A stretch of 64,000 nucleotides of DNA from Naegleria gruberi (lineage: Eukaryota). Positions 1-64,000 of this stretch are shown piece after piece; positions within the stretch are counted from its first letter, which is position 1; every line of letters starts with the position of its first letter. The notes under the pieces are model-generated. The model worked only from the letters and a program-made list of their open reading frames with translations. It made no database searches and was not told the DNA's origin. Position numbers and translations under genes: made by a program. The stretch is from assembly GCA_000004985.1 (NCBI GenBank), contig GG738851.1. The stretch is one strand, 5' to 3'.

Positions 1-15
1 GATCCGAAGAGTTTT

Positions 16-1623
16 ATGGCCACTGTTCAACAAGATACAATCATGATGGACAAGATGAAACAACAAGAAATACAAGTTGATGCTGGTGGAAATCGTCTTA
101 AGAAGGTTAATACTGATAATAATTATTTAATGTTTAAGGAACAAGTGTATACTAAAGTTCCAGATGATAGAGAAATGAAGAAGAGAATGAAAGAAAAGTT
201 GGTCGCTGAACAAAAAGTTATTCAAAAGAAGATTGTTTCGTATGAGAATATGAAGAAGCAAATTGTAGAATCCAAGTTTGAATTGGATCAATTTGAGCAA
301 AAGTTAAAATTGGTTGATGAGTTGATGGAACTAATGGAGAAGAATCAAATTAAAGTGGATGAATTGGAAGAGAAGATTCAAGAAATTGGAAAGACTCAAT
401 TGTCATCTTCCATGTATTTTGAATTTTCATCAAAAGTTCCAGAATTTGTTAGGGCAGATCCAAAACCATTCATTCTTAAGATTAAGTATATTATCAGCAA
501 GGGAAGATTCAATTGGACTCCTCAATATTTACTCTCAGTTGATAGTAGTACTCAAACTGGACAATTAATGTTTATGGCGAATGTAGTTCAAAAGACTGGT
601 GAGAATTTCACAAATGCTCTGGTTGAATTATCGACAGATGAATTAGGACAAGCTCCAAGCATGCCAGAATTCAATCTGTTGACTTTGGATCAGACAGACA
701 TTTACAAATATCTCCGTAAAACGAACAGTCCACACACATTTGCTGGGTCATCATTTATTAGCCTTACTTCTAAGAAACTTATGAGTGACCAAAGAAACTA
801 TCAAAATCAATTTGAGGGTGCGAATATTGAATCAAATCAAATGGATCAAAACTCACAGGTTTCCACAGATGTTATCAGATCTACCACTTCTTACATGATT
901 GCTGAGAGAGCTTCATTTATCACTGATTCAAATGGGTCAGACAAGACAGTTTCATTACTCATTGCCAAGATTAATCTCGAATCAAAGTGGTATCATAAAG
1001 TCATTCCAAAACAATCCTCAAGAGTCTACACAATCATGGCCATTAAGAACAAATCCAAATATCAACTAATCCCAGGTGATGTTAATATTTTCATTAATAA
1101 TGTTCTTTCCACACAATCAAGAATCAAATCAGATGTCTTTCCAGATGATGTCTTCCAATTAGATATCGGTATTGATAGAATGGTCTCTGTGAAACTCAAT
1201 GATCACAATAAGAATGAACAAGAATCAGGTTGGTTCTCCAAAACCAATTCCATCACTGAAAATTCACAAATTACCATTGAAAACAAGAAGGATGTTCCAA
1301 TCAATATTACAGTTATCAATGCTTTACCATTCACAGAAGATTGGCATACAGACGATAAGTTACAAATCATCCTCACTCAACCAAAGACAGACCAAGGAAA
1401 GGATATTGATTTACATGAAATTTTCCTTCCAAAACCAGGTCCAGATGGAAAGGACACATTCTATCCAACTGAATATCAATTCAACACCAAGGTTGGTAAA
1501 AAGGATATGAAATGCAAGATTAAAAAGAGAAATCATGCATTAGAACGAAACTTTTCCATTTCTTCAAAGGAATCAATTGTATTGCCATTGTCTTTTCAAA
1601 TGTGCGTCACTCTTGCAAAATAA
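16..1623 (+). CDS. hypothetical protein with N-terminal coiled-coil (K/E/Q-rich heptads) and a C-terminal globular region; single exon; start may lie upstream of the window
   Basis: Uninterrupted 535-codon ORF beginning 15 nt from the window edge. Residues 1-130 have coiled-coil-like composition. No motif I can name with confidence. Confidence 0.55.
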   Translation: MATVQQDTIMMDKMKQQEIQVDAGGNRLKKVNTDNNYLMFKEQVYTKVPDDREMKKRMKEKLVAEQKVIQKKIVSYENMKKQIVESKFELDQFEQKLKLVDELMELMEKNQIKVDELEEKIQEIGKTQLSSSMYFEFSSKVPEFVRADPKPFILKIKYIISKGRFNWTPQYLLSVDSSTQTGQLMFMANVVQKTGENFTNALVELSTDELGQAPSMPEFNLLTLDQTDIYKYLRKTNSPHTFAGSSFISLTSKKLMSDQRNYQNQFEGANIESNQMDQNSQVSTDVIRSTTSYMIAERASFITDSNGSDKTVSLLIAKINLESKWYHKVIPKQSSRVYTIMAIKNKSKYQLIPGDVNIFINNVLSTQSRIKSDVFPDDVFQLDIGIDRMVSVKLNDHNKNEQESGWFSKTNSITENSQITIENKKDVPINITVINALPFTEDWHTDDKLQIILTQPKTDQGKDIDLHEIFLPKPGPDGKDTFYPTEYQFNTKVGKKDMKCKIKKRNHALERNFSISSKESIVLPLSFQMCVTLAK

Positions 1624-1768
1624 AAGGTCTTACTAGTTCAATGGTGCCTCATTAGAATGTTGAAATTATGCGTTTTCAATCAATTTCATTGTTACTCCAT
1701 CAAAGTCCGTCAATGTCCACAACATTAGTTTGCTTTCGAATTGTTTGAATTGAAATTATGAAAAAAAA

Positions 1769-2194
1769 ATGTTAGAAACAACTCAAGCTGACATTTTCAA
1801 ACCAGTCTTTGCCATGTTTGGCTTGACCATTGGTGTTTGGTTCTATTTGTACTTTAGACGAATCACATTCTTCAATCAGCAAAAAATTGATCCTGACACT
1901 GTTACTGCAGAAAAATTGAACGCAATTTCTCCGCCACAAGTTTCTAATCCCTCAGATAATTTCAAGAATTTATTCGAAGTTCCTGTTATTTTCTATGCCT
2001 TTGCTGTGTATTTATTCGTTTCGAATAGAGTGAGTGGTTTTTATTTGTGGGGTTCTTGGATTTTCGTCTTGTTTCGTCTTGGACATAGTTTAGTTCATTG
2101 TACATTCAATAGGGTTACTTTGAGATTTGCATTGTATATGATTTCAACATTTAGTTTGTGGATTATGATTGCAGTGGCAGCATTTTCATTATAA
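1769..2194 (+). CDS. small four-helix membrane protein, MAPEG-like (microsomal GST / LTC4 synthase superfamily) candidate
   Basis: 141-aa ORF with an A-rich context before the ATG (aaaaaaaaATG). Four hydrophobic segments. The VLFRLGHSLVHC segment resembles the MAPEG R-x-x-H region. Confidence 0.5.
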   Translation: MLETTQADIFKPVFAMFGLTIGVWFYLYFRRITFFNQQKIDPDTVTAEKLNAISPPQVSNPSDNFKNLFEVPVIFYAFAVYLFVSNRVSGFYLWGSWIFVLFRLGHSLVHCTFNRVTLRFALYMISTFSLWIMIAVAAFSL

Positions 2195-2331
2195 TAAAGC
2201 TATGCATGAAATGAAACTAATCAAAATGAAAGAAAGTTTACAACAAGATTCTTTCGGAAAATTAATGGACAATTTCATAGCTTTTAAGGACGGGAAATTT
2301 CTCCTGGATTGTGTTTTTAAACAGTTTCAAT

Positions 2332-3207
2332 ATGAAAAAAATGTTCAAACTATTCGAATCAAGCCAACATACCAATCTTTATTCCAAGTTTCGTCCAACT
2401 TATCCTTCCACTTTATACGACAAGATCTTTCCTCTAATTTCTTCCACAAATTCCGAAGCTGGACTAAACATTTTAGATGTTGCTTGTGGAAGTGGTCAAG
2501 CTTCCTTTGATTTGGCTCAGAGAAATTGTAAAGTTTTGATCGGAGTTGATCCTTCGAATAATCAAATCGTCAATGCACAAGAAAAATTGAAAGAATGTCC
2601 ATTAGATTCTACCAAGATTTATTTTGAAGTGGGCAAGGCAGAAGAATTAGATACTATCGTTCAAAAATATTCGAATGAATTGAAAGTGGACGAAAGTAGT
2701 GATGAGCAAGGAGTTTTTGATTTAATTACAGTTGCACAGGGTTTGCATTGGTTTGATTTCCCTCAATTCTTCCAACAAGTTGACAAGTATCTCAAGAAGG
2801 GAGGTGTTTTTGCTGCCTGGTGTTATGTTGGAAATAGATTCGACTCGGAGAAAGCTCAGCAAGTTCGTAATTCGTTTTATGATGGCGAAGAATTGAAACC
2901 ATTCTGGAGTGAGAGAAGAGAATTGGTCGATTTGGAATATAAAACTATTCCACATGTTCCTTATCCAGAGAATGTTAAATTCGATATTGAATGGAAACAT
3001 ACAAAGATGAGTATGAGAAATTATATGAATTATATTAATACGTGGAGTTCTGTCAATTCGTATGGAGAAAAACATGGTATTGAAGCAAAAAACAAATTAT
3101 TGGAAGATTATCAAAATAGATTGATGGAAGCTTTTGGTTTTACTGACATTGATCAAGAATTTGATTATCACATTCCTTATCATTTACTTACAACAAGAAA
3201 ACCTTAA
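2332..3207 (+). CDS. SAM-dependent methyltransferase (Methyltransf_11 type, Tmt1/Crg1-like)
   Basis: ORF 2311..3207. The likely start is the internal Met at 2332 or 2341. Motif I is LDVACGSGQASFDLAQR. The N-terminal YSKFRPTYP element is typical of the trans-aconitate methyltransferase-like family. The stop lies only 30 nt from the stop of the convergent protease gene. Confidence 0.75.
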   Translation: MKKMFKLFESSQHTNLYSKFRPTYPSTLYDKIFPLISSTNSEAGLNILDVACGSGQASFDLAQRNCKVLIGVDPSNNQIVNAQEKLKECPLDSTKIYFEVGKAEELDTIVQKYSNELKVDESSDEQGVFDLITVAQGLHWFDFPQFFQQVDKYLKKGGVFAAWCYVGNRFDSEKAQQVRNSFYDGEELKPFWSERRELVDLEYKTIPHVPYPENVKFDIEWKHTKMSMRNYMNYINTWSSVNSYGEKHGIEAKNKLLEDYQNRLMEAFGFTDIDQEFDYHIPYHLLTTRKP

Positions 3208-3237
3208 TTATATCTTTTGATTATGGATATTGTGTAA

Positions 3238-6172
3238 TTAGATTGTAATAAAAAGTGTAATTATAAAGAAAATAAGCAAGGAATAGGACAAGACAATTCG
3301 GCCTGTTCCAGAAATGATTATGTCATCTGCTGGAATATCTATAGGACTTGCTGGAGTTTCAGTTCGAGAAACATCTCCAGTAATCACCATACTGAAAGTT
3401 TGAATACCCTTGTTTGTTGGTTTGGCACCAACTCTGATGGCAATGGATGTATCTTTGGCAATGCCTGGAACAGTGATACCTTCAACAGTATTCAATACAT
3501 CAATACTGGTTCCATTGTTACCGAAATAATTGATACCTCCTAAACTGACAATAAGATTAAGATCATTGATTAACTTCTTTTCCTTAACTGTTGAGCTGGT
3601 TTCAACTTGGGAAGATAAATCATACCAAGTCATTGTTACCTTAAGAGTGGTGGCTGAATTGGCAACAAATTTCATTTTGATTTGTTTGTTGGCATCTAGA
3701 GAATATCTGTTGACAAGATGAATTTCCTTAATTCTGTTAACACTTGAGGGGTCAGAGTCAATCTTGAGAACATTTAACAAATCGATTCTTCCGTATCCAT
3801 TGTACTTATTTGGAGAGCCAAATTGTGAGAGAGGAACATTAACAGAGTTAATTTGAACTGTTCCTTTCATTGTATCTGCAGAATGAATGGCCATGGCCTT
3901 AACCAACGTTCCAGCCAAAGTCTGTGAAGCATCCTTATTAAAAATATTATAATCAATCAACTTTTTCTTGTTGTCTTTTAACAAGTAATGTCTAATAAGA
4001 GCCAATCCTCCAGACTATAATATTATAAAAATTAATTAGAATTACCAAAGAGAACACTTACCACTCCAGGAGTACTAACAAACCACAAAGCACAGTATTA
4101 ATATGTAGATAACAGTTTGTTAAATAATTCTATTAAAGGGTTAAAATCAGTACATACCTCATTGATGTACCAGTCATTTGCTGAACTCCACATGAATCCA
4201 CATTACTTGCACTCATTATCCCATAACCAGGGGCAACAACTAAATGGTTCAATTACAAGAATAAATAAGAAACATACTATCAGGTTTGATTCTCTCATCA
4301 TACGTAGGTCCTCTACTCGATAACCCCCAAACATTTTCAAAGTTGTACAACGTGGTCCATGCATTATTGAAGAATTTCTTATAATAAGCTAATGTTGCAT
4401 AAGAGGCTCCGACTGTTATGACATTCTTTGCAGTTGCTGGAGCTCCCAATGTCCTATCAGAAGCGGATGTACCTTCATTTCCTGCAGCCACAACCACAGT
4501 CACTTCATCATTGGCATTCAAGAATGAATCCATAATAGCACTATCTGTATCATAGGCATTACAATAGTGACAACAACGAACACCTGAATCTTTGATGCAT
4601 TGATCATCTGATATCTTTTCTTTAGTATTATCACTTTTCACAATGTAGCAATCACAATCAAAATCACACTATAATGAAATTGTTATTTCATCTTCAAACT
4701 TTTTGAAATATTGAAATACTTACAGTATATGGAAGTGCACATCCCCAACTATTGCTTGAAATTTTTGCACCTGCCTTAAAGGCATTCTTTAAATTTGCTG
4801 TTATATCTCCTACATACAGACTTCCATAGGCTTCCTTCTGGGCATCCAAAGCATAGATTTTTGCATCCTTGGCCACACCATAATTTGAGGAAACAAATTC
4901 TGAGGTTGGTATTGTCTGTGGATAGCCAGCAATAGTTCCAACTACGTGTGTACCATGTCCATTAGTATCACTCAAATCAGTCTTATCAGCATCAGCTTTT
5001 CCATAGTAGATAATCTTTCTGTAGTTAGCATTGAGAGTGGTCTTGGTGCTTGGCTCATTAGTTCCAGTGAAAAAACAGTGATCTGTTGAAACACCAGTGT
5101 CAATGACAAGAACAATTTCAGAGGCGCCAGTAATTCCGTTATCCCATAAATAAGTATAATTAGAACCACCTCCATTTTGAATTACTTGATTAGTTCCATA
5201 ATTCTTAATTTCATAACTCAATTGTCTGGAGACCATATCCACTGAATCGTCATTGGTTAAAAATTCCAGGAATGCCTGCCCAACACCTTCTGATAATTCT
5301 CTAATAAATCTTCCAAGTGATGAACTTCTTTCAAATACCTTTTGAACTTGCTCTCTCTTTGTCAAGGATTCAACCAATGGATGATCGAATTTCCTTTGTT
5401 TTATCAATTTCCAAACTCCATAATCAAAATTTGCAAGAGTGATTTGAAGTCCTTGACTATCCACATTCCAATCCATTGAAAATAAAGAGTCTGTTTGTTC
5501 TTTCAAGAATTCCTTAACCTCGAATGTGTTTCTCTTATTATTCGAATACTCTAACTGACTAATATCTTCAGACTGAATTAAAACCGATGACATTAAATTT
5601 GACATGGTTCTTGTATAAGTTGAAGAGTACCAATTTTTCAATCGATTCATGGTTTGCAACCTCTCCATTTCATTCAATTTAGTATCAAGCTTGATTCTCA
5701 AACCATAAAGTTTTAAAGATTCTAATGAAAGATTTGAAAATGATCGTTTGTCAGAGTTGGTTACCTTCTTGATCCATTCAATAGATTTCTTTGCAAAATA
5801 ACTTTTAGTGAGTTCCTTAATTTGTTGATGAGAAAGCCTTGTTGTGAAAACAGAGACATCGGAATGAAATTGAAATTCCTTATAATTTTCAACCTTCATC
5901 AATGTTGCCATTCTACTCAAAAATTCATCATTCATAACAATATAATCCCACACCTTCACATGAACCAACATTCTATTATTTAAACTCTTCTCATCAGGTG
6001 TATTCACTCTAAACTTGTTCATCAAATTTTCCTCAGTGGCGTATCGTTCTACAATAGACGATCCTTTTGCTGAGGCCTCCAAAATTGCCATCAGAAAAAA
6101 CAATAAAAACACTGCTATCAATGTGATACACACACTGATTTTTCTCGCTGAAAATTCCCGAGTCATTTTCAA
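3238..6172 (-). CDS. subtilisin-like serine protease A (S8 family) with a long N-terminal pro-region and a hydrophobic C-terminal tail; 5 exons
   Basis: Exons on the minus strand: 6172..4724, 4668..4278, 4239..4158, 4074..4062 (a 13-nt micro-exon) and 4014..3238. Donors are gtaagtat, gtatgttt, gtatgtac and gtaagtgt. Acceptors are ttatag, atttag, tgttag and attatag. Catalytic motifs are VIDTGVSTDH, HGTHVVGTIAG, VVAAGNEG and GTSMSTPGVSGG. Phases are consistent across all junctions. The protein is about 903 aa. The C-terminus LLIFFIITLFITI looks like a GPI or TM signal. Confidence 0.8.
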
Positions 6173-7165
6173 TAACGATGAACCTTAATGCCTTTTTTTT
6201 CAATTTATTAAAATGACTTTCCCGCGCATTTTTCCTTAATTGAATATTTTCGACCAACAGAAAGATTATGAACTTTTATTTGTTTATCTTTCGGGAATTG
6301 TTTTTTCTTTGACACCAAGATCATCATGCTTTTTCCTTTTTTTAAACTTTAAGGTCATATGCTAATGAGTTGTGCATCTACAGATATTCGAACACTGTAG
6401 ATTATTCGGTAAAGAGGTTTCGAATATTGAATCATGAAACATCTGCAAGGATGAAAAAGGGAAATCTATGAATTAATATTTTAAGTTACTGAATGACCAA
6501 ATTGAAATTAACTAGTTTTATTAGTGTGGGTTAGTAATACATTCTTTCCAAATGCATGATTTGTTTGATGCCACATCTCAGGAGATATGATTTTAAGCAA
6601 TTTGGAAAACAACTTTTTTGTGTTTTAAAGTGCTTTATTTTGAAACAACACAAGAAATCAAACAATCTTTTGATAATTAGTTGAAGATTCAGCCAACTAT
6701 GATATCTTTTCAAAGAACATCAAGTCTTTATTCTATAATTGTCTAATCCTTAAAATTTTCATCTCACTTTCCAGCAAGAACCGTAAAAAACCTTTCGGAT
6801 TGAAGAGGTGAATAGTAGCTGTTGTGTTCGTACGAATACGATCTGTACATGTATTACTCTCGACATGTGCTGCTCGCGTCCCAGTTTCATAAACAAAGTA
6901 TTCTATTGGAGGTTGTATGACAGGCCTTTCACCTCCCTTGATGGCTTCTACAGCTACAACCTCAAACAACATTAGTCTTAATTCGTATTTTTCAGATGTT
7001 GTATGAGTATAGGGGATTACACCTTAAACTTTTTATCTCCAAACACTAAAAGAAACTAAAAAACAAAAAAACAAGACGATGATATCAACTCGAAATTTCA
7101 TCTCTGTCAATTGTGGTAAGATGATTACTATCAGCTGCAGCAACCAATGTTTATCGTATGTCCTC

Positions 7166-10100
7166 ATGTTGAGCATGCTTCTTTCCATACTTATTGTTTC
7201 AACAACTGTGGCTCAGGAAAGCTTTGTTTCAACTATTGCAGGTGGAGGTGTATGTGATGGTTATTTAGCAACTCAAGCCTCATTGGCATATCCTGGATCA
7301 CCAACTATTGGTCCAGATGGTTCAATTTATATAGCAGATAGTTCAAATCACAGAGTTCGTCAAGTTTATCCGAATGGTACCATTACTACCATTGCAGGAA
7401 CTGGAATTTCAGGTTATAATGGTGATGTCATTCCAGCAACGAGAGCTCAATTGAAAAATCCTGTATCAGTTGCTGTTAATTCGATTGGAGAAGTTTTCAT
7501 AAGTGATAATGGAAACAATAGAATTAGAAAAGTATTGACTAATGGTACAATTATTACTTTTGCAGGAAGTGGACAGACAACTTTTTCAGGAGATTATGGA
7601 TTGGCCACCAATGCAGGAATTAACTATCCCTATGGTATTGCACTCACTAGTATTGAAGAATTGATTATTTCCGATGTAAATCATAATAGAATTCGTAAAG
7701 TTTTAACCAATGGAACCATCTATACCATTGCAGGAAACAATATTCAAGGTTACAATGGAGATAACAAGTTGGCAACAAGTGCTTCCTTGTTTCTGTCCTT
7801 TGGTGTTAGTGTTGATGCAAATGATAATGTCTACATTGCGGACACTGACAATGATAGAATTCGTAAAGTTTTAACCAATGGAACCATCTATACCATTGCA
7901 GGTATTGGAAATAGTGGATTTTCTGGGGATGGAGGTTTGGCAACTGCAGCCAAGATTAGCTCTCCTGAAGGCGTTTCAGTTTCTCCTGAAGGCGAAGTTT
8001 ATTTTGCAGGTTTGTAATTCTTTCTATTCGAAACTTTAACTTTACAAGATACAAGTAATAACAGAATTCGAAAAATTTTGACAAATGGTACAATTTTAAC
8101 TGTTGCAGGAACTAGTTATGGATTCTTAGATAACACAACTGCCAGTCTTGCACTGCTAGGAAATCCTGGACAAATGTTCATTGACAAGAATAGTGGAGAT
8201 GTGTATTTTGCTGATAAAGGAAGTCACAGAATTAGAAAGATTTCTAATGGATTTATTACTTCTGTTGCTGGTTCAGGTTCTGCAACTTTTTGTGGCGAAA
8301 ACATTGCTTCAAGTGCATGTGCTTTAGCTAAACCAAAAGGTGCAGTCATTGATTCATTAGGAAATATTTATATTGCTGGTAAGTTTTATTATAACATAAT
8401 CATACGAATCCTCTTCTTTGCAATATATAGATACAAACAATAATCGTGTGAGAAAGATATCATATTTGGATGGTACCATTAACACCATTGCTGGAACAGG
8501 AAGCAATGGTTATAATGGAGATGGTATCTTGGCAACAAGTGCACAACTTAACAGACCTTCAAGTGTTGCTATGGATTCGGTTGGTAATGTGTTTGTTGCA
8601 GGTATGTACTTCTTTCTATTGGAAACTTTAAATTTCTACAAGATACAAGTAATAACAGAATTCGAAAAATTTTGACAAATGGTACAATTGTAACTGTTGC
8701 AGGTGTTGGATCTAGTGGTTTTAATGGTGATATTTTGGCAACAGATGCAAAATTGAGCAACCCTGTTTCAGTCACTATTGATTCGAATGATAATGTTTAC
8801 ATTGCCGATACTTACAATCATAGAATTCGAAAGATTTTACAGAATGGAAATCTAACAACAATTGTTGGATTAGGATCGAGTGGTTTTAATGGTGATTATC
8901 TATTATCAAACGGAACCAAATTAAACTATCCACAATCCATAGCATTTGATTCGAATGGTAACATGTATATTGCAGGTAAGTTGTTTTTTGTAAACAACTA
9001 ATCAAGTGAAAAATTGATTCCACTAATGACACAGATATGAACAATAATCGAATTAGAAAAATGTTAACTAATGGAACTATTATCACAGTAGCAGGAACAG
9101 GCGTTTCAGGTTATAACGGAGATGGAATATTGGCAACTGTTGCTCAACTCAAATATCCACAAGGAATTGCAATTGAAAATGATGAATTGATTATTGCTGA
9201 TTCTTCAAATCATAGAATTCGTAAAGTATTAACAAATGGAACAATTATCACCCTTGTAGGAACAGGTACTTTGGGATACAGTGGAGATGGTCTGGTTGGA
9301 GCCAATTCACAAATTAATAACCCATCAGGAGTCGTTGTAAAACAAAATGGTGAACTAATTGTTATTGATTCGGATAATAGTAGACTCAGATTGATTTCCA
9401 CACCTCGTCAATGTAATGGAACATTGGCAAGTGATTCAAATGTGTGTAGTGGTGTTGGTATTTGTAGTGCACCTGAGACATGTGATTGTGGAAACTTGTT
9501 TGGTGGTCAATTCTGTGAATATTCCAAATGTTTCGGTATTCTTTCGAATTCATCAAGTGTTTGTTCATCACATGGAATGTGTATTTCCCCAAATACTTGT
9601 TCTTGTAATTCTGGTTTTTATGGATTGAATTGTCAAGTTATGAAATGTTTTGGAATTGAAAGTAATGACACTTTAGTTTGTTCTGGAAATGGAAAGTGTG
9701 TTTCTATTGATTCATGCCAATGTTCAAATGGTTGGTCAGGTTCAGATTGTTCAATTCTTTCATGTTTTAATATCATGGCCAATGATACTGCTCAAGTTTG
9801 CAGTGGACATGGTAATTGCTCAAGTGTGGATAAATGTGATTGTGAATTTGGATGGTCAGGATTGAATTGTTCTGTAAACTCCACAATTCCAGAAACCAGC
9901 AACTCCACAATTCCTAATAACGACACCTCAATCAATACCAATGGTACTATTTTAAACAATTCTTCCACTACTAATGCCACTAGTTCAAATACTACCATCC
10001 CAACTACTAATCAAACTTCACCTCACTTGAATAATTCTTCAACAATTCCAGAAACAAGCAACTCCACAATTCCAAATAACGACACCTCAATCAATACCAA

Positions 10101-10548
10101 TGGTACTATTTCAAATAATTCTTCCACTACTAATGCAACTAGTTCAACAAATAATTCTTCCACTACTGATAGCAATAACAGTACACAAACAAATTCCACT
10201 CTTACTGGACAAAATTCGTGGAAATGTTTCGACATTCCAAATTCGGATTCGACAGTTTGTGGAGGTCATGGAATTTGCATTTCTCAAGATGTTTGTCAGT
10301 GTAAGGCCACTTCAGAAGATGGATATTGGACTGGATCAAATTGTACTTCATGTCAAACTAATTATTGTGGAAGTGGATGTAGAAGTAACATTTGTTCGAC
10401 CAATAATAACATGTATGCATTATTTACCTTAATGGCTGTTCCAGTAGTTGGAGGAATTGGATTAATAGCAGGTTTGGCATTTGGATTGAGATGGTGGTTA
10501 TTGAAACGTCCACAAATGATGAAAACTTCCACCCCTTCTGTAGTTTAA
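7166..10548 (+). CDS. type I membrane protein: signal peptide, about 14 NHL repeats, 5 tenascin-type EGF-like repeats, N/S/T-rich mucin-like stalk, TM helix, short tail; 5 exons
   Basis: Exons: 7166 (ORF opens at 7079; the signal peptide MLSMLLSILIVSTTVAQ starts at 7166)..8009, 8049..8378, 8431..8601, 8643..8975 and 9035..10548. Introns are 39, 52, 41 and 59 nt (gtttgtaa..acaag, gtaagttt..tatag, gtatgtac..acaag, gtaagttg..acag). The NHL motif [YF]IADxxNxRIRK[IV]LTNGTI recurs. The EGF pattern is C-x-G-x-G-x-C-x5-C-x-C-x2-G[WF]-x-G-x2-C. The TM segment is MYALFTLMAVPVVGGIGLIAGLAFGL. Confidence 0.8.
9883..10147 (+). repeat. tandem coding repeat (two near-identical copies of about 106 nt, period 159 nt) in the mucin-like stalk of the NHL/EGF gene
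   Basis: Copy 9883..9988 against copy 10042..10147. They encode IPETSNSTIPNNDTSINTNGTI(L/S)NNSSTTNATSS with only a few nucleotide differences. Confidence 0.7.
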
Positions 10549-10876
10549 AAGGAGTTTCAATAAATTATATTATTATTAATCCAATCGATTATATATTTTC
10601 GCATTTTGCAATAATCTGGCAACAATTTAAATTGTGTTGTTACATGAGAAAGATAATAATCAAAATGATAATCTATTCACTACAATATTTTAACCTTTGA
10701 AACCTTCAAGAAACGCCGGAACAAGAGAACCACCAGTTTTTCTGAAGCAAATCTTCTCGTTTCTACTTTCGCGCTTTTTTCAACGTTTCCGCCTTTTTTA
10801 AATTTTTAATTTAAAAAAATTTGGCTTCTGGTATGGCCTTTGTTATGTTGTTCCACTTGATGAAAAAAAAGCAAAG

Positions 10877-12244
10877 ATGAAACGAACCTCTTCCGAAGAC
10901 AACTCTCTCGATACTTTTTCATCATCAAAAAAGCAAAAATCCAATCAATTATTGGAAATGAAACCTCTAAATATTCTCGTTTGTCGGTATGATCCATTTG
11001 TTTTGGGTCATGTATTCAAGTTTTGTTCGCCAATGGATTTGCCATCACTTGCTGTGGTGTGTAAGGATTGGCATGATTTGTACTTTTCCCGTGAGAAGAT
11101 CGTACTCATTCTGAAGGAGTGGGTCGATACTCAATGGAATAACAAGATTTGTTCAGGAAAATTGACATGGACTTGGTCTGTGGAATATAACCCAGAGAAT
11201 GAATATCATTCATTGGCATATTGGTTAAGATTGTTGAATGTATTGAAGGAAGTGAATATAATGATCACAGATGAGCAAGGGAAAAAAGATGATAATGATG
11301 AAGAAGAAGAAAACGAAGAGGAACATGATGACGAAGAGGAAGAACAAGACGTAGAGGAAGATGAAGAGGAAGATGACCAAGAAGATGAAGGAGAGGATGA
11401 AGAAAATGATGAACATGATGATACTGAGGATTTAAAGAAGATATCACATTCTGTAGAGTTTATTGAGATGGGCAATACGAAACTGTGTAAAATCACAACA
11501 TCCTCAAATAGATTTCTCCTAGTTTCGAATAATGGGAATATTATCCGTTTCAAAAGGAAGAAGAAGGAATTGTTATGCTCTTTTTATGGAGGTTTATCAT
11601 ATCCAAGTTTTGAAAATTGTAATTATAGAAGTGATTATTGGGTTTCCCTTGTTCCAGGTAAAAAGGGAATTTTAGTTTTGCAATTAAAACAAATGGTGAA
11701 ATATTTGGGATTTGATGATGAATATTTAGTAGCATGCAATCTCATTGACATTATTGGATTGAAAAAAGCGAAGGTTTCTAATTCAAAGTATACAGATTAC
11801 CCTTGGGATCAAGGAGAAGCTGACGGAATAATAGAATTTGTGCCTTGGGAAATTGTAACTGCGTGCACAACAAGTGATTATGACATATCGCATATTTGTG
11901 AATGTTTGGATGATCGATTTTTCAATAGTTTCGACTTATTCTGCAAGTTAATAGAAGTCAGTACTACCATGTACACTGAATCCATAATCAAGAATATTTC
12001 TCTCAAAGTTGACAGTGAATTTTTCAAGAATAGAGGGTTGTTGAAATATTGTCGTCAGGAAAGAAAATTATTCAAGTTATTGGATGAGTCATTGAGACAT
12101 GATAAGGAATTCCTTAAAGAGGCTCTAAGAGTCAACCCATCCATTCTCAAGTATCTTTTTAAAAAGGAATATACGGATATCATTGAAATTGATAGAGAGC
12201 TGATTTTAGACTGCTTGAATCGTTTAAGTGTAGCTCAGCAATAA
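10877..12244 (+). CDS. F-box-like protein with a long acidic (D/E) low-complexity stretch
   Basis: 455-codon ORF. The N-terminal LNILVCRYDPFVLGHVFKFCSPMDLPSLAVVCKDWHDL resembles an F-box. Residues around 135-180 are poly-D/E. Single exon. Confidence 0.6.
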   Translation: MKRTSSEDNSLDTFSSSKKQKSNQLLEMKPLNILVCRYDPFVLGHVFKFCSPMDLPSLAVVCKDWHDLYFSREKIVLILKEWVDTQWNNKICSGKLTWTWSVEYNPENEYHSLAYWLRLLNVLKEVNIMITDEQGKKDDNDEEEENEEEHDDEEEEQDVEEDEEEDDQEDEGEDEENDEHDDTEDLKKISHSVEFIEMGNTKLCKITTSSNRFLLVSNNGNIIRFKRKKKELLCSFYGGLSYPSFENCNYRSDYWVSLVPGKKGILVLQLKQMVKYLGFDDEYLVACNLIDIIGLKKAKVSNSKYTDYPWDQGEADGIIEFVPWEIVTACTTSDYDISHICECLDDRFFNSFDLFCKLIEVSTTMYTESIIKNISLKVDSEFFKNRGLLKYCRQERKLFKLLDESLRHDKEFLKEALRVNPSILKYLFKKEYTDIIEIDRELILDCLNRLSVAQQ

Positions 12245-12373
12245 AGGGATATTTACTGTATTTCCATGCTCGAATTACTGTTGTGGCTAAACATCTGGTT
12301 GTGGTGTGTTGAAATTTTTAAATTGAGATTTATTCCAATAATATAACAAAAAGCAGTGTGTTATTGCATTAAT

Positions 12374-15357
12374 TTACATGAGAAAGTTAATAATCGAAAT
12401 GATCAAGATTAAGATAAGTGAACATCTAACATTTGTAGATTGTCCAACAACAGGATTTGAAAGAGAAGATGTGGCATTGATAACTTCAGTAAATGGACTA
12501 CCAGTTGATGGAATGGTAGTTGGAGCAGATGGTTTCTCTGCTAAGGTAACATCCCCAGTAATGACCATACTGAATGCTTGTTTTCCCTTATTGGTGGATT
12601 TGGCTCCAACCTTGACTGTGAAATTACCTTGTGGTAAATTGGAAATTACAATACTTTCTGCAGTGTTGACCGTATCGAGAGTGTTGCCTGTGATGGCTCC
12701 ATTTCCATAATAATATTTCTTTCCAACAACTGCGACAACACTAATGTCGTTGATGAGTTTCTTGGTTTTTACAGAGCTAAGTGTATCAGCAGCAGATGGT
12801 AAATCGTACCAAGCAATGGTAACTTTCAGTGTGGTTACAGAATTGGCCTTCAAAGGAATGTCAACTTGTTGATTGGCATCAAGTGAATATCTATTGGCTA
12901 CGAGAATATTCTTAATTCTGTTCACACTTGCTGAATCAGTGTCAATCTTCAAGACATTTTGTAAATTGATTCTTCCAAAACCATTGTACTTGTTTGGTGA
13001 GTTGAATTGACTCAAATACAAATCAGTACCTCCAATTTGCACAAATCCCTTCATGACTTCTCCTGAGTGCAGAATCATGGCTTTGACCAAAGTCCCTGAC
13101 AAGGTTTGAGAAGGTGAACTATTGAAAATATTGTAATCGACTAATTTCTTCTTATTATCCTTTACCAAGTAGTGTCTTACCAAAGCTAATCAATTATTGA
13201 AACATTAAATGTAAATAATTAAATAAAATCAATGCCAACTACTTACCTGCTGCTCCAGAAACTGCAGGAGTTGCCATACTATATATGCATTGAAAAAGAA
13301 ATGTTAAATAACAAAGCTACACATCTCAAAAGCACTTACCTAGTTCCAGATTTTCCTACAGGATCACAAGAAGCAGTATTCAAAGAACTGATTGTACTGT
13401 AACCTGGTGCAGCAACTGAAAAGATTAATGTTAAGCTTTCAATTGTCAATGAGTGAAATACTTACTATCTGGTTTGATTCTATTATCATAGGTAGGTCCT
13501 TTTCCAGAAAAACTAGCCATATTCTCAAATTCAAAAACGGTATAATTTCTGCTTGTAAAGAACTGCTTGTAATAGGAAGATGGTGCATAGGAAGCGCCAA
13601 CTGTCAATGAATTCTTTGATGTGGATGGATCTCCCAAATTGGAATCAGTTGAGTATTCACCATCGTTACCAGCAGCCATTACAACAGTCACTTCATCATT
13701 TGAACTCAAAAAAGTGTCAACTCTATTACTGTCATATCCATAAAGATTACAATAGTGACAACATCTGGTACCAGTCAATGCCATACAAGAGGCATCAGTG
13801 ACAGCAGCACCTCGAGTATTATCAGAATTCAATTCATAGCATTTACAATCATAATCACACTAATAATGAGATTCAAGTTGACTGATTTTTCATATTATGA
13901 AAACTTACATCATAAGGATTACCACATCCCCAACTGTTACTTGAAATTTTAGATCCAGCATTGGTAAATGCATTAGACAAAACGGTATTCATATCACCAA
14001 TGTATAATCCTCCATTTGCTCCTGCTTGCACATCCACTGCATAGAGTTTGGCATCCTTGGCCACACCAACATTCTTATCCATGACTGTGGTTCCAAGTGT
14101 TTGTGGATATCCAGCAATGGTTCCTGCTACGTGAGTGCCATGACCTTCTCCATCTGTCAAATCACCATACTGTCCATTCTTATTATAGTAAACGACCTTT
14201 CTATAATTCAAATTAACACTTGTCTTGGTGCTTGGTTCACTACTGCCAGTAAAGAGACAATGTCCAAGAGTTATTCCAGTATCGATAACTGAAACAACCT
14301 CAGAGGCACCTGTAATTCCATTATTCCACATGTAGGTATAATTGGATCCACCTCCATTTTGAATCACTTGATTGGCTCCATAATTCTTAATCTCATGAAT
14401 ACGTTGACGAATGACCACATCTACAGAATCATCACTCGACAAGTAATTTAACAATTCCTGACCCATCTCACTTGACATGTCCTCTATTAATCCTTCAAGT
14501 TCTTGATTCATCTTGAAGAACTTTTGAATTTCTTCTCTTCTTTTCAATGATTGAACAATTGGAGAATCAAATTTTCCTTCTTTGATCAATTTCCAAACTC
14601 CGTAATCAAAGTTTGCGAGTGTGACTTGAACAGCATGAGTTTCACTTTGCCAATCGAGGTCGAATAGAGAGTTGGCTTGATCTCTGATGAATTCACGAAT
14701 GATAGTTTCGTCTTGTTGAGTGGAAAGTGCAGTTTCGGCAAGTTTCGAATTATGAATGGATTGTTGAATTTGTTGAATGTTTAGTTTGGACAAGGATCGA
14801 GTCATTTTTTGAGTATAACTGGAAAGGTACCAATTTCTCAATCTATTCATCGTTTGCAATCTTTCCATTTCGTTTAGTTTACTATCTAATACAATCTTCA
14901 AGCCACCAAGTTTCAACGAATCCAAACTAAGTTTCGTAAATGATTTCTTATCTGAATTCGAAACCTTCTTGATCCATTCAATATTCAATTTAGCAAAATT
15001 ATTATTCGAAAGCTCTTGAATCTGAAGTGTTGTGAGTCTTGTAGTAAAAACTGGAATGTCGGAATGAAATTGAAATTCCTTGTAATTGTCAACCTTCATC
15101 AATTGTGCCATTCTATTGAGAAAGTCATCTGTCATGATGGTATTATCACGTATTTTGACATGTACGAGCATTCTTTGGGTGTTTGAAATTGTTTGTGTGG
15201 TTTGTACATTTAATTTTGGAGTGTTGGAAACTGTTTCGAATAAATTTTCTACATGGTTGTATGTTTCCAATAGTTTGGAAGGTTCTTGTTGTAGTGAGAA
15301 TCCAATGCAACAAAGGAGTGCTGCAAAAAGTATCAATTTGGCAGCACCTAATGTCAT
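12374..15357 (-). CDS. subtilisin-like serine protease B (paralog of A); 5 exons
   Basis: Exons on the minus strand: 15357..13909 (1449 nt, the same length as exon 1 of A), 13859..13466, 13415..13340, 13278..13247 and 13185..12374. Donors are gtaagttt, gtaagtat, gtaagtgc and gtaagtag. Catalytic motifs are VIDTGITLGH, HGTHVAGTIAG, VVMAAGNDG and GTSMATPAVSGAA. The protein is about 920 aa. The C-terminus ILILIISIINFLM is hydrophobic. Confidence 0.8.
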
Positions 15358-15666
15358 GTTGTTATTTTTTTTAATGATGATTTATTCTGAAACAGCTGAC
15401 AGATATGCTTCTTAGAAAGGAAAGCGAACCCATGAAAATATTCGAATATTTCCCTATCTGACTGTGAGATAACATTACAAAAACATGTGAAAACCAACCA
15501 TAACCAACTAAAAACGAATGAAATAACAATTTACAATTCCTTGTTTGAAATGAAAGATAATTTGTTGTGTTGGATTTTGTTAGAAGAATAATGAATGAAT
15601 GTATTCTAATAATTCAAAGTTGTTAAAAAGCATTCAAGTTTCATGAAGATCAGATCGGTTACGGAT

Positions 15667-18600
15667 CTAGTAAAACGATTTCCTACATAGTCCAACAACT
15701 ACGTTACAATCTTCTGGTAAATCTTCTCCTTCGTTTCGTAATTCTTCGTAATCCAATAATTGATTTTTAACTTCCACTAGGTCTCTGAATAATAGATCTG
15801 AACTGTTTGGATAGAGTGGATGGTCACTGGAATAGAGAACTTTAAAAGCAATAAAATTAACCCTTTCGTATGGTGAAATTTCTACCTCAACTGGTTTTCC
15901 TAAAAACAAAAATTGTCTATATAGTTTTTCAATTCTGTTTGAAATATCAGGAGGATATAATTCCACTTTGAGTAGCTGTTTTTCGAATCCCCTCCGAAAC
16001 CTGATGTTAGTGATATTAACTGAGTTGGCTGAATCCTCCCTTACTGGTTTGCACCATTTTTGTATTTGTAATTTTTTTTCCTCACGTCTCAAATCGTCCA
16101 ATAAAAGTAAATCCTTTGGTTGAACTGGATGGTAGGCGTCATGATAGAAATTTCTCGTAATTGGATTAAAACTACCAACTCTTTGAGTGCTTGGTTCTAT
16201 TGTTATCCATTGAATTCTATTCGATACGTCTGATTTATCCAAGGAATCGGTAGCATTGAGAATATAGTCCAAATCATTGAGAGAATGAATAAGGAATTTA
16301 CACTTATTTTTCTGCAAGGTTTTATCCAACATTTTAGGTGTGAACTTGTCGTACTTTAAAATAGTTAGATCCAGATAGTCTGATTTCTTTTCTACAATTT
16401 CTTTAGACAATTCCAAATGCTTGGATCTCAAAGATTCATCATTATAGTAGGAGCCAAGGAGCAACTTGGGATTTCTGCTTCTGTATTTAATTGTAATTAA
16501 AGAATTGAATTCAAGAAGAAACATACCTGCAAGCAAAGTCATAGAGAAGCAGTTTTGCCAATCCCTCAAGTTTGTCCTTCAAGTGTGAGCACACAACTCT
16601 TCTAGGATAATGCAAATATTGATTTTTTACCAAACTATGATGGTATCCTGGTACTGCACAAGAGAATCCTCTTTTAGCATACTGTAGATGAAAAAAATTA
16701 TTATATATACAAATGATCTCCTTAATCTCGTTGATATATGACTTACCTTAAACAGCCTATAAGTATAAGTAGTAGATTGCCTATCTACATCAACAAGATT
16801 TGTTCTGTGTGAAAGAGCTCTAATAGCTCTATCGCTGCACCAAACAGTTGATCCATCAAATCCTATTGTACAACTATCTACATCAAATCCCAAAAGTATT
16901 TCTAAAAGAATCATAAAATTAACCATAAAAAGCATAATTGAAATACATACCAGCTGGTGATTTGTATATACGAAGTACTATTTGAATAGGAGGTAATCTA
17001 TACATGTAAAAAGTAACAGCATATTTTGTTCGAACAACCAAAATGTCATCATTGATGAATTCTTGTTTTGCTTCACCGAAATATTGAGATACCTTACTTT
17101 TTTCTCCCCAAATTATATACTTTTCTTCTCTTACAAACCTAGTGTCTGATGATTTGAGAATGGACAAGTTTTGTTTAACAACCTGATAAATGTGCTTAAT
17201 TTTCAGTTCTGCTTCTTCCTCAGTCATGGCATAGAGGAATAAATCAATATCTGATTTTTTAAAGGCATGAGGAATATTAGGATCTGCTACTTCTCTCGCA
17301 TTTGGGACAGAATCTATGCTAGTTGTTGATAAGTTTTTAGAGTCTATTGTTTTGCGGCTATTATGATTGAAAAATTCAAATCTGTGCAAATGGTCATTCT
17401 CAACAAAAAAGCTCTTTCTGAAACTAGCTCCAACAACGTAAAAAGTATCAGAATCTTTGAATTCTTTATCCTTAAGTCCTTCGATATCGTTTTCAATTTT
17501 AACAGGTGTTGCTTGTGCAATAAATGCTTGATCTTCTACTGGAATTTCTTTCAAACAACATCCCAAGACACTACCTCCTAATTTAAATATTAAAAAAACA
17601 AATTGAGGAACAAGATTAACAATACTACGTACCTGCAACGAAAACACCAGACCAATCCATGCCATCCAACAATCTCTTAGTTAAATTCGAAAAATTATGT
17701 TTGAAGGTTTCCAAATTAGAAACAAGACATGTTTTTGGAGCTTGTTTGGAATAGGTTGTGACATCACATAAATTCAATAGCTTTGGACAATCAGAAAAAT
17801 TGATTTTAAACTTTCCCTTTGACTGAATCACATCTTTGACTTCAAAGAGAGGAGATAGGAACAGATAGGGAACTTTCAATAATTCATTATTCCTATCTTT
17901 CACAAATAATTCTCTTAATTTGTCTTCTCGTTCTTTGAGTCTAATGTTTTCTATAGAGAGCAATTCAATAGGATATCTGCATGGATCCAGATAATCCTTG
18001 GTCATAGTCTCCAATCCATAAAACTTGGCTTCCAAAAAGAGTTGACTTTTTCTTTCATTTGACATACTACGTGGGAAATGGTTGAATTTACCATGTGAAA
18101 TTAAGTATCCATGAATCAGTCTGAATAAATCCGGATTTCTATCAATGAAAATTTGTCCCTTATGATTGAGCTTGAAGGATGGTGATTGGATATATTTGGT
18201 AATAAGAAAATTGTCAAATTTTGCCAAAGAAGAAAAGGGTATGGAATAGAGCTGACCTGATACATTCACATTTACACTTGCATCTTGTGAGTTGTGATTA
18301 ATAAAATTTTGGTACTTTTCAGCAAGTTGCTTGGCAAGTAATTGCGAACTTTCTCTAGATTTTTCTGTTTGAGAATTCATATTTCTAATAGATTGATCCA
18401 ATAATTCTGTATTAACTCTATCTTTAACAATCTTGTCGCATTCACTTCTATCAGCATTGCACTCATTCAAATGATACTTGACAATCAAGTCAGCAATATA
18501 TTCCTTCAATTCGTTCAATTTGAAAAATTCTGCCTCCTTTTCAATATCTCTCAATTGATCATAATTTAACACATCAATGCCAATGGCATCAACTTGTCTA

Positions 18601-19013
18601 CTCCTCAAATATTCCAAAATAAACTCAAAAACATGTGGATTTCTATCTTTCAAATCCGAAACTTGCACCTCAGCAATTTCCTTCACCGTATTTCTGCATG
18701 TATGAAACTCTACATTGCCAACTTGTAAAATCATCATATCATCCTGCATGGTACGCAACCTATTAACTATCATCATTTCTTTTTCAGAATCTTCATCATC
18801 ACAACCATCATTAATATTATTATTTAATTTTCCCAAAATCCTTTCCGATTGCTGAATTTCTTCTTGATCATGAATATAAATTCTATGAAACCGATCGATC
18901 AATTCGCTCGTATAACTCTCTCCCGAAGGTTCTTGTTGTTCACCATTATCACGATCATCTGTTTTGAAATCTTGTATAGACTGCTGAGAATTCGCTTCAA
19001 GATGTCGCTTCAT
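15667..19013 (-). CDS. large protein with two KCTD/T1-type BTB domains followed by an uncharacterised C-terminal region; 5 exons
   Basis: Exons on the minus strand: 19013..17633, 17577..16951, 16901..16747, 16681..16527 and 16480..15667. Introns are 55, 49, 65 and 46 nt (gtacgtag, gtatgtat, gtaagtca, gtatgttt). BTB_2-like segments are ILQVGNVEFHTCRNTVKEI...FEFILEYLRS and VNVSGQLYSIPFSSLAKFDNF...IFIDRNPDLFRLIHGYL. The frame stays open through all junctions, giving about 1043 aa. Confidence 0.7.
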
Positions 19014-19243
19014 TTTTTTTACATTTAAAAATTTCCACAGAATATTGGAAAATCAAACATTTTACAATGGACCATTTAATTTACAATTAATGGCCAATAC
19101 CAACATAAATTTATGATTCTGGAATTGCCTGGTTAGTACCTTTTTATACTCCCAACTTCCAGCTCGGAGTTGACAATCGGAGAATGAATAGTTTTAAATT
19201 AACTTAATCTATTGTGAACTCGTCATTTCTTGCTTTTAAAAAA

Positions 19244-20557
19244 ATGAAATCACTTCTCCTCCCTCTCACCATTCTCCTCTTTTTAATTTCATCCCATGTC
19301 CTGTCGCAAGTCAATGTCAAATCAGTCAATTGGCTTCAAGGTAATCATGACGAATTTCAAACAAATCGTCTTCAATTATTGAAATCAACTCCAAATTTTA
19401 ACATTACACTTCAGGGTAGTCCAACAATTTATTTTGACAATTTTTTAGTGATTGCTGACGTTCAGAGAAATATTTTACTCACGAATTATGCAGTTTACGA
19501 TGGTGAAAAGTTTCCACAATTAATGGATTTTGGTTTGGTTAAGGTTGATTTGACAAGTGGCAATTTGATTAAATTGAATTTTGACACTGACAGACCAGCT
19601 TTTAGTTTTTCAGCAGTTTCTCATGCAGTGATGAGTCCACAAGGTGTTTATTACTTTGCACTTTCTAGACAACATGCTGGATTGAATTTTGTCTTTTCAT
19701 ATAATTTGACAGGTGGCAGTAATAACTTGGGTTATTCCAATTATTTTTCAATTCCTGATGGTGTTGAAGTAGATGGACTTGCATTTGTTGATAACACTCT
19801 TTATGTGTCAAATGCCATTGCAATTGAAGCTTATACACCTGACATGATCATGAAATGGAGAATGCCAACAGGTTTCACATATGGACCTGCATCCAATTTG
19901 ATTACTACTCAAGAAAATGGAAAGAATATTCTCTATTATGCAGTTCAAAATACCATCTTTCGTTTAGATACTACGACAACAGTTGTTTCACAATATCAAA
20001 TTGGAAATGTTGGCGCCAAATTTATTTCCTATTTGGGAAGTGGTAATTTGTTGGTTGTTGCCAGTAATGATGATAGCAGTGAAGATTTCATCTATGCTGT
20101 AAATGTACTCAATAGAAGTACATTGAAATTACAAGTCAATCAATCTGAACTTGGTAGAATTGTCAAATGTTCCAATTCATTGAATATTCAAACAAGTCCA
20201 CTTTCAACTTTCTCAATTATTTCATGTGGAAAACATAAAGGAACTGAAAGAGACAAGAATGCAATTGGTATCTTACTTGATACAACTGGAAATCCAACAT
20301 TCTCAGTTGTCTGGCATTTACCAATTCAAGCAAATGATGTTCGCTTCTCAGCCACTCAAAATGATAAGCAAATTCTAATGACCAATGATTTTGGATATAT
20401 TGTCTTGGATATTCAAAGTGGAAAGATGATTTCTGCAAAGAAATCAACTATTGCCAATTCATCATGTAAGGTAATTACTGCAATCAATGGAAAATTCTAT
20501 TCAGTTTGTTCAAGTTCTTATAATGGCGTTGTTACTCTTGCCTCTGATTTGATTTAA
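19244..20557 (+). CDS. secreted protein of unknown function (signal peptide MKSLLLPLTILLFLISSHVLSQ)
   Basis: ORF 19214..20557. The probable start is the Met at 19244, followed by a cleavable signal peptide. The body is Ser/Thr/Asn/Tyr-rich and beta-rich. It shares a 230-nt divergent promoter with the BTB gene. Confidence 0.55.
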   Translation: MKSLLLPLTILLFLISSHVLSQVNVKSVNWLQGNHDEFQTNRLQLLKSTPNFNITLQGSPTIYFDNFLVIADVQRNILLTNYAVYDGEKFPQLMDFGLVKVDLTSGNLIKLNFDTDRPAFSFSAVSHAVMSPQGVYYFALSRQHAGLNFVFSYNLTGGSNNLGYSNYFSIPDGVEVDGLAFVDNTLYVSNAIAIEAYTPDMIMKWRMPTGFTYGPASNLITTQENGKNILYYAVQNTIFRLDTTTTVVSQYQIGNVGAKFISYLGSGNLLVVASNDDSSEDFIYAVNVLNRSTLKLQVNQSELGRIVKCSNSLNIQTSPLSTFSIISCGKHKGTERDKNAIGILLDTTGNPTFSVVWHLPIQANDVRFSATQNDKQILMTNDFGYIVLDIQSGKMISAKKSTIANSSCKVITAINGKFYSVCSSSYNGVVTLASDLI

Positions 20558-20896
20558 TTAAAATGTCTAATAAAGTCTGAAAAAAATTAAATTCTAAAAA
20601 GTAAAGTTAAATGAAATTGTGAAAAAAATTGGGATTTGGCAGAAAATATGTTATGATATTATTTTGTTTTTTGAAAATTTATGTTTTAACATTTAGAAGC
20701 CACGATGAACATGATAAACTTATCGCTTTAGGAAAAATGTAAAAAAATTACCTCCAAGACGAGGCTTCCAAATATGGAAATACAAAGAATTTTAAAAAAA
20801 TAAAAACGAAATTATTAAATCATTGGTGTATTCTATCATACCATTAAAGATGTATTTGTAAAAATATCATTATAAAGAGAAAATCAAAAATTATGA

Positions 20897-20967
20897 CTCG
20901 AGTGCCGGGAATTGAACCCGGGTCGCCAGAGTGACAGTCTGGAATGCTACCACTATACCACACCCGA
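20897..20967 (-). tRNA. tRNA-Asp (anticodon GTC)
   Basis: Reverse complement is TCGGGTG TG GTATAGTGGTAGCAT T CCAGA CTGTCAC TCTGG CGAC CCGGG TTCAATT CCCGG CACTCGA G. Cloverleaf with a 7-bp acceptor stem, TPsiC loop TTCAATT and anticodon loop CT-GTC-AC. It closely resembles eukaryotic tRNA-Asp. Confidence 0.85.
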
Positions 20968-21065
20968 TTTCACATCAATATTATACTAGGTGTTGACTTT
21001 ATACTAATGGTGACATCTTAATTGTGCTTTCCATACCGACAATTTCAACAAAATTCAAGAAAAAA

Positions 21066-22067
21066 ATGTCATCCTTCTCTACCTTTGCCGAACTTTACCA
21101 AAACGCCCTACGAGAATGTAAACTTCGAAAACACTCCCTGTTCAATATTAACGTATCAAAAATTGGATCAACCACAAACAAGAAACAAAACAATTACTCA
21201 CTCGGAAGGGATTTATTTCATCTGTGGAGTGGATTACGAGATACCATCCTATTGGATTATGCAGTCCTGAAAGATTCCGATTGTACTGACTTGCAAAATC
21301 TATCCAAACAATTATCAATATTGGAAAATAACAATTCGGAATTATTAAATAATTTTCCTCACACGAGTCATGAAAATGTTAATAAGTTAAATTTTGGAAA
21401 TATTGGAGTGATGATTATTAAATTCTGGATGTTTTTTGATGGAAAGAGAGAGGAAATGATTTTTAATTATTTGATAAATACTGAGAAATTGAAACAGAGA
21501 TTGGAAAAATTACAGAGTTGTGATTTGAATTTAATTTTCATTGATATTGATGCATTGGATCGAAAGGAACCATATCTGGAGTGTGGAGAAAAGATACAGA
21601 ATAATATTCAACCATTTATTCAATTAATTTCTAATCAAATAATTGAGAATTTCAATAATGGAAATGGAAAATGTGTTTTTGAAATTGATTTTTCCTCGCA
21701 TTTAACTCCATCACTGCCATTCCTTCCATTTGATGCAACTCTCATGAATGGAATTCTTCTTAATTATCCAATCATTCTATTTTATGGATCCAGATTTCCA
21801 ATTCAGCAAACATCCAACAAGAATTTGAAATTTTATGCCAATCATGTATTGAATAATATCGATCTGTACAGATATACCCTTTCTTGCACTCAAGAACATC
21901 AAGAAACTCTCCTCCAATTCATCATTCCTCAATCAATCTATTCAGAAAACTCACAAATGATTGATTCCACAATTGAACAGTGGCTATCCACTCAACAACA
22001 ATCCAACAAGAAACCTCATTTACAACTCTCCAAGGAAACCATTCAATACGACAATATAGTCCTCTAA
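21066..22067 (+). CDS. hypothetical protein
   Basis: ORF 21024..22067. An internal Met at 21066 (MSSFSTFAELYQ) has an A-rich context and is the more likely start. No recognisable domain. Confidence 0.45.
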   Translation: MSSFSTFAELYQNALRECKLRKHSLFNINVSKIGSTTNKKQNNYSLGRDLFHLWSGLRDTILLDYAVLKDSDCTDLQNLSKQLSILENNNSELLNNFPHTSHENVNKLNFGNIGVMIIKFWMFFDGKREEMIFNYLINTEKLKQRLEKLQSCDLNLIFIDIDALDRKEPYLECGEKIQNNIQPFIQLISNQIIENFNNGNGKCVFEIDFSSHLTPSLPFLPFDATLMNGILLNYPIILFYGSRFPIQQTSNKNLKFYANHVLNNIDLYRYTLSCTQEHQETLLQFIIPQSIYSENSQMIDSTIEQWLSTQQQSNKKPHLQLSKETIQYDNIVL

Positions 22068-22168
22068 TAAACCCGAATTCGAATGCTCATTTGTTGTGTG
22101 AAAAAATTGATTGTGTAATTGAGCGCCAATTCAATCAACATGCAAAATTACCAAATTAATAGAAAAAA

Positions 22169-23398
22169 ATGCAAGCACAACAACGAATCACAGTGTTGGT
22201 ATGTGAGGTCGGAGAGGATATCTACTCGAAACAAATTCCTCGAGTGGGATCATCACATTTTGATGGAAATTTCGGAATTAAAAGTAAAAAGATGATGAAT
22301 GTATTGGTAAATGCTAGAGTTGGGGAAATTAGAGAGGACATTGCTAATAATATGTTTAATTATTCGGATCATGATTCAGAAACAGCTATTGTTGAATATT
22401 TACTTGGTATGAGAGATCAACAGGATGGAAGTTTTATTTGGTTTGAGGATGATGAAATGATTTTAGATCAAGATTTAGTATCAAGCCTTTGTGGACGTCG
22501 TTTGATGATTAAAAAGAAAACAACAAACAAGACAATCAAATCCGATTTATTCAGATTTCCCAAGTATAGTACTGAAAATGTTTTGAAATTGCTGAATAGT
22601 GGAAATTTGGAAAAGTATTCTCCTGAGGAACAGTTGATTAGAACAGAATTGGCTGCTTGCTATCGTTTGTTTGATTTGTTTGGATGGACTGATACTGTCT
22701 ATGGACATTTAACTGCAAGAGTTTCAGATGGTGAAAAGACTCATTTTCTCATTAATCCTTTCGGTCTTCATTATAGTGAAATTACTGCATCAAGTTTGGT
22801 TAAGGTTGATATTGATGGTGAAATTGTTGACCCTGGCTCAACAGGAGATTTGTTTGGAATTAATAGAGCTGGATATGTTATTCATTCAGCTGTTCATGAA
22901 GCTAGAGAGGATGTTCTCTGTGTCATGCACATGCACTATGCTCCATGTGCAGCTCTTTCATGTATTGAGAAGGGTTTTGATAAGACTCTCTCTCAGACCA
23001 GTTCAATTATTGGAGATGTTGCCTATCACAAAACTGAAGGAATTGCAGTCAATGAAGAAGAACGAAAGAGATTGCAAAACGATCTTGGATCCATCAAGAA
23101 GATTCTCATTTTGGAAAATCATGGTGTTGTGACATGTGGAGAAAGTGTTGGAGAAGCATTCCTCTCCATGTTCATCTTGTCTGAATCATGTAAAATTCAA
23201 AGTGAGGCCATGTCCATGAAATCAGGTATGAATTCACACATTATTCCAGTTGAGGAATCCATTTCCAACAAATCCTTCGATATTGCTCACGGTTTTACAA
23301 AGGAGGGTTTTGGAAGAAAGGAACTCTGCTCCTATATGAGATATTTAGATTACTTGTACCTTAGTAATTCTTCACCAATTCCACATTATAGAACCTAA
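22169..23398 (+). CDS. class II aldolase / adducin N-terminal domain protein
   Basis: 409-aa ORF. The central region (LTARVSDGEKTHFLINPFGLHYSEI...HSAVHEAREDVLCVMHMHYAPCAALS) matches the class II aldolase/adducin fold signature. Confidence 0.7.
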   Translation: MQAQQRITVLVCEVGEDIYSKQIPRVGSSHFDGNFGIKSKKMMNVLVNARVGEIREDIANNMFNYSDHDSETAIVEYLLGMRDQQDGSFIWFEDDEMILDQDLVSSLCGRRLMIKKKTTNKTIKSDLFRFPKYSTENVLKLLNSGNLEKYSPEEQLIRTELAACYRLFDLFGWTDTVYGHLTARVSDGEKTHFLINPFGLHYSEITASSLVKVDIDGEIVDPGSTGDLFGINRAGYVIHSAVHEAREDVLCVMHMHYAPCAALSCIEKGFDKTLSQTSSIIGDVAYHKTEGIAVNEEERKRLQNDLGSIKKILILENHGVVTCGESVGEAFLSMFILSESCKIQSEAMSMKSGMNSHIIPVEESISNKSFDIAHGFTKEGFGRKELCSYMRYLDYLYLSNSSPIPHYRT

Positions 23399-23801
23399 AG
23401 GCAAAGATTAATAACAATAACGTGTATCATTATATATCTGTTGCAATTGACACAGTTTTGGAATTTATTACAATTCATCAAATAAATATCTTTTAGGGTG
23501 AGCCTCAAACAATTTACAGTATCGATTCCAAATAGAGAGAAAATAGAGTCATGAAACTCCTTTCAAACGGATAACTCCGAAGATCCTAACAACAACATCT
23601 TTCAAAACTAACCTATTCAATATTCACATATCATCTCCAATGCTCAGCACTGTCAAAAACCCCAATTTCCTTCTTTACTTTTTGTTCCTAGTGTAAGATT
23701 TCTTGCTCAGTTCGATATTGGAAGATACTTTGCTGGTTGTGATGTGTTGTCTTGTTGGAAAAAAGTCGATTTTTAAATTTTTTTTTCAAAATATAAAAAA
23801 A

Positions 23802-25368
23802 ATGAAATCCTTCTTCATCCTTGATAAACTCGGCGAGATTATTATCGAAAGACATTTCCTGGGAAATGTGAGTAGAAGTGTTGCCGAAGAATTCTACACT
23901 GAAATTATGAAGGAACAACATAAAGGAGGAATTTCTAATGTTTCTCCAATTATTTCTACACAAAAGTATTATGTTGCTCACGTGTTCCGTCATTCACTTT
24001 ATTTTGTTGGTGTTGTTGATAGGGAATTTCAACCTCTGATGATTATTGAAATGCTTCATCGTATTGTTGATACTTTGGAAATTTATATTGAAAAGGTCAA
24101 TGAACAAAATATTAAGAATAACTTTGTTGTTGTTTATCAGGTAAGTAATCATGATGATGATCAATTGTTGTGATTTGACAAATAATACTTGATTCCTATC
24201 AAAAACTATGATAATACTACGTGTACAAAATTTTACCACACCATCACAAAAATCTTCCTTTTTAACACAAACTTGATTATCCTCCACAACAACAAAATCG
24301 TGTGTTTATAATTATCCACTACTCTAATGTTGAAATATCATCATTACGTACACCACAATCAATTATTATTACTGCTTTATATTGTACAACAACATTATTT
24401 AACATAATTAATCATAATAATAATAACAACAGCTTCTTGATGAAATGATTGATGGTGGCTTCCCAATCACAACAGAAATTGCCTTGTTGAAGGATCTTGT
24501 CCGACAACCAGCATCCATAGCTAAACAATTAACAGGTGATATTGGTAAAACCACTGTTGGTATTGTTGGTCATAACAAGTCCATTGTTCCTTGGCGTAAA
24601 GCTGGTATCAAGTACATGAATAATGAAGTGTACTTTGATATTGTAGAAACACTCAACGTGATCGTTGATGTAAATGGTGGTTCTGCTGTTTCTGAAGTTT
24701 TTGGTGTCATCAAATCTAGTTGTAAATTATCTGGAACACCTGATTTGTTGTTCAATTTTAATGATCCAAATATTATTGAAGATATTTCATTCCATCCTTG
24801 TGTTCGTTATGCTAGATACGAACAAGATAAATCCATTTCCTTCATTCCTCCTGATGGTGATTTTGAATTGCTTTCCTACCGTATGTCAAATTTACCAATG
24901 CTTCCTATTTATTGCCGACCTCAAATTACATTCTATAGAGGTGGGGCTAATGTTAATGTCATGTTAAATTTGAGACACACTCACAACAAGTCATTGGATA
25001 ATGTTAGAGTTATTATTCCAATTCCTACAATTGATAATCAACAATTAACTACTACTGTTGGTTCAATTTCATATGAATCTAGCATTAAATCATTGGTTTG
25101 GAATGTTGGAAAATTGAGTCCACAAACTCAACAATCAAAGAGTCCAACTCCTTCATTATCAGGTAAAATAACCTTCCCATTAATGTCTGGAAAATCAGAA
25201 CATGAAATTTTGGCCTGTCCTGCTGTTCAAGTACAATTTGAATTGGATGGTGTTTCCATGTCTGGTTTAAAGGTAGAAAGTGTACAATTGAGAAATGAAA
25301 ACTACAAACCATTTAAGGGTGTAAGATATGTAACAACCTCAGGTAGATACGAAGTGAGAACTGTTTAA
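23802..25368 (+). CDS. adaptor-protein complex mu subunit (AP-3/AP-4-like medium chain); 2 exons
   Basis: Exon 1 is 23802..24140 (MKSFFILDKLGEIIIERHF...VVVYQ). The 292-nt intron is gtaagtaatc...aacaacag. Exon 2 is 24433..25368 (LLDEMIDGGFPITTEIALLKD..., a mu-homology domain). The protein is about 424 aa. Confidence 0.8.
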
Positions 25369-25390
25369 TTTATAATAAATTTTGTAAAAA

Positions 25391-27064
25391 ATGTCATCAG
25401 CAAATCATCAAGAATTTGATAACACGAGACCAACCTATGTTCCAACAGATACTCAATCAATCTATGATCAAATTGTGGCAGATAATACATCACCCTACAC
25501 TGTCTATTTTAGACAATTATTCATGACTTATCCATTTCTATTATTCTTGTGTTTTTTAATTTATTATTGTGTTCATTCGAATAGTTTATTTGATGAAGTT
25601 CGTGTTTACTTTTCTTCCGATGCTTCGAAAAACATGTCATCAGAAACAGCAATGAATAATTCAAATAATGATGATTATGAAGATGATGATTATCTTGGAG
25701 AGGGAGAGGATTTACAAGACAATCATGATAATAACAACACATCCGAGAGAAAGAAATTCAACTTTCAATCACTTGTAAAATTATGTCCATCAATGACTGG
25801 TAATCTATTGACTGAGAACTCTGCAGATTTTCTCAAATTATTTAACAATGATCCAATCAAACAGCAAATGGTCAATCAAGCTAATAACACTCTTCACAAC
25901 AAACCTTGGTCTTTCAATACGATATTGTTTGGACCAAATTCGTTTGATCAGACTTGTCTGTATCGATATCCAATGTTTTTTGGATGGTCTGGTTATGCTC
26001 AATCAATAATCTCTCGGTTTATGAAGGGAAGTTTGTGGAATTTAATATTTAACAGATTGAATTCAAAGAATGTTGAAGGAAAATTCAAGAATTGGACAAG
26101 TAAACAGATTACAATTGATAGGGATGGAATGAAATACTACTTTACTGTATTGGAAAGAAAGAAAATGAATGAGAATAGAGAGAAGGAAATTTCCTTCTTT
26201 ATTGTTCCAGACATTGATGGAGCTTTTGGAACAAATACTCCATATATTGATAATTTTGTAAATTACGTTTGTGGAGAATCCAATCCTTTGAAATTGGCCG
26301 AACACACCAAGAGTTCATTCAAGAGATTAATCATTTACAATAGGGAGGGAAGAGATTCCACATTGAAAATTATCAATCCAAATGAATTCATCATGCTAGG
26401 AAATGCTTCAGGATTATCTGAATGTCTAGCTGATTTGAAGCAAAAATTGGATTTGAATGAAAAGTTATTTGGAGTTGGTTGGGGGTTTGGAGCCAATTTA
26501 CTATTGAAATCACTTTCATTGAACAAGGAATTAGTCAATCAATTATTTATTGGAGCTATTTCCGTATCAAATCCATTCGATATTCACAAATGTTTCAAGA
26601 ATTTCAATAATAATTTCATTTACAACCACTTACTTCATTCCATGAAAAAGATTGTCGAACTCAATTGGTCAACTTTCCAAGATTCCAAACTTGACCTGAA
26701 ATCCATACTAAACTCCACCACCATTTCACAATTTGACAATCAATTTACCATGAAATTATTGCCAAACACCAATCAAGATCTTGATGATTTCTACAAGGAA
26801 CAAAGTTCTTGCAAAATTCTCTCCAATGAAATCCAAATCCCAATTCTTGCAATTCATGCCAATGATGATCCCTTGTGTGCGCCATCGGTTTTCAACAACA
26901 CGGTCATGCCTGCCTGCCTGTACGGAGATAACATTCTCCTCATTAAGACACTTAAGGGAGGAAATAGAGCATTCTTCTCATCGGGCTACATGTTGTTCAG
27001 TGCTAATATTTCATTTGATGAGAGAATTATTTTTGATTTTATTGAAACTCTTCCAAAACTTTAA
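25391..27064 (+). CDS. alpha/beta-hydrolase, ABHD1/ABHD3 (EMB8)-like
   Basis: 557-aa ORF. N-terminal TM segment, lipase-type GxGxG (VGWGFGANLLL), and a C-terminal IHANDDPLC element typical of this ABHD subgroup. Confidence 0.6.
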   Translation: MSSANHQEFDNTRPTYVPTDTQSIYDQIVADNTSPYTVYFRQLFMTYPFLLFLCFLIYYCVHSNSLFDEVRVYFSSDASKNMSSETAMNNSNNDDYEDDDYLGEGEDLQDNHDNNNTSERKKFNFQSLVKLCPSMTGNLLTENSADFLKLFNNDPIKQQMVNQANNTLHNKPWSFNTILFGPNSFDQTCLYRYPMFFGWSGYAQSIISRFMKGSLWNLIFNRLNSKNVEGKFKNWTSKQITIDRDGMKYYFTVLERKKMNENREKEISFFIVPDIDGAFGTNTPYIDNFVNYVCGESNPLKLAEHTKSSFKRLIIYNREGRDSTLKIINPNEFIMLGNASGLSECLADLKQKLDLNEKLFGVGWGFGANLLLKSLSLNKELVNQLFIGAISVSNPFDIHKCFKNFNNNFIYNHLLHSMKKIVELNWSTFQDSKLDLKSILNSTTISQFDNQFTMKLLPNTNQDLDDFYKEQSSCKILSNEIQIPILAIHANDDPLCAPSVFNNTVMPACLYGDNILLIKTLKGGNRAFFSSGYMLFSANISFDERIIFDFIETLPKL

Positions 27065-27156
27065 TTTTATATGATAATTTGAAAATTAATATTAAATAAT
27101 ATTAAATAATATGGAAATTAAATAGTGGATTACAATTTTAAATTTCAAAAAAAAAA

Positions 27157-27684
27157 ATGAAAGAATTCTCCATTTCATATATTGAACCAGAGGATTTAAA
27201 AACACGAATCCTTCAACAGGATACTTCTTTTGCCATCATTGATGTTCGTGATTATGATTACGGAAGTGGACATATCAAAACACCAACACCACAACAATAT
27301 CATCACATTCCGATTGATGAATTAATTCAGCCTGAAAGAGCAAGACAATTACTCTCTGATTTGTCCCTTTCCAACAACAATCAAAACAACCAAAACAATG
27401 CTAAAAGTATGGATTTAATTTTCCATTGTTTCTATTCTCAACAGAGAGGACCGTACGGTGCTCAAAAGATGTCTTCCCTATTGGAGGATTTATACAACAA
27501 TGAAGATGATGGTGGTGATCACCAACAGGAATGGAATTTGAATGGAGTGAATGTAAAGGTACTGAGAGGAGGTTGGGGATTGTGGAGAACAAGGTTTTAT
27601 CTGGAAAGAGACTCTTTGATTGTTCCTTTGGAAAGTGATAGTAGTAGCAGTAGTAGTGAAAGCGAACAAGATGATGACGAATAA
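27157..27684 (+). CDS. rhodanese-domain / Cdc25-like phosphatase (Acr2/Ych1-type)
   Basis: 175-aa ORF. Active-site C-x5-R loop HCFYSQQRGP within a rhodanese-like fold. Acidic Ser-rich tail. Confidence 0.6.
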   Translation: MKEFSISYIEPEDLKTRILQQDTSFAIIDVRDYDYGSGHIKTPTPQQYHHIPIDELIQPERARQLLSDLSLSNNNQNNQNNAKSMDLIFHCFYSQQRGPYGAQKMSSLLEDLYNNEDDGGDHQQEWNLNGVNVKVLRGGWGLWRTRFYLERDSLIVPLESDSSSSSSESEQDDDE

Positions 27685-28031
27685 GTATCTCAATCGAATA
27701 TGATAATTATTAGATAATTATTAGATAATTATTTAGATTTTTCAATGTCAATAGATAATTTGGATGATATTTAATATACTTTAGAGAAAATAGAGAAAAT
27801 TCCAAAGATTTTCATTAACCCAACAAGAATCTTCCAAACATTCGGAGCTTCCGAAAGGTTTTGATAATTTGATTCTCAACAATTCTCTTCAAATAAAAAT
27901 GAATGATAATAACTATGAAGATGATACTGATATTCATACGATAGGTTGGTTTCCTTCTTCATGATCCTTTAATATTTAAACAATGTTAATTATTATAATA
28001 TTTAAAATTAAATAATATTTACAATTCAATA

Positions 28032-30827
28032 ATGATGATAATAATAGAGGGATCATCATGGAAATCAATATGGAAGGCCCGAATTAAATCCATCAAGAAG
28101 GGAAATATCATTCTTGGTTGTTCATTAATTGTAGCCTTCTTGATCATTGTTGTGGCTGCTCTCGTTGGTTCCTACTTTTTCATTGGTAGTCAAGAACCAA
28201 TCATTAATGATGGTGGTTCTAGCACTGATCCGAGAGGAAAGAATTGTCTCCCAATTCCTAATTTCAAATTTGACTTTGATGAGGATAGAAATTTTACAAT
28301 GAATCAGAATATTCAGGAAAGTGCATATGTCTTGTTGAAGAATGTGAATTTGATTTCATCTTCAAATGTTGATGGAAAGGGAAAGGTAAAGATTTCAAAT
28401 GTGGATATCTTGTTGGAGAAGGGAAAGATTTCAAAGATTGCTAATCATGGATCTGATGAATTGAAGGCATATGAAGGTGTGGATTTGAATGGAAGATTTG
28501 TTACTGCTGGTATTGTGGATATGCATTCACATTTGGGTGTCATGTCTGATCCTTTGGACACTCGTGGACATGATGATGTGAATGAAGTGAGTCAACCTCT
28601 AACTCAAATGGTTAGATCAGTTGATGCATTGAATCCAAAAGATATTGCCATTTCTGAAATTAGATTCCATGGAGGTGTTACATCATCTTTGATTTTGCCA
28701 GGTTCTGCAAATGTTATGGGAGGTGAAGGTGCTTTTGTTAAATTGAAAACAGCAGCTGGAACTGTCAGTAGCATGTTAATTAGAGATGCTCCAAGAACTC
28801 TCAAGATGGCATGTGGTGAAAATCCAAAACGTGTCTATGGTAGAAGTTTCAAAACAATGCCATACTCTAGAATGGGTTCTGCTTTTTTAATGAGAAAAAT
28901 CTTTTCAGATTCTAAGAAACTCATGTTAGATCAAGATAATTGGGATTGTAATGAATCTGTGAGAAAGACAACTCCATCAAGACCATACGATCTTACTTTG
29001 GATCCAGTTGTTGGCCTCTTGAGAGGTGTTAATATTACTTTAAATGTTCACTGTTATGAAGTTCAAGATTTGGAAATGATGATTAGATTGTCAAAGGAAT
29101 TCGGATTCAAAATATCAGCATTCCACCATGCTCTTGAAGCATACAAGATTGCTGACATTTTGGAAAGAAATAAGATTACTGTTGCCACTTTTGCTGATTT
29201 ATTTGGATTTAAGGTTGAGGCCTATGAAGCCAGTGTTCATGCTCCAAGTATTTTGAGAAATAAGAATGTCAGAGTGGCCCTTAAATCAGATCACCCAGTT
29301 ATTCACAGCAAGTATCTCTTGTTAAATGCTGCAAAGAGTCACTTCTATGGATTGGATGAACAATCAGCTCTCAATTCTGTCACTTCTGTTCCAGCTGAAG
29401 CTATGGGATTAGGTAATAGATTGGGAAAGGTTGAGGTCAATTATGATGCTGATATTGTTGTTTGGGATCGTTTTCCACTCATGCTAGGTGCAAGACCACA
29501 CCAAGTATTTATTGATGGTAACAAGGTTGACGATCGTAATTTGCCAATTCACAGTACATTGGATCATGTTCCAAAATCAACCCAAACCATGAAGATTACT
29601 ATTAGAAAGGACGATAAGGATCAATCAACCACTGAAACTGAATTCTGTAGCTATGATCCAGAAACCTTTGGCAAGACACATACAGGAGGTTACACAATCA
29701 AGGGAGCCAAGATTTACACTATGCACAAGGAAAAGCCAATTATTGATGAAGGTAATGTCGTTGTTTCTGCCTCTGGACTTATTTCCTGTGTTGGAACTCA
29801 AGATGAATGCCCAATTCCAGAAACTGACGGACACGTCACCTATGAAATCGAGGACGGTATTGTTGTACCTGGACTCATTGAGTCAAGTACTTCACTAGGT
29901 CTCTATGAAATTGAAGCTGAACCAATTACTGAAGATGGAGATAATTACGGAATGAATACTGAGAGTATTTTCGGAATTCAAAGTAGATTTGGAGTTAGAA
30001 TGAGATCGAGAAATCTCAGAGCTGCTTGGAAGGCAGGTGTAACAACTTCAATTACTCATCGTCAAGGAAGATTATTGATTAATGGTCTCTCTAGTGTATT
30101 CACTTTGGAAGGATTAATTGTCAGTGATAGCTTAATCTCAAACTCTTCTGCACTCTATGTTACTATTGGTGCCAACTCAAAGGAGGGTGGAATTTCTGAT
30201 TCAATTTCTGCTCAAATCAATTATTTGAGAGAAGTTTTCCAAAGCTCAAAGGACATGGCCATCAAGAGAGTTTTGAATAGAGAAATCCCAGTCTCTGTAT
30301 TTGCCAATCAAGCTGATGATATTGGACAATTAATTGAGTTAAAGAATACCTTCGGATTTGATATGGTAATTATTGGTGGAGCTGAAGCTCACTTGATTGC
30401 TGATAAATTAGTTCAAAATAACATTCCTGTTATTTTAACACCACTCGCTGAAGATTTAAGTGACAAGCTCAATTGGGAAACCAAGAGAAGTAAGAATAAT
30501 TTTGGAGCTTCTGATTTATTCACTGCAGGAGTCAACTTAGGAATTGGTATGGGAACTTCAGCACACGATGTCAGAAATTTGAGATTTATTGCTGGTCTAG
30601 TTTCCACTGAAGGAGAAAAAGAATCCTCCATTCAATTCATGGATGCTCTCTCCTCAGTTACCAGTACAATTTCAGATATTTTCAAATTGGGTCAAGGTGT
30701 TGGTTACATTACCAAAAACTATCCAGCCAATTTGGTTTTATTCGATGGCAATCCACTCAATTTCTCTGGAAAACCAAAACTTGTTGCTGTGAAGAATACC
30801 GTTGATTGTAGTATTGTTCAATTTTAA
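28032..30827 (+). CDS. membrane-anchored metal-dependent amidohydrolase-family protein
   Basis: 931-aa single ORF. N-terminal signal anchor ILGCSLIVAFLIIVVAALVGSYFFI. Amidohydrolase metal-binding motif VDMHSHLG and a second amidohydrolase-like half. Confidence 0.65.
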   Translation: MMIIIEGSSWKSIWKARIKSIKKGNIILGCSLIVAFLIIVVAALVGSYFFIGSQEPIINDGGSSTDPRGKNCLPIPNFKFDFDEDRNFTMNQNIQESAYVLLKNVNLISSSNVDGKGKVKISNVDILLEKGKISKIANHGSDELKAYEGVDLNGRFVTAGIVDMHSHLGVMSDPLDTRGHDDVNEVSQPLTQMVRSVDALNPKDIAISEIRFHGGVTSSLILPGSANVMGGEGAFVKLKTAAGTVSSMLIRDAPRTLKMACGENPKRVYGRSFKTMPYSRMGSAFLMRKIFSDSKKLMLDQDNWDCNESVRKTTPSRPYDLTLDPVVGLLRGVNITLNVHCYEVQDLEMMIRLSKEFGFKISAFHHALEAYKIADILERNKITVATFADLFGFKVEAYEASVHAPSILRNKNVRVALKSDHPVIHSKYLLLNAAKSHFYGLDEQSALNSVTSVPAEAMGLGNRLGKVEVNYDADIVVWDRFPLMLGARPHQVFIDGNKVDDRNLPIHSTLDHVPKSTQTMKITIRKDDKDQSTTETEFCSYDPETFGKTHTGGYTIKGAKIYTMHKEKPIIDEGNVVVSASGLISCVGTQDECPIPETDGHVTYEIEDGIVVPGLIESSTSLGLYEIEAEPITEDGDNYGMNTESIFGIQSRFGVRMRSRNLRAAWKAGVTTSITHRQGRLLINGLSSVFTLEGLIVSDSLISNSSALYVTIGANSKEGGISDSISAQINYLREVFQSSKDMAIKRVLNREIPVSVFANQADDIGQLIELKNTFGFDMVIIGGAEAHLIADKLVQNNIPVILTPLAEDLSDKLNWETKRSKNNFGASDLFTAGVNLGIGMGTSAHDVRNLRFIAGLVSTEGEKESSIQFMDALSSVTSTISDIFKLGQGVGYITKNYPANLVLFDGNPLNFSGKPKLVAVKNTVDCSIVQF

Positions 30828-31173
30828 ATTTTAACAAAACTTTAAATTAATTTATTATTATCCTTATTATGATATGAGCTTTTTTTATCCTTTTTAAGAA
30901 AGTCAATACAATCGCTCATGAAATTATACAAGCCTGGGATTCTAACAAGAGCTGTAATTTCAGATGAAGGAGACATCCGAATTAATTGACAACGAATTTT
31001 GTAAAATATTCCAACAACAATTCCAATAAAAATTCTCAAATTTATAACTGTAGTCGATAATAACCATCATTATCGAATTAAAAAAACTTTCTATTCAAAT
31101 ATTTCAAAAATTATTTCAAAAATTAAATCGTTTGACACAATTGCCAACACATCTTTCAATAAAATTACAAAAA

Positions 31174-33176
31174 TTACTGATTCAAAGCGACATTATTAAT
31201 TTCATCGCTATTGGTGGATTTGGCGAGGTCTGAAGTTGAAATTCCTTCTGGTTCAGGTTTTGGATTCTTCATCTTCTTTTCAGCTCGTTTAGCAAGAACA
31301 GTTGGAGATGTTTCCTGTAAAAGGAAAATGTATAAAAATAATCCAATTAATGAAATACCAGCAAATATAAACCAAGGAACAGCTTGATTAGTCAAAGTGA
31401 CGACTGGAATAAAGAAGAGTGAAAGAACAATTGTAGTTGACCACATAATCAATGTTGCCATTGAAGTTCCAATAACAATGACCTTCTCATTCTCTCCATT
31501 GAAAACTTCATGAGCCAGAATGTAACCGAGAGAACCAATACCACAATGGAAACCAATCAGATACAAACAAATGAAAAGAATGCAGAGAATGATTTTGTAA
31601 TCACTTCCATCTTGTCCAAATTGGAAGATGAAACCACAAGCCAAATCCATAATTAAACTCAAAGTGAACTATTTCAATTTTTCAATAAGAAATTCGATTA
31701 GTTTAGAATATAGATGTTTCAATTTTCAAACTTACTCCAAAAATGATAATTGGCTTTCTTCCCAAACGGTCAATTAAGAAAATTGTTGGGAAAATGCAAA
31801 AGATTTGCCAAACTGCAATACCAAATGAAGCAAGCTGTTGATTCAATGGATCAGAAACACCAGCAGATTCAATCAAACTTGGTAAAAACATGGTTGCACT
31901 CTGAATACCAGTCCATTCCAATGCAAAACATCCGAAACAAGCCAAGATGGTTCCTCGAATGGCCTTTGAGCAGAATAAACGTTTGAATGCAGCAAGAGTG
32001 GACATGGTGCTCTGTTTCTTCTCAGCTTTTTCAATTTCCTTCTCTGGAATACTCTCTTTCGTATATTTTGCTGTTGTTTCAACAAGTTCTTTTCCTTTCG
32101 AATTCTCCTTACTTGTTTCTCCGTGTTGCTGATGATTTCCACCATGAATAAACATTGGCGACTCTGGAATCACAAACAAGACAATGAAAAACAATGGAAT
32201 GACAAATAAATTATCAAATGCATGAACAGCACGCCACATTTCACTCGAACGAACGAAAATTGCACCAAAAACGTAACCAGCTGTCGTTCCAAGTGAAATG
32301 CCCATATTAAACATGGCTCCGAGGACACCCTGATACTTGGCGTATGGCATTAGCTCTGCACAATAAACTGAACAAACAGCGGTGGCTACAGAACATACAA
32401 ATTCTAAACATTTCCATTTTAAATATTGGAAACTTACCTATTCCAGCACCAAAACCCAGAATACACCTGAACACAATTAAAGATGCCCAAGTAAAAGATG
32501 CAGCTCCTCCAACACTACCAATCACTGAAATGATGCAACACAAGAGAATGGAAATCTTTCGTCCAAGAAGTGGACCTGAAGCCATTGCAAACATACAACC
32601 AAATAAACCACCAATGAAGATAGAGGCTGAATAAAGACCTTGCATGATACTAGTTCCCAAATCGAATGTTGTTGTTGCATTGGTTGTCGAATTGGATGTT
32701 GTTGCATTACTAGCAGTAGCAGTGAAAGCCATAAAGTTGGAAAATTGCAAATTTTTAGAATTTTTAAAGCAATTTTGCAACTTTTTGATTTTTTCCAATT
32801 GCAAATTTTCCACAAGTTTTAAAGATTTGCTTCCTGTGGAAAAGATACAATGCAAATTTTCGATATTTTGAGTGGGAAAGAGAGGCTCGATAGCATTATT
32901 AAACCAGTGTTCTTTTGGTGAATTGATTCCATATGAAAATGTGTCATAAAATTGACTTGTTGTTGTCTGATTATTGACAACTGAACTATTGGAATTTGAT
33001 GAAGGAAAGAATGCTGTGATGGCACTTCCAAGTCCTCCTCCAATTGTTCCCAAAGCATATCCGAAGACTAAACCTCCCAACAAATTGGTAATTATTAAAA
33101 ATATTGCTAGGAATACTTTTTTTGATTTGCTACATTCGAATAGAAAAGAAAAACATGGATTATGTGAAAATTCCAA
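31174..33176 (-). CDS. MFS sugar/solute transporter; at least 3 exons
   Basis: Exons on the minus strand: 33176..32438, 32385..31736 and 31668..31174. Introns are 52 and 67 nt (gtaagttt..tctgtag, gtaagttt..gaaatag). Motifs include GFGAGI, PESPMFI (PESPR-like) and 12 hydrophobic segments. The first exofacial loop is unusually long and N/T/S-rich. The true start may instead be a 14-nt upstream micro-exon ATGAAAATTACATG followed by gtaagt. Confidence 0.7.
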
Positions 33177-33499
33177 AAGATCAGATTTTAATCATGAGAT
33201 TGAAAAAAAAAAACTTACATGTAATTTTCATATTTTTCAATGTATGAAAGTTTGTAGAATTGTTTGATAGGGTTTTGCATTTGTTTTTTATCTTTCGAAT
33301 AATAATTAAATACGAAACCTCGTGAAACGCTCAAGTATGTTGACAGGGACGTTATCAACCTTCCACATTTGCAATTTCCCCTTTCGAATAATAAGACAAA
33401 GCTATCATGAAATTGCCCCTTCGGACATGCAATTACCCATAAGCTCCTATGAACATTGTTTCAACAGTGGCACAATCGAGGTTTGTTGGTTTATTGTAA

Positions 33500-34663
33500 T
33501 CAACACAACATTGCCGGCTGCAACATTCGAATAGTTGTGTGTGGTGCAGTTGAAACTGTATTCGAAACTGTTGAAGAATCCTTGTTTCTCCCAACACTGT
33601 GATTCACCACTGTTGAACCAACACAAACCAGATGTTTCACCCTCGCCGATAACATCTTCATCTCTTCATATCCAATTTTACAGTAAGAAAGGTTTAAATT
33701 GATTAATTTGTTTAGGTGGAAACTTTCAGCAATGAATTGTGAGCTTTCTGGACCTAATTTACAAAAGGTCAGGTTTAAATTGGTCAGATTGGAAAGGTAG
33801 GGACTAGAAGATAATTGTTTTGTACCATTATCAGTAATTTCACAATGAGAAAGGTCTAGGTGAATTATATTCGAAAGGTTTCGGCTATTGGACAAGGATT
33901 TGATTCCTTCAAGACCAACTTGGGAGAAAGTTAGATCGAGATGAGTTAGTTGTGTAATGAATTGACTTTGGGAAAGTTGTTTGGCGCCTTCATCTCCTAC
34001 CAAACAGTTTCGTAAATTGAGAGAAAGTAGACGAAAGAAATTTGGAGATGAAGATAAATGATAGAGAGCTTCAGGAGTAAGAGAACAATCGCATAGATCC
34101 AATACTTTCAGATGGGAAAAGTTTGTTGATTGGCAAAGTAATTTGACTCCATCTACACCTATCAAACAACCAGAAAGAATTAGAGACGAAAGTAAACGAA
34201 TGTTTGGACTATCTGCAAGAATTTTGATTTCTTGAGAGGTTACTCTGCATCGAGTTAAATTCAAGTGTTGAAGAGATTTCATTGATGGAGAGGATGAAAT
34301 TAATTCCAAGGAGTTTCCAATAATTGGGACGAAACTGAAATCTAACCTTTGTATACGAAGACAAGTATCAAATCTTTCACTTTTCAAAGTTTCCTCGAAT
34401 ATACTTGCTGCTCTCCTTGTTTTCACTCTAATAGAGAATGGTACTTTCCAACAAGATTCGTACCATTGTTTCGAAATTAAACTACACTTTCCAATAATTA
34501 TTTCAGATGGAATATACTTCAATATTTCAATAATAATTTCATCAGGAATATCAATCAAAACCTGATAATTCCTCTGATAGCTCTTTGTTTGTTGTTGATC
34601 AACAACATGTTTCGAATAACATTGATCCATTTCGTATGATGTTTTCTTTACCAAGTGCATCAA
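33500..34663 (-). CDS. F-box / leucine-rich-repeat protein (RNI/cysteine-containing LRR type)
   Basis: 387-aa ORF. N-terminal F-box LIDIPDEIIIEILKYIPSEIIIGKCSLISKQWYESC, followed by about 10 LRRs of the form LxxLxLxxCxIxDxGxxxL. Confidence 0.75.
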   Translation of the reverse strand: MMHLVKKTSYEMDQCYSKHVVDQQQTKSYQRNYQVLIDIPDEIIIEILKYIPSEIIIGKCSLISKQWYESCWKVPFSIRVKTRRAASIFEETLKSERFDTCLRIQRLDFSFVPIIGNSLELISSSPSMKSLQHLNLTRCRVTSQEIKILADSPNIRLLSSLILSGCLIGVDGVKLLCQSTNFSHLKVLDLCDCSLTPEALYHLSSSPNFFRLLSLNLRNCLVGDEGAKQLSQSQFITQLTHLDLTFSQVGLEGIKSLSNSRNLSNIIHLDLSHCEITDNGTKQLSSSPYLSNLTNLNLTFCKLGPESSQFIAESFHLNKLINLNLSYCKIGYEEMKMLSARVKHLVCVGSTVVNHSVGRNKDSSTVSNTVSTAPHTTIRMLQPAMLC

Positions 34664-34988
34664 TCACTTGCCGAACAACAAAACAACATAGAATTTGCTG
34701 CCTCCTTAAAAACATTCAGGCTCCAAACTTTGCGTGTCAGTGAAAAGTCCAACCATTCAAAGTTCATTTGGGTGTAAAACAGAAAAGGAAAGAATTTAGA
34801 TGCGTTTGACTAAATCATGTCGCATATCGGTTATTGATGATAATGAAATATGAAAGTGAGGCTTTGGAGTATGAAGAAAACAAATAGTAAACAAAAAAAC
34901 AAGTAATTCACAAAAACAATGAACAAGGATTAAAGGATATACAATTCAGAAATTAATTATTTGGATAAAGGCAGGATTTGCAAAAGGT

Positions 34989-35062
34989 TACAGCGAGCGG
35001 GGCTTGAACCCGCGACCTTAAGCGTGTTAGGCTTACGATCTAACCAACTGATCTATCGCTGC
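34989..35062 (-). tRNA. tRNA-Val (anticodon AAC)
   Basis: Reverse complement is GCAGCGA TA GATC AGTTGGTTA GATC G TAAGC CTAACAC GCTTA AGGTC GCGGG TTCAAGC CCCGC TCGCTGT A. The anticodon loop CT-AAC-AC is identical to eukaryotic tRNA-Val(AAC). The acceptor stem closes with a G-T wobble. Confidence 0.8.
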
Positions 35063-35835
35063 TTCACACTTTATTTCTGTAATAAATATAATTTTCATGT
35101 TCATATCTTTGGAACTTAATTTAAGAAAAAGAGTATTTTAAAATATATGTTGGAAAGATTGCTACTGTACCTTACTCAACAAATAAAGACATGTAATTTG
35201 ATATAAGTTTACCAGATACGTTTTATCACACTATTATACATCTTGGATCAATTTCACTGTTAGAATAGAATTCAATATGATCATCATAGCATCTGTCAAA
35301 TTGTCACAATTCAATAAAACGATTACACTCCATCTCAGTCAATTTACAAAATACCATACTAGTAATACACTCCCCTTGATGAGGAGAACGGTCTGAGAAA
35401 GTTTCTAATTGACAGCTCAGTATCTTCAAGTCAACTAAGTAACCTTAGAATAGACAAGTCAATTAAATACATAAAGTCAACAATTTAAAATTGAAAAATA
35501 GTACATATTGAACTCTTCTCTGTGTTGCTCTGTTGAACCACTAATTCTCTTTCCAAATAATTTCCAAACGAATATTTAATTTTGAATTTGATGATCATGT
35601 AGTTTCCGTTCTTTCTACTATTCAGAATAACAATTATTAAGGGGCGAATAAAAATATTTTTGAATAACAAGGGGCGTCTACAAACCGTAAATAATATCGC
35701 TGTAAACTCACTGTACTCGATTTCTTTATTATTTCATTCTTTTCTTATTTGGCCCTGTATATATATCATGGATTTATGAATTTATTTGTTCTCACTATTA
35801 CTATTACGACAATAGACTTTTATCTGCTTAAAAAA

Positions 35836-38523
35836 ATGAATGAACATGCAATTCTCACCACTCGTCTCGCCAACGCTCCCTACAAAATCTTCGACTGGGA
35901 TCAAGAAGAGCCTCCTCTCTCTCATGAAAAAGTCATTGAAAACCACTACACTGCTGATGAGATTATTGATGAAGGTATTTCTCCAAATGAATATGGAAGG
36001 GCAAAGTTTATTTCCGAAGCCTTGATGATTGAAAATAGTGGTGTAACAAGACCACCAACAAGTCATGAAGATGATGAACCAAAGTTTTGGAGGAGAAAGG
36101 ATTTGTTGATTCCTGGAAAATCAATTCAAATTTCTTCAAAGATTACGACGGTGCAATTGTTGAACGAGGAAGAGCCTATTGAAGAAAGTGATGATGATTA
36201 TGAGGAAGATGGTTTTGAAACAATGGTCAATCAAGATCGTTGTATTTATATTGGAAGCATACTGTCCGAAACAGAATGTAGTGATTTGATTGATTCCACA
36301 TCAAGATTGGGATATGAGAAAATTGATAAGGAATATCCAAAGGAATATCTTAATAATGAGAGAGTTTTGGTCAAGAGTAAGAAACTTGCAGATATAATTT
36401 GGTCTCGAATTGTTCCATTCTTGAAAAAGTCTGATATTGATGGTGTGAAACCTTATGGTTTTGATAATGATGGTTGTTGGGTTCCTTGTGGAATTAATGA
36501 AGTTTTAAGATTCAACAAGTATAGTCGTGGAAGTTTCTTTAAACCTCACACTGATGCTCAATTCGTTAGAAATGATAATGAAAAATCAATCTTTACAGTG
36601 TTGATCTATTTGAGCTCCTTTTCTTCAACTACAACCTTTTTCCAAAAGGTTGGAGAGAAGATTGAGGATAATAATATTTCTTTTGATTTCAAACAGTTGG
36701 CGTGCATCGACTCAAAAGAAGGAAGTGTTGGTAAGTTGAACAGATTATTGCTAAATAATAATTTAAAGCCATATTTAACCATAATCTCTATCATGCCGGC
36801 GAAAAAATGGCTTATGGATCAAAGTATGTTGTGAGAAGCGAAATTATCTTCAAGAGAATTGATAAGGATAGTATTTATAGTATGGATTATAGAAATAGTG
36901 AAGAATTCAAACGGGTAAAGAAACTCATTGATGATAGCTACGAGTTGGAACGTCAAGGTAATTTAACCCAATCCACCATCAAATATGTCCAAGCTATGGA
37001 CTTGTCCCACTCCATTCAAAAAAAATCAAATAGAAAATTGAGTTTTATTGAAGAAAATCTTCCTGAAGAGATATTCGTTCACATATTTAACTATTTAACA
37101 GATGAAGAGGTCTGTAAAAGTGTCATTCCTATCAATTCTGAAATTAATTCAATTGCTAGATATGAAAACATGTGGGAACAAAGATTTTCTAATAAGTGGG
37201 GATCTAACACATTGGAAAAGTCAATCCTTGATAGAGCTATTAGCGTTAAATACGGTGAAAATTATGAACCTACCAATGAAGAGAAGATTGTATTTCATAG
37301 TAAGGAAAATGAAATTATCAATCTTCTTCAAAAAGATTGGTATAATGCATTTTCAGCCAGATCAAATATGGAAAAATCTTTCAATGCTGTACTTTTAGAT
37401 CTTGGACAACATACTTACAAGTATGGATTAGCAAGTAATAATACATATTGGAGATCAATGACAGCTGTCGGTGAACCTAATCATCCTGACTTTTATTTAC
37501 CATCCTATGGATTTGACGACGTTCTAACAGGGGATAGATTTTTTAACGCTCAATACCATTGTGGATTGAAACCGTTCTTTAACTCTAAAGGAGTACCCAA
37601 GAAGAAGTTGTTCAAAATATTCCTTTATCAGCTCTATAAGGAAGATTTAAGAGTTAAATTACAAGAACATCCTCTTCTCATGGCTGTTCCTCCTCACTGG
37701 GATAAAGAATATTTGAAAAAGGTAGAACAGGTTGTGGTAAGTTTTCTATATTGAAAATTATATTTAAATTCATTGATAGTTTTCTTTAGGTATTCCAGCA
37801 GTTCACTTTGTAAACTCGTTCAAGTTACTTGCATTGTATTATCAAAAACCAACATCCTTAATTCTTAGTGCAACACCATATGGATCGACATGTGTACCAG
37901 TTGTAGATTGTGAGGTTAAGACTGCATGTATGGATATGAATGTGTTTAACATGTACGAGAAGAATAGGAATATGAATAAGGATATGAAATATTTTGAAAT
38001 GACTTTCTGGGCGAAGGTATCAGAATTTTTGAAAATTGCCCCTTGCAGTCCTAGCCAAGATCAACAAGAATTCAATGAATTTGCACAAAACGTTGAACCT
38101 TTCGAATGGATTCCACACCACATGGTTTCACCAGCCAATCAAAGAGCCAATATTTCGGAATTTTTCTATTCTCATGTATGGGAAAATGTACAAAAATCAA
38201 TTACCTTAATTCGTAATCATCAATCTCTTTCCAATATCGAAAAAGAGCTAATGCTAAACAATATTGTAATAGTTGGTGGATTCTCAGCATTGACAGGATT
38301 TAGAGAAAGAATCAAGAAGGACATTTTGGAATATCTTGGAAATGAATACTCTCCATCATTTACTTTTAGAGAGCATAAGGTTGATTATTCTGTCAGAAAA
38401 ATAGGTAACAAGGTCAGCATTGTTGGACAAGATATGGACGTAGTTGGAGGAGCTAGAATTGTTTCCAATCTCTCAAACTTTAGAGAAATTTGTAGTTACA
38501 AGCAAGTAGATAACAAGTGTTAA
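35836..38523 (+). CDS. fusion protein: prolyl-4-hydroxylase-like 2OG-Fe(II) oxygenase domain + F-box + complete actin-fold domain; 3 exons
   Basis: Exons: 35836 (ORF opens at 35749 with TTG; the first ATG is at 35836)..36730, 36769..37736 and 37825..38523. Introns are 38 and 88 nt (gtaagttg..tttaaag, gtaagttt..ttcaag). The P4Hc motifs span intron 1 in frame: RFNKYSRGSFFKPHTDA (HxD) ... SVA|LIFNHNLYHAGEKMAYGSKYVVRSE (second His plus basic residue). The F-box is LPEEIFVHIFNYLTDEEVCKSVIPINSEINSIARYENMWEQRF. Actin-fold blocks are LDLGQHTYKYGLASNN, LRVKLQEHPLLMAVPPHW, LSATPYGSTCVPVVDCEVKTACMD, IVIVGGFSALTGFRERIKKDI and DMDVVGGARIVSNLSNFRE. The protein is about 853 aa. Confidence 0.7.
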
Positions 38524-38580
38524 CTAGCCAACCAGTAATTGATATTACATTTACATTTGATAGAAATGGAAAATCATTAT

Positions 38581-38620
38581 CTGATGTGGCTCAACGTCTG
38601 AGGGATGAGGTGTAGTAGTC
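38581..38620 (-). pseudogene. truncated 5S rRNA-like fragment
   Basis: ctgatgtggctc[aacg]tctga-gggatgaggtgta matches internal parts of the two 5S genes at 48.9 and 50.4 kb in the same orientation, with an internal deletion and without either end. Confidence 0.5.
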
Positions 38621-39342
38621 AACTGTGTAAACATATCTTATATATATTTTGTAAACACTTAATTCCATACTCGAATATTCCCTCAATAACTTGCCATTTC
38701 TTTCCTTCACCATGTGGACATGTAAATTCCAATAATGTGTCATCTACTGCATACTGAATATCCCCTTTTTTTATTCGAAACGTGAATAGGAATTTTGTGC
38801 TTACTCGCTGATTAAAAGTGCACTATTTGTCAGAAGCAGATAATTTTAGCTTATCTGTGAAGCACGTACAAATCAAGTGTGACAACTCTATTAATTGAGA
38901 AAGTTGAAACAGTGGCAGCAAACAAAACAAAATGTCAAGCGAAATCATAGCAACCAATAGCAAGAGCAGTATTCTTATTACTGGATTACAATATTACAGG
39001 ACCTCAATCTTTAAATTATGATCAAGTAGCTGAGATTATTTAGAAAGTTATTGGAAGACAAATTACTTGGGCTAGAATTGATGAAATTGACATTGGCTGG
39101 TGAGATTATTCCAATTTTATAAATTGAATGGAATGTCTGCTAATGTACATGCAGATTTTGACACTAGAAACCGAGATCTTTGGAACAATTCATTCAAGAA
39201 AATAAACATCATTTTGAATAATATGGAACAAACATGGATCTAAAATTTGATCCTCCAGATCTTCATTAATTTGAAAAAGACTTTTCAGCATCTTTAGATG
39301 ATGGTCTTATTGGTAATTGTGTCAGTATTTAACCGGTGAGAT

Positions 39343-42300
39343 TTAAATTTCCAGTTTGGCTTGTTTGAGTAGATTTTCCTTGTAATTTACAATTTCTTGA
39401 TAGGTCTTGAATTGTTGTGTAAAAATGAATCTAGAAAGAGTATCGCTCAGATTGAAACGAATTTGATTTTGAAGAGATTCTATTGATTCTGTGATTGATT
39501 CTTTCAAACCTTGTGGGAAGTTCATTGTCTTTTTACTTCCCATATTTTCTGCACTTTCTAATTCAACATTCAAATTATCTACAGAATCTAATCTCTTGAC
39601 TAGAGATGCGAATAATTTAGAGCAATCTGATGAAATATTAACTTCTTTCAAGGCTCCCATCTGAATATAAGTAACATAAATATGATTAATGACAGTTTTG
39701 ACTTGTTGGAAATCATTCAAACTTTCAAGAATGTTTTGGTTATTTCTGAGTTCCAAATATAATTGTAAATTTTCGAGTGAATATTCTTTTTCACAGAACC
39801 ATTCAAATAATTTCAAACCTTCACTATGCTCAATGAGCTTTCTAATATCGTCATCATCATCCTGTTTCTCCAATTGTTTTTTCTTGAATTTTTGAATGAT
39901 TAGAATAACCAAAGAGTAACCACCAAACACAAACAAATAACTAAACATGTACAAAATGTCAAACAGTAATGAGATGGAATCATTCAAGAGCAACATCTTT
40001 AGGGAATTTTCTTTTCTGAATGACAATCCTGACAGGCCAATGATTTGTGAGATTACCAAACACGTAAAACACATTACAAATAGACACATTTCAGCTCTAA
40101 AGTAAAGTGGTGAATCCAACCTTGTAAAAGCTTCACGAATTCCATATAGTGGCATTCTTAGAGCTTTTTTAGTTGCTGTGAAATTTTCAAATTTTTCTAA
40201 ACTCTTGCCAGTTATTAAATCATTTAAGGAAAAGTTGAGATTTGTTTTTTCATTATTCTCCTGACCTTGTTGTATAATTTCTCTTTCTTTTCTCTTTGAT
40301 ACGCATGTCATTATTAATTCTAATCCAATAATGCAACAAGTGATGAATCCTAATAAGAGAATGGAGCAGGTAAAGGAGATAGAAACAATATGAGTATAGG
40401 TCAAGCTTGTAATAACCCCAACACGAATAAGAATTACCCATAATACCCAATAAATCACATTCAGTGAAATGAAAAGACACATGAGTATTAGCATTACTCT
40501 TGTTGAAAGGAATAATTTTGTCAACTTGAGAATAGTTTCACCCTTTGGCTCTTTAGAATGGAACATAATATATATTTGATGATAAAAGTATTTCAGTACT
40601 TGGAATCTCACAACTTGATATAAATATGAAAAAAAAGCCGTTAGTGTCATTGTGTTTACAATAATTGTAAAAATATTGGAAATAATATTAGCAACCAAAT
40701 CACCATTCTGTAATTGAATAACTGTTGATTGACTTTGTTCAAAATCCTGCTGATTGCCAATAACACTATTGGCATAGCCCAGTAAAATTCCTCTCTGAGT
40801 GATTAACAGCATTGAACATTCAATAATGAGAGCTGTTATTCCAATATAAGGCGTAATAAATCTACTTCTTACTAGAATTGATTTTCTAAAGGTAACCAAA
40901 AGTGTAAGTATTGTAAGTGAAAGAAGCAAGAATAAACTACCAAATGAAATTTGGGCAATGTAGAGAGAGGAAATTTGCCTGAGATATTCAGTAGATGATG
41001 GGGTTTCTTGTTCAATAAATGCTGCAAAGAGAGTAGCATGATTACATTGGCAGATTAACTGATTAGTTTTGTTGTTAAAACTGAAAATTGAACATCCGTG
41101 GCTTTCCCATCTTTGGTTTGTTTCGTTCCAAAATTGACAACTTAATAACGAAGAATTCGAAATGGAAGAGTTAGTATCTATAGTGAATGTGATGTAAATA
41201 GGATCTCTTAGGTCGGATAAAGAGATTTGTGAACCAGATTTGTACATTGTAAATTCTTTTGATTTGGTTAATTGTGTGGAATTTCCATTGATATATAAAT
41301 TTTCATCAAATGTAATAAGAGACAAACCAATTTCGGAATAATAACCATCATATTTCGAAAGTATATAATCTGTAGCAAAGGAAACATCATTATATATTTG
41401 AGAAATGGTTCCAGTGTTAGATGTTTTGAAAAAGCTTGTAGTTGTTATGTTGATTAGATGTGAAATATAGGAATTAGGCACCATTGAATCTGAATAAACC
41501 TTTGCGTTTTGCTGACTGAGGATAATGGAAGATAATTGATTGCAGATATTCGATATATTAACGTATCCATTCAGCAAAATATTGCTCGTAGTTGATAATG
41601 TATTGAAAAGGTCAGTATCGGACATTCTTTGCTTGGATATAAACCCATTTGAATTCTTTTCAATTCTAACTTGTTCATATACTTTGGACAAGTACTCGTC
41701 TAATTTAGAACTCACTATGTAAGCTGATTTTGTTTCCAAGGAACTTGATGTTAATTGATTAATGACAGAAAGTGTCAAAGAAGGATTTTCGAATTGAATG
41801 TTAATGCTTCTAATGGATTCGTAAAGAATATCTGTATTTTGATTTGCTGATTGATCATATGGTACAATATTGGCCAAAACATTGTTAAGCCTAATTCTCA
41901 AAATCAAATCGTTCAAATCCTCAGAGTTTGGGATCACTTTCACAGAGCCAATAAATTCAGGATATTCATTAAAGAGACTATCTCTACAAATGACATATAA
42001 ATTAATTGAACTAAATGACATGTCATTTGTTCGATTATTTTGAATGAAAGGAAGATAGGTGGTGAGAGAGCTATTAGTGGAAAACTCACTCAGTCTAATC
42101 AAACTGTTCTCTCCAAATGAGTTTATGAACTCGAAACCGAAAGAGAACTCAAGATTGCCAAGAATGGGATCTGGTACTATCCAATTATTTAAATCTTCTT
42201 GAATTGTGAAAAGTGATGAAAGAGCCATACCTGATTGAGGTAAAATGGTGGCATTCGAATGGATTCTTTGGGGTGGTGAAATTAAAGGAAAACTCTCAAC

Positions 42301-45300
42301 AAATTCTACAGATTCTGTTATATTCATAGAGTTGTGGAATTTGACACTTAAAGTAACATTTCCTTGAAGTGAAGATGTAGTTCCTTTCAAGGAAAGAATA
42401 GGTCTAAACGAAAGTTTGAATAGTCCATTGGAAACCTTTCCATGATAATAAGCTATCAAAGATTCTGGCACATAAAAACTAGTTTGATTACCATCACTTA
42501 TTTTCCAAGAATACTTTAAATTTGTCCAAGTACAATTCGTGCAATTATTAGAATTAATAATCGATTCAAAATCTCCCTTTTTAAGAATCACAGAAACAAT
42601 GGACATATAAAATGAATTACTAGTTCCCTTAACAAAACCAGCAGGTTTTCCAATGATTTCTAATGACCTTTCTTCTCTACATTCGTTTCCAACAAATTTC
42701 ACTCCTTCATGACACTTGCAAGTATCAATTCCAATACATTTTCCATTTCCTGAACACACATTCGGATCATTAGATAGTTTTCCAAAGCAGGATGTTAAAT
42801 TACAGACTAATCCTTCTGGTGATTGAGTAAGGATATAGTATTCTTCTTTACAATAAGGAGAAAGCATTCGTATACGGTCATTGCCTGAATCTGAAAATAT
42901 TATTCTACCGTCGCTCAATACTGATAAACCCTGTGGATTGTTAAGATATGCTTGTTTAGCATCGGAATCTCCATTGAATCCTGCTGTTCCATTACCAGCT
43001 ATTATTGTACTATAGCCATTTAAATCTACTTTTCTAATGACATTGTTGTTGGTGTCAGCAATCAACATTTCGCCATTTGACATGTAAGTGAATGAGATAG
43101 AATAACCAAAGGTTGTATTTGTAGAAAAGGTTGTTTGATTCAATAACATTGAATCAATAACGTAACCACATTCCTTTTTCCCTGCTACTCGAGTCAAAAT
43201 TCCAGTTCCTGAAATATTAGTTTTCAATATACTACATCTGTCACTAAAAACTAGCTCATTATTCCTTATTTTCATATCGTAAATGTCTAAACTAGTATAG
43301 TTTGTTGGTACATTGTCTTCCATTTCCACATAATTGTAATTACCAGCAAATGTTGTAATAATTCCACTTGAGAATGAAACTTTTCTAATTCTATAAAAAC
43401 TATCTGACAGATAAATTTCATTATCAGTGAGGGCTAATGCTCTCACAAACCCAACGTAAGCATTGACAGCTAATCCATTATCACCAATACCACCTGCAAT
43501 AGTTTTAACAAAACCAAATGGTGTAACCTTTCGAACTCTATAAAAATCAGTATCACTAAATATCAATTCATTTGTAAATGGAGAAAATGCCACTCCAAAT
43601 GGATGGTTGAGGTTTGTACTAGTTGCCTCCAAATCTCCAGAAAATGGAGGTTGGACAACTCCTTTGGCTCCAGTTCCAGCCACGTTATACACCACATCTG
43701 ATCCATAATTCATCTTTTTGATAATGTGGTCAAGATATACAGCAACGAAGAGATCACCATTTGGAGAGAAGATAATTTGTGAAGGAAAGTTTAAACATGT
43801 TTTGTTTGCATAGCTTGTAGTACTGAAACCAGTGCATCCAGGAATATAGCCAATAACTGTCTTGATTAATCCCTTACTATCAATTTTTCTAACCATAAAT
43901 GAGTTCATATCTGAGAAGTAAATTTCATCTGTAATTGGGTGAACTGAGATTCCAAAAGGTGCTATATTGGTTGCTAGAGCAGCAAGACCATCTCCATTAT
44001 AGGAATAAACCCCAGTCCCAGCAATTGTTGTTATTAGACCAGTACTGTTACTAATCTTTCTAATTCTGTAATTTTCAGAGTCACAGAAAATAATATCACC
44101 ATTAGTTTCGTTGTAATAAACTCCTGTTGGCCCATTTAGAGGGGCAATAATTGCAGGACCCCCATCTCCACTATAACTACGGACACCAGTACCAGCGACG
44201 GTGGTTACTTGATTCGTCTTGGCAGTGAACTTTCTAATTCTTTGATTGTTTAGATAGTTGCCAAAAAACAGCATACCATCGCTTATAGAATCAGAAATTA
44301 ACAAATCGCCATTCGATAGGCAAGTGATGGCAGATGCAAAACCTATCCTGGCAGTTAATGCATCCCCATCTCTGTATCCTGATACTCCATCTCCAATGAA
44401 TGTTGAGATTATGCCATTCGAATCAATCTTTCTAATAACATAATTTCCAGCATCCACAATGTAAATATCACCTGTTGGACCAACACAAACACCTCTTGGT
44501 TGTGACAATTGAGAATAGATACCTTGATAACCATCACCAGCTAAGGTTGTCCTTGTTCCAGCAATAGTGACAGCTCTTTGATCGCTCTTTCTCAGTTTCA
44601 TAACCAAATTTTCAGATCCAACGTAAATGTCACCATTTGATAGAGATTGTACAACTGATCGCGGATAAATTACATCTGTTTCATTTCCAAAATTACCATC
44701 TGCAGAATACGCTCTATTACCAGTACCTAAAATTGGTTCAATCTTTGAGGAAGTATAATTTGATAGAGAATTCAATCTTATAACTCTGCTATTTCCCCAA
44801 TCAGCAATCAGTAATTCATCAGTTTGAGAATTGTAAAAAGTTCCTCTTGGTCTATACAAAGCTACAGAGCTTCCAACAATACCCATATATTTTCTCAAGC
44901 CATTTCCTGCTAATGTTGTAATTATTTTTGTATCCAAATCTATTCTACGTATTCTAAAATTGGAAGTGTCTGCAACGTACAAGAATCGTCCAGAAATAGC
45001 CAATCCTGTTGGATTATTCAAAGTTGCATTGATAGCAAGACCTCCATCTCCACCAAAAGCAGCCACTCCAGCATCGTTGGCCACAACTGTACGTACACTA
45101 TTCGAAATCTTTACAATTTGATGAGTTGACTCTGCCAAGTAGAAGTCTCCAAATGAGTCAAAAACCATTCCAATTGCCCCATTTGTACCACTATACAATG
45201 TGAATATTCTTCCTTCATTGGTGATTCTTCTGACCCTGCCAGTTTCTTCCAAATAAATTAATTCTCTAGTTAGTGGATGGAAAGTTAGAGTCAAAACCTT

Positions 45301-45981
45301 TGCAATACTTGCACTCGCTGCAAGAGATCCTTCTGGTGTATTTTTGTCCTCCACGCCTGTTCCTGCTATGGTATAGATGGTCCCATTAACTATCTTTCGT
45401 ATCGTATATTTGTAAGTATCACTAACATAAATTACATCATTTGCTTCATCAACTAGCAAACCAAATGGAGCACCCAGTTTGGCATCCAATGCAGAAATAT
45501 TACTCGAAAGATTTGAACCACCACCAGCTAGTAAGAGCATTGTATCTTGGCCATAGGAATTTTTATAGACCTTTCGAAGAGTGTTTTCATCTGTAAAGTA
45601 AACCTCTCCTTTAGAATTCACTGCTACACAAAATGGCCAATGAATTGAAGTGGTGGCAGGTGTGGGTCCTTTTGGAAAGTTTGTAGAATCAAAATTATAA
45701 TTGGGATTTCCAGCGAGAAAGTAAGAGTTTCCATCTGGTTTAATGTATCTGATCTGATTGTTTAAATAATCAGAGTAGTATATATTTCCAGTAGTGGAAG
45801 AAATAGCAATAGTTTGTGGCCAAAACATGCCAACAGTTAATGCGTTTTGCCCATCTCCATTAAATCCTCCAAGTAGTGTTGTTATCTTGTAGTTAACATT
45901 TGATGCAGTAGATTGGTCTCCTTTGGCGTTCGCTAGCAGAAGTAAGACAAAGATATACGTCATAAGATTAGAACATGACAT
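39343..45981 (-). CDS. giant adhesion-GPCR-like receptor: signal peptide, NHL-repeat beta-propeller region, EGF-like, GPS motif, 7TM, C-terminal RGS domain
   Basis: Uninterrupted 2212-codon ORF. N-terminal signal peptide MSCSNLMTYIFVLLLLANAKG. About 900 aa of NHL-type repeats. EGF repeat CFGKLSNDPNVCSGNGKCIGIDTCKCHEGVKFVGNEC. GPS motif CQFWNETNQRWESHGCSIFSFNNKTNQLICQCNHATLFAAF lies immediately before 7 hydrophobic helices. RGS box KLIEHSEGLKLFEWFCEKEYSLENLQLYLELRNN sits after TM7. Confidence 0.85.
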   Translation of the reverse strand: MSCSNLMTYIFVLLLLANAKGDQSTASNVNYKITTLLGGFNGDGQNALTVGMFWPQTIAISSTTGNIYYSDYLNNQIRYIKPDGNSYFLAGNPNYNFDSTNFPKGPTPATTSIHWPFCVAVNSKGEVYFTDENTLRKVYKNSYGQDTMLLLAGGGSNLSSNISALDAKLGAPFGLLVDEANDVIYVSDTYKYTIRKIVNGTIYTIAGTGVEDKNTPEGSLAASASIAKVLTLTFHPLTRELIYLEETGRVRRITNEGRIFTLYSGTNGAIGMVFDSFGDFYLAESTHQIVKISNSVRTVVANDAGVAAFGGDGGLAINATLNNPTGLAISGRFLYVADTSNFRIRRIDLDTKIITTLAGNGLRKYMGIVGSSVALYRPRGTFYNSQTDELLIADWGNSRVIRLNSLSNYTSSKIEPILGTGNRAYSADGNFGNETDVIYPRSVVQSLSNGDIYVGSENLVMKLRKSDQRAVTIAGTRTTLAGDGYQGIYSQLSQPRGVCVGPTGDIYIVDAGNYVIRKIDSNGIISTFIGDGVSGYRDGDALTARIGFASAITCLSNGDLLISDSISDGMLFFGNYLNNQRIRKFTAKTNQVTTVAGTGVRSYSGDGGPAIIAPLNGPTGVYYNETNGDIIFCDSENYRIRKISNSTGLITTIAGTGVYSYNGDGLAALATNIAPFGISVHPITDEIYFSDMNSFMVRKIDSKGLIKTVIGYIPGCTGFSTTSYANKTCLNFPSQIIFSPNGDLFVAVYLDHIIKKMNYGSDVVYNVAGTGAKGVVQPPFSGDLEATSTNLNHPFGVAFSPFTNELIFSDTDFYRVRKVTPFGFVKTIAGGIGDNGLAVNAYVGFVRALALTDNEIYLSDSFYRIRKVSFSSGIITTFAGNYNYVEMEDNVPTNYTSLDIYDMKIRNNELVFSDRCSILKTNISGTGILTRVAGKKECGYVIDSMLLNQTTFSTNTTFGYSISFTYMSNGEMLIADTNNNVIRKVDLNGYSTIIAGNGTAGFNGDSDAKQAYLNNPQGLSVLSDGRIIFSDSGNDRIRMLSPYCKEEYYILTQSPEGLVCNLTSCFGKLSNDPNVCSGNGKCIGIDTCKCHEGVKFVGNECREERSLEIIGKPAGFVKGTSNSFYMSIVSVILKKGDFESIINSNNCTNCTWTNLKYSWKISDGNQTSFYVPESLIAYYHGKVSNGLFKLSFRPILSLKGTTSSLQGNVTLSVKFHNSMNITESVEFVESFPLISPPQRIHSNATILPQSGMALSSLFTIQEDLNNWIVPDPILGNLEFSFGFEFINSFGENSLIRLSEFSTNSSLTTYLPFIQNNRTNDMSFSSINLYVICRDSLFNEYPEFIGSVKVIPNSEDLNDLILRIRLNNVLANIVPYDQSANQNTDILYESIRSINIQFENPSLTLSVINQLTSSSLETKSAYIVSSKLDEYLSKVYEQVRIEKNSNGFISKQRMSDTDLFNTLSTTSNILLNGYVNISNICNQLSSIILSQQNAKVYSDSMVPNSYISHLINITTTSFFKTSNTGTISQIYNDVSFATDYILSKYDGYYSEIGLSLITFDENLYINGNSTQLTKSKEFTMYKSGSQISLSDLRDPIYITFTIDTNSSISNSSLLSCQFWNETNQRWESHGCSIFSFNNKTNQLICQCNHATLFAAFIEQETPSSTEYLRQISSLYIAQISFGSLFLLLSLTILTLLVTFRKSILVRSRFITPYIGITALIIECSMLLITQRGILLGYANSVIGNQQDFEQSQSTVIQLQNGDLVANIISNIFTIIVNTMTLTAFFSYLYQVVRFQVLKYFYHQIYIMFHSKEPKGETILKLTKLFLSTRVMLILMCLFISLNVIYWVLWVILIRVGVITSLTYTHIVSISFTCSILLLGFITCCIIGLELIMTCVSKRKEREIIQQGQENNEKTNLNFSLNDLITGKSLEKFENFTATKKALRMPLYGIREAFTRLDSPLYFRAEMCLFVMCFTCLVISQIIGLSGLSFRKENSLKMLLLNDSISLLFDILYMFSYLFVFGGYSLVILIIQKFKKKQLEKQDDDDDIRKLIEHSEGLKLFEWFCEKEYSLENLQLYLELRNNQNILESLNDFQQVKTVINHIYVTYIQMGALKEVNISSDCSKLFASLVKRLDSVDNLNVELESAENMGSKKTMNFPQGLKESITESIESLQNQIRFNLSDTLSRFIFTQQFKTYQEIVNYKENLLKQAKLEI

Positions 45982-46864
45982 TTTTTAAAGTTGACCCTTT
46001 GTGTGTGTTGTGTGATTGACACAAGAGACACAGTAGTGGTTTCTACTGAATTCGGTTGTTTAACTATTGGATCAGATGTCCCACTCCCGAGAATGGAAAT
46101 TATGATTGAAATTATTCAAAAAATAGAATTGTCAAAAAATTACAATATGTAAATGTGGTTCTCACCACTGGCCTCCATCCATAACTTTACAATCCAAACA
46201 TTTGAAAAATTGTGTCCACATGATCCAATCTCTTATGCCACCAATAGGTACAATCCCCATATAAATTTAAGTGGCCATCTATGAGTTTCTCTATTTTGTG
46301 GAACAAACTCAATCTAAATTTCCATTTCAATTTGGATCTAAATTTCTAACGTCTTTCCATTTAATTTGTTTAAAAGCACGTTCATAGCCAGCAGACAAAT
46401 TACATCAGCCTCCTATCGGAAGAGTGCACGAAATACAAATAATATGCATTTCATTCTAATTTGGATTTGGTAGCATTGACAAAATTTACATTGTAATAAT
46501 TATTTAGAATAATTTAGATCGGAAGAGAATGCATCCTCTCTGATGCACAAGATGATGACAATGTACTTGTTGACCTTTTGTTTTCGCTCATTTTTTTTAA
46601 AGTCTTTGGTTCATTCTTCCCAGCTTATGGTAAGGCAATGGTTTCTCAATACAGAATATGAATCAGCAACAATGTTCAAGCAGTATTGGATTTATTGATG
46701 AAGGAACGTACCACTATCTGTATTGCCCATATCAGACTTTCAACTGTTGGAAATTCAGATAGGATTTGTATTTTGGCTAAAGGTATCTTGAAAAGAGACA
46801 GATACTCATACTGAATTGATGACCATAGAACAAATTGCACTTTCAAGTTCTACACATTTAAAAA

Positions 46865-47872
46865 ATGTCCACCACACTCGTAGAGCTGTATCACTCTCCT
46901 GATATTCTTTCTCATGTTTTTTCTTTCCTTCCACTTGAAAGCATTGCCATGATGGAAAGATCATGCAAACATTTCGCAACCCTGTTGAGAGCCGACTACA
47001 TTGATAAGACAATATATTACCATTATATTTGTCAATTATTTAAATTAGATCCGAGCATCATGATGAAGGATGATGACACTTCATTATTACACATGTTTGA
47101 TCAGTTTTTGCAAGAAGAAAATTGCAGGGAGTTATTGATAGAGTTTTTTAGAGCTCCATTCATAGGAAATCGAGTTGAGAACAATGATCCTATTAATTCA
47201 TATTCAAATAAGGGAGGAGTTATTGATTTTAGTATTTATGTTCCTTGCAAATTATTGAGGGGATTATTAAGTCATTGTAAATATGATTTGGATGAAAATA
47301 TCAAGAGAACTTTACACAAATTTTTATTATTTGCTGGTGTTTCGTATTGGACTTTGGAAGTGGATTCGAAATTTCAATTAGCTAAATTGAATAGCAATGA
47401 GGTATTTACATTTAGAAAAAATCCGTACTCTTCCAATTCATTCCCATTCACACAATATTCAATGGGAAAGGGTCTGATAATGTTGTTGAATAATAATTTT
47501 AAAGAAATTGATCCAGAATTTTCACTTGCTATTTCACTTTCAGGTCCAGAGGATAGTGTAATCCTTTATAATGAACTTATTCGAAATGCTGAACCACCAG
47601 AAATGTGGGATGATATATTTTCACAATGTTCAAATCCTCCCTATTCCATGCAACCAGCAAATGAGGAAATTCAAGCACTAACCTCTCAATTATATAATGA
47701 TCATGATGGAAGTTGTGAACACTATTGTTGGAATGATTTTCTTCTTGAGGATTATTCTTCATGGTCAAGTTATTGGCTTGCTGGAGCTGAATGGTGGGGA
47801 TGTTACTCATTGACAACTTATGATTACAGTAAGCAACAATTTGTTATTGCAACTGCATCCACAACTGATTAA
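46865..47872 (+). CDS. F-box-like protein
   Basis: 335-aa ORF. N-terminal LVELYHSPDILSHVFSFLPLESIAMMERSCKHFATLL has F-box character. It is divergently arranged with the receptor gene, about 880 bp away. Confidence 0.55.
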   Translation: MSTTLVELYHSPDILSHVFSFLPLESIAMMERSCKHFATLLRADYIDKTIYYHYICQLFKLDPSIMMKDDDTSLLHMFDQFLQEENCRELLIEFFRAPFIGNRVENNDPINSYSNKGGVIDFSIYVPCKLLRGLLSHCKYDLDENIKRTLHKFLLFAGVSYWTLEVDSKFQLAKLNSNEVFTFRKNPYSSNSFPFTQYSMGKGLIMLLNNNFKEIDPEFSLAISLSGPEDSVILYNELIRNAEPPEMWDDIFSQCSNPPYSMQPANEEIQALTSQLYNDHDGSCEHYCWNDFLLEDYSSWSSYWLAGAEWWGCYSLTTYDYSKQQFVIATASTTD

Positions 47873-48857
47873 AATTGAGTGAAATTTTACTATATTTGGC
47901 AGAAATAAGATTGTTTTATTTGCATCTGATAACATTAAAAAGACTGAAAAGTACTTGCTGGTTGCCCTTCAGCAACAGAAATAATATTAACTGTTGATGG
48001 TTTAGAACCAGTCAAATTTCATCTTTGGCACTAGTATTTGGTACTTGGCTTGTGTCTTGATTGCTTCTGCCTCATTCATTAAGATTCTCTTGAAAGAGAA
48101 CTTGATTTGAAAATCAAAAAGGAAAAACCTTCACAGTAATAGTAGTTGAAGCTCAGAAATTGGAGAGTCAATTTGATCAAGTGAAATGTTGAGTGTTCCT
48201 GAGGACCCAAGTTTGATTGATGGTACAGCACTTAGTTAGAGAATTAATTGGCTAGGCAATCATTGTAAAACCAAAATATTAATATTCAATAATGCACATT
48301 CAACGTTTATCTACTGAACTCCTAATTCATAACATTCTAATGTCAATTCTGTGTTTGCTCCATGTTCAATTATGACAAAGAAGTCAAATCATGAAAAAAC
48401 AAAACAACGACCATAATTCAGTTTTCAAAAACCATCCATCGAGAGAGGTTTTTAAGATTTGTTCGACTTTACACTCTTTGCTTTCTTCATACTTACCTTG
48501 AAGGACATTTCAGTGATCATGCAGACTGAAATGTGAATCTGGAAACTCTCCTCCTTGCACTCAGAGAATGAGTAGCCAGTGTTTGGTCAATAATCAAAGT
48601 GGTTGTTGCCCTCCTTCTCAATTTTTTCCTGTGAGGATTCATCAGGTATGATTTCTCGCTCTGTTAAATAATAGAAATTCAATGAAAATATGTGTGGAAG
48701 TGGTCTTGCATTCAAGAAGGCAATTTGTGAACTATTCAACAATGGAATTCGAAGAATCTCCAACAACTCAATTCAAAGTCATCCATATTTTGCCAATATA
48801 AATCGTCAAATTGTAAATGATTGTGAGAAATTTAATATTGAATGGTATTAAGAAATA

Positions 48858-48863
48858 AAAAAA
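48858..48863 (-). terminator. Pol III T-run terminator of the 5S gene
   Basis: Oligo-T on the transcribed strand (plus-strand aaataaaaaaa) lies directly 3' of the 5S 3' end. Confidence 0.5.
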
Positions 48864-48981
48864 GACTACAGCACCACAGGTTCCCAAGTTGTCTCCAACC
48901 TCAGTACTGATGTGGCTCTACGATGCTTAACTTCTCAAATCAGACGGGATGAGGTGTATTCATCGTGATATGGCCGTAGCC
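48864..48981 (-). rRNA. 5S ribosomal RNA
   Basis: Minus-strand sequence GGCTACGGCCATATCACGATGAATACACCTCATCCCGTCTGATTTGAGAAGTTAAGCATCGTAGAGCCACATCAGTACTGAGGTTGGAGACAACTTGGGAACCTGTGGTGCTGTAGTC is followed by a T-run. It matches the eukaryotic 5S consensus blocks (CGGCCATA, CCCGTC.GAT, GAAGTTAAGC, AGTACT, GGGA.AC, GGTGCTGTAG), and helix I (GGCTAC/GTAGTC) pairs. Confidence 0.85.
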
Positions 48982-49779
48982 ATTCATCAAATCAAAATAA
49001 CAATCTTAAACAGGCTATACATGATTAAGGGTCAACTATCTCTGCAAAATATGTTGCTGGGATCTTTAAACATTGTTTGTATATATTTTGTTTTACTATT
49101 CAATGAATAATTTATTAAAAACAATTGAGAGAATCTATGAGTTTGTTCTTGTTTTTTCTTGAATTCAAAACATTTTCTTGCTTTTTATACTTGTTTTGAG
49201 ATGTTTATATTTTAAGAAAGTAGTTCTTGGGTCAATAATCAATTTTAACTTGTTGTTTGTGAAATGCAATTTGACTCTTAATGAAAATGTTCTGATTTTG
49301 AATTGGAAAAATTTAATACTAGTAAAATGGTTTGAGAACAACTATTCATTACTCAAAATCAATCTTTAACTTTATGAAAAGATATACCGTAGCCATTTAT
49401 TGCCTTAATACAATGAATAAATCAATAAAAAAATAAAGGAATAAGTTAAGATATTTAAGTTGAGATATTATTGTTGTCTTTCAATTGTTAATTTAGACGG
49501 GAAGCCTGCCAGGAATATGGCGACTATCCCGCTACAGTCTTTGACTGTATGAACAGTGAAGGCAAGAGTTCTGGACGAATCTTGTTGTGTTTAAATAACA
49601 GGTTGTTGAAGAATTTGATAAGGTTAATCAACCTTCAATTTATTGAAAACTAGACAAGTTTAATTGCTTGATGCAAATTTTGGTTTGATTTTTTCTGCAT
49701 CAATTCTAAATTGAAACTTCATCTATTTCAAAACACATTATTTTATTTACAATTTACTGAATTATTTACAAGTTGTAAT

Positions 49780-50070
49780 TTACATCTTTTTCGATTTGGT
49801 AATCTTCTTTGTTGTGGTGGTTGATTGTTGTTTAGCTCTCTTTTCAATTGAATTTTTAGAAGATCTTTTCACTGAAATTTGTTTACCATTTAAATTTGCA
49901 TGATGATAATCAATATTATTACGATGTCTAGTTCCACTTATAATATTTGAAGTATCAATATCAAATAATGGTAATCTTTTAGTTAAATCAATTGGTTTAG
50001 ATCTTGACCAGACTGTTTTTGTTGGAATTCTATCTTCGGAAGAATTTGATGAAGTATTTCTAGCTGGCAT
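49780..50070 (-). CDS. small basic Ser/Thr/Lys-rich ORF (possible nuclear or ribosome-associated protein); uncertain
   Basis: 96-codon ORF between the two 5S genes. ATG context is aaaATG. Very basic C-terminus KRAKQQSTTTTKKITKSKKM. No homology recognised. Confidence 0.3.
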   Translation of the reverse strand: MPARNTSSNSSEDRIPTKTVWSRSKPIDLTKRLPLFDIDTSNIISGTRHRNNIDYHHANLNGKQISVKRSSKNSIEKRAKQQSTTTTKKITKSKKM

Positions 50071-50363
50071 TTTGCTCTTAGTGTTTGTTATTTAGTTATT
50101 TTGTTTTGTTGTGGAAATATCATCATCCGATCAGTTATCTATTTATTTACAAGATGATTTCCACTAATTTTGTGATTCCGATTTTTAGTGCATCACAAGA
50201 ATTTGAATTTTTCTATTAATATTTTGATGAAAGGAAATTTAATACAAATCAACAAAACAAATTGAAGAGAAAATGAGAAACAAACAATTCAAAATGTGGT
50301 AAATCCTTTTAACTCCAATTTTGTAAACCTAAAGGCCTCCTGTAGATTTTTCTAAGACAAAAA

Positions 50364-50481
50364 GATTTCAGCACCACAGGTTCCCAAGTTGTCTCCAACC
50401 TCAGTACTGATGTGGCTCGACGATGCTTAACTTCTCAAATCGGACGGGATGAGGTGCATTCATCGTGATATGGCCGTAGCC
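50364..50481 (-). rRNA. 5S ribosomal RNA, variant or possible pseudogene copy
   Basis: Same orientation as the other 5S gene and exactly 1500 bp downstream of it. It has about 6 substitutions. Two fall in the 3' strand of helix I (GAAATC instead of GTAGTC), leaving two mismatches against GGCTAC. Flanking sequences are unrelated. Confidence 0.7.
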
Positions 50482-50956
50482 ATCATTATTTTTAAAATAT
50501 GAAATTTCAATCAAAAGAGATTCGGGACTAGTAGCAAAAGGACGGATCGTTTTTATCTCCACCGTACAAATGATAATCTTTACTGTGTTAAAATCTGATA
50601 ATTCACTTTTCTAAACGAACAGAACAATGATCACACCAAGCACGTGAACATCTAATGAGCATACTAGCGTTAACTAGTATTTTATTATTAATAATAAATT
50701 ATGGTTGTTTGATTGGGGTATTTAAGTACAAAGGATGTTGAAGATGATCATCAATGATTCTGTGTTAATTTCACAAATCCACAAATCTTTACACTCGTGT
50801 GTGAATATATCTGACACGAATTTTGGAATATATATATAATACATCAAAATGTTAAAATTCATCACACATGCCACACACAATAGTAGTGGTACATTAAATG
50901 TGAAAATCCAACACAATCATGTGAGTGATCATTTTCTAAATAAAAAGGAATTTGGT

Positions 50957-51493
50957 TTAGTTGATGAAAGCCTTACCAAGGAATTTACGCTTGCTGAATT
51001 GCATCCAGTACTTGTCAGCAACACCATCTTCCTTGAAAATTAATTTAGCCAAACGCAAACCTAATTCTTCCTTAGCTTGCCTCATGTAGGAATCCCATTG
51101 CTTCTTTTCATTGGTATCTCTTGGCTTATCGTAGAAAGCAATAAGAGCAAAGGAAGAATCACCTGGACCTGGGAGAGCTTCTTCACTCAATTGGAAGTAG
51201 AGTTTATCAGCATCGGCCTTCTTTGTTGTCTTCTTGTTTTCAGTGTGCTTCAACAAGAAGTGTGTGTACATGGTGAGGTAAATCAATGTACGATCAGCTG
51301 GGCTTTCAACTTGGTAAGATCTAAACAACATGTTAGACTTGAAAAACTTTAAAACTTCATCAATAATATCTTCCTTGTTTTCATCGAGTTCCTTTGGAGC
51401 AGGTCCCTTGACTTTAGTCTTCAATGGCAAGATTGCGGTACCACAATAAACTTCGCATTTAGCATCTTTGAATGAACTATGATAAGCTGGCAT
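50957..51493 (-). CDS. ARPC3: Arp2/3 complex subunit 3 (ARPC3, p21-Arc)
   Basis: 178-aa single-exon ORF. Similarity to ARPC3 orthologues runs along the whole length: MPAYHSS..., ILPLKTKVKGPAPKE, DIIDEVLKFFKSNMLFRSYQV, DRTLIYLTMY and ELGLRLAKLIF. Confidence 0.9.
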   Translation of the reverse strand: MPAYHSSFKDAKCEVYCGTAILPLKTKVKGPAPKELDENKEDIIDEVLKFFKSNMLFRSYQVESPADRTLIYLTMYTHFLLKHTENKKTTKKADADKLYFQLSEEALPGPGDSSFALIAFYDKPRDTNEKKQWDSYMRQAKEELGLRLAKLIFKEDGVADKYWMQFSKRKFLGKAFIN

Positions 51494-52796
51494 TTTGATG
51501 ATGATTTAAAAATTGATGATGAGTTTAATCGTTGTTGAATCTCAGGCAAGAAAAATTCCCTCTCAAAATTTTAATATTTTTTTTTGATGACTTGCTTGTT
51601 TTCCATCACAACTCGAAGGCTTGCTGATTGATGAATAAAAATCACCATCATCAGATTTTTCCAATCACCATTGAATTCTTTTGGTTATTAATGTTTGGAA
51701 AGAGGTAGTTTTGAGTGAATGGCTGATTGGAGGAGGCTTCTTGACAACATGTTGTCTACCTACAATGAGATTATCTTTGCTTTTGAGAATGAAATGGTTT
51801 AAATCAGGCTGGACCTCTCTGGGTTGACTTTGAAAAAATCAACACGAAAAAAAATTAAAAATTCTAAAATTTTGCATTTTCATTCAACAACTGCATATCC
51901 ATAATGAAGTTAGTGATGCATTATATCAAAATTGCAAGGGATGATCAAATTCTAAAAGATGCAGCAGCTTTTTTAGCCAAGCAGAGAAAACCAAGCTTGT
52001 CCAAAAAGAAGCAGTTTGCTCAACGGCGCTTGTTTTGATGGTGCGAGTTTTTCAATTCACCCAAAAAAAAACCACTCAAACCCTATCAGTCTGAACAAAC
52101 AAGTGTTGGAGCTTGTTGCTCTCTTTACTCTACTTATCCGACCCGAATATATTCATCATACCACCATCACTCTTTGAAAGAGAGCACACATTCTTGTAGT
52201 CATTGTGTATTCCGTATTACAACTTATCATCAAAGAGAGTTTTTTCCAGAATCCGCGCCCATTCTTTGCAAACTTACTTGGAGAATCCAAAAATAATCAT
52301 CACTGTAGAGCATTAAAGCAAAGAGAGCAGAAGAACACTTGATCTGTTAGAGTTCATAGAAGATCTTGCACAATTATCATCCAAAGTACTCCTCCGTTAT
52401 TTAAAGTAGTAGGTGCTGAGAGTGAATCACTACCCTGCTATTATTTCCAACATCAAGCGCTTGACTTGTTTCATATTTAAATTTTCATTACGTAAAAAAA
52501 AGCCAACATCGGCTTCCTTTGAATCCCAATCACCACCACGATCCTTTGTGTTGTTGGACAGCTGTTGCCTCTCACTATTTGCTGCTCCTTCATTCATTTC
52601 CTTACACTTCATTGTCCCCACTACTCATACATTCCTAAGCTTTTCCTACCCAAACCCTTGTATACAACATTGTACTCTAACAAGAACATTCAATTAATTG
52701 TACCATTTACTATTCATTCAACAAGCAATTAGAATACACCATTACTACTACAACTAATACCACCATCACTTGAATAACACCATCCGATAGTCAACA

Positions 52797-53411
52797 ATGG
52801 ACTTTTTTAAGAATACTCTAGACCTTCTGAAAAGAGACGATACCAAGCTTTTCAAGAATACCATCTCTCCTGCCTCACACAAGAGTTCTCCTGGTGTCAA
52901 TAGTTACAATGGAGAAACCACTTTACCAGTTTCTACTAATCCATTACCAATTTCCAATGGAACCAATGCTACTACAACTCCTAATCTCCCAACCACTTCC
53001 AATAATGGTAATAATGGATTGCCTTCTGTGAATGGAGTCCCAAAAAATCAACCTTCCACAACCACAACAACCAATTCAATCAATCCACCATCTCCAATCA
53101 CTTCCCCAAATACTAGTGAACAAGAATTATGGAAGTTGCTAGAAAAACAAAGACAACGTAAGTATTTTTCAATCAATTATACTAATAAGGAAAAAGTTCG
53201 TAAACAACGAAAACCTCAACCCTCTTCTACAGTTCCTCTCTCAAACATTCCCAATATGACTAGTCAGAATCCTCAACAAATTAAACCAGCCAATCCTTCA
53301 GTGAAGAGAAAGATTGGAGGAGGTGGTTTAATTCAACAAGTTAATGTAAATAATGGACCAACAGTCAAGAATCAACAGCCACCAAAGAAGATAAAAACAG
53401 ATATACGTTAA
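52797..53411 (+). CDS. low-complexity N/T/P-rich protein with basic, NLS-like C-terminal segments
   Basis: 204-codon ORF with an N-terminal MDFFKNTLDLLKRDD segment. KRKIGGGG and PPKKIKTD segments resemble nuclear localisation signals. It is preceded by an unusual pyrimidine-rich leader of about 600 nt. Confidence 0.45.
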   Translation: MDFFKNTLDLLKRDDTKLFKNTISPASHKSSPGVNSYNGETTLPVSTNPLPISNGTNATTTPNLPTTSNNGNNGLPSVNGVPKNQPSTTTTTNSINPPSPITSPNTSEQELWKLLEKQRQRKYFSINYTNKEKVRKQRKPQPSSTVPLSNIPNMTSQNPQQIKPANPSVKRKIGGGGLIQQVNVNNGPTVKNQQPPKKIKTDIR

Positions 53412-53669
53412 GTTTGAAGCCTTATTCCATTTCAACGTGTTTAGGAATATTGGATAACACTATCAGAAGACCATTAATACTACTACAACTATTCAGGTAG
53501 TACCATACAATAGTCTTTGATTAAGGATAAATCGAGTGAGATCACTCGATTAACATAGATGCAATTCTAACTTGATCACTGAAGAGAAGTTCTTGTATCG
53601 TCCACATACGAAACAAGATCATTCAATAATAGTTGTTTTGATCACATTTCAATAAATAATTTCTAGGCT

Positions 53670-55351
53670 TTATTTGAGGCACATTCTAAGAGCAAATGCA
53701 TAAGCATGTGTCAAGGGTACCAAAGAACTGAACCAACTGTAATGACCAAGATAAGGTGAAAATGAAACAATTGTACAATTGACGAAAAGGAGTACAATAA
53801 AAATAAGGAACCAAATGTAAACTTCACCATCGTGTGGGAATACATATGAATTTTCCCTCAATGCCTTTAAAAAGTAGTGCAATACTACAAAGAACATAAT
53901 AATAAAGAACAACTCCAAAGGTATGGCTGAATACATGAGATAAAAACTGCTTGTTGTAAATTCGAGTCCAAATCCTAGCAAGATCACAAATGATTCCAAT
54001 AAAAATACAAGAAAATTGATACCAAAAGCATACCACAAAGTTAGTGGAGCTTTTGATCGATTCTCCTTAATAATACCAGTCGTAATGAAACATGTAGCTA
54101 TTGGAGCAGCAAAGCAAATTACCAAAACGTACAAGAATGGTACAATCAATACATAAAACCACGAGTAGGTATAAGTCCTAGAGGGAATTCCATCATGCAC
54201 GGGATTTTCAGTGAATGGTAACAAAACATTGACAAGGGCAAGAATGGCAATTATCATGAATGAAGCAACACCACCCATCGATAACAGAGCCGCGATCCAA
54301 AATCCTTCTCTAAATTCCTTCTCCTTCAAACAATCCAAAGTAATAAAGAATAGACCAGCAATTAAACAAATAGCAAACACAAACCACAAAGGTATGAATG
54401 AAAAAACTTGCCATCTCACACCAATAGCATTGTAAACCAATTGATCGACAGCATCTGTTATACCAGTCATGATAAAAAAGAGCAGGAATGAAAAATACAG
54501 AACTGATGAAGCACCAATAATAAATCTCCTAGTATTTGCTCTAAATTTCTCATGATATTTGGCCATAAATTCTCTAATTTTCTTTTCCTTTGCAATTCTT
54601 CTTCTTTCCTTATCTTGTTTCTTACCATGTTTAATGTGAAGTCCTCTCAAAGTTCCCACACTGATAATCTTGTTATCATTGTCAAATGTAACATAATCCT
54701 CCACTTTAATTATTTCAATAAATCCAAAAATTCAAAAATCAACAAACCTTTTGGTGGATGAGGTGGAGGTGGAATTGGTTTTCCATAAGGTTTCATATAA
54801 CTAATTCTCGTTCTCTCGCTCACATAGTAATTAATTTGTTCCGAATAAATCTTTTTAAACAGTTCAACACAATTCGAATACCACAACAAGTCATGCTTTG
54901 ATGATTCGTACCAATCTCTATTTACAAGTGAGGCCTCACTCAATGTTTTTTGATCTAGCCAGAGGAACATTTCTACCAAAACTTCTCCTGGAATATTATT
55001 CCATGTGTAATTTACATGAAATCCCGACAATATATTATCAGAATCGTTATTTTTCGAATGATTTGATCGAATGACAACTGAATTGTCCTTTCCAGTTGCT
55101 GATGGTGATTGAACAGCAACTACTACAGCATTATTTGAAATGGAAGCAGAAGGAGATGTTGAATTCATCATCTGCTGCTGCTCTTGTTGATTATCCAATC
55201 CGAGTGTTATCTGTTGATTATCAACAGCATCCTTATTTTCTTGTCCTTCTTCACCATCCATTTGTGGTGGTGCATTATCCTTCTGACTTTCCAAATCAAC
55301 AAATTGATCATCGGAAGTCATCTTGTCTAAAAAACCCAAATAATCAACCAA
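53670..55351 (-). CDS. F-box protein fused to a 7-helix integral membrane domain; 2 exons
   Basis: Exons on the minus strand: 55351..54748 and 54703..53670. The 44-nt intron is gtttgttg..aattaaag. The F-box is IPGEVLVEMFLWLDQKTLSEASLVNRDWYESSKHDLLW. It is followed by a PPPPHPP linker and then 7 hydrophobic segments. The protein is about 545 aa. Confidence 0.7.
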
Positions 55352-55681
55352 TTAATTAAAATACAAAATTTCAAACTCTTCCGAATACTCTCTGATATTC
55401 CTACTCTTGATTTTTAGCAACGTGATGAGTGCCAGCAATTGTGTTATTTTTTTTCTGTTGCTTTTCGTTTGGGTATGAACTTTTGGCGAACACTAACATG
55501 TAGTTCCGAGTTCTGTTATTTTGTAAGGCAAGGCAGAGAGTTTGGAAGATGAAAAACTGGGGAGTGAATGGTAAGGGGTGAATGGACAGGATTGGATGGA
55601 ATGGATCGATTGGGTGCTATTGTGAAAATTTGAAATGAATTGAATGGACGGTTAGTGAAGGAATGGGTAGTGAGCTAGAGT

Positions 55682-58600
55682 TTATTTTTTGATACCATAA
55701 CCACCTCCACCTGGTGTTTGAATAATGACACAATCTCCTGGTTCGACCTTGAAAGAGTTCTTTCCTCCTAGAGAGTGAATGAGACCTCTCTTGAGAATGA
55801 GTAAATTCTTTCCTTTTTGTCCATCTTTTCCACCTCTACAACCAGATGGTGAGAAGACTCTTCTCTCTGAGAGAATTCCAACTTGAAGTGGTTCAAGGAA
55901 TTCAACTTCTCTCACAACGCCATTTCCTCCTCTGAATTCTCCTTCACCTCCTGAATTTGGTCTCACGCTGAACTGTTTCAGAATGAGCGGATATCTTCTT
56001 TCGAGAATTTCAACATCGGTAATTCTGGTATTGGTCATGTGGGTGTGAACAGAGTCTTCTCCTTGATAGTCCTTTCCAGCTCCAACACCTCCACAAATAG
56101 TTTCATAATAGCCCCATGATTCATTACCGAATGTGAAATTATTCATGCATCCTTGACTACAGGCAGCTGCTGAGAATGCCTTAAGAATAACATCGGTCAC
56201 TCTTTGTGAGGTCAATACGTTACCTGCTACTACACCGACGATACCATCTTCACCAATATCTAAAAGTGAGTGTTTTTCAATCTTGATTGAGATTGGTTCC
56301 AGACATCCTTGATTGAGAGGAATGTCCTGTTTGACAAGACATCTCAAGCTGTACAAAATTGCAGAAATAGTAATGGCCTTTGGTGCACTAATTGACAAAT
56401 AGTTAGAATAATTGAAAAATTGATAGAGAATACTTACTTGGTATTACCTAAAAAATTTCAATTTCATGTAATATTCCAATAGTTAGTTCAATAAAAATTA
56501 AGAGCTTGGGTTAAAATAATATAATAATAAGCTACAAACCCAACATCATTTCTGAAGTTCCTGTGAAATCAAAGATTGCAACATGTTGCTTTTCAGAGCC
56601 GTTTCTAAAGTTTTCATGTTTTTGATTTTTGATTGTCAAATGCAAGTTGATTATTGATCCGTCATCCATAAAATCTTGGGAATGCAAGTCAATGCTGGCA
56701 GCATTCTTATCTTGTGAGTGTTCCTCAAATACTTGTTGCAACATTTCCTTGACTGCGTATTCTGCATTGTCCTGAACATATTGCATATAGCTTTGGACAA
56801 CTTCTAATGAATATTCATTGATGAGTTCTTGCAAAAGTGAAATACCTTTAGTATTAGAAGCAACTTGAGCTTTCATATCTGAAATATTATCCTTTATGGC
56901 TCTGGCACCTGCTTCTTTCAATAAATTTGTAATTCTCTCTTCTTGGAATTCACCATTTTCTACTAATTTACATGAAACAATTGCCATACCCTCCTCAGAT
57001 AGCAATCTACTGAATGGAGGCATTGAACCTGGCTGAATACCACCAATGTCAGCATGATGTCCACGATTGGCAACATAGAAAGCTACTTTTCCATTTGAAT
57101 ATACAGGAGTTATTACGGTAATGTCAGGCAAATGGGTGCCTCCAGCACAAGGGTGATTGGCTACAATTACCTCGCCTTCCTTCCAACTATCTCCCAGAGT
57201 TCTAATTTGATATCGAACTGCCTCACTCATTGAACCCAAGTGAACAGGCAAGTGTGGAGCATTGGCAAGGAGAGAACCATCTGGAGAGAAGAGAGCACAT
57301 GAAAAATCGAGTCTTTCCTTAATATTGGTTGAAGTTGATGTTCTTTGGAGGGATCTACCCATTTGTTCAGCAATACTCATGAAACGATGATTGAAAATAC
57401 TCAACCTAACAGCATCAACCTTCTTCAATTCATTCACATTGATTTCTTGTGTCTTTGTTGAGGAGAGAGTAATTTCCACATCACCATACTTGGTAATTAG
57501 AGCTGTTCCATGTGGTTCAACAACAATTGTAGTTGTGTCGTGAATAATAATAGCAGGGCCGTGAACCTTATCTCCAGCAGCCAAATGTTGCAAATCATAG
57601 ACAGCTGTCTCAGTCCAACCTTGTTCAAAGTATGTCTTGGTTGAGGTAATTGGTTTTGGCTCAGACTTAGATGAAGCAATTTCAATCTTACTGATGGATG
57701 GTGTAATACCAATACCTCTCACTCTAATATCATCGACAATGATTGGTCTTCCAACAACAGTAAATCCATATTCTCTCTTGTAGGATTTTTCAAATTCAGA
57801 TCTGTAATCTCCTCCAAGGATTGAATCTTGTTGCTTGGCCTCCTCTGGAACAGATGTCATGATTGAATAGTCGGTTCCCTTATACTTGAGATTGAGATAA
57901 TGTACAATTTTGATGTTGGAGTTGTCAAATCCAGAGTTTTTCAATCTCTCAACAACTCTTCCCTCGATTTCTTTCAATCTGTTGGAGAAGTATCCGAAAT
58001 TTTCCTCAGCATATTCTGCAGTACTTGGCTCTTGTTCATCCAAAACAACATCAGCAAGTCCCAACCCATAAGCACTCAAAATACCAGATTGTCTTGGAAT
58101 GAAAACCTTTTTCATACCTAAATTATTGGCAATAGCTTGAGCATGTTGTGAACCAGCTCCACCAAATGAACACAAAGTATGATCACGAGTATCATAACCT
58201 TTAGAAACTGTAATGGAACGAATTGGTCTTGACATGGCCTCGTTGGCAACTTGAATGAAACCATAGGCAACTTCTTCTGTTGTTTTGAGTTTGGCATTTT
58301 GTGGATCTCTCTTCAATTCAAAATCATTGACTTGTTTGGTCAATTCTTCGAATGCAAGTTTGGTGGCTTCATAATCGAGTGGTTGATCTTCAGTTTCACC
58401 AAAAATTTTTGGGAAGAATTCTGGTAATAATCTTCCAAGGAATAAGTTGGCATCAGTAATGGCCAAATGTTTGATTGGGAATGATCCTTGCTTTCTATAA
58501 CAGACTGGACCAGGATTAGCTCCAACAGAACTTGGACCAACTATTTCACAATTAAGAATGCTATTCGTGAAAATACATACCTTCAAAGATACCTGTCTTT

Positions 58601-59952
58601 TGGTTGAATGTCAATTTGGAGCCACCTCCAGCAGCAACTGTTGTGATATCCAGTTGAGGTGCTTGAATTTGAACTCCTGCAGTTTCAGTTTCAAAAACCA
58701 AATCAAATTTTCCTCCAAATCTTGATACATCAGTAGATGTTCCACCAATATCAATTCCAATAATTGGGATTTTATCATCTGGATTGTAGGATGTTGATGC
58801 AATAGCAACGATTCCACCAGCTGGTCCTGATAATATGGCATTACATCCCTTAAAATCTGAAGCAGGTGTAAGACCGCCATTCGATTGCATGAATGTGACA
58901 CGTTTCAACAACTTATCAAAATCTGAAAATCCAGAACAAAAGTTTCTAACATAATCCCTAATAATTGGGCTCAAATAAGCATCAACGCAAGTAGTGTGAC
59001 CTCTTGGAACTGCTCTAATCATTGGCATGGCTTGATGAGAGAGTGAAATATTTTCAATTCCAGCTCTCTTTGCAATTTCAGCAATTTGAAGTTCATGATC
59101 AGCAAATGTATACGAATGCAATAAAACTACAGCAATGCTATTAATTCCACTTTCTTTCAACTCTTTACAAGTATTATAAACAAATTCTTCATCCACAGTA
59201 TTTCTAATAAAAACTTCCTCTCCTGAAATACCCTTCTTTAATCTTTGATTTCTCCATTCTTCAGTAGAAAGTTGAGATCCTTCTGGTTCTTGGAATTTCT
59301 TACATTTTCCATAAACTTGCTCTGTGAGACAAACTCTTTCATCCACCTCAATCACTCTTTCATATAAAAGTGAAGGTTTTCTAATAAATAATTCGAAAAT
59401 CTTTGGACGTGCCTGATGTCCAATTTTAAGCAAATCACGAAATCCTTTCGTTGTAATCAAGGCACATCTAGATCCCTTTCTTTCTAGCAAGGCATTAGTA
59501 GCCACAGTGGTTCCCATTCTAATATATTCAATGTTATCAATATCAATTTCTTTAGCATCCTTCATTTGAAGTCCCAAAACTTTGTTCATTATTCTCTTAA
59601 TTCCTGAAATAATTTCATCACAAATGCAATTTAAATATTAATATTCAATATTATTACAAAAATATTAATCATAATATTACCTTCTCTCGGAGCATCATTA
59701 TAATGTTGTGGATCTTCACTCAATAACTTCATAACCACATAGGGTTGATAATTGTTATGAATTGTCTTGGGAACCTCTTCATCATCATGACGATCATCAT
59801 CGGAATTAAAAATCAAAAAAAAAATTAAATAATTCGTGATGCTGATGAAAACACAAACCTGCATAAATATCACAAAAGGTTCCTCCACGATCAATGGAAA
59901 ATCTGAATAATTGATTGGAAGCAGATCCACTACATTCGGAATTGTTGGACAT
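55682..59952 (-). CDS. OPLAH: 5-oxoprolinase (ATP-hydrolysing; hydantoinase A + B domains); 6 exons including a 10-nt micro-exon
   Basis: Exons on the minus strand: 59952..59859, 59776..59684, 59603..58581, 58540..56540, 56447..56438 and 56387..55682. Introns are 82, 80, 40, 92 and 50 nt. The protein is about 1308 aa. It aligns with the oxoprolinase blocks I recall along its length: [185 protein letters not shown] and TPGGGGYG. Confidence 0.85.
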
Positions 59953-60256
59953 TTTTTTTTGATTAGTAATTTGAACGCACGCTCTTATTCGAATTATTAT
60001 TGTAATATTACAATTAAGATGTTCTGTAAGCTAATACAAAGAAAATGTTGTTGTAAACATCAAGCCTGTTTGAATGATTTCCAAGGCCACTATAACTCAA
60101 CCTTTTCCAACCAAAGAAGAAGAATCATTGACCTTGTTTCTTCAACTTTGAAAATTACTGGTTTAACTTGAGGATCTGGTATTAACTAGTGATGATGCCG
60201 TATCATAAACGATAACATTTCAAAGTTCCAAACGACAATGTTCATTACAAAAAAAA

Positions 60257-61399
60257 ATGTCTGATAGTGATAGGCCAGTTGCTTGTGTTGATATGGGTTC
60301 TTTGAACATTAGAGTAGGATGGGCAGGTGATGATTCTCCCCAAATAACCACTCGATCACTCATCGGATATCCAAAATACAAACCAGCAATGTTTGCCTCT
60401 GGACAAAAATATTCCTACATTGGTGATGAAGCAATTTCCAAGAGGGGAGTTTTATCTTATCGTCCAGTGATGCATCACGGAGAGAATGTTGATTGGGATC
60501 ATATGGAAATGCTATGGACGTACTTGTTTGAAAATGAGTTACGGGTTGGAATGAAAGATTTGTCCATTGTGAGTGCTGATGCAGTGCTTGGATGTCATAG
60601 TAGGAGGGAAAAGACAGCTCAGATTCTATTCGAAAATTTCAATGTTAGAGAGTGGTATTGTGGATTGGCTCCTGTGATGGCTTTGTATGGAACTGCAACA
60701 CCAAGTGGTTTGTCTGTTTGTATTGGAGATGGAGTGACACAATTAATTCCAATTGTTGGAGGGAGTGTTGTTTTGGAATCTGCAAAAAGAATTAATTTTG
60801 GAGGACGAAACATTACAAAATATCTGAACGAGTTGGTCATTTCTCGTGGCTATTATTTTGAAAATTCCAGTACTGAGCAGGATATTATCAGAGATGTCAA
60901 GGAAAAGTTCAGTTACACTACTATGGACTATTGGAGTGCATGTCAACAGGTAGTACAATATGGATCGAAGGTCAAGGAATACTTACTACCAGATGGAAAT
61001 GTACTCTCTTTTGGAAAGGAGCTATTTCAGTGTAATGAGGCATGGTTTGATCCAACTCTTGTTCAAAAGGAATATCCAGGTATTCATCAAATGATATATA
61101 ATTGTGTGGAATCGATGGACATTGATAACAAAAGAGAAATGTATGAGAATATTGTTTTGAGTGGAGCTGCCACTTTAACTGAAGGTTTCTGTCAAAGATT
61201 ACAATATGAGGTGCAACAATTAATTCCAGAAAGTGTCACGTGTAGAGTTGTTGCTGGAAACGAGCGACACAACAATGTATGGCTAGGATGCTCAGTGCTA
61301 GGAAGCATGACCAATTATTTATATGGAATGACCATGAAAAGTGAAGAATACGACGAGAATGGACCATCATGGGTCCACAGAAAATTTATGGATGCATAA
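60257..61399 (+). CDS. divergent actin-related protein
   Basis: 380-aa single-exon ORF. Actin-fold signatures: CVDMGSLNIRVGWAGDD, VLSYRPVMHHGENVDWDHMEMLW, ENIVLSGAATLTEGFCQRLQ, NVWLGCSVLGSMTNYL and PSWVHRKF. It is too divergent to assign to an Arp class by eye. Confidence 0.75.
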   Translation: MSDSDRPVACVDMGSLNIRVGWAGDDSPQITTRSLIGYPKYKPAMFASGQKYSYIGDEAISKRGVLSYRPVMHHGENVDWDHMEMLWTYLFENELRVGMKDLSIVSADAVLGCHSRREKTAQILFENFNVREWYCGLAPVMALYGTATPSGLSVCIGDGVTQLIPIVGGSVVLESAKRINFGGRNITKYLNELVISRGYYFENSSTEQDIIRDVKEKFSYTTMDYWSACQQVVQYGSKVKEYLLPDGNVLSFGKELFQCNEAWFDPTLVQKEYPGIHQMIYNCVESMDIDNKREMYENIVLSGAATLTEGFCQRLQYEVQQLIPESVTCRVVAGNERHNNVWLGCSVLGSMTNYLYGMTMKSEEYDENGPSWVHRKFMDA

Positions 61400-62030
61400 A
61401 TGATCATGAATACAAATCAATCTTATCAAATCATAGAATAACTGTTGTAGGTGGGTCGAAGTACAGCTCATATACATTTCCAGTTCTCATAAATCAGCAT
61501 GAAATCCATTAAGTTGAATGACATTAAGGCCCAATCAATATTGAAATGAAATTTGAAAAGATTCACATCTTTAAGCATGCTGAATTTTTACCACATTCCT
61601 TATATGATAATCAATTCCAAATTGAGAATATCAAAATCAAGGTCCATCAAAATGAACCATGGATTTTATTGACCACCACCCTTAATCCAAGTTTGAATCA
61701 TATTGAAATGACGCAAACTGAGGAATATGATGGAACCAACAATCAAGGAGTTAAGGCAAGATTTTGGAAATTGGAATGTTCAGATTGCCCTATCTCCATA
61801 TATACCAATTGAAACCAAGTACAAGACAATTATTCATCAGCGCAACAAGAAAAGCCAATTGACGAAAGTAGATTACTTGATTATGCTTAATATATTAAAA
61901 TAAATTGTAAGGATGTAGTCAACGATAAGGAATTTGTAACTCCAAAACCAATTTACCCATCAATAAGAAAGTTTCATTCTAAATAAATTACATTGTTATT
62001 ATTTGATGAATAATGTATTTACGACTGAGC

Positions 62031-63788
62031 TCAATTATTTTGGTAACATGTATCTAGACGTTGAATATCATCTGCAGTATAATCCAACTCTATCAAGGTA
62101 TCAAATCGTTCCTGTTCAGAGAACTTGGATAAATATTCGTACAATGGCTTTTCCATAGCCCTTTTGGAAGCATCCTTGAAAATTGGGAAGCAAGCTTTAC
62201 AAAAAGCAACAAGTTCTTCATCTAAAATTGTTAAAGTTAGAGTTCTATCCTCAAGCATGTTGATGGTATTTTCAGGGAATCCTAAACGATGTCCATATGA
62301 GAATAATTCTAACAAGTTACTTTCGTCCAATTGCTCAAACCTGGCAGAATAGATAAAATTACACAATTCTTGAACTACTGAAAAGTTGCATCCTTGAATT
62401 TCAAGTGTTGGAATATCTTCATGGAGAGCTGATTCTTTCATTCTTTCAGTTTCATCAAAATTAGAGTTGAGCAATACATTGAAAAACATTGATCTTTCTG
62501 AGAGGAAGTGTTTGTGGCATAATATAGCTTCTGTGGATTCAACAAAGAAAACCTCTTCCAGATAATTCTTAATTTTGATCTGAACATCACATAAACTTCG
62601 TTGTAATCTTTCAAACTTTGAAATGGCCTCATAGTTATTGTGGAATATACATCCTTTCAAGTCGTTTTTGAATTGTGAATCTGATTCCTTCATTGCAACT
62701 TTGATATCTTTTGTTAAATAATCCTTAAACATGTCCACAAGAGTATACATTTTCAAAGTTTCCATCCAATCACAATATTCTGTTCTTTGAACAAAAACTC
62801 CCAAATTTTCTAATTTCATAAACTTTTTTTGGTTTTCAGTCTTCAGCAAACAACCAGTATAAATCCATACCATTAAATTATCAAATTGACTTTTGGTCAA
62901 TCCAACTTGTCCCAAATCAACAACTTGCAATTCCTCTCTCTTTAAAAATTCCCTAATTTCTCTATCACTATCTGGAATTAAATTCTCAATTGCTTGCAAG
63001 TCATCCTGAGGTCTTTGATAATTTTTCTTTTCATTGGCAATTTCCATTTGTTTCTTAATTTCCTTAATTTTCTTATTGTAAACATCCACCATCAATACTT
63101 CCTTATTCATCGAATCAAAATATTTCTTAATTTCTCTATTTGTTTTCAAATCAACAACTTTCAAATCTTCACTTGTCAAAATGGTGCTCACTTTCATTGG
63201 AATAGGTCTTTCCTTATTCACCAAAGCAAAATACAAGAGCATTGGCCATCTCTTCAAAATAATCCACCAATTACAATAGTAAATAGTATCTTCCTCATCT
63301 TTTCCAAATCTAATTCTAATAGTCAAATCACATTCATCTGGTTTCTCAGTTCCATAAATCACTCTCTTGGCCATTTTCATCATGAATGGATCCAACGATT
63401 TGAACTGATCTTGCTCATACATTTGCTCAATTTCTTCATCTTCCTCTTCTTCAGTTTTCTTTTGTGCTTTCTTTACTTGTGTTGGTCCTCCATACTTATT
63501 ATAAACCTTCAATAAATGTCTCACTGGCAACGACAAGGCATTCCAATAGCAACGAGCAAACTTATCATCACGAGCCCCCAAATCCGACAAATACTTGACC
63601 ACCTGTAAATGTCCACACAAACAAGCATAATAGAGAGGTGTATTTCCATACCTATCGGGTCTATCCAAGTCTGATGTTTTAATAATGGATCGAATCTTGT
63701 TCAAATCGCCCACTTTACAAAATGAATAGATATCACTCATGGGAGAGAGAGGTGAACCCAAACCACTGGTTTTGTGTTGTTGAAGCAT
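62031..63788 (-). CDS. ankyrin-repeat + double BTB/POZ protein (ABTB1/BPOZ-like)
   Basis: 585-aa ORF. N-terminal ANK repeats (GNTPLYYACLCGHLQVVKYL). Two BTB-like segments: CDLTIRIRFGKDEEDTIYYCNWWIILKRWPMLLYF and CDVQIKIKNYLEEVFFVESTEAILCHKHFLSERSMFFNVLL. Confidence 0.7.
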   Translation of the reverse strand: MLQQHKTSGLGSPLSPMSDIYSFCKVGDLNKIRSIIKTSDLDRPDRYGNTPLYYACLCGHLQVVKYLSDLGARDDKFARCYWNALSLPVRHLLKVYNKYGGPTQVKKAQKKTEEEEDEEIEQMYEQDQFKSLDPFMMKMAKRVIYGTEKPDECDLTIRIRFGKDEEDTIYYCNWWIILKRWPMLLYFALVNKERPIPMKVSTILTSEDLKVVDLKTNREIKKYFDSMNKEVLMVDVYNKKIKEIKKQMEIANEKKNYQRPQDDLQAIENLIPDSDREIREFLKREELQVVDLGQVGLTKSQFDNLMVWIYTGCLLKTENQKKFMKLENLGVFVQRTEYCDWMETLKMYTLVDMFKDYLTKDIKVAMKESDSQFKNDLKGCIFHNNYEAISKFERLQRSLCDVQIKIKNYLEEVFFVESTEAILCHKHFLSERSMFFNVLLNSNFDETERMKESALHEDIPTLEIQGCNFSVVQELCNFIYSARFEQLDESNLLELFSYGHRLGFPENTINMLEDRTLTLTILDEELVAFCKACFPIFKDASKRAMEKPLYEYLSKFSEQERFDTLIELDYTADDIQRLDTCYQNN

Positions 63789-63939
63789 TTTTTTTGAAAG
63801 TTTTGTGAACTTGGTGTTTTTTTGGATTTGCAGGCACAGTTGTAGAATTGAAGTTTAAGATTTTTGTAAAGTATATAATATTATTGCAATATTAGAAGGA
63901 ATTTGTAAAGATTATTTAAAGATAAATTTCGATAAAAAA

Positions 63940-64000
63940 ATGGAAGAACAGAAAGATGCGAAATTATTTAGAACAATTTCTGTTGATCAAGAAGAAGAAA
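63940..64000 (+). CDS. 5' end of a gene running off the window (MEEQKDAKLFRTISVDQEEE...)
   Basis: An ATG with aaaaaaaATG context opens a frame that stays open to the window end. Only 20 codons are visible. Confidence 0.3.
   Translation, partial: MEEQKDAKLFRTISVDQEEE

Follow-up and report, generated by a model that had tools for sequence, protein, structure and literature searches.

A loose local excess of F-box and BTB genes on a Naegleria gruberi scaffold

Results

The window, the whole 64,000-nucleotide stretch of DNA analysed here, is part of a 693,645-bp scaffold of Naegleria gruberi NEG-M. Its positions 10877-63788 (53 kb) contain about 22 genes, seven of which encode F-box (five) or BTB (two) proteins, on both strands:

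10877..12244, plus strand: F-box gene; single exon; EFC48271 / D2V3W8, 455 aa; F-box at aa 42-68, acidic tract at about aa 128-185, C-terminal DUF4116
15667..19013, minus strand: double BTB_2 gene; five exons (introns 17632-17578, 16950-16902, 16746-16682 and 16526-16481); 1043-aa spliced model
33500..34663 (end also given as 34660), minus strand: F-box plus RNI-type LRR gene, FBXL-like, by Pfam
35836..38523, plus strand: 2OG-Fe(II) oxygenase/F-box/actin gene; three exons (introns 36731-36768 and 37737-37779); EFC48279 / D2V3X9, 868 aa
46865..47872, plus strand: F-box gene; single exon; EFC48280 / D2V3Y1, 335 aa
53670..55321 (ORF to 55351), minus strand: F-box/7-TM gene; two exons, intron 54747-54704 (44 nt); 535-aa model
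62031..63788, minus strand: ankyrin plus BTB gene; single exon; EFC48431 / D2V3Y6, 585 aa, identical to the public protein

An earlier, sequence-only reading of this DNA had counted seven adaptor genes among about 33. The seven stand, while a recount brings the total down to about 22 for the span and 27-28 for the whole window; the count of 33 probably came from exon-sized ORFs. A profile search of the 118 remaining ORFs of 45 aa or longer found no further F-box or BTB protein. Exact NCBI/UniProt matches were obtained for 7 of 10 ORFs in one comparison and for 2 of 10 sequences in another. Between the seven lie about 15 unrelated genes, of housekeeping, signalling and protease types, including a subtilase, AP-mu, an amidohydrolase, a sugar transporter, an NHL-GPS-RGS receptor, ARPC3, a 5-oxoprolinase and an Arp. 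Actin-related items found near one another are ARPC3 (50957-51493), the Arp (60257-61399) and the F-box-actin fusion. The ORF at 60257-61399 is 100% identical to NAEGRDRAFT_46504, and the window genes carry spliceosomal GT-AG introns of 38-65 nt. A giant-virus origin, considered because GC is low and ankyrin, BTB and F-box genes abound, was dropped because of these introns and the 100% N. gruberi match.

The five F-box signatures initially read from the sequence differ in strength against the Pfam profiles PF00646 (gathering score 20.5) and PF12937 (gathering score 24.3): the genes at 10877-12244, 33500-34663 and 53670-55351 reach a gathering score, and the other two fall slightly below and are backed by homologues or by UniProt naming. 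The product of 10877..12244 scores 26.2 bits with PF00646 and 30.4 bits with DUF4116, and is identical to D2V3W8, named 'F-box domain-containing protein' in UniProt. That of 33500..34663 (PF00646 31.2 bits, PF12937 28.5 bits, LRR_6 63.7 bits) resembles FBXL proteins such as Skp2, in which an N-terminal F-box is likewise followed by RNI-type LRR_6 repeats, a likeness of architecture. The 46865..47872 protein has its F-box at the N-terminus (aa 12-51), scoring 21.6 bits with PF12937 as a whole protein, 24.2 bits as an isolated N-terminus, and 17.7-19.7 bits with PF00646. Its entry D2V3Y1 bears the same UniProt name; the remainder of the protein has no recognisable domain, and a sequence search of the PDB returned no relative at E<=1.

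In the gene at 53670..55351, the F-box (aa 107-151; PF12937 31.5-32.4 bits) precedes seven hydrophobic segments predicted to be transmembrane helices, and the single intron falls between the exon for the F-box and that for the TM helices. Homologues in N. fowleri (512 aa, 65% identical, 'F-box domain-containing' in UniProt) and Willaertia magna (496 aa) span the predicted exon junction without a break. The only N. gruberi record that we found for this gene is an ENA ORF call (P0034), 99% identical, which ends inside the intron, and the public N. gruberi model may therefore be truncated.

The gene at 35836..38523, whose spliced model is identical to the public protein, encodes in order a prolyl-4-hydroxylase-like (P4H-like) 2OG-Fe(II) oxygenase, which the earlier description had missed, a divergent F-box (nt ~37056-37181) and a divergent actin fold. 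Pfam gives 48.9 bits for Actin and 26.9 bits for 2OG-FeII_Oxy_3 (gathering score 27). The F-box, located within a large exon and not on one of its own, scores 18.6-22.8 bits with PF12937, where the match covers the first half of the model alone; six of ten homologues bear a precomputed PF12937 or PF00646 match. Three Naegleria species, Willaertia and Acrasis have homologues, whose alignment retains the motifs HxD...H...K and LPxE...W. An AF2 model (pLDDT 68) aligns with PDB actins at TM 0.73-0.81 in Foldseek, a match that speaks for the actin fold only, since actin dominates a search with the whole model.

The succession of F-box and actin-fold domain seen here by Pfam and Foldseek is also that of Arabidopsis SUSA2/ARP8, which carries both on one polypeptide and binds the Skp1 homologue ASK1 (PMC7562919). 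The heterolobosean protein differs by its additional N-terminal oxygenase with HxD...H...K intact. [quoted passage not shown]

Both BTB genes exceed the BTB gathering score, as expected from their initial description as BTB-adaptor-type genes, and they fall into two separate BTB subfamilies, PF02214 and PF00651. The spliced model of 15667..19013, built from GT-AG introns that restore the frame, has no exact match among public models. It contains BTB_2 domains of the KCTD/T1 type at about aa 93-185 and aa 247-337, in agreement with the proposed double KCTD-type BTB gene; the profile match, split over two stretches, reaches 59.7 bits, and 56.9 bits when the spliced model is searched. The C-terminal half of about 600 aa has no Pfam match and displays the Pol-beta-nucleotidyltransferase-like motifs GGS...DIDLF...GFDVD. 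The gene shares the BTB_2 profile and weak PDB matches to the KCTD16 BTB with the KCTD family of T1-type BTB Cul3 adaptors, in which one BTB is followed by a short C-terminal domain, unlike the two tandem BTB_2 domains and long nucleotidyltransferase-like half found here. In K+ channels, BTB_2 domains also act as pure tetramerisation modules, and such domains can be oligomerisation modules only.

For 62031..63788, the ankyrin repeats (about aa 22-74; Ank_4 32.5 bits) and one BTB (aa 395-506; 42.1 bits) were recovered, whereas the second BTB of the proposed 'ANK plus double-BTB' gene, at about aa 150-330, has no profile support. Within aa 120-353, a profile search detected no BTB even at E<=10, nor is there internal similarity of this segment to the profile-supported BTB; a single-sequence AF2 model (pLDDT 35) is unusable. 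By eye, aa 150-330 display BTB-like motifs split by an insertion. Ankyrin repeats with two BTB domains make up the architecture of ABTB1/BPOZ. The Naegleria protein resembles it in architecture, with N-terminal ankyrin and C-terminal BTB, and differs in that its first BTB is without profile or model support.

An all-versus-all BLASTP of the seven proteins revealed about 30% identity over 30-58 residues of the F-box motif and nothing more, the best E-value being 0.002 over 33 residues, again confined to the F-box. The full-length paralogy expected of a tandem adaptor array is absent, which confirms the view that these genes are neither close paralogs nor one tandem array. No 8-mer or 9-mer is common to the upstream sequences of the seven, A/T runs excepted.

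One neighbour pair is conserved in N. lovaniensis. There, at L004 8914-9921, an F-box-LRR gene adjoins a P4H-actin homologue (P0015, with no F-box match on record) in the same divergent arrangement as 33500..34663 and 35836..38523. A second pair, an F-box-like gene next to a member of the P4H-F-box-actin family, occurs in N. lovaniensis (L001) and N. fowleri (L006), at apparently corresponding loci that have flanking gene families in common. Around the P4H-F-box-actin gene, wider synteny of the cluster with loci L001-L006 was limited to NHL-repeat cross-hits.

As a background we sampled 95 neighbour genes at eight heterolobosean loci in N. lovaniensis, N. fowleri, Willaertia and Acrasis. Among these genes, which come from other species, are anchored on homologues of one window F-box gene and were scored by precomputed Pfam hits, there are 3 F-box and 0 BTB genes (3.2%, 95% upper bound 9%). 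The 53-kb span is roughly 8-10 times denser than this sample (Fisher's test against 3/95: p 0.003 for 6/26 and 0.001 for 6/21), in keeping with the local enrichment proposed at the outset; in this proxy test on other heterolobosean loci, the density of the window was not that of the genome at large. With independent placement at a background of 3-5%, the probability of 7 in 22-27 genes is about 3e-6 to 3e-4. The 41-Mb genome of N. gruberi corresponds to roughly 640 windows, and because the probability is small even allowing for that number, a real clustering process has to be kept in view.

Discussion

We interpret the locus as a local excess of independent adaptor genes that is real but loose, and nothing indicates that these genes function jointly. 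The best reading, which we favour with restrained confidence, is that seven independent genes from two large, fast-shuffling families lie among unrelated genes on one scaffold, and that their concentration is the extreme end of the uneven, over-dispersed spread of a family expanded genome-wide. Small conserved neighbour pairs would add to the concentration, and the post-hoc choice of the window would sharpen it. Domain content, absent paralogy and local excess form the demonstrated part of this explanation. Going by what is known of the two families, each F-box protein would dock via its F-box on Skp1-Cul1-Rbx1, and each BTB protein would oligomerise and dock on Cul3-Rbx1; Skp1 or Cul3 binding of the seven is putative. 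The variable part (LRR, DUF4116, 7-TM anchor, P4H-like oxygenase with actin fold, ankyrin or other domain) would choose what is ubiquitylated or where.

Such a large and varied repertoire of CRL receptors is what lineage-specific F-box/BTB expansions have produced in plants, nematodes, dictyostelids and N. gruberi itself, according to a published supplement (PMC4327156), and there as here the F-box is joined to LRRs or other binding domains and BTB to ankyrin. Plant and nematode clusters consist of tandem, recognisable paralogs, whereas the window genes resemble each other in the motif only and have unrelated genes between them.

The concentration could instead be what is left of an ancient local birth-and-death process, in which F-box segments were duplicated locally and shuffling of domains or exons fused them to differing neighbours. 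On this view the F-box genes would be distant positional paralogs, their short domains too diverged to be recognised as such. The density is far over background, and tandem arrays are the rule for F-box genes in plants and nematodes. The F-box-LRR gene beside the P4H-actin gene, in N. gruberi as in N. lovaniensis, the second F-box pair shared by N. lovaniensis and N. fowleri, the intron that parts F-box and TM exons in the F-box/7-TM gene, and the fact that the top cross-matches among the seven are F-box segments all point the same way. However, no pair is significantly similar, the best E-value being that over 33 residues; the F-box of the P4H-actin gene is inside a large exon, the two BTB genes stem from differing subfamilies, synteny is limited to one pair, and a 45-residue domain is too short to resolve such a tree. 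We therefore consider this origin somewhat unlikely.

A bolder version, to which we give a clearly smaller chance, is an F-box 'nursery' whose modules spread within their neighbourhood and become joined to adjacent genes, creating new kinds of receptors. If true, these new receptors would be a membrane-embedded 7-TM F-box protein and an F-box protein with its own prolyl-hydroxylase-like oxygenase and actin fold, the latter of which could link O2-dependent hydroxylation, whether Skp1 or a substrate is hydroxylated, directly to SCF assembly. The nursery would have left its trace in the neighbour pairs seen again in further Naegleria species.

Compared with the over-dispersed tail that we favour, the initial proposal, read as taking the window for typical of a genome uniformly very rich in F-box and BTB genes, without any local excess, fares poorly. 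Its first half, the expansion, is in print: the supplement to Grau-Bove et al. 2015 (PMC4327156) describes genome-wide F-box/BTB diversification in N. gruberi, and the varied architectures of the seven are to be expected under a broad expansion. The statement is qualitative, and our literature search found no published F-box/BTB count for N. gruberi. Its second half, a typical window, requires that 10-16% of genes genome-wide be F-box or BTB before 7 in 22-33 genes would have P=0.05. Yet the same supplement (PMC4327156) gives the whole ubiquitin toolkit as about 5% of genes in Arabidopsis, whose systems it describes as the richest, and as about 2% in unicellular algae; the related genomes sampled here yield 3.2% with an upper bound of 9%. 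Because of this required fraction and the 3 of 95 genes in the sampled loci, the published expansion cannot by itself explain the density of the window, and we judge the typical-sample view improbable. The initial interpretation is partly supported: the window is locally richer than the genome-wide expansion alone would make it, an excess that may result from real clustering or from choosing an extreme window post hoc.

A functional, co-regulated 'degradation island' with products in one pathway is very improbable: proximity and two actin-related themes (ARPC3 and Arp) near the F-box-actin fusion are all that speaks for it, against the use of both strands, the unrelated genes in between, the missing common upstream motif and an arrangement kept for one pair only in N. 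lovaniensis, and to our knowledge eukaryotic CRL adaptors are not organised in such islands.

F-box and BTB families are ordinary and catalogued, the genes are in public databases and the diversification in N. gruberi is known, and the cluster as such is of little importance. If clustering without recent paralogy were to hold for the whole genome, it would point to a local domain-shuffling mechanism in a deep-branching eukaryote. What the window does provide are clean examples of two unusual receptor architectures found across Heterolobosea, P4H-like/F-box/actin and F-box/7-TM, the first of which contradicts the published plant-only statement on the F-box and actin combination (PMC7562919).

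Gene content of the window

The window (GC ~34%) contains long ORFs, some of them split into adjacent frames, the parts being joined by GT-AG introns of only 38-65 nt. Nine of its proteins have identical counterparts in NCBI/UniProt, all from a single 693,645-bp scaffold of strain NEG-M, and the ORF at 60257-61399 shows 100% identity to NAEGRDRAFT_46504 of Naegleria gruberi; the window is eukaryotic nuclear DNA, a viral or prokaryotic origin being excluded. Pfam was run over ORFs of at least 150 aa, the spliced models and the 118 remaining stop-to-stop ORFs (45 aa or longer); this gives 27-28 genes, ~22 of them within 10877-63788. The earlier sequence-only reading had counted about 33, probably by taking exon-sized ORFs as genes. 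Seven are adaptor genes:

10877-12244, F-box gene (PF00646, 26.2 bits, passes gathering score) with DUF4116 and an acidic tract
15667-19013, BTB_2 gene
33500-34663, F-box-LRR gene (PF00646, 31.2 bits, passes gathering score; LRR_6, 63.7 bits)
35836-38523 (+), P4H-like/F-box/actin gene
46865-47872, F-box gene
53670-55351, F-box/7-TM gene (PF12937, 32.4 bits, passes gathering score)
62031-63788, ankyrin-BTB gene

The other features are:

3238-6172 (-) and 12374-15357 (-), two subtilase (Peptidase_S8) genes, both split
7079-10548 (+), NHL/EGF-repeat ORFs between the subtilase copies
20897-20967 (-), tRNA-Asp(GTC), upstream of the DUF4504 gene
34989-35062 (-), tRNA-Val(AAC), between the divergently transcribed F-box-LRR and P4H-like/F-box/actin genes
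39343-45981 (-), NHL-GPS-7TM-RGS receptor, 2,212 aa, single exon
50957-51493, ARPC3
60257-61399, actin-related protein (Arp)
DUF4139, MAPEG, methyltransferase, DUF4504, class II aldolase, AP-mu, rhodanese, amidohydrolase, sugar transporter and 5-oxoprolinase genes, a small CHZ-like ORF and three proteins without domains

The subtilase copies are identical in ORF layout and Pfam match positions, which suggests that the pair arose by local duplication. The product of 39343-45981 combines NHL propeller repeats with a GPS motif, a multi-TM stretch and, at the C-terminus, an RGS domain, and is predicted to be an adhesion-GPCR-like receptor with RGS built in. Two stretches of 1.3-1.9 kb (47900-49750 and 51500-52790), unusually empty against their gene-dense surroundings, have no ORF of at least 100 aa and no Pfam match in any frame; genes with many introns or non-coding RNA genes may reside there. 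ARPC3, the F-box-actin fusion and the divergent Arp (nearest relatives outside N. gruberi only ~37% identical), three genes of the actin system, fall within a span of 26 kb, a proximity that is probably coincidence.

Five F-box genes and two BTB genes

Of the five F-box genes named in the sequence-only reading, three are upheld above Pfam gathering scores; the other two, at lower scores, are probable, with homologue or UniProt backing. Aligned with Skp2 and with two neighbour genes of N. lovaniensis, the five motifs display the usual LPxEIl..If.fL...l...VcK.W pattern. The isolated N-terminus of 46865-47872 scores 24.2 bits (cut-off 24.3), and the same residues are matched by a second F-box model; this product and that of 10877-12244 already bear the UniProt name "F-box domain-containing protein". 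The weakest F-box is that of 35836-38523 (18.6-22.8 bits), where the match covers the first half of the model only. Its LPxE...W pattern is conserved throughout the family alignment, PF12937 or PF00646 is precomputed on 6 of 10 homologues, and the AlphaFold model places a helical bundle there (pLDDT ~70).

The F-box/7-TM fusion (53670-55321, minus strand), with seven hydrophobic segments downstream of the F-box, rests on a 44-nt intron (54747-54704). Proteins of N. fowleri (512 aa, 65% identical) and Willaertia magna (496 aa) read continuously through this junction, whereas the sole N. gruberi-like record found, the ENA ORF call P0034, terminates within the intron, so the public N. gruberi model may be truncated. 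Relatives are few, only 15 among 1.84 billion representatives.

The two BTB genes are assigned to different Pfam families. The gene at 15667-19013, modelled with five exons, has two BTB_2 domains (59.7 bits) with weak PDB matches to KCTD16. Its C-terminal half (15667-17577, minus strand; ~600 aa after the BTB_2 domains) has no Pfam match; by eye, its motifs VAGGSVLG ... SDIDLFLY ... GFDVDSC recall Pol-beta-type nucleotidyltransferases, a combination that, if real, would be unusual. The gene at 62031-63788, previously read as ankyrin plus double BTB, keeps the ankyrin repeats but a single BTB, at 42.1 bits. The candidate first BTB (aa ~150-330) looks BTB-like by eye, but the double BTB is unproven, since no profile supports this region, it shows no similarity to the second BTB within the protein, and its structure model is not usable.

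A heterolobosean P4H-like/F-box/actin family

The spliced 35836-38523 model, identical to the public protein D2V3X9, encodes a 2OG-Fe(II) oxygenase domain (26.9 bits, gathering score 27; HxD...H...K invariant) followed by an F-box and, C-terminal to it, an actin fold (48.9 bits; TM 0.73-0.81 to actins in Foldseek). Members occur in N. gruberi, N. lovaniensis (five copies), N. fowleri, Willaertia and Acrasis, the last with P4H+F-box and actin called as two adjoining genes. Judged from sequence, the fusion is a conserved heterolobosean family with its catalytic HxD...H...K intact. The second N. gruberi copy (P0011, on a 339-kb scaffold) has the same length, 868 aa, and aligns in three pieces corresponding to the three exons of the window gene (71-87% identity), which points to either a divergent haplotype or a segmental duplication of fairly recent date. 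Arabidopsis SUSA2/ARP8 likewise joins F-box and actin in one protein, an architecture described in Nature Communications as restricted to plants (PMC7562919); the predicted heterolobosean family contradicts that statement. With oxygenase and F-box in one protein, a link to Skp1 prolyl hydroxylation may be considered.

Origin of the gathering

An all-against-all BLASTP of the seven proteins recovered the F-box motif only (best match E=0.002, 30% identity over 33 residues), in agreement with the earlier view that this is not one tandem array, and by this comparison the seven genes are not paralogs. Old local duplication followed by shuffling is a reasonable rival, although we consider it the less probable origin.

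N. gruberi is among the lineages with BTB and F-box diversification; the whole ubiquitin toolkit makes up ~5% of genes in Arabidopsis, described as richest, and ~2% in unicellular algae (Grau-Bove et al., PMC4327156). No genome-wide F-box/BTB counts for N. gruberi were found in the published literature. Seven adaptors in 22-33 genes would require a genome fraction of 10-16% at P=0.05 (binomial); at a 3-5% background, P is ~3e-6 to 1e-3. As background we took 95 annotated genes lying no more than 10 kb from P4H-like/F-box/actin homologues, at eight loci (five in N. lovaniensis, one each in N. fowleri, Willaertia and Acrasis): two have an F-box Pfam match, one more is F-box-LRR by eye, and none is BTB. 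In the window, 6 of the 21-26 genes other than this anchor are adaptors (Fisher's exact p 0.001-0.003 against a background from other species, a single anchor family and precomputed Pfam matches, the window having been picked after inspection). We conclude that the density exceeds that of genome-wide expansion alone, roughly 8-10 fold over the sampled background. The proposed expansion agrees with published work, but this does not look like a typical window of it (6/21-26 vs 3/95), and a uniformly high density throughout the genome is unlikely.

Small F-box neighbour pairs do recur, since an F-box-like gene adjoins the family member at one N. lovaniensis locus and again in N. fowleri, with shared flanking gene families. 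At another N. lovaniensis locus, an F-box-LRR gene lies head-to-head with the member P0015 (no F-box match on record), exactly as in the window; no other window genes were found within 10 kb. The seven genes lie on both strands with unrelated genes in between, no upstream 8-mer or 9-mer common to them was found, and there is no sign that they are regulated or act together; a functional island is very improbable.

The best-supported reading is of seven independent receptor genes, concentrated here by what would be the uneven spread of an expanded family over the genome; from their families, the F-box products would serve as independent SCF-type substrate receptors and the BTB products as Cul3-type. 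The families, their expansion in N. gruberi and most gene models are already public, and the local excess and two unusual architectures (P4H-like/F-box/actin and F-box/7-TM) are minor additions to this known picture.

Follow-up and report, generated by a model that had tools for sequence, protein, structure and literature searches.

On the + strand of a 64,000-nucleotide stretch of Naegleria DNA, hereafter the window, three open reading frames lie end to end (35749..36834, 36807..37754 and 37834..38523). The locus raises two questions: whether these frames are parts of one gene and, if so, what a protein made of an oxygenase, an F-box and an actin fold could do.

Gene structure

The preliminary description had read the three frames as one spliced gene. 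This reading stands, supported by intron-less homologues and by a JGI contig that carries the three domains in a single frame: the locus is a single genuine gene of three exons, whose product of 868 residues combines an oxygenase and an F-box with a degenerate actin fold. The coding sequence (35836..38523, + strand) runs from the ATG at 35836 to the TAA stop codon at 38521-38523 and is organized as follows.

35836..36730, + strand: exon 1, codons 1-298 and the first base of codon 299 (from the ORF and its translation); acidic disordered N-terminus and first three quarters of the oxygenase domain, including HxD
36731..36768, + strand: intron 1, 38 nt, GTAAGT...TTTAAAG, phase 1
36769..37736, + strand: exon 2, last two bases of codon 299 to codon 621; end of the oxygenase, helical linker, F-box and first third of the actin fold
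37737..37779, + strand: intron 2, 43 nt, GTAAGT...TTGATAG, phase 0
37780..38523, + strand: exon 3, codons 622-868 and TAA; the other two thirds of the actin fold

Within the oxygenase core, intron 1 falls after the HxD motif and before the second His. A homologous contig with 67% amino acid identity (L002) lacks precisely these 38 bases, N. lovaniensis codes EGAVAIFNHDLYH uninterrupted at the place where the intron sits, and intron retention leads to a stop codon. Intron 1 is thus proven by comparison with homologues, exactly as it had first been delimited, with its 38 nt splitting the P4H core. The junction peptide had been given as LIFNH, which is wrong: since the junction codon G|CC is an Ala codon, the peptide there is AIFNHNLYHAGEK.

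Intron 2 had been described as 88 nt long. Its donor at 37737 is confirmed, but the acceptor at 37823-37824 is not, the correct AG being at 37778-37779. The 88-nt version, which would remove 15 conserved residues of the actin core, was rejected; these residues, FSLGIPAVHFVNSFK, which are gained with the 43-nt intron, align to actin FETFNVPAMYVAIQA and are found in all homologues. With the shorter intron, the actin alignment runs unbroken through the junction, and the product has 868 aa, the length of the N. gruberi protein. A tblastn search with the N. gruberi orthologue, which covers 35944-36732 in exon 1, resumes at 37780. Conservation of the intron position was checked against N. lovaniensis, a paralogue of which is interrupted at exactly this point, KSDV|FSLGIPG, by an intron of 54 nt. 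The AG at 37788-37789, preceded by a good polypyrimidine tract, was also considered as an acceptor but was dropped, since none of the possible GT donors is in frame with it. Neither intron length is divisible by three, and both introns have a lower GC content than the exons (21% and 16%, versus 34%).

One could still argue that three adjacent ORFs or genes, or the pieces of a decaying pseudogene, have been merged on paper only, and the marginal scores of the oxygenase and the F-box in the Naegleria copy would fit such an artefact. Against this stand the intron-less homologues and the JGI contig mentioned above (L004), in which the three domains are encoded by one unbroken ORF of 674 aa. Furthermore, the direct orthologue in N. 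gruberi, NAEGRDRAFT_80947 (XP_002673299, D2VR76), is 82% identical to the product at an equal length of 868 aa, all catalytic ligands are intact, and the intron position is common with N. lovaniensis. The chance that the gene is an artefact is therefore negligible. Another contig (L001) is 97% identical to the gene, with 14 mismatches, and no paralogue was found within the 64-kb window.

Domains of the product

The product can be divided into the following regions. The motifs that had been singled out previously, KPHTDA, the F-box segment LPEEIFVHIFNYL...WEQRF, LDLGQHTYKYG and DMDVVGGARIVSNLSNFRE, are each found in the translation.

36082..36117, + strand: short conserved motif KFWRRKDLLIPG, residues 83-94, seen by alignment; the surrounding N-terminal region is disordered
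36217..36863, + strand: P4H-like 2OG/Fe(II) oxygenase, residues 128-330, broken by intron 1; key codons H238 (36547-36549), D240 (36553-36555), H307 (36792-36794) and K317 (36822-36824)
36864..37049, + strand: conserved helical linker, residues 331-392, between oxygenase and F-box
37059..37187, + strand: F-box, residues 396-438, LPEEIFVHIFNYLTDEEVCKSVIPINSEINSIARYENMWEQRF, from Pfam, family matches and the structure model
37332..38520, + strand: actin-fold domain, residues 487-868, with a conserved lead-in helix KDWY..R..MEK, broken by intron 2

Structure was predicted on the N. gruberi orthologue (82% identical) and on its domain substring. The full-length model is of middling quality (pLDDT 63.8, pTM 0.49), so that it says nothing reliable on domain packing, and its residues 17-127 have a pLDDT below 50. 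At the N-terminus, the motif M-x-E-[RH]-A..WD is common to the N. lovaniensis and N. fowleri paralogues. No signal peptide is evident by eye in the product, and an NCBIfam scan gave no useful match.

The oxygenase domain has a double-stranded beta-helix fold with N-terminal helices, and the HxD...H triad (H238, D240, H307) and the 2OG ligand K317 are all present. Recovery of the P4H motifs by a profile scan had been proposed as a check; the Naegleria domain scores 26.9 bits against PF13640 (2OG-FeII_Oxy_3), just under the cut-off of 27, and 11 out of 11 relatives match this profile at E values up to 0.01, the best being 1.2e-13. The iron triad is found without exception in 144 family domains, 138 of which have the Lys 2OG ligand. 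From the conservation of its Fe and 2OG ligands, the oxygenase is predicted to be catalytically intact. In PHD2, the 2OG ligand is Arg383, nine residues past the distal His374, and in collagen P4H the corresponding pair is H483/K493. Lys317 of the Naegleria product is located 10 residues past His307. In a profile search of the PDB with the oxygenase, the matches were confined to P4Hs of B. anthracis and Chlamydomonas; neither PhyA nor PHD appeared at E values up to 10. Judged by its sequence, the oxygenase is therefore P4H-like, of the collagen/viral/algal type with Lys +10 spacing; a grouping with the Skp1 hydroxylases, which had been envisaged, is not borne out, the profile neighbours being bacterial and algal P4Hs. 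By analogy with fold neighbours at 12-22% identity, its specificity is probably for proline. No match to a JmjC domain was found in the product, whose oxygenase belongs to PF13640 and is N-terminal to the F-box.

The linker forms two helices in the orthologue model (337-354 and 358-375), and a family linker HMM matches most representatives. For the F-box (PF12937 or PF00646 sought), the Pfam F-box-like match in the product has an E value of 0.0016 and 18.6 bits, below the cut-off of 24.3, and covers the first helix only. The F-box segment recognized in the preliminary description is present, and Pfam matches are found at the same site in 9 of 11 relatives, down to 7.7e-11, and reach 3.8e-15 in the wider family. 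The orthologue model has three helices there, 396-403, 408-415 and 420-426 (pLDDT of the block 61-76). The layout is that of a three-helix F-box followed by a C-terminal domain of protein-binding type, here the actin fold, and both the F-box position and the linker are kept over very distant lineages.

The actin fold matches Pfam Actin (PF00022) at 5e-13, with 48.9 bits for a cut-off of 27. Its topology is complete, with all four subdomains, and Foldseek aligns it to actins over ~390 columns (E ~4e-18, TM 0.75-0.79, identity 16-17%). When the PDB is searched by profile, actins match at 1.7e-17 and Arp7, the sole Arp among the 60 matches listed, at 2.5e-11. Conventional actins come top in both searches, and among the matches listed the domain is not closer to a member of the Arp1-Arp11 subfamilies than to conventional actin. 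All actin-fold landmarks had been said to be present. This is true of the fold and of the structural landmarks, since Gly and Pro residues such as G13, G156, G301, G302 and G342 are retained in the family, but not of the nucleotide-site residues, which are mostly replaced. The nucleotide and hydrolysis residues scored were S14, G15, K18, Q137, D154, D157, H161, K213/E214 and K336. The product shows the changes S14Q, G15H, Q137F, D154S, G156T, D157P and H161T at the ATP site, keeps only D11, G13 and K18 among nucleotide-site residues, and has SATPYG as its second phosphate loop versus DSGDGV in actin. At position 137, an independent MAFFT alignment gives S rather than F, the Gln being lost both ways. 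Substitution of S14, G15, Q137, D154, D157, H161 and K336 extends to the family: among 39 family domains, none keeps Q137, H161 or K336, six keep S14, and D154 and D157 are each kept in five; D11, G13, G156 and G301-G302 are often kept. Read from these residues, the actin nucleotide site is largely lost and the fold is a degenerate one.

Family distribution

The architecture had been called undescribed, which is true in one respect and not in another. No paper describing a hydroxylase/F-box/actin architecture was found in the searchable literature, a literature search with the locus tags found no functional study of NAEGRDRAFT_80947 or DDB_G0281783, and nothing was found on Naegleria Skp1, PhyA or Gnt1; the annotation of family members goes no further than predicted, hypothetical or 'F-box domain-containing' protein. 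The architecture is not, however, unique to this genome, and a broad protist family is already present in databases. Annotated tri-domain proteins are found in N. gruberi, N. lovaniensis (five of them), N. fowleri and Willaertia, and also in Physarum, Tieghemostelium, Acytostelium, Cavenderia, Polysphondylium and D. discoideum, whose family member DDB_G0281783 (Q54TF2; 781 aa) has the same three Pfam domains as the Naegleria product. The fusion exists in Acrasis and in every sampled dictyostelid as well, and the family as a whole is spread over Heterolobosea, Amoebozoa and at least one centrohelid. A family confined to Heterolobosea, as hinted by a word-indexed protein search, was overturned by an exhaustive HMMER search. 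Variant members have ankyrin repeats after the F-box in place of the actin fold, and further members bear TPR or WW domains.

The family is thus conserved and uncharacterised, with a fixed domain order: disordered N-terminus, oxygenase, linker, F-box, actin fold. The strict conservation of the Fe and 2OG ligands in 144 divergent copies, together with the taxonomic spread, points to a real function common to the family.

Proposed function and comparison with known systems

I lean, with moderate confidence, towards a Skp1-docked protein hydroxylase dependent on O2 and 2OG, with the actin fold in the position of a substrate receptor. The F-box would dock the product on Skp1 and hence place it in or beside an SCF ubiquitin ligase. 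From its place C-terminal to the F-box, the actin fold would be a protein-binding module and not an ATPase or a polymer subunit. It is its position alone, the usual substrate-binding site of F-box proteins, that suggests a receptor role, and the ankyrin repeats found after the F-box in variant members were counted in favour of this role. The oxygenase would hydroxylate a conserved protein partner, probably on proline and with a need for O2 and 2OG, this partner being either recruited by the actin-like domain or resident in the complex; hydroxylation would thus be coupled to ubiquitination or to turnover of the product itself. Of the options raised previously, the best is still that of an SCF substrate receptor that is itself an enzyme. 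The F-box of Dictyostelium JcdI is dispensable for its O2 phenotype (PMC9485057), so that docking on Skp1 may govern stability and not substrate delivery.

A more specific scheme, which I consider quite unlikely as it stands, is that of an O2/2OG-gated SCF adaptor, in which an actin mimic unable to hydrolyse ATP captures actin-binding proteins or docks on actin, the hydroxylase marks these partners and the SCF ubiquitinates them. If this were true, oxygen or metabolic state would be wired directly to remodelling of the actin cytoskeleton in amoeboid protists, and two distant supergroups would possess a protist counterpart of the PHD/VHL and PhyA/Skp1 routes.

Another possibility, also put forward in the preliminary description, is that the F-box tethers the hydroxylase to Skp1 so that Skp1 itself becomes hydroxylated, which would make the protein a self-targeting version of PhyA. 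The PDB profile search, devoid of PhyA and PHD at E values up to 10, and the 2OG ligand, a Lys at +10 as in the collagen type instead of an Arg at +9, both speak against it. Moreover, D. discoideum has a member of the family, yet its Skp1 is reported to be unmodified in phyA- cells (PMC9485057), which argues against a self-modifier acting on Skp1 Pro143. The proposal is thus unsupported and improbable. Still more doubtful is a working actin or Arp that would bind nucleotide, enter filaments or Arp complexes and carry the hydroxylase and the F-box along: the complete topology, the TM values, the ranking of conventional actins above Arp7 and the frequent retention of D11, G13, G156 and G301-G302 would suit such a protein, but the family-wide loss of Q137, H161 and K336, the rarity of S14, D154 and D157, the SATPYG loop and the low identity to actin would not.

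Alternatively, the hydroxylase and the actin-like module might act away from the SCF, with actin or actin-binding proteins as possible targets, while the F-box would mainly regulate the amount of the protein itself via Skp1 and autoubiquitination. This is conceivable but rather unlikely. In its favour, the JcdI F-box, unneeded for the O2-sensing effect, has been proposed to mediate reduced protein levels (PMC9485057), an actin-derived fold could mimic actin or pair with it, and PHD3 has been reported to hydroxylate non-muscle actin on proline (PMC4161513). According to PMC6739866, however, this PHD3 claim is of the class of non-HIF substrates for which reconstitution in vitro did not succeed, and the conservation of the F-box position and linker across very distant lineages also weighs against action outside the SCF.

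The Skp1-docked hydroxylase is thus retained as the preferred reading. F-box proteins with an oxygenase of their own are rare, and the cases that have been studied, JcdI and KDM2, tie oxygen or metabolite levels to protein fate. To these, the family adds a P4H-type enzyme; as far as could be found, the actin fold is also the first in the searchable literature to form the C-terminal domain of an F-box protein. The presence of DDB_G0281783 in D. discoideum makes a genetic test feasible now. For Naegleria, including N. fowleri, the family is a candidate for connecting oxygen sensing with amoeboid motility.

Among known systems, animal KDM2A and KDM2B combine a JmjC domain, an F-box and LRR. Dictyostelium JcdI/Fbxo13, whose F-box mediates its binding to Skp1 and whose Km for O2 is ~22%, resembles the Naegleria product in that an F-box and a 2OG/Fe(II) dioxygenase domain are present in one chain, and JcdI is O2-limited (PMC9485057). 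The oxygenase of JcdI and KDM2A/B is a JmjC domain, whereas that of the Naegleria product has the P4H-type fold of PF13640 and precedes the F-box in the chain; JcdI and KDM2A/B have no C-terminal actin-fold partner. PBCV-1 vCPH (5c5t), Chlamydomonas P4H-1 (2jig/3gze) and B. anthracis P4H (3itq/5hv0) are 18-22% identical to the oxygenase, but the collagen, viral and algal P4Hs are free-standing or ER/secretory, whereas the Naegleria oxygenase shares its chain with an F-box and an actin fold. PhyA and PHD (EGLN) give no match with it in the PDB profile search and have an Arg ligand in contrast to the Lys found here; PhyA, moreover, is without an F-box, and Skp1 hydroxylation in Dictyostelium is PhyA-dependent despite the presence of the hydroxylase/F-box/actin family (PMC9485057). 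Finally, the Naegleria domain has the four-subdomain fold and the structural Gly and Pro residues in common with actin and orphan Arps, but it differs from actin by its 16-17% identity, by the loss of nucleotide and catalytic residues, and by being built into the C-terminus of an F-box protein.

Structure of the gene

The window has a GC content of 34%, and at the protein level it is matched best by Naegleria sequences. The gene runs through three open reading frames and two introns.

Reading frames and introns of the gene
35749..36834, 36807..37754, 37834..38523 (+): three ORFs in differing frames
between 35836..36730 and 36769..37736 (+): intron 1, 38 nt, GTAAGT...AAAG; its removal restores the frame through AIFNHNLYHAGEKMAYGSKYVVRSE
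donor 37737, acceptor AG 37778-37779 (+): intron 2, 43 nt

Intron 1 lies where the preliminary description placed it: exactly these 38 bases are absent from the ENA contig of a 67%-identical homologue, and they are kept in a 97%-identical contig. The peptide spanning this intron is encoded uninterrupted in N. lovaniensis, read-through leads to a stop codon, and its GC content is 21% versus 34% in the exons. The junction peptide first proposed, LIFNH, was wrong, since the codon divided by the intron, G|CC, specifies Ala. For intron 2, the donor originally chosen (37737) stands, but the acceptor at 37824 was rejected because the resulting 88-nt intron deletes FSLGIPAVHFVNSFK, residues present in all homologues. 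The 43-nt intron is adopted because the residues it restores align with actin's FETFNVPAMYVAIQA segment and are present in all homologues, because the tblastn HSPs of the N. gruberi orthologue cover 35944-36732, 36768-37745 and 37780-38517, and because an intron of 54 nt (GTAAGT..AG) interrupts an N. lovaniensis paralogue at exactly this site (KSDV|FSLGIPG). The corrected product (868 aa) has the length of N. gruberi NAEGRDRAFT_80947 (XP_002673299, D2VR76), to which it is 82% identical; the gene as such is orthologous to database entries. An N-terminal motif common to several paralogues, M-x-E-[RH]-A...WD, speaks for the start at 35836.

Two public models look imperfect: that of N. gruberi (P0001, XP_002673299) lacks this motif of the window gene and paralogues, and the 832-aa model of N. 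fowleri (P0004, XP_044557782) omits the F-box's first half, an alternative model having 884 aa. A metagenomic contig (L001; ENA ERZ929261, contig k127_25938) has 96.5% DNA identity to window 35505-36983, intron 1 included, so that sample contained this Naegleria or one very near to it; a gene caller for prokaryotes had read on through the intron.

Other features of the window
20897-20967 (-): tRNA-Asp(GTC)
33500-34663 (-): upstream neighbour, an F-box and LRR protein (Pfam F-box 1.9e-7, LRR_6 6.9e-18)
34989-35062 (-): tRNA-Val(AAC), just upstream of the gene
39343-45981 (-): single 2212-aa ORF with NHL/teneurin-NHL repeats and a GPS motif, and with an RGS domain at the C-terminus; resembles a fusion of an adhesion-GPCR-like receptor with RGS

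On the N. lovaniensis contig L003, an F-box-like gene (6914-8573, -) adjoins a paralogue. The pairing of F-box genes in both genomes may be chance, because such genes look abundant in Naegleria.

Domains of the protein

That the gene encodes a single protein with three domains is borne out by the JGI contig, where oxygenase, F-box and actin lie in one unbroken 674-aa ORF. The same order is annotated in N. gruberi, N. lovaniensis (five paralogues), N. fowleri and Willaertia magna, and in the Acrasis kona model the oxygenase and F-box are followed by the beginning of the actin-like region. For the window's own copy, the oxygenase scores at the Pfam threshold and the F-box below it. The full-length model, built on an orthologue, is mediocre overall (pLDDT 63.8).

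Pfam matches in 11 relatives (including Naegleria, Willaertia and Acrasis) and in the window protein
2OG-FeII_Oxy_3: 11/11, best E 1.2e-13; window protein E 9.5e-06, 26.9 bits (cut-off 27)
Actin: 10/11, best E 1.8e-20; window protein E 5e-13, 48.9 bits (cut-off 27)
F-box-like: 9/11, best E 7.7e-11; window protein E 0.0016, 18.6 bits (cut-off 24.3)

Conserved motifs
36082-36117 (+): KFWRRxDxLxPG, residues 83-94, conserved within the disordered acidic N-terminal region; may be a docking motif
36445-36480 (+): loop V[KR]P[YF]GFxNxGxW, residues 204-215, invariant in the eukaryotic family
about 37476-37500 (+): actin D-loop equivalent, residues 533-541 (GEPNHPDFY)

H238, D240, H307 and K317 of the oxygenase are invariant among aligned close relatives; across 144 near-complete family domains, the first H and the D occur in 144/144, the second H in 142 (with 2 gaps) and the K in 138. 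The oxygenase model, made for the N. gruberi orthologue from 17 aligned sequences, reached pLDDT 88.6. A PDB profile search found only the P4H of B. anthracis (3.6e-4) and Chlamydomonas P4H-1 (1.5e-3). Foldseek did not separate the subfamilies, PPHD, DdPhyA, CrP4H, PiuC and PHD2 all giving TM 0.5-0.6.

Structure comparison of the oxygenase (score, identity)
PBCV-1 viral collagen P4H (5c5t): 17.7, 22%
PPHD: 15.9, 12%
DdPhyA: 15.5, 14%
CrP4H: 15.4, 20%
P4HTM: 14.3, 20%
PHD2: 13.9, 14%

Set against the reference positions for the distal His and 2OG ligand, H483/K493 of collagen P4H and H374/R383 of PHD2, the window oxygenase shares with collagen P4H a Lys ten residues past the distal His, whereas PHD2 does not match it. 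Because of the PDB and structure comparisons and this Lys, the domain is called collagen/viral/algal-type P4H-like. The choice left open in the preliminary description, between Skp1 hydroxylases and collagen-type enzymes, thus falls on the latter side, and the same profile hits and Lys led to the rejection of PhyA orthology. The nearest free-standing relatives are ~190-aa proteins from metagenomes and a Kofleriaceae bacterium. The 204-215 loop, absent from the ~190-aa standalone bacterial-type homologues P0018, P0020 and P0024, is a candidate substrate-binding element.

The F-box reads LPEEIFVHIFNYL, a canonical sequence; its second half diverges in Naegleria and is canonical (VCQRW) in a metagenomic relative. 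The orthologue model forms the expected three short helices.

The actin part of the full-length model is good (10-residue block means mostly 67-93 pLDDT) and superposes on actins over ~390 columns (TM 0.75-0.79, E ~4e-18). Against the PDB, its profile matched conventional actins at 1.7e-17 and Arp7, the only Arp among the matches listed, at 2.5e-11. With a rabbit actin sequence as a numbering ruler only, the landmarks G13, G20, G55, H101-P102, P130, G156, G301-G302, R312 and G342 are conserved in the family. The nucleotide site of the window protein carries S14Q, G15H, Q137F, D154S, G156T, D157P and H161T; a second, MAFFT-based alignment places Ser rather than Phe at 137, the Gln being lost in both. 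Among 39 family domains, Q137, H161 and K336 are kept in none, and D154 and D157 in 5 each. The actin fold and landmarks first described hold structurally; the nucleotide site is mostly replaced. Since landmarks are conserved and the nucleotide site is not, I infer that the fold is a putative pseudo-ATPase used for binding. The most conserved actin-domain motif of the family is that of the D-loop, G-x-P-x-H-P-H-F-Y, whose second His (column of residue 539) occurs in 36/39 members, the window protein having Asp there (HPDF).

Breadth of the family

When the family profile was searched exhaustively with HMMER, 456 representatives came back at E <= 1e-30. The best 150 of these had E ~1e-51 or better, and those typed by local HMMs have the family oxygenase domain. 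Members come from Physarum polycephalum, Tieghemostelium, Acytostelium, Heterostelium, Cavenderia, Polysphondylium, D. firmibasis, D. citrinum, D. purpureum and D. discoideum AX4 (DDB_G0281783; Q54TF2, 781 aa), as well as the testate amoeba Pyxidicula and the centrohelid Pterocystis. Pfam found 2OG, F-box and Actin in 4/4 members tested (Physarum, Tieghemostelium and two other representatives), with Actin E-values down to 9e-36.

Oxygenase, helical linker and F-box form the invariable core, usually followed by an actin-like C-terminus. Among the variants (P0041, P0052, P0053, P0070 and alignment A6), two members have ankyrin repeats in its place; occasional members carry a rhodanese or NADAR domain N-terminal to the oxygenase, or WW, Macro or WWE domains. 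A 2127-aa D. purpureum protein has TPR and STAND-like regions, the TPR lying a long way C-terminal to the actin-like region. In many members no Pfam family matches the 300-400 C-terminal residues, which could be actin folds that have diverged strongly.

Every member carries the annotation hypothetical, 'F-box domain-containing' or 'Fe2OG dioxygenase domain-containing'. In the open-access papers searched, neither a paper naming NAEGRDRAFT_80947, D2VR76, FDP41_008733, DDB_G0281783 or Q54TF2 nor a description of the P4H, F-box and actin architecture was found, though a mention elsewhere may exist; the Dictyostelium actinome survey does not include such a protein. The novelty lies in recognising that a wide range of organisms share a conserved family of this architecture, and in the degeneracy of its actin fold.

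Possible functions

In canonical F-box proteins the substrate-binding domain is C-terminal to the F-box; here that slot would be filled by the actin fold, or by ankyrin repeats in rare variants. The oxygenase is predicted to be under strict purifying selection for catalysis, and its conserved, family-specific loop suggests one conserved substrate. Actin or actin-binding proteins would be attractive substrates, only by inference. In the part of the literature consulted, the only publication on prolyl hydroxylation of actin deals with PHD3 (PMC4161513), and in vitro reconstitution is described as having failed for non-HIF PHD substrates as a class (PMC6739866).

The earlier proposal that the hydroxylase modifies Skp1 itself is weakened: the placement of the oxygenase in its subfamily speaks against PhyA, and Skp1 is reported to be unmodified in phyA- Dictyostelium (PMC9485057), although Dictyostelium has a family member (DDB_G0281783). 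The chief competing view holds that the F-box mostly sets the enzyme's own level, in keeping with the F-box of Dictyostelium JcdI/Fbxo13 being dispensable for the O2 phenotype (PMC9485057). The preferred reading, drawn from the C-terminal slot, oxygenase conservation and the JcdI analogue, is that the family would act as a Skp1-docked hydroxylase and receptor. Among analogues that have been studied, JcdI/Fbxo13 comes closest: this F-box dioxygenase binds Skp1, depends on it to stay soluble, and shows a Km for O2 of around 22% (PMC9485057).

Follow-up and report, generated by a model that had tools for sequence, protein, structure and literature searches.

Plants possess proteins of the AtRGS1 type, in which seven transmembrane (TM) helices are followed by a C-terminal RGS domain in a single chain, an arrangement shared by the Naegleria gruberi protein considered in this work; AtRGS1, however, is about 460 aa long, with essentially no ectodomain and no GAIN/GPS, whereas the Naegleria protein comprises 2212 aa and carries a large ectodomain with GAIN/GPS. 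Both are acting or presumed receptor-GAPs (GTPase-activating proteins) on self-activating Gα (PMC3386157, PMC9283941). Within the same lineage as N. gruberi, 28 "7TM RGS" proteins (RGS1-4 and 24 others) have been described in N. fowleri (Bosch, Jeck & Siderovski 2022, J Biol Chem 298:102167; PMC9283941), several of which combine a GPS motif with elaborate ectodomains of EGF or lectin type, "reminiscent of the adhesion GPCRs". The isolated RGS domains of N. fowleri 7TM RGS2-4 speed GTP hydrolysis on Nf Gα2, 3, 5 and 7, and their binding is selective for the AlF4- state (the Gα transition state) only; Gα5 and Gα7 are self-activating, but not every N. fowleri Gα is (PMC9283941). As for the adhesion GPCRs themselves, the current view places the origin of the GAIN/7TM module in stem holozoans (PMC12716839).

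We analysed a 64,000-nucleotide window of the N. gruberi genome (contig GG738851.1), in which positions 39343..45981 of the minus strand constitute, from the ORF list and the translation, one continuous ORF of 2212 aa with zero internal stops; the ORF check of the plus-strand frame across the same positions found many stops. This complete single-exon CDS (2212 codons plus the stop) equals P0002 ("predicted protein [Naegleria gruberi]", 2212 aa), with 100% identity at 100% coverage, so that the publicly available model likewise consists of this one exon and the single-exon 2212-aa receptor ORF proposed in the first-pass annotation is upheld. From the N- to the C-terminus the modules are a signal peptide, about 18 NHL blades, a weak EGF-like module, a 250-aa stretch, a GAIN domain with a terminal GPS, seven TM helices and an RGS domain. 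The NHL, GPS/GAIN, 7TM and C-terminal RGS calls of that annotation were all recovered, with Pfam NHL, GPS and RGS above their curated cutoffs and with seven helices. The locus is a real, intact gene for a giant surface receptor, and its product is predicted to combine an outer part like that of adhesion receptors with an off-switch for G proteins in the same chain.

The product begins with a signal-peptide-like N-terminus (aa 1-21, MSCSNLMTYIFVLLLLANAKG; 45919..45981, on the minus strand like all the features below), with a hydropathy peak at aa 1-19. The NHL-repeat ectodomain (aa ~25-1055; 42817..45909) was assigned by Pfam TEN_NHL (E 1.8e-34 to 9.7e-41, 119.7 bits) and NHL (E 4.4e-32 to 7.1e-35, 108.9 bits), by PDB sequence matches to a teneurin-like protein, NHLRC2 and the TRIM71 NHL, and by the blade register. 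Multiple blades (PF01436/PF25021) exceed the gathering threshold, and the register, read by eye, gives about 18 of them, of about 57 aa each, a predicted count that is enough for three six-bladed propellers; the NHL repeats reported earlier are confirmed, while their extent has to be corrected from about 900 to about 1030 aa. As in teneurin-type NHL and EGF modules, the best Pfam models for the protein are TEN_NHL and EGF_Teneurin, and the best PDB sequence match is a "teneurin-like protein" (9ifo/9pt5; E 2e-42); however, the Pfam scan of the 2212-aa protein returned no other teneurin family, and the likeness is that of generic NHL blades, equally near to bacterial NHL proteins.

A single six-cysteine EGF-like module follows (aa 1066-1104; 42670..42786). 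It is sub-threshold in Pfam (EGF_Teneurin 18 bits versus 24.3 when scanned alone, EGF 17 bits versus 21.5), and the assignment rests on its identity to the EGF modules of paralogs: 51% to that of P0005 (37 aa, E 3e-12), 62% to that of P0122 and 50% to that of P0123, the last two passing Pfam. The "tenascin-type EGF" of the first reading is EGF-like by its 50-62% identity to Pfam-passing paralog modules, although below the Pfam threshold itself. The extracellular region of aa 1105-1355 (41917..42669) gave no Pfam match at E<=10 and no meaningful PDB match, and it is conserved only in close paralogs (P0122, 57%; P0123, 35%). Thirty of the 35 N-x-S/T sequons fall within the ectodomain.

The GAIN domain comprises a helical subdomain A (aa ~1356-1490; 41512..41916) and a subdomain B (aa ~1491-1657; 41011..41511) that ends in the GPS strand, the latter delimited by AF2 secondary structure, fold matches and hhalign. 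In the AF2 model, subdomain B forms a beta-sandwich with 12 strands and a single short helix, and the last 85 aa of the domain match adhesion GPCR/PKD-like GPS regions with an hhalign probability of 99.1% (E 1.7e-18). The fold lies directly N-terminal to TM1, as in adhesion GPCRs. The GPS motif (aa 1615-1655; 41017..41139) reads C-x2-W-x6-W-x4-C-x13-C-x-C-x-H-A-T-x-F-A-A-F and scores 30.2 bits over aa 1614-1653 against a Pfam GPS cutoff of 22.5; the string on which a GPS immediately before the helices had been proposed falls exactly at aa 1615-1655, and both the Pfam score and the GAIN fold agree with that reading. Across five homologs, C1615, W1625, C1630, C1644, C1646, H1648, T1650, F1652 and F1655 are invariant.

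The putative autoproteolysis site, H1648-A1649|T1650 (41032..41040), is placed by the family logo and precedes a tethered-agonist-like strand, TLFAAFIE. In the logo (n=77), H(-2), T(+1) and F(+3) occur in 77/77 sequences and F(+6) in 75/77; positions +1, +3, +6 and +7 of the strand are almost invariant and align with the T-x-F-A-x-L-M of true adhesion GPCRs. At position -1, canonically Leu, the family has T in 74/77 and A in 3/77, the 2212-aa protein being one with Ala; given this residue, self-cleavage at H1648-A|T1650 may fail to occur. Moreover, the strand that follows the site doubles as the final beta-strand of the GAIN domain, and folding alone could explain its conservation.

The seven-transmembrane domain (aa ~1664-2039; 39865..40992) includes a long disordered ICL3 (aa ~1894-1957). 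Seven hydrophobic segments lie between aa 1670 and 2031, TM7 ending at about aa 2031, and two AF2 models show seven long helices; these models derive from shallow alignments (14-19 sequences), with a mean pLDDT of about 75 and an unreliable inter-domain geometry (pTM 0.56). The predicted cytoplasmic loops contain 26 K+R against 5 outside, which follows the positive-inside rule with an extracellular N-terminus, so that segments, models and topology all agree with the seven helices previously read after the GPS. No Pfam 7TM family matched the domain, even at E<=10; hhalign against Pfam 7tm_2, the secretin/adhesion-type model, gave 2.6%, and in structure comparison all GPCR classes were equally close, with class C slightly ahead. 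An adhesion GPCR (class B2) identity for the bundle was rejected, every 7tm_2 test having failed and no structural class being preferred, and the rule that GPS/GAIN plus 7TM defines adhesion GPCRs, invoked in the first-pass annotation, does not supply a label here. No sequence relatives of the domain were detectable beyond the 7TM RGS family, and the domain gives no basis for deducing a ligand pocket or coupling to G proteins.

The RGS domain (aa ~2042-2207; 39361..39858) starts about 12 residues past TM7 and has an insert of about 30 aa ahead of its last helices. Pfam RGS (PF00615) matches aa 2047-2130 with 32.6-37.1 bits (cutoff 23.9), the PDB sequence matches are RGS3, 10, 18, 5 and 4, and Foldseek on this region retrieved RGS structures at a probability of 1.0, the TMt reaching 0.79; the string earlier quoted as an RGS box after the last helix lies at aa 2056-2080, within this above-cutoff match and within an RGS fold. 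The domain has the nine-helix fold and conserved Gα-contact residues: its motifs YSLEN, KEVNIS and DTLSRF align to FSEEN, KEVNLDS and DSYSRF of RGS3/RGS10, and the counterparts of RGS4 E87, N88, N128, D163 and R167 (numbering of the RGS4-Giα1 complex) are retained in 68-73 of 76 family members.

The family has 74 representatives at E<=1e-30, and the GPS+7TM+RGS architecture was found in about 75-80 cluster representatives, at least 16 of them from N. gruberi; all the named members are from Naegleria or Willaertia, and no plant protein occurs among the 30 family matches whose source was looked up. A profile search with GAIN/7TM/RGS retrieved N. fowleri P0126 (E 2.4e-177) and P0183 (E 2.0e-40), the latter also NHL-bearing, and a phmmer comparison module by module likewise supports the homology of the core. 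Seven TM helices with an extracellular N-terminus, an RGS domain past TM7 and core homology to the N. fowleri members characterize the product, which on sequence grounds is a further member of the amoeba 7TM RGS family described in 2022 and not a new kind of receptor. It shares with the N. fowleri proteins the lineage, the GPS-7TM-RGS core and a large modular ectodomain; in the N. fowleri paper, by contrast, the site is termed a "GPS motif" only and the ectodomains are EGF or lectin. The architecture had been proposed as undescribed, but its core was already in Bosch et al. (2022), and only the NHL ectodomain goes unmentioned there, in text and supplements (PMC9283941). Such an ectodomain is found in no fewer than 12 representatives of the family, among them one N. 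fowleri protein and proteins of Willaertia magna. What the predicted structures and alignments add for the family is a full GAIN fold, a conserved tethered-agonist-like strand and a bundle that is not 7tm_2.

The most likely function, to which we assign a probability of roughly 0.65, is that of a heterolobosean 7TM RGS member acting as a contact- or ligand-regulated receptor-GAP, in which a GPCR-fold bundle links the ectodomain to the RGS domain. The protein would be a type-I-oriented surface protein holding the RGS domain directly beneath TM7, where this domain would serve as a membrane-tethered GAP keeping fast-exchanging ("self-activating") Naegleria Gα in the GDP state. The ectodomain would bind an extracellular partner, e.g. 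prey, substrate or another cell, and binding would alter the conformation, location or abundance of the 7TM/RGS part, relieving or strengthening the GAP brake, by analogy with AtRGS1 in plants. The GAIN/GPS might add an adhesion-GPCR-like step, i.e. self-cleavage at the putative site, with TLFAAFIE serving the 7TM bundle as its tethered ligand. Four elements of this mechanism are only inferred for this product: a ligand, the sense in which it regulates, cleavage at the GPS and the action of a tethered peptide.

The earlier proposal of an adhesion-type receptor with a Gα off-switch was a reasonable idea, but a receptor-GAP on self-activating Gα is better supported than the G-protein-activating model that it implied. 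In that latter model, an analogue of adhesion GPCRs, a tethered peptide or ligand would elicit GEF activity and the fused RGS domain would shorten the receptor's own signal by turning the same Gα off. We consider it unlikely, although TM3 carries an invariant Arg at its cytoplasmic end (QVxRF), ICL3 is long, GAIN and tethered-agonist-like strand are both there, and the N. fowleri Gα that are not self-activating need a GEF (PMC9283941). No 7TM-RGS protein is known to have GEF activity, and what is known from plants and from N. fowleri points to control through GAP activity only; moreover, the RGS domain, which begins about 12 residues past TM7, would be expected to compete sterically with GPCR-like Gα docking, and, as the bundle has no sequence homology to known GPCRs, it offers no alignment for any class-defining G-protein-coupling motif.

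More improbable still is a protein devoted mainly to adhesion or prey recognition, whose 7TM-RGS part would serve as anchor or scaffold and take no catalytic part in the G-protein cycle. The huge, heavily glycosylatable ectodomain, with NHL and EGF modules typical of binding proteins, would fit such a role, and RGS domains of some other proteins are scaffolds (PMC3971589); nevertheless, the Gα-contact residues are kept throughout most of the family, the RGS domains of N. fowleri homologs do work as GAPs, and conservation is higher in the C-terminal modules than in the ectodomain: in comparison with P0122 the 7TM domain is 74% and the RGS domain 62% identical, whereas the NHL part has been remodelled. 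An assembly or annotation artefact merging two or more genes into one ORF can be given hardly any weight: an ORF of this length is unusual in a gene-dense genome of 34% GC, but 6636 nt are stop-free in AT-rich DNA, this succession of modules is repeated in no fewer than 16 N. gruberi paralogs as well as in three further species, and the N. lovaniensis homolog is collinear throughout GAIN-7TM-RGS.

Alongside the receptor-GAP reading, the remaining interest of the 2212-aa receptor lies in a GAIN–7TM linkage outside Holozoa. Metazoan/holozoan adhesion GPCRs (class B2; e.g. BAI3, latrophilin, CD97, Gpr126) resemble it in several respects: their ectodomain is large and modular, their GAIN domain is built from a helical subdomain A and a beta-sandwich subdomain B, their GPS contains 4 Cys and 2 Trp together with H-x-T, and a T-x-F-A-x-hydrophobic-hydrophobic strand lies about 15 residues ahead of TM1. 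The Naegleria family, unlike them, has a bundle that is not 7tm_2, A or T instead of L at position -1 and a C-terminal RGS (GAP) domain in place of a G-protein-coupling tail, and Naegleria is a discoban. Tentatively, the heterolobosean family might represent an independent, non-holozoan joining of GAIN to a seven-helix receptor whose bundle is unrelated in sequence to that of adhesion GPCRs, with the almost invariant H-T|T-x-F-x-x-F-[ILV] strand as tethered ligand and GAP (RGS) rather than GEF output. If true, this would imply that the tethered-agonist switch is a portable module, evolved or recruited at least twice, and would contradict the stem-holozoan origin of the GAIN/7TM module.

Lastly, the window contains a neighbouring gene (7079..10548, plus strand) whose product combines NHL and EGF domains with a mucin-like stalk and a single TM helix, so that the NHL module reported earlier in a neighbouring membrane protein is indeed there. 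Its NHL repeats are 28-45% identical to those of the 2212-aa product, no closer a likeness than that of unlinked paralogs or bacterial NHL proteins, and the proposed "domain shuffling within a local family" is not demonstrated. Seen against the unlinked paralog P0122, however, a shuffling on a conserved GAIN-7TM-RGS chassis is real.

The receptor gene lies on the minus strand: on the reverse complement of 39343..45981, an open reading frame extends without interruption from ATG to stop over 2212 codons. Read on the plus strand, the same coordinates yield stops throughout, which rules out a gene in that orientation. Over its entire length, the minus-strand translation matches P0002, a 2212-aa "predicted protein [Naegleria gruberi]", with 100% identity; hence, the public gene model has the one exon that the first-pass annotation had described. 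An annotation artefact in this gene-dense window (about 34% GC) is highly unlikely. Probing the window by tblastn did not retrieve a second GAIN-7TM-RGS gene. Three ORFs, 10877-12244 (+), 36807-37754 (+), and 46865-47872 (+), gave F-box or F-box-like matches, mostly weak; the receptor gene lies between two of them.

The ectodomain begins with NHL repeats (Pfam TEN_NHL, 1.8e-34; NHL, 4.4e-32), as previously proposed, although their extent is not the "about 900 aa" reported: the region spans aa ~25-1055 and comprises about 18 blades with a period of about 57 aa, by this predicted count enough for three six-bladed propellers. It is followed by an EGF-like module with six cysteines (aa 1066-1104), earlier called a tenascin-type EGF, which scores 18 bits against EGF_Teneurin, below the cutoff of 24.3, but is 50-62% identical to paralog EGF modules that score above the Pfam cutoffs; this assignment is the weakest of the receptor's domain calls. 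The subsequent stretch of about 250 residues between EGF and GAIN (aa 1105-1355; window 41917-42669 (-)) did not retrieve any match from Pfam or PDB; this extracellular region is kept in close paralogs only and may represent an undescribed domain. Thirty of the 35 N-x-S/T sequons fall within the ectodomain.

The GPS motif is recognized by Pfam at aa 1614-1653 (30.2 bits, curated cutoff 22.5). Residues 1330-2212 were modelled with AF2 on an alignment of 19 sequences (mean pLDDT 75, pTM 0.56). From N- to C-terminus, the model contains a helical subdomain, a beta-sandwich of about 12 strands whose final strand is formed by the stretch following the GPS, then seven long helices, and a bundle of eight to nine helices. 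As modelled, this fits the GAIN definition of Araç et al. 2012 (PMC3321182), in which six helices are combined with a sandwich of 13 strands that includes the GPS. When the model was compared with the PDB by Foldseek, GAIN structures ranked first (BAI3 4dlo, E 6.9e-8), with CELSR1, BAI2, Gpr126, and full-length CD97 matching at E 3e-7 to 1.4e-6. Moreover, the profile of the last 85 residues of the family GAIN region matched the GPS regions of proteins carrying Pfam GPS or 7tm_2 with a probability of 99.1% (E 1.7e-18). No match to Pfam GAIN (PF16489) was returned for the receptor; the assignment is therefore based on the fold matches and on the profile match of the GPS half, which together indicate that a genuine GAIN domain terminates in this GPS motif.

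The GPS consensus over 77 sequences of the family (the heterolobosean GAIN-7TM-RGS proteins) is C-x-C-x-H-T|T-x-F-[SA]-[AT]-F-[ILV]-[EQ], in which H(-2), T(+1), and F(+3), numbered around the putative cleavage site, are invariant and F(+6) is kept in 75; position -1 is Thr in 74 sequences and Ala in three, the receptor reading H-A|T (H1648-A1649|T1650). The catalytic His and Thr are thus present and the usual Leu at -1 is absent, being replaced by Ala, so that autoproteolysis at the predicted site is possible but unproven. The strand after the GPS mirrors the tethered-agonist consensus of adhesion GPCRs, TxFAVLM (PMC12716839), and hhalign places one on the other; nevertheless, since this strand is also the last beta-strand of GAIN, its conservation alone is no proof of an agonist role.

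By hydropathy, the N-terminus is signal-like and the stretch from aa 1670 to 2031 holds exactly seven hydrophobic segments, the same number as the modelled helices; the predicted loops contain 26 Lys and Arg residues on the cytoplasmic side versus five on the extracellular one. The bundle carries five family motifs: FRKxQPVxSR after TM1, QVxRF at the end of TM3, YWxLWVIL in TM4, DxPLYFRxEM before TM6, and VFGG in TM7. Searching the receptor and 13 relatives for Pfam 7TM families, even at E<=10, gave only spurious matches, as did a 14-sequence bundle profile searched for GPCRs among all PDB sequences. Furthermore, hhalign of 46 family bundles with five bona fide 7tm_2 adhesion receptors returned a probability of 2.6%, the aligned part being the tethered strand and TM1 only. 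By none of these three routes could the bundle be assigned to a known 7TM class, and it is not of the adhesion-GPCR type; the seven helices noted in the first-pass annotation are there, but its criterion of GPS/GAIN plus 7TM is not enough to class the protein as an adhesion GPCR.

The C-terminal RGS domain starts about 12 residues past TM7. Pfam detects it at aa 2047-2130 (cutoff 23.9 bits), the score being 32.6 bits when the full-length protein is scanned and 37.1 bits for a C-terminal fragment, and Foldseek matched the model, after the GAIN structures, to RGS domains with probability 1.0. In the HMMER alignment to RGS3/RGS10, YSLEN corresponds to FSEEN, KEVNIS to KEVNLDS, and DTLSRF to DSYSRF. 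The aligned motifs hold the Gα-contact residues of the RGS4-Giα1 complex (E87, N88, N128, D163, and R167). Their equivalents are kept in most of 76 family members (N2115 in 73, E2070 in 72, and N2071, D2180, and R2184 in 68 each), and, judged from sequence, the domain looks catalytically competent.

The family emerged only from an exhaustive HMMER search with a GAIN+7TM+RGS profile (557 matches at E<=1e-3, 74 at E<=1e-30); word-indexed searches retrieved one protein with the C-terminal 652 aa and three with a 19-sequence profile. Module-wise scoring showed that about 75-80 cluster representatives (clustering at 50% identity) combine GPS, the same 7TM, and RGS. The source was checked for 30 of the profile-search matches: all named family members among them belong to N. 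gruberi, N. fowleri, N. lovaniensis, or Willaertia magna, one other named match is a fish protein aligned in the GPS region only, and the remaining ones are environmental contigs. N. gruberi itself harbors at least 16 paralogs with the family architecture, and NHL ectodomains are found in at least 12 representatives, including P0183 from N. fowleri and P0093 and P0161 from W. magna. The N. lovaniensis homolog (PYSW02000051.1, 41-2682) is annotated as partial, the contig beginning inside the gene and the ectodomain lying beyond it; its downstream neighbours (p450, asparaginase) are unlike those in the window. The same profile search retrieved P0257 (1145 aa), with Chlamydia-PMP-type repeats, a GPS at aa 904-940, and a C-terminal protein kinase at aa 1009-1117; here, a kinase takes the place of the 7TM as the partner of the GPS.

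The closest paralog, P0122 (NAEGRDRAFT_80558, outside the window), shares 57-74% identity with the receptor from aa 1105 to the C-terminus, whereas its distal ectodomain, in place of 18 NHL blades and one EGF, has a single short block of NHL and numerous EGF repeats. This implies a conserved GAIN-7TM-RGS chassis with a remodelled distal ectodomain, and the pair clearly illustrates how the ectodomain was rebuilt once the gene had duplicated.

The architecture is confirmed and recurs in other genomes, while its earlier interpretation is partly supported. The first-pass annotation knew of no described receptor of this kind, yet 28 putative 7TM proteins with a C-terminal RGS have been published for N. 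fowleri (Bosch, Jeck & Siderovski 2022, PMC9283941). Studied in isolation, the RGS domains of Nf 7TM RGS2-4 speed GTP hydrolysis on Nf Gα2, 3, 5, and 7 and bind Gα only in its AlF4- form; for Nf Gα5 and Gα7, nucleotide exchange outpaces hydrolysis (PMC9283941). The accessible text and supplements of that paper do not mention NHL, and no paper joining "GAIN domain" with Naegleria was found; the NHL-propeller ectodomain, with three propellers' worth of blades, is a previously unremarked ectodomain type in a known family. 7TM-RGS proteins are widespread in bikonts, and the Gα expansion of N. gruberi is lineage-specific (De Mendoza et al. 2014, PMC3971589). GAIN and 7TM are said to be joined in holozoan adhesion GPCRs only (PMC12716839); the Naegleria linkage is an exception to this wording, but with a different kind of bundle, and the family either contradicts the view of a holozoan invention or parallels that invention by convergence.

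We favor, with a probability of about 0.65, the reading of the protein as a receptor-GAP. The RGS domain, pinned below the membrane by TM7, would keep fast-exchanging Gα subunits off; engagement of a partner by the NHL/EGF ectodomain would alter the bundle, changing RGS access or surface residence of the receptor and thereby releasing or reinforcing the GAP brake, in line with the AtRGS1 paradigm. In addition, GAIN may contribute a step that acts through the tethered strand; a tethered-peptide switch, with TLFAAFIEQETPS as the putative peptide, is a tentative and rather doubtful addition. A receptor that acts as a true GEF and carries its own brake could be reconciled with the agonist-like strand, less readily with a bundle that shows no sequence homology to known GPCRs, and we consider it unlikely. 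An adhesion protein whose RGS is a scaffold would suit the NHL/EGF ectodomain, the retained Gα contacts pointing the other way, and appears very improbable.

To our knowledge, no direct ligand of a 7TM-RGS protein has been established, and in the G-protein signalling of plants and protists it is still an open question how such proteins sense anything. The Naegleria family offers a handle on it: a recognisable adhesion-type sensing module, made up of GAIN and a tethered-agonist-like strand, is coupled to a GAP. If the GPS were cleaved and the strand acted on the bundle, synthetic peptides could switch the GAP, making receptor-GAP signalling directly testable; if true, this would be relevant to the lethal relative N. 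fowleri, whose 7TM-RGS proteins were proposed as drug targets. The remaining interest is family-wide and concerns the non-holozoan GAIN-7TM linkage, the non-adhesion bundle, and the GAP output.

The neighbour gene (7079-10548 (+)) is multi-exon, with several short introns breaking NHL blades, and its product comprises a signal peptide, NHL, four to five EGF_2/EGF_Teneurin modules, a long Ser/Thr/Asn-rich mucin-like stalk, one TM, and a short tail. These are the domain types of the receptor ectodomain; local identity is only 28-45%, no closer than to unlinked paralogs or bacterial NHL proteins. A local NHL family of the two genes was therefore rejected, and the domain shuffling suggested from their shared module is not borne out. 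On either side of this NHL-EGF type-I gene, two ORFs of 492 and 494 aa, 4694-6172 (-) and 13873-15357 (-), resemble a duplicated pair, each with a Peptidase_S8 (subtilase) match at residues 352-477.

Follow-up and report, generated by a model that had tools for sequence, protein, structure and literature searches.

Two 5S rRNA genes 1500 bp apart in Naegleria gruberi as probable ordinary members of a dispersed gene family, one with recent substitutions in helix I

Two 5S rRNA genes of the same orientation lie close together on scaffold_7 of Naegleria gruberi, and their regular spacing raises the question of whether they are the remainder of a tandem array or two separate members of a dispersed family. 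A further question is what the substitutions in the closing helix of one of them mean. The window, that is, the whole stretch of 64,000 nucleotides that was analyzed, derives from N. gruberi scaffold_7, and its ARPC3 ORF matches N. gruberi P21-ARC with 100% identity. As a feature, the pair is already known and ordinary. It is highly likely that it represents two ordinary members of the known family of about 279 dispersed 5S genes, of which copy 2 has recently acquired mutations that weaken a helix. The two genes and their putative signals are the following.

48863..48981, minus strand: 5S rRNA gene copy 1 (RF00001 105.7 bits, model positions 1-120; MFE -41.2 kcal/mol with helix I formed)
48857..48863, minus strand: T7 run, presumed Pol III terminator of copy 1 (from sequence and alignment; the first T is 5S nucleotide 119)
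48982..49011, minus strand: upstream block of copy 1, -30..-1 (TTTAAGA at -29..-23, ATTTTGA, TGAAT at -5..-1)
50363..50481, minus strand: 5S rRNA gene copy 2 (RF00001 96.4 bits, model positions 1-120; two non-canonical pairs in helix I)
50359..50363, minus strand: T5 run, likewise presumed Pol III terminator (of copy 2; from sequence and alignment)
50482..50511, minus strand: upstream block of copy 2, -30..-1 (TTGAAAT at -29..-23, A/T-rich ATTTTAA at about -17..-11, TGAT at -4..-1)

Both copies match the Rfam 5S rRNA covariance model RF00001 over its full length, against a gathering score of 38 bits, and the initial annotation of two 5S genes in the same orientation is thereby borne out. The scores of the two copies are unequal. 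Their start-to-start spacing is exactly 1500 bp as described, and they differ at 5 of 119 positions, the resulting identity of 95.8% agreeing with the earlier estimate of about 95%. Outside the gene, the common sequence amounts to only about 30 nt on the upstream side and about 10 nt on the downstream side; the remaining flanks are unrelated, as had been noticed.

Each gene would constitute an independent RNA polymerase III unit within a unique intergenic context. Such a unit would consist of a TTGAAAT-type upstream element with an A/T-rich box, an internal region with box A-like and box C-like sequences, and a T-run terminator. Box A (GTTAAGC) is located at +51 in both copies, which also have one and the same box C-like sequence, deviating from the published consensus at two positions. 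Judged from sequence, both copies would thus combine an internal control region with a downstream T-run, the type-1 arrangement of Pol III genes. T-runs act as terminators of Pol III transcription; the clean run observed earlier behind copy 1 comprises seven Ts, and that behind copy 2 five. For the upstream element, six copies were compared in register. TTGAAAT occurs in the same register as in copy 2 in N. fowleri (two genes), in metagenome contig L006 and in the sister-lineage contig L001; among four independent genes, three carry it in register. The element of copy 2 is nearer to this Naegleria consensus than the weaker version of copy 1. We infer that the conserved block acts as a promoter element. 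A TATA box and an ICR have been reported for the N. gruberi 5S genes (PMC3369914).

The exact spacing and the identical orientation are what would be expected if the pair were left over from, or marked the edge of, a tandem 5S array whose unit measured 1500 bp, and Table 1 of the published catalogue (PMC3369914, PLoS One 2012) scores a tandem arrangement as present in N. gruberi. This reading is essentially refuted. The supposed units have in common only the gene and about 40 nt of immediate flanks, the interval contains a unique protein gene (the CHZ gene described below) that has its own paralogues elsewhere, and the Rfam search of the whole 64-kb window detected only these two 5S copies at the gathering score. 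Canonical tandem arrays, such as those of vertebrates, plants, and trypanosomes, resemble the Naegleria family in the gene itself, in the Pol III signals, and in containing variants or pseudogenes, but their spacer is repeated and their period fixed; this pair has neither homologous spacers nor a fixed period. The published coordinates lead to the same result. Table S1 of PMC3369914 lists 279 putative N. gruberi 5S genes, among them the pair as R33586 and R33587 (scaffold_7 144862-144978 and 146362-146478, 1500 bp apart). Our analysis of these coordinates places the 279 loci on 117 scaffolds; 207 of them stand alone, and the others form 30 loose pairs and 4 triplets. Spacings within the clusters are irregular and vary continuously (462, 1104, 1500, 1680, etc.), and a second pair with 1500-bp spacing was not found elsewhere in the published 279-locus list. 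The exact 1500-bp spacing is a coincidence. The clustering as such exceeds chance: 32 pairs lie within 5 kb versus 9.3 expected (P = 5e-9), and about a quarter of the copies occur in loose pairs or triplets, 0.5 to 6 kb apart, at about 3.4 times the random expectation. With no homologous spacer, irregular published spacings, and 207 of 279 loci as singletons, the initial view that the pair is not a simple tandem array holds, and no canonical 5S tandem array of which it might form the edge is present in the published coordinates. The label "tandem" given to the N. gruberi arrangement in Table 1 is contradicted by the coordinates of the same paper, which describe dispersed singletons and loose pairs; taken alone, these coordinates may be compatible with a collapsed or unassembled tandem array.

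The catalogue contains the same two loci and reaches the same conclusion, that the 5S genes are unlinked to the rDNA unit (PMC3369914). It is without discussion of per-copy variants, of the helix I defect of R33587, and of the neighboring U1 and CHZ genes. In N. fowleri, too, two 5S genes are located near ARPC3, dispersed between protein genes. The sites of the two species cannot be called orthologous, however: the gene order differs, the N. fowleri neighbors are Brix and Ank, and no Brix was found among the window ORFs scanned.

The five differences between the copies can be polarized. G25, C40, and C63, as well as U114 and G116, are common to N. fowleri (two genes), L006, and L001, the ancestral state being drawn from only four independent relatives; a metagenome scan for further Naegleria 5S copies yielded one locus only. 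Copy 1 is derived at sites 25, 40, and 63, because copy 2 matches the state of N. fowleri, the metagenome, and the sister lineage. These substitutions, G25A (window position 48957), C40U (48942), and C63A (48919), are all structure-neutral, and copy 1 retains an intact five-helix fold with standard pairs in all helices I-V. Hence, the three internal changes that had been attributed to copy 2 are reversed in direction. Of the earlier proposal that dispersed, linked, diverging copies are worth recording, the dispersal and linkage stand; the copies were already recorded in Table S1, and their divergence had been mis-polarized.

The derived substitutions of copy 2 are confined to the 3' strand of helix I, namely U114A (50368) and G116A (50366). 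They turn GUAGUC into GAAAUC and create the mismatches C3.A116 and A5.A114, which confirms the helix-I-disrupting changes seen at the outset. The closing helix thereby loses two of its nine pairs, and helices II-V are untouched. In the predicted MFE structure of copy 2 (-35.2 kcal/mol), helix I is absent, a loss of 6 kcal/mol versus copy 1. Two compensatory pair swaps distinguish N. gruberi from N. fowleri, at 68-107 and 69-106, and speak in favor of the canonical 5S fold. Over 1387 nt, the identity with the sister-lineage contig L001 is 99.0%, with only ordinary scattered substitutions around copy 2, and its orthologue of copy 2 has an intact helix I (GUAGUC) at 105.4 bits. Hence, U114A and G116A are recent changes. 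Both the polarity and the recency of the substitutions are established in this analysis. Two substitutions in 119 nt are not significantly above the neutral rate at 99% background identity, so that decay of copy 2 is not demonstrated.

Copy 1 can be regarded as a variant that is very probably functional. Copy 2 is probably still transcribed, since its promoter elements appear intact; we infer that its RNA is likely to be processed, stabilized, or incorporated less well because of the poor closure predicted for helix I. Copy 2 is therefore read, on the predicted fold, as an early-stage pseudogene or an impaired variant. An unlikely alternative, though one to be taken seriously, is that both copies are fully functional and that the mismatches form a neutral polymorphic variant tolerated in copy 2, with seven pairs and ribosomal proteins closing helix I. 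The score of copy 2 is indeed far above the gathering score, its upstream element fits the consensus better than that of copy 1, the two copies do not differ in box A and box C, and the other four helices are intact. Against tolerance stand the loss of helix I from the predicted MFE structure with its energetic penalty and the retention of both pairs in all four independent relatives. In the maturation of yeast 5S, an intact helix I matters for stability and 3' processing, and this likewise counts against tolerated mismatches.

It is improbable that the helix I differences are foreign to the main haplotype of the organism and go back to an error of sequencing or assembly, or to a minor haplotype of the polyploid NEG-M genome. 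An intact sequence is present at the same locus in the sister-lineage contig, and the two changes are merely 2 nt apart, as such an origin would allow; the surrounding alignment is a clean 99% with ordinary scattered substitutions, however, and the window shows no sign of low quality. The N. gruberi reference is, we presume, a Sanger assembly, which also counts against an error. Exceedingly improbable is an origin of the copies as retroposed 5S pseudogenes or 5S-derived SINE-like insertions, even though the family is dispersed and of high copy number and similarity stops near the gene boundaries. In the 5S flanks, where retroelement remnants were looked for, neither target-site duplications (the flanks share k-mers of no more than 6, which does not exceed the null) nor an A-rich tail was found, and RT-like or integrase-like ORFs are absent from the region. 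Moreover, a conserved element outside the transcribed region is retained, which argues against retroposition because retroposition would not carry an untranscribed element. The preferred reading thus remains that of two ordinary family members, with recent helix-weakening mutations in copy 2.

The surroundings of the pair are richer than had been assumed. The protein genes flanking the two 5S genes are ARPC3, the CHZ gene, and an F-box gene, and the order on the minus strand is ARPC3, 5S copy 2, CHZ gene, possible 5S relic, and 5S copy 1. The further features of the interval are the following.

48489..48658, plus strand: U1 spliceosomal snRNA candidate (RF00003 48.2 bits, full model 1-166)
49381..49431, minus strand: possible relic of a third 5S gene (promoter-like block and first ~15 nt, ATGGCTACGGTATATC; no similarity beyond)
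49485..49600, minus strand (uncertain, taken from the better fold): structured GC island (42% GC, flanks 21-25%)
49780..50070, minus strand: gene for a 96-aa protein with a predicted CHZ motif, a histone-chaperone motif (PF09649 25.6 bits versus a cut-off of 23.3)

The region 47900-50700 had been described as gene-poor, with a GC content slightly above the intergenic norm and without a convincing protein ORF apart from a basic one of 96 codons. The first two of these statements cannot be upheld. The region contains the U1 snRNA candidate, and purifying selection (dN/dS = 0.16-0.29) marks the 96-codon ORF as a real gene, which is predicted to encode a CHZ-motif protein. The GC content is 31.2% versus 31.7% in the other non-ORF DNA of the window, the 2-kb bin 48001-50000 has the lowest GC of all window bins, and the GC islands in the region are RNA genes only. 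The CHZ gene lies between the two 5S genes as a neighbor and is no part of either. It has ~90%-identical paralogues in N. gruberi (P0121, P0124) and in ENA contigs, which carry the same domain; the exact 96-aa ORF is absent from the annotated protein set. A single duplicated cassette of 5S and CHZ was considered and largely rejected on a comparison of the paralogue contigs L007 and L008: these two share only ~220 bp upstream and the ORF, their similarity fades ~30 nt past the CHZ stop codon, and no 5S is visible in them. An N. fowleri ORF of equal length, 96 aa, has no similarity to the window ORF, and the match in length is a coincidence.

The U1 candidate is convergent with 5S copy 1, their 3' ends being ~205 bp apart. 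Its score remains below the RF00003 gathering score of 69.5 bits, though E = 5e-10 (6 kb searched). It contains a 5' AUACUUACCU, an SL1 loop GAUCAUGCAG, an SL2 loop CUUGCACUC, and an Sm-like AAUUUUUUCC. The predicted architecture, all motifs of which are visible in the cmscan alignment, comprises the free 5' end ACUUACCU, SL1 with a 70K-type loop, SL2 with a UUGCAC loop, SL3, a single-stranded Sm site, and a 3' hairpin, and an independent MFE fold gives a four-way junction with a terminal hairpin. The sister-lineage allele differs at 5 nt, four of them unpaired and one changing G.U to A-U, so that it is structure-compatible. These features suggest a divergent, canonical-looking U1 snRNA. A GTAAGT on the minus strand at ~48495 was considered as the splice donor of a concealed gene; it proved to be the complementary strand of the 5' end of U1. 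A 2008 snRNA survey (PMC2396436) gives a cut-off of 55.7 bits, which the candidate does not reach either, and states that the N. gruberi U1 needed an unfiltered search. The adjacency of 5S and U1 resembles that in some animal 5S repeat units; it was seen at this one locus, and the N. fowleri locus that was examined does not show it. In some arrays, one repeat unit links 5S with snRNA or SL RNA genes. For protists, linkage between genes for small RNAs has been discussed (PMC2784804).

For the GC island, the minus-strand fold of -34.6 kcal/mol has z = -5.1 and was equaled by none of 200 shuffles, whereas z is -2.8 on the plus strand. No Rfam match to the island was obtained at E <= 10; this permissive search gave three weak matches, which concern adjacent sequence only and are taken as chance. 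The possible relic contains at 49387-49396 (minus strand) a third occurrence of the 10-mer ATGGCTACGG, with 0.01 expected by chance. Its local alignment with copy 2 plus 60 nt upstream scores 30; the null gives 20.3 +/- 3.0 and reaches 32 at most. The evidence that 49381..49431 is a decayed third 5S gene is moderate, and such an origin is possible; as a candidate decayed copy between the two genes, it would count for birth-and-death evolution.

Dispersed 5S families are also present in Schizosaccharomyces pombe and Acanthamoeba castellanii. The closest comparison is with Neurospora crassa (Selker et al. 1981, Cell 24:819, cited in PMC5555474) and other filamentous ascomycetes. In families of this type, as in Naegleria, tens to hundreds of single 5S genes lie among protein-coding genes with unique flanks, and each is equipped with a conserved element a short way upstream, a promoter within the gene, and a terminating T-run. 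In both, sequence variants and pseudogenes coexist because homogenization is weak, and many 5S pseudogenes are described for filamentous ascomycetes (PMC5555474). The present pair has unique flanks, protein genes as neighbors, and an upstream block conserved across loci and species. Unlike the N. crassa type, roughly one in four Naegleria copies is loosely clustered, the upstream motif TTGAAAT (-29..-23) is Naegleria-specific, and TFIIIA reportedly could not be detected in N. gruberi (PMC3369914). The family would evolve by birth and death, that is, by local duplication and decay with incomplete homogenization, which would account for the private substitutions in individual copies. Concerted and birth-and-death evolution of 5S rDNA are both documented (PMC3123226).

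More tentatively, the 3-kb interval may be a compact small-RNA cluster with three stages of 5S turnover (one copy intact though variant, one recently damaged, and one decayed to a relic) and two possibly undescribed RNAs, a divergent U1 and a ~115-nt structured RNA without an Rfam family, although we consider this doubtful. The pair itself matters little beyond annotation hygiene, together with the correction of the label "tandem" in the literature on the N. gruberi 5S genes. The by-products may be more useful: a credible heterolobosean U1 locus, an unannotated CHZ-motif gene, and a structured RNA without an Rfam match. The copy-specific SNPs (A25/U40/A63 in copy 1 and A114/A116 in copy 2) are possible natural tags for which copies are expressed. 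For Naegleria, the pair illustrates a dispersed, loosely clustered 5S family under birth-and-death evolution.

The region carries two 5S rRNA genes, each a full-length match to the Rfam 5S_rRNA model (gathering score 38):

48981→48863, minus strand: 5S copy 1, 105.7 bits
50481→50363, minus strand: 5S copy 2, 96.4 bits

As claimed in the initial annotation, they lie on the same strand and exactly 1500 bp apart from start to start, and the coordinates it gave are accurate to one base, the discrepant base being located inside the terminator T-run. This run is T7 after copy 1, where a clean T-run had been described, and T5 after copy 2. The Rfam scores, proposed there as a check, are unequal. Across the whole 64 kb, the Rfam scan revealed no 5S gene beyond copies 1 and 2, and the remaining gathering-level matches are a tRNA-Asp and a tRNA-Val only. 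The two copies differ at 5 of 119 positions, namely 25, 40, 63, 114, and 116. Their homology is limited to the gene, ~30 nt on its 5' side, and ~10 nt on its 3' side; the remainder of the two 1500-bp units is without relation to each other, so the flanks are indeed unrelated.

Both loci have already been catalogued since 2012, when a genome search of N. gruberi listed 279 putative 5S rRNA genes (Table S1 of PMC3369914). Entries R33586 (scaffold_7:144862-144978) and R33587 (scaffold_7:146362-146478) are spaced by exactly 1500 bp, and the list has no other 5S locus in the scaffold_7 segment that should correspond to the window (PMC3369914); hence, they are copies 1 and 2, the offset from window to scaffold coordinates being +95,998. 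The description of dispersed, linked, and diverging copies thus holds for a dispersed pair and fails as a new record.

The genome-wide arrangement was analyzed by a script over the 279 coordinates of Table S1 (PMC3369914), chaining neighbors within 6 kb. The loci are spread over 117 scaffolds and fall into 207 singletons, 30 pairs, and four triplets. The smallest spacings are 462, 1104, 1500, 1680, 1729, and 1786 bp, and no repeating period is found among the spacings of the 279 published coordinates. As read from assembled coordinates alone, which are blind to a collapsed or missing array, the 5S genes of N. gruberi form a dispersed family with loose local clusters and not a canonical tandem array. 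The genome-wide count called for in the initial annotation stands at 279 putative loci, and its view that the pair is not a simple tandem array is borne out by the irregular spacings and the share of singletons. The coordinates of Table S1 contradict Table 1 of the same paper, where "tandem arrangement" is ticked for the 5S genes of N. gruberi (PMC3369914). Adjacent pairs within 5 kb number 32 versus 9.3 expected (~3.4×, Poisson P = 5e-9), the expectation assuming 279 loci in a ~41 Mb genome. This last figure is the size reportedly given in the genome paper. The surplus of close pairs points to local duplication or a regional preference; the 1500-bp spacing itself is a coincidence.

The polarity of the five differences was determined by comparison with four relatives, three of which are associated with the gene for ARPC3:

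50957..51493, minus strand: ARPC3 in the window, a 178-aa ORF with the Pfam P21-Arc domain, 100% identical to N. gruberi P21-ARC (NCBI)
L002:12139-12257, plus strand: N. fowleri 5S gene in the ARPC3 neighborhood, 104.9 bits
L002:14602-14720, minus strand: N. fowleri 5S gene in the ARPC3 neighborhood, 104.9 bits
L006, JGI metagenome locus: Naegleria-type 5S gene, 106.3 bits
L001:1264-1382, ENA metagenome contig: copy 2 orthologue, as far downstream of ARPC3 as copy 2 is in the window, 105.4 bits

L001 is 1388 bp long and 99.0% identical to window positions 50340-51760, with 14 substitutions in 1387 aligned nt. Together with L007 and L009, likewise ~99% identical to the window region, it belongs to the ENA assembly ERZ929261 (PRJEB11402), the sample of which thus contains a very close organism of the N. 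gruberi lineage, or a contaminant; these three contigs were used as a natural allele panel. All four relatives share G25, C40, and C63 with copy 2, and because of this, positions 25, 40, and 63 are derived in copy 1, not as three internal changes in copy 2 as formerly stated. All four likewise share U114 and G116 with copy 1, leaving U114A and G116A as the only changes derived in copy 2. Since the 99%-identical sister lineage retains GUAGUC, these two substitutions are, by this comparison, recent and specific to this genome.

The derived changes of copy 1 are predicted to be structure-neutral: G25A turns a G·U pair with U53 into A-U, C40U is located in loop C, and C63A in the unpaired bulge of loop B. 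In copy 2, the two derived changes place C3·A116 and A5·A114 mismatches into the 9-bp closing helix I, which is missing from the minimum-energy fold (ViennaRNA), with helices II–V intact; the proposed disruption of helix I is, therefore, borne out in the predicted fold. Copy 2 has a minimum free energy (ViennaRNA) of −35.2 kcal/mol, while copy 1 attains −41.2 and N. fowleri 5S −44.2. The canonical fold is independently backed by two compensatory double changes from N. gruberi to N. fowleri (C68-G107 to U-A and A69-U106 to G-C). A decay of copy 2 is a reasonable reading and not a proven one, since two substitutions in 119 nt are not above the neutral rate at 99% background identity.

At +51, both copies match box A (GTTAAGC); they also share one box C-like sequence, which has two mismatches to the published consensus (PMC3369914). 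Upstream, a block stands in register across copies 1 and 2, L001, both N. fowleri genes, and L006. It comprises TTGAAAT at −29..−23 (in copy 2, its orthologue, both N. fowleri genes, and L006; TTTAAGA in copy 1), an A/T-rich box at about −17..−11, and TGA(A)T immediately 5' of +1. As all these signals are present, copy 2 is probably transcribed. For N. gruberi, an upstream TATA box, an internal control region (ICR), TFIIIB, and TFIIIC have been reported, and TFIIIA was not detectable (PMC3369914).

The short upstream likeness of the two copies could be taken for a scar of duplication; because unlinked loci of different species share the block, it is better explained by promoter conservation. 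As for the spread of the copies, retroposition finds no support: target-site duplications are absent from the 5S flanks (longest shared k-mer 6 nt, not above the shuffled expectation), neither copy has an A-rich tail, both keep the external promoter, and the region holds no RT- or integrase-like ORF. The suggested inspection of the flanks for retroelement remnants thus came back empty. DNA-level duplication followed by turnover of the flanks is the simplest account. Between the copies lies a further candidate:

49381-49431, minus strand: candidate relic of a third 5S gene, a promoter-like block plus ATGGCTACGGTATATC

A third instance of the 10-mer ATGGCTACGG (−2..+8 of the 5S gene) is present at 49387-49396, with 0.01 occurrences expected by chance, and the ~35 nt on its 5' side resemble the 5S promoter block. 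The local alignment score is 30; the null from 300 shuffles is 20.3 ± 3.0, and its highest value is 32. Likeness to 5S is absent past ~+15. A third, decayed copy between the two genes is plausible, not established.

The stretch had been described as gene-poor, which does not hold in view of three further elements:

48489-48658, plus strand: U1 snRNA candidate, full-length match to the U1 model, 48.2 bits, E = 5e-10
49485-49600, probably minus strand: structured GC island, 42% GC versus 21-25% in its flanks
49780..50070, minus strand: 96-codon ORF with the Pfam CHZ histone-chaperone motif, above the cut-off

The first, separated from copy 1 (3' end) by ~205 bp, falls below the Rfam U1 gathering score of 69.5. 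It exhibits the exact 5' AUACUUACCU, the SL1 loop GAUCAUGCAG, the SL2 loop CUUGCACUC, the Sm-like AAUUUUUUCC, and a terminal hairpin; an unconstrained minimum-energy fold recovers the U1 four-way junction. The allele in L009 shows five differences, four unpaired and one changing G·U to A-U. The element is a candidate for a divergent yet canonical-looking U1 snRNA gene, and its internal T6 run would speak against transcription by Pol III. A 2008 snRNA survey used a special unfiltered U1 search in N. gruberi with an acceptance threshold of 55.74 bits (PMC2396436); the candidate may be unannotated.

CHZ is a motif of H2A.Z/H2B chaperones. The ORF belongs to a small family, its paralogues in N. 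gruberi (P0121 and P0124) and in ENA contigs being ~90% identical to it at the protein level, with ~220 bp upstream conserved among them. Because its dN/dS is 0.16-0.29, it is a real gene; the exact 96-aa sequence is absent from the annotated N. gruberi protein set. The GC island, 180-295 nt downstream of the CHZ stop codon and followed by a T7 run ~60 nt beyond, folds on the minus strand with z = −5.1 (0 of 200 shuffles equally good) and matches no Rfam family, even at E ≤ 10. Around their start codons, the CHZ ORF (50049-50074) and ARPC3 (51472-51497), both on the minus strand, have similar sequences (CAAAATGCCAGC...), with both proteins beginning MPA. These were detected as a 26-nt direct repeat of 81% identity, probably a common translation-start context or chance. 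Unrelated to the 5S genes, a 2212-aa ORF at 39343-45981 (minus strand) appears, on inspection of its sequence by eye, to combine NHL-like repeats with a transmembrane region and, at the C-terminus, an RGS-like part. The GC content of the 5S region, formerly described as above the intergenic norm, is not elevated, at 31.2% versus 31.7% in other non-ORF DNA of the window; its spacer DNA has 28.2%, and the RNA genes alone stand out (41-50%).

The two N. fowleri 5S genes are identical, oppositely oriented, and 2.4 kb apart; they flank an ankyrin-repeat gene and are nearly identical over 40 nt upstream. The order there (ARPC3, Brix, 5S, Ank, 5S) differs from that in the window, among whose scanned ORFs no Brix gene was found. 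In Willaertia magna, a tRNA gene directly follows Brix (L005 11898-11968, minus strand), where N. fowleri has 5S, and no 5S gene occurs within 10 kb of that locus. The dispersed style of organization is common to Naegleria; orthology of the N. gruberi and N. fowleri sites cannot be claimed. The best parallel is found in Neurospora crassa and other fungi, whose dispersed 5S genes likewise include variant copies and pseudogenes (PMC5555474, with reference to Selker et al. 1981).

Copies 1 and 2 are ordinary 5S rRNA genes of a dispersed family, and both had been catalogued before. Added herein are the corrected polarity of their differences, evidence for a recent helix I defect in copy 2, published coordinates at odds with a tandem arrangement, and the adjacent U1 candidate, CHZ gene, possible 5S relic, and structured element.

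Follow-up and report, generated by a model that had tools for sequence, protein, structure and literature searches.

A 10-nt micro-exon very probably omitted from the deposited 5-oxoprolinase gene model of Naegleria gruberi

How are the long fourth exon and the terminal exon of the 5-oxoprolinase gene of Naegleria gruberi joined in the mRNA? The gene lies on the minus strand of the stretch of DNA analysed here (64,000 nt, referred to below as the window), and two incompatible answers have been given. A preliminary description, made from the sequence alone, placed between the two exons an internal exon of just 10 nt, GTAATACCAA, with an intron on each side; the deposited annotation passes from one exon to the other through a single intron.

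All the sequence features on which the preliminary description relied were found where it had placed them, and each was confirmed on the minus strand (Table 1). The upstream ORF (56532..58586) has its last plausible exon base, a G, at 56540, followed by GTTTGTAG at 56539..56532. The string tttttTAG/GTAATACCAA/GTAAGTAT spans 56450..56430, with the acceptor ending at 56448 and the donor starting at 56437. Downstream, caattAG supplies a second acceptor, with its last base at 56388; ORF 55682..56398 is entered at 56387, with TGCACCAAAGGCC (..APKA). If 56540, the 10-mer and 56387 are joined, the G at 56540, the 10-nt exon and the T at 56387 encode Gly1072-Asn-Thr-Asn1075, and the product, without stops, reads ...MMLGNTNAPKAIT within a full model of 1309 aa. 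If the micro-exon is skipped, with 56540 joined directly to 56387, the frame is shifted and a stop is reached after 17 codons.

Table 1. Features of the 5-oxoprolinase gene in the proposed six-exon model, and the mRNA junctions expected from each way of splicing (a slash marks a splice boundary)
Feature	Position	Strand	Description
5-oxoprolinase gene	55682..59952	-	Naegleria gruberi; six exons in the micro-exon model
Exons 1-3	59952..59859, 59776..59681, 59603..58581	-	common to the deposited and corrected models
Introns 1-3	between exons 1-4	-	82, 77 and 40 nt; donors GTTTGT, GTAATA, GTATGT; common to both models
Exon 4	56540..58540	-	2001 nt; end of Hydantoinase_A, Hydant_A_C, first part of Hydantoinase_B; last base G at 56540
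Intron 4	56448..56539	-	92 nt, phase 1; donor TGG/GTTTGT, U-run, TAG acceptor
CTAAC of intron 4	56486..56482	-	35 nt from the 3′ end of the intron
Exon 5, micro-exon GTAATACCAA	56438..56447	-	10 nt
Intron 5	56388..56437	-	50 nt, phase 2; donor CAA/GTAAGTAT, acceptor AATTAG
CTAAC of intron 5	56406..56402	-	15 nt from the 3′ end of the intron
Terminal exon	55682..56387	-	706 nt including stop 55682..55684; begins (AA)T GCA CCA AAG = (N)APK
GTAGCT	56530..56535	-	donor of the deposited model; inside intron 4 of the micro-exon model
mRNA junction, micro-exon form			ATGATGTTGG/GTAATACCAA/TGCACCAAAGG; spanning k-mer ATGATGTTGGGTAATACCAATGCACCAAAGG
mRNA junction, deposited model			ATGATGTTGGGTTT/TGCACCAAAGG; spanning k-mer ATGATGTTGGGTTTTGCACCAAAGG
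mRNA junction, skipped form			ATGATGTTGG/TGCACCAAAGG; spanning k-mer ATGATGTTGGTGCACCAAAGG

The 1309-aa polypeptide carries Hydant_A_N (PF05378, 182 bits), Hydantoinase_A (PF01968, 312 bits), Hydant_A_C (PF19278, 57 bits) and Hydantoinase_B (PF02538, 645 bits), the complete 5-oxoprolinase architecture, and is 55-61% identical to plant, animal and bacterial homologues that, among the hits, are named 5-oxoprolinase or hydantoinase B/oxoprolinase. By sequence, the gene product is of the ATP-dependent 5-oxoprolinase type with fused hydantoinase A and B; its activity, conversion of 5-oxoproline to glutamate, is predicted by homology. The four domains and the length are the same as in the ATP-dependent enzymes of the OPLAH / yeast OXP1 type, and the micro-exon protein has the segment FDFxGT-x5-GNxNAP with exact spacing. 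Once the micro-exon is included we see no difference from these enzymes at the protein level, whereas the deposited N. gruberi sequence has GF in place of GNTN.

The protein on deposit, which bears the name 5-oxoprolinase (XP_002681174.1 / EFC48430.1 / UniProt D2V3Y4, present also in EukProt), has 1307 aa and skips the micro-exon. Its sequence is matched exactly by a model with one intron of 148 nt (56535..56388) and the donor TTT/GTAGCT; it reads ...MMLGFAPKAIT, with GF at the site where the micro-exon model has GNTN. The 1309-aa protein was absent from the public protein collection in an exact-sequence look-up. In the same look-up, single-exon genes next to this one matched Naegleria gruberi NEG-M exactly, which is the strain of the window. 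Thus, the remark in the preliminary description that gene finders often miss exons of this size applies to this very gene, as the RefSeq/UniProt model does skip the micro-exon. On the other hand, the claim that an in-frame join of the two ORFs is possible only through the micro-exon was wrong: 55 in-frame, stop-free paths exist, one of which is that of the public annotation.

To compare these paths we enumerated all GT/GC...AG paths across the junction, with zero or one internal exon, and scored them with an HMM built from 119 homologues. Of 279 paths enumerated, 55 were in frame and free of stops, and the path through the micro-exon ranked first among them (934.3 bits). The second-best path (929.2 bits) requires a GC donor and an exon of 3 nt; the deposited path scored 918.2 bits. 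With the curated Pfam profile of Hydantoinase_B (PF02538), which is independent of our HMM, the micro-exon model scored 645.5 bits versus 630.5 bits for the deposited model, while for the remaining three Pfam domains the scores of the two models were within 0.7 bits. Comparison of the spliced protein with oxoprolinase orthologues had been suggested earlier as a check; in the comparison made here the micro-exon path tops the profile scores.

The difference in score is concentrated in a few alignment columns. At the positions of GNxN, the 119 homologues have G in 107 and N in 116 cases, a variable third position, and N in all 119, with no gap in any sequence; an A and an invariant P follow. The last Asn is aligned with an Asn in the solved structure of a distant N-methylhydantoinase (7hk5). 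It had been proposed that the 10-nt exon supplies G-N-T-N of the oxoprolinase motif with the right spacing, and the alignment bears this out, with an ungapped match to the 119 homologues and the best path score. Judging by these columns, the deposited model drops two residues that hardly ever vary within the 5-oxoprolinase family.

Could the deposited model nevertheless be right, with the 148-nt intron 56535..56388 genuine and GTAATACCAA intronic? Its frame is open and free of stops, RefSeq, UniProt and EukProt all carry it, and all the variation that a second strain (see below) shows in the region falls inside its intron. Yet it scores 15-16 bits lower on two independent profiles, and it requires deletion of two residues, with loss of two (near-)invariant Asn, at a place where 119 homologues have 0 gaps; its donor resembles a random GT, and its intron is longer than any of 12 curated ones. 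Nor can it account for the 10-mer and the adjacent GTAAGTA matching an exon and a donor of a related species with synonymous differences only. We consider this reading very improbable.

The statements on splice sites were made with a scoring matrix derived from 12 tightly bounded introns of the window, for which ORF segments were filtered by codon-usage log-odds. These introns are 39-82 nt long, with donors GTAAGT (six), GTTTGT (three), GTATGT (two) and GTAATA (one). The matrix is small and its 12 members were hand-picked from ORF junctions, a selection not fully blind, so that the scores that follow should be taken as supportive rather than decisive: the donor of intron 5, GTAAGT, has +10.5 bits (99.5th percentile of all GTs on the strand), the donor of intron 4, GTTTGT, has +5.4 bits (96th percentile), and the deposited donor, GTAGCT, has -4.2 bits (30th percentile), a value typical for a random GT. 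The deposited donor has neither G at -1 nor G at +5, and the 148-nt intron exceeds all 12 curated introns in length. Intron 4 is the less well marked of the two proposed introns; its acceptor context is weak (+1.9 bits) and its donor is moderate only, though intron 1 of the same gene, as accepted in the deposited model, likewise has GTTTGT for its donor. The lengths of introns 4 and 5 are 92 and 50 nt, to be compared with 39-82 nt for the 12 local introns. By length, donor, acceptor and CTAAC as putative branch point, each of the two introns appears viable alone. A matrix learned by EM over all ORF junctions of the window was dropped, as it converged on noise due to antisense ORFs.

How easily could such an arrangement appear by chance? 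We shuffled the 152-nt intervening sequence and asked for a 10-nt exon flanked by AG, followed by GT and encoding G-N-x-N, with both introns of at least 30 nt; 4 of 200,000 shuffles produced one, a chance probability of about 2e-5. When a GT[AT][AT]GT donor was demanded as well, the micro-exon site was the single match in the whole 64-kb window, both strands included.

A metagenome contig (L001) 98.9% identical to the window was taken as a second strain. In the 5-oxoprolinase gene the two strains differ at 24 synonymous and 6 non-synonymous codons; for the terminal exon the counts are 5 and 0. As the differences between strains are mostly synonymous, the gene is under purifying selection; it is functional and is translated in its proper frame both before and after the junction. 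In the second strain no change has occurred in the micro-exon, in its splice sites or in either CTAAC motif, and both intron 4 and intron 5 contain single-base indels, in intron 5 a 1-nt deletion at 56426. In view of these indels intron 4 is non-coding, and the deletion at 56426 rules out any path in which part of intron 5 is translated. The same indels fall within the deposited single intron as well, so they do not discriminate between the micro-exon and the deposited model.

These data bear also on the idea that the gene is damaged by a frameshift, or is a pseudogene, and that the micro-exon is a chance match. The frameshift had been named in the preliminary description as an observation that would overturn the proposal, and there is a reason to think of it: the best outer sites, the donor at 56539 and the acceptor at 56388, are out of frame when joined directly. 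However, the ratio of 24 synonymous to 6 non-synonymous differences between strains, 5 to 0 downstream of the junction, and the four intact Pfam domains contradict it; a match of this kind has a chance of about 2e-5, the arrangement is kept in the second strain, and the coding sequence is kept in a second species. We give this idea practically no credence.

The comparison that we regard as decisive for the micro-exon, at the level of sequence, is with a related species represented by a 794-nt contig (L083), with exons 78-84% identical in nucleotide sequence and a protein 92% identical. In this species the upstream exon runs uninterrupted through ...ATG ATG TTA GGT AAC ACA AA; the segment GGTAACACAAA, orthologous to the micro-exon region, is ordinary exon contiguous with the upstream exon. 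The junction reads ...ATGATGTTAGGTAACACAAA/GTAAGTAG..44 nt..AATTAG/TGCACCAAAA, giving GNTNAPKAIT by means of one intron. This 44-nt intron begins with GTAAGTAG and ends with AAAATTAG, and the exon resumes with T GCA CCA AAA GCC; among 14 stop-free joins this one scores highest, by a margin of 20 bits, and the intron matches intron 5 of N. gruberi in position and phase. The micro-exon GTAATACCAA differs from the exonic GTAACACAAA of the related species only at third positions of the Asn and Thr codons, both changes being synonymous, a pattern that over 10 nt is weak alone (about 0.07 by chance). As the N. gruberi 10-mer with its GTAAGTA mirrors an exon end and a donor of the related species, the deposited model leaves the likeness unexplained.

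Taken with the profile scores and the strain comparison, this indicates that the micro-exon is in all likelihood present in the main functional mRNA of the gene. The deposited N. gruberi 5-oxoprolinase is very probably wrong at residues 1072-1075, the 1307-aa model then being a gene-finder artefact. What we describe is a correction to one reference gene model; micro-exons as a class are already known. An error of this kind would spread from the deposited sequence to alignments, to structure models and to reconstructions of the glutathione (gamma-glutamyl) cycle in Naegleria. The case further illustrates that outside plants and animals, too, exons no longer than 15 nt are overlooked, with gene finders bridging the gap by means of non-consensus donors, and that such exons are recoverable by homology-guided path enumeration.

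The comparison with the related species suggests a history of the two introns. Both N. gruberi strains have intron 4, which the related species lacks. In a more distant eukaryotic relative (L003, 58% identity) the gene is interrupted at other places by four introns of 31-33 nt, and no intron was seen where N. gruberi has introns 3, 4 and 5; apart from this relative, the loci found by the metagenome scan were contiguous and mostly bacterial. In the simplest history, intron 5 would be the older of the two introns, gained before the two Naegleria-like species split. We lean towards the view that the N. gruberi lineage has recently gained intron 4 as a spliceosomal intron, inserted at a G/GT site 10 nt upstream of the older intron and thereby creating a constitutive exon of 10 nt. 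Alternatively, an ancestral intron 4 would have disappeared, with precision, from the lineage of the related species; this takes one more event as well as an unusually short conversion tract, since an intron only 10 nt away was kept.

As to the source of a gained intron 4, tandem duplication of an AGGT segment was considered and rejected; the local alignment score of 22 was reached by 10.6% of shuffles, and unrelated introns scored as high or higher. A search for introner-like copies of intron 4 gave no match longer than 15 nt within the 64-kb window. If intron 4 is indeed a gain, the locus would present a dated and polarised birth of a micro-exon in an intron-poor excavate, along with a natural test of the shortest exon tolerated by intron-definition splicing; with two strains, a sister species and a distant eukaryote compared, it would make a small, clean case for intron gain.

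One could propose the following course of splicing. The functional mRNA would have six exons, with introns 4 and 5 recognised separately, each as a GT-AG intron with its own CTAAC, and inclusion of exon 5 would restore the frame and supply Gly-Asn-Thr-Asn of the GNxNAP motif in Hydantoinase_B. By analogy with plant micro-exons, 10 nt would be too short to hold acceptor and donor complexes together; most likely, the two introns would be recognised by intron definition and spliced out in succession, with the consensus GTAAGTAT donor and the U-run before the acceptor assisting. The first removal, of either intron, would fuse the micro-exon to a long neighbour, and the second reaction would then be ordinary. 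Since 10 is not divisible by 3, an mRNA without the exon would be unproductive, and the exon is expected to be essentially constitutive. Homology searches of the protein collection found no transcript-derived proteins across the junction.

It is conceivable that both forms occur, i.e. that a sizeable share of transcripts skips the micro-exon or uses GTAGCT. In other organisms very short exons are prone to skipping and to retention of flanking introns (PMC8831610), and in N. gruberi the signals of intron 4 are only moderate, with a donor-like AG/GTAATA at the start of the micro-exon. Still, a functional product is improbable from either, the skipped form being out of frame and the GF form short of invariant residues; the terminal exon is under purifying selection, which means that the productive form matters. 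We therefore think a mixture of this kind unlikely, though less so than a correct deposited model, and keep to a micro-exon that is essentially always included.

In the searchable literature we found no mention of a micro-exon for Naegleria or for oxoprolinase genes; the closest parallels are in other groups. In plants, internal coding micro-exons of 1-15 nt are pervasively misannotated (Yu et al. 2022, PMC8831610), and the 9-nt mini-exon of potato invertase is cited in the same work (PMC8831610). Plant micro-exons have stronger signals in the flanking introns, which are removed consecutively, usually the downstream intron first (PMC8831610). The Naegleria micro-exon belongs to the same size class, lies inside a conserved domain and has strong flanking signals (consensus donor, U-run, clear branch motif); like its plant counterparts, it was missed by the reference annotation, replaced by an implausible splice site and could be recovered with the help of orthologues. 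Unlike plants, Naegleria is a heterolobosean amoeboflagellate with few and very short introns (39-92 nt here), and its micro-exon is inferred from sequence.

Neuronal micro-exons of animals are cassette exons of 3-27 nt regulated by SRRM4, mostly multiples of 3 in length, situated between long introns and served by dedicated enhancers. The Naegleria exon resembles them in being very short, in preserving the frame of the full transcript and in affecting few residues. It differs in that its length is 10 nt, in that skipping it shifts the frame, and in its position between introns of 92 and 50 nt.

Another relevant system is that of recursive splice sites, or zero-length exons, of the Drosophila type. 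The likeness is that the acceptor of intron 4 directly precedes a donor-like GTAATA, and removal of this intron would regenerate G/GTAATA. In contrast to recursive splicing, use of the regenerated donor would lose 10 nt and shift the frame; with its coding content conserved, the 10-nt segment is expected to be retained. The AG/GTAATA at the start of the micro-exon has a donor-like appearance in this gene in particular, GTAATA being the donor of intron 2.

All of the first four introns of the 5-oxoprolinase gene (minus strand) are in phase 1, and an exonic G precedes the donor in each of the four; intron 5 is the sole phase 2 intron of the gene. The intron starts are listed in the table together with the other features discussed here.

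Short introns were also seen in the oxoprolinase of a more distant eukaryotic relative (L003, JAESGV010000800.1; 39% GC), which is 58% identical. There are four of them, each only 31-33 nt long and of the form GTAYG...TAG; some were translated through by tblastn because their lengths are multiples of 3. In L083, the 794-nt contig from a related species, divergence from N. gruberi is total past ...RRVFSPSG (TCTG/GTCAATTGCC..., at about 727-794). This could be a further phase 1 intron specific to that species, or it could be a chimeric end of the contig.

The annotated N. gruberi oxoprolinase (RefSeq, 1307 aa, full-length) was absent from the ordinary homology search because it had been grouped under a 684-aa representative (cluster P0086 / P0241 / P0242), and it was recovered by exact-sequence look-up only. 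The representative is a prokaryote-style ORF call whose source is a metagenome contig.

Coordinates of features in the window and in contig JAESGV010000800.1 (a slash within a motif marks the splice boundary)
Feature	Sequence	Coordinates	Strand	Remark
Oxoprolinase intron 1 start	window	59859/59858	minus	gca g/gt, phase 1
Oxoprolinase intron 2 start	window	59681/59680	minus	gaa g/gt, phase 1
Oxoprolinase intron 3 start	window	58581/58580	minus	gaa g/gt, phase 1
Oxoprolinase intron 4 start	window	56540/56539	minus	ttg g/gt, phase 1
F-box gene ORF	window	54710-55351	minus	neighbour of oxoprolinase gene
Multi-exon gene A	window	3238-6172	minus	paralogue of gene B
Multi-exon gene B	window	12374-15357	minus	paralogue of gene A
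NHL-repeat/EGF-like gene	window	7028-10546	plus	
5S rRNA gene	window	48863-48981	minus	Rfam, gathering-threshold match
5S rRNA gene	window	50363-50481	minus	Rfam, gathering-threshold match
tRNA gene	window	34989-35062	minus	Rfam, gathering-threshold match
tRNA gene	window	20897-20967	minus	Rfam, gathering-threshold match
L003 oxoprolinase intron	JAESGV010000800.1	508-540		
L003 oxoprolinase intron	JAESGV010000800.1	about 2211-2241		
L003 oxoprolinase intron	JAESGV010000800.1	2365-2396		
L003 oxoprolinase intron	JAESGV010000800.1	2504-2536		

Elsewhere in the window, the NHL-repeat/EGF-like gene carries a very short intron at the identical point of each repeated unit; these introns are 39, 52, 41 and 59 nt long, with donors GTTTGT, GTAAGT, GTATGT and GTAAGT, respectively, and the restart is AG/ATA after all four. 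The paralogous genes A and B, which lie ~9 kb apart, have a GTAAGT intron at a matching position (4723..4669 in A, 13908..13860 in B), after which the exon restarts as ...TTAG/tgt or ...ATAG/tgt.

In L001, a metagenome contig of a second N. gruberi strain, the F-box ORF is longer than in the window but keeps its reading frame, with two 3-nt insertions at about 55273 and about 55157 of the window. As for RNA genes, the two 5S rRNA genes of the window are spaced 1.5 kb apart, and both tRNA genes are surrounded by protein-coding genes.
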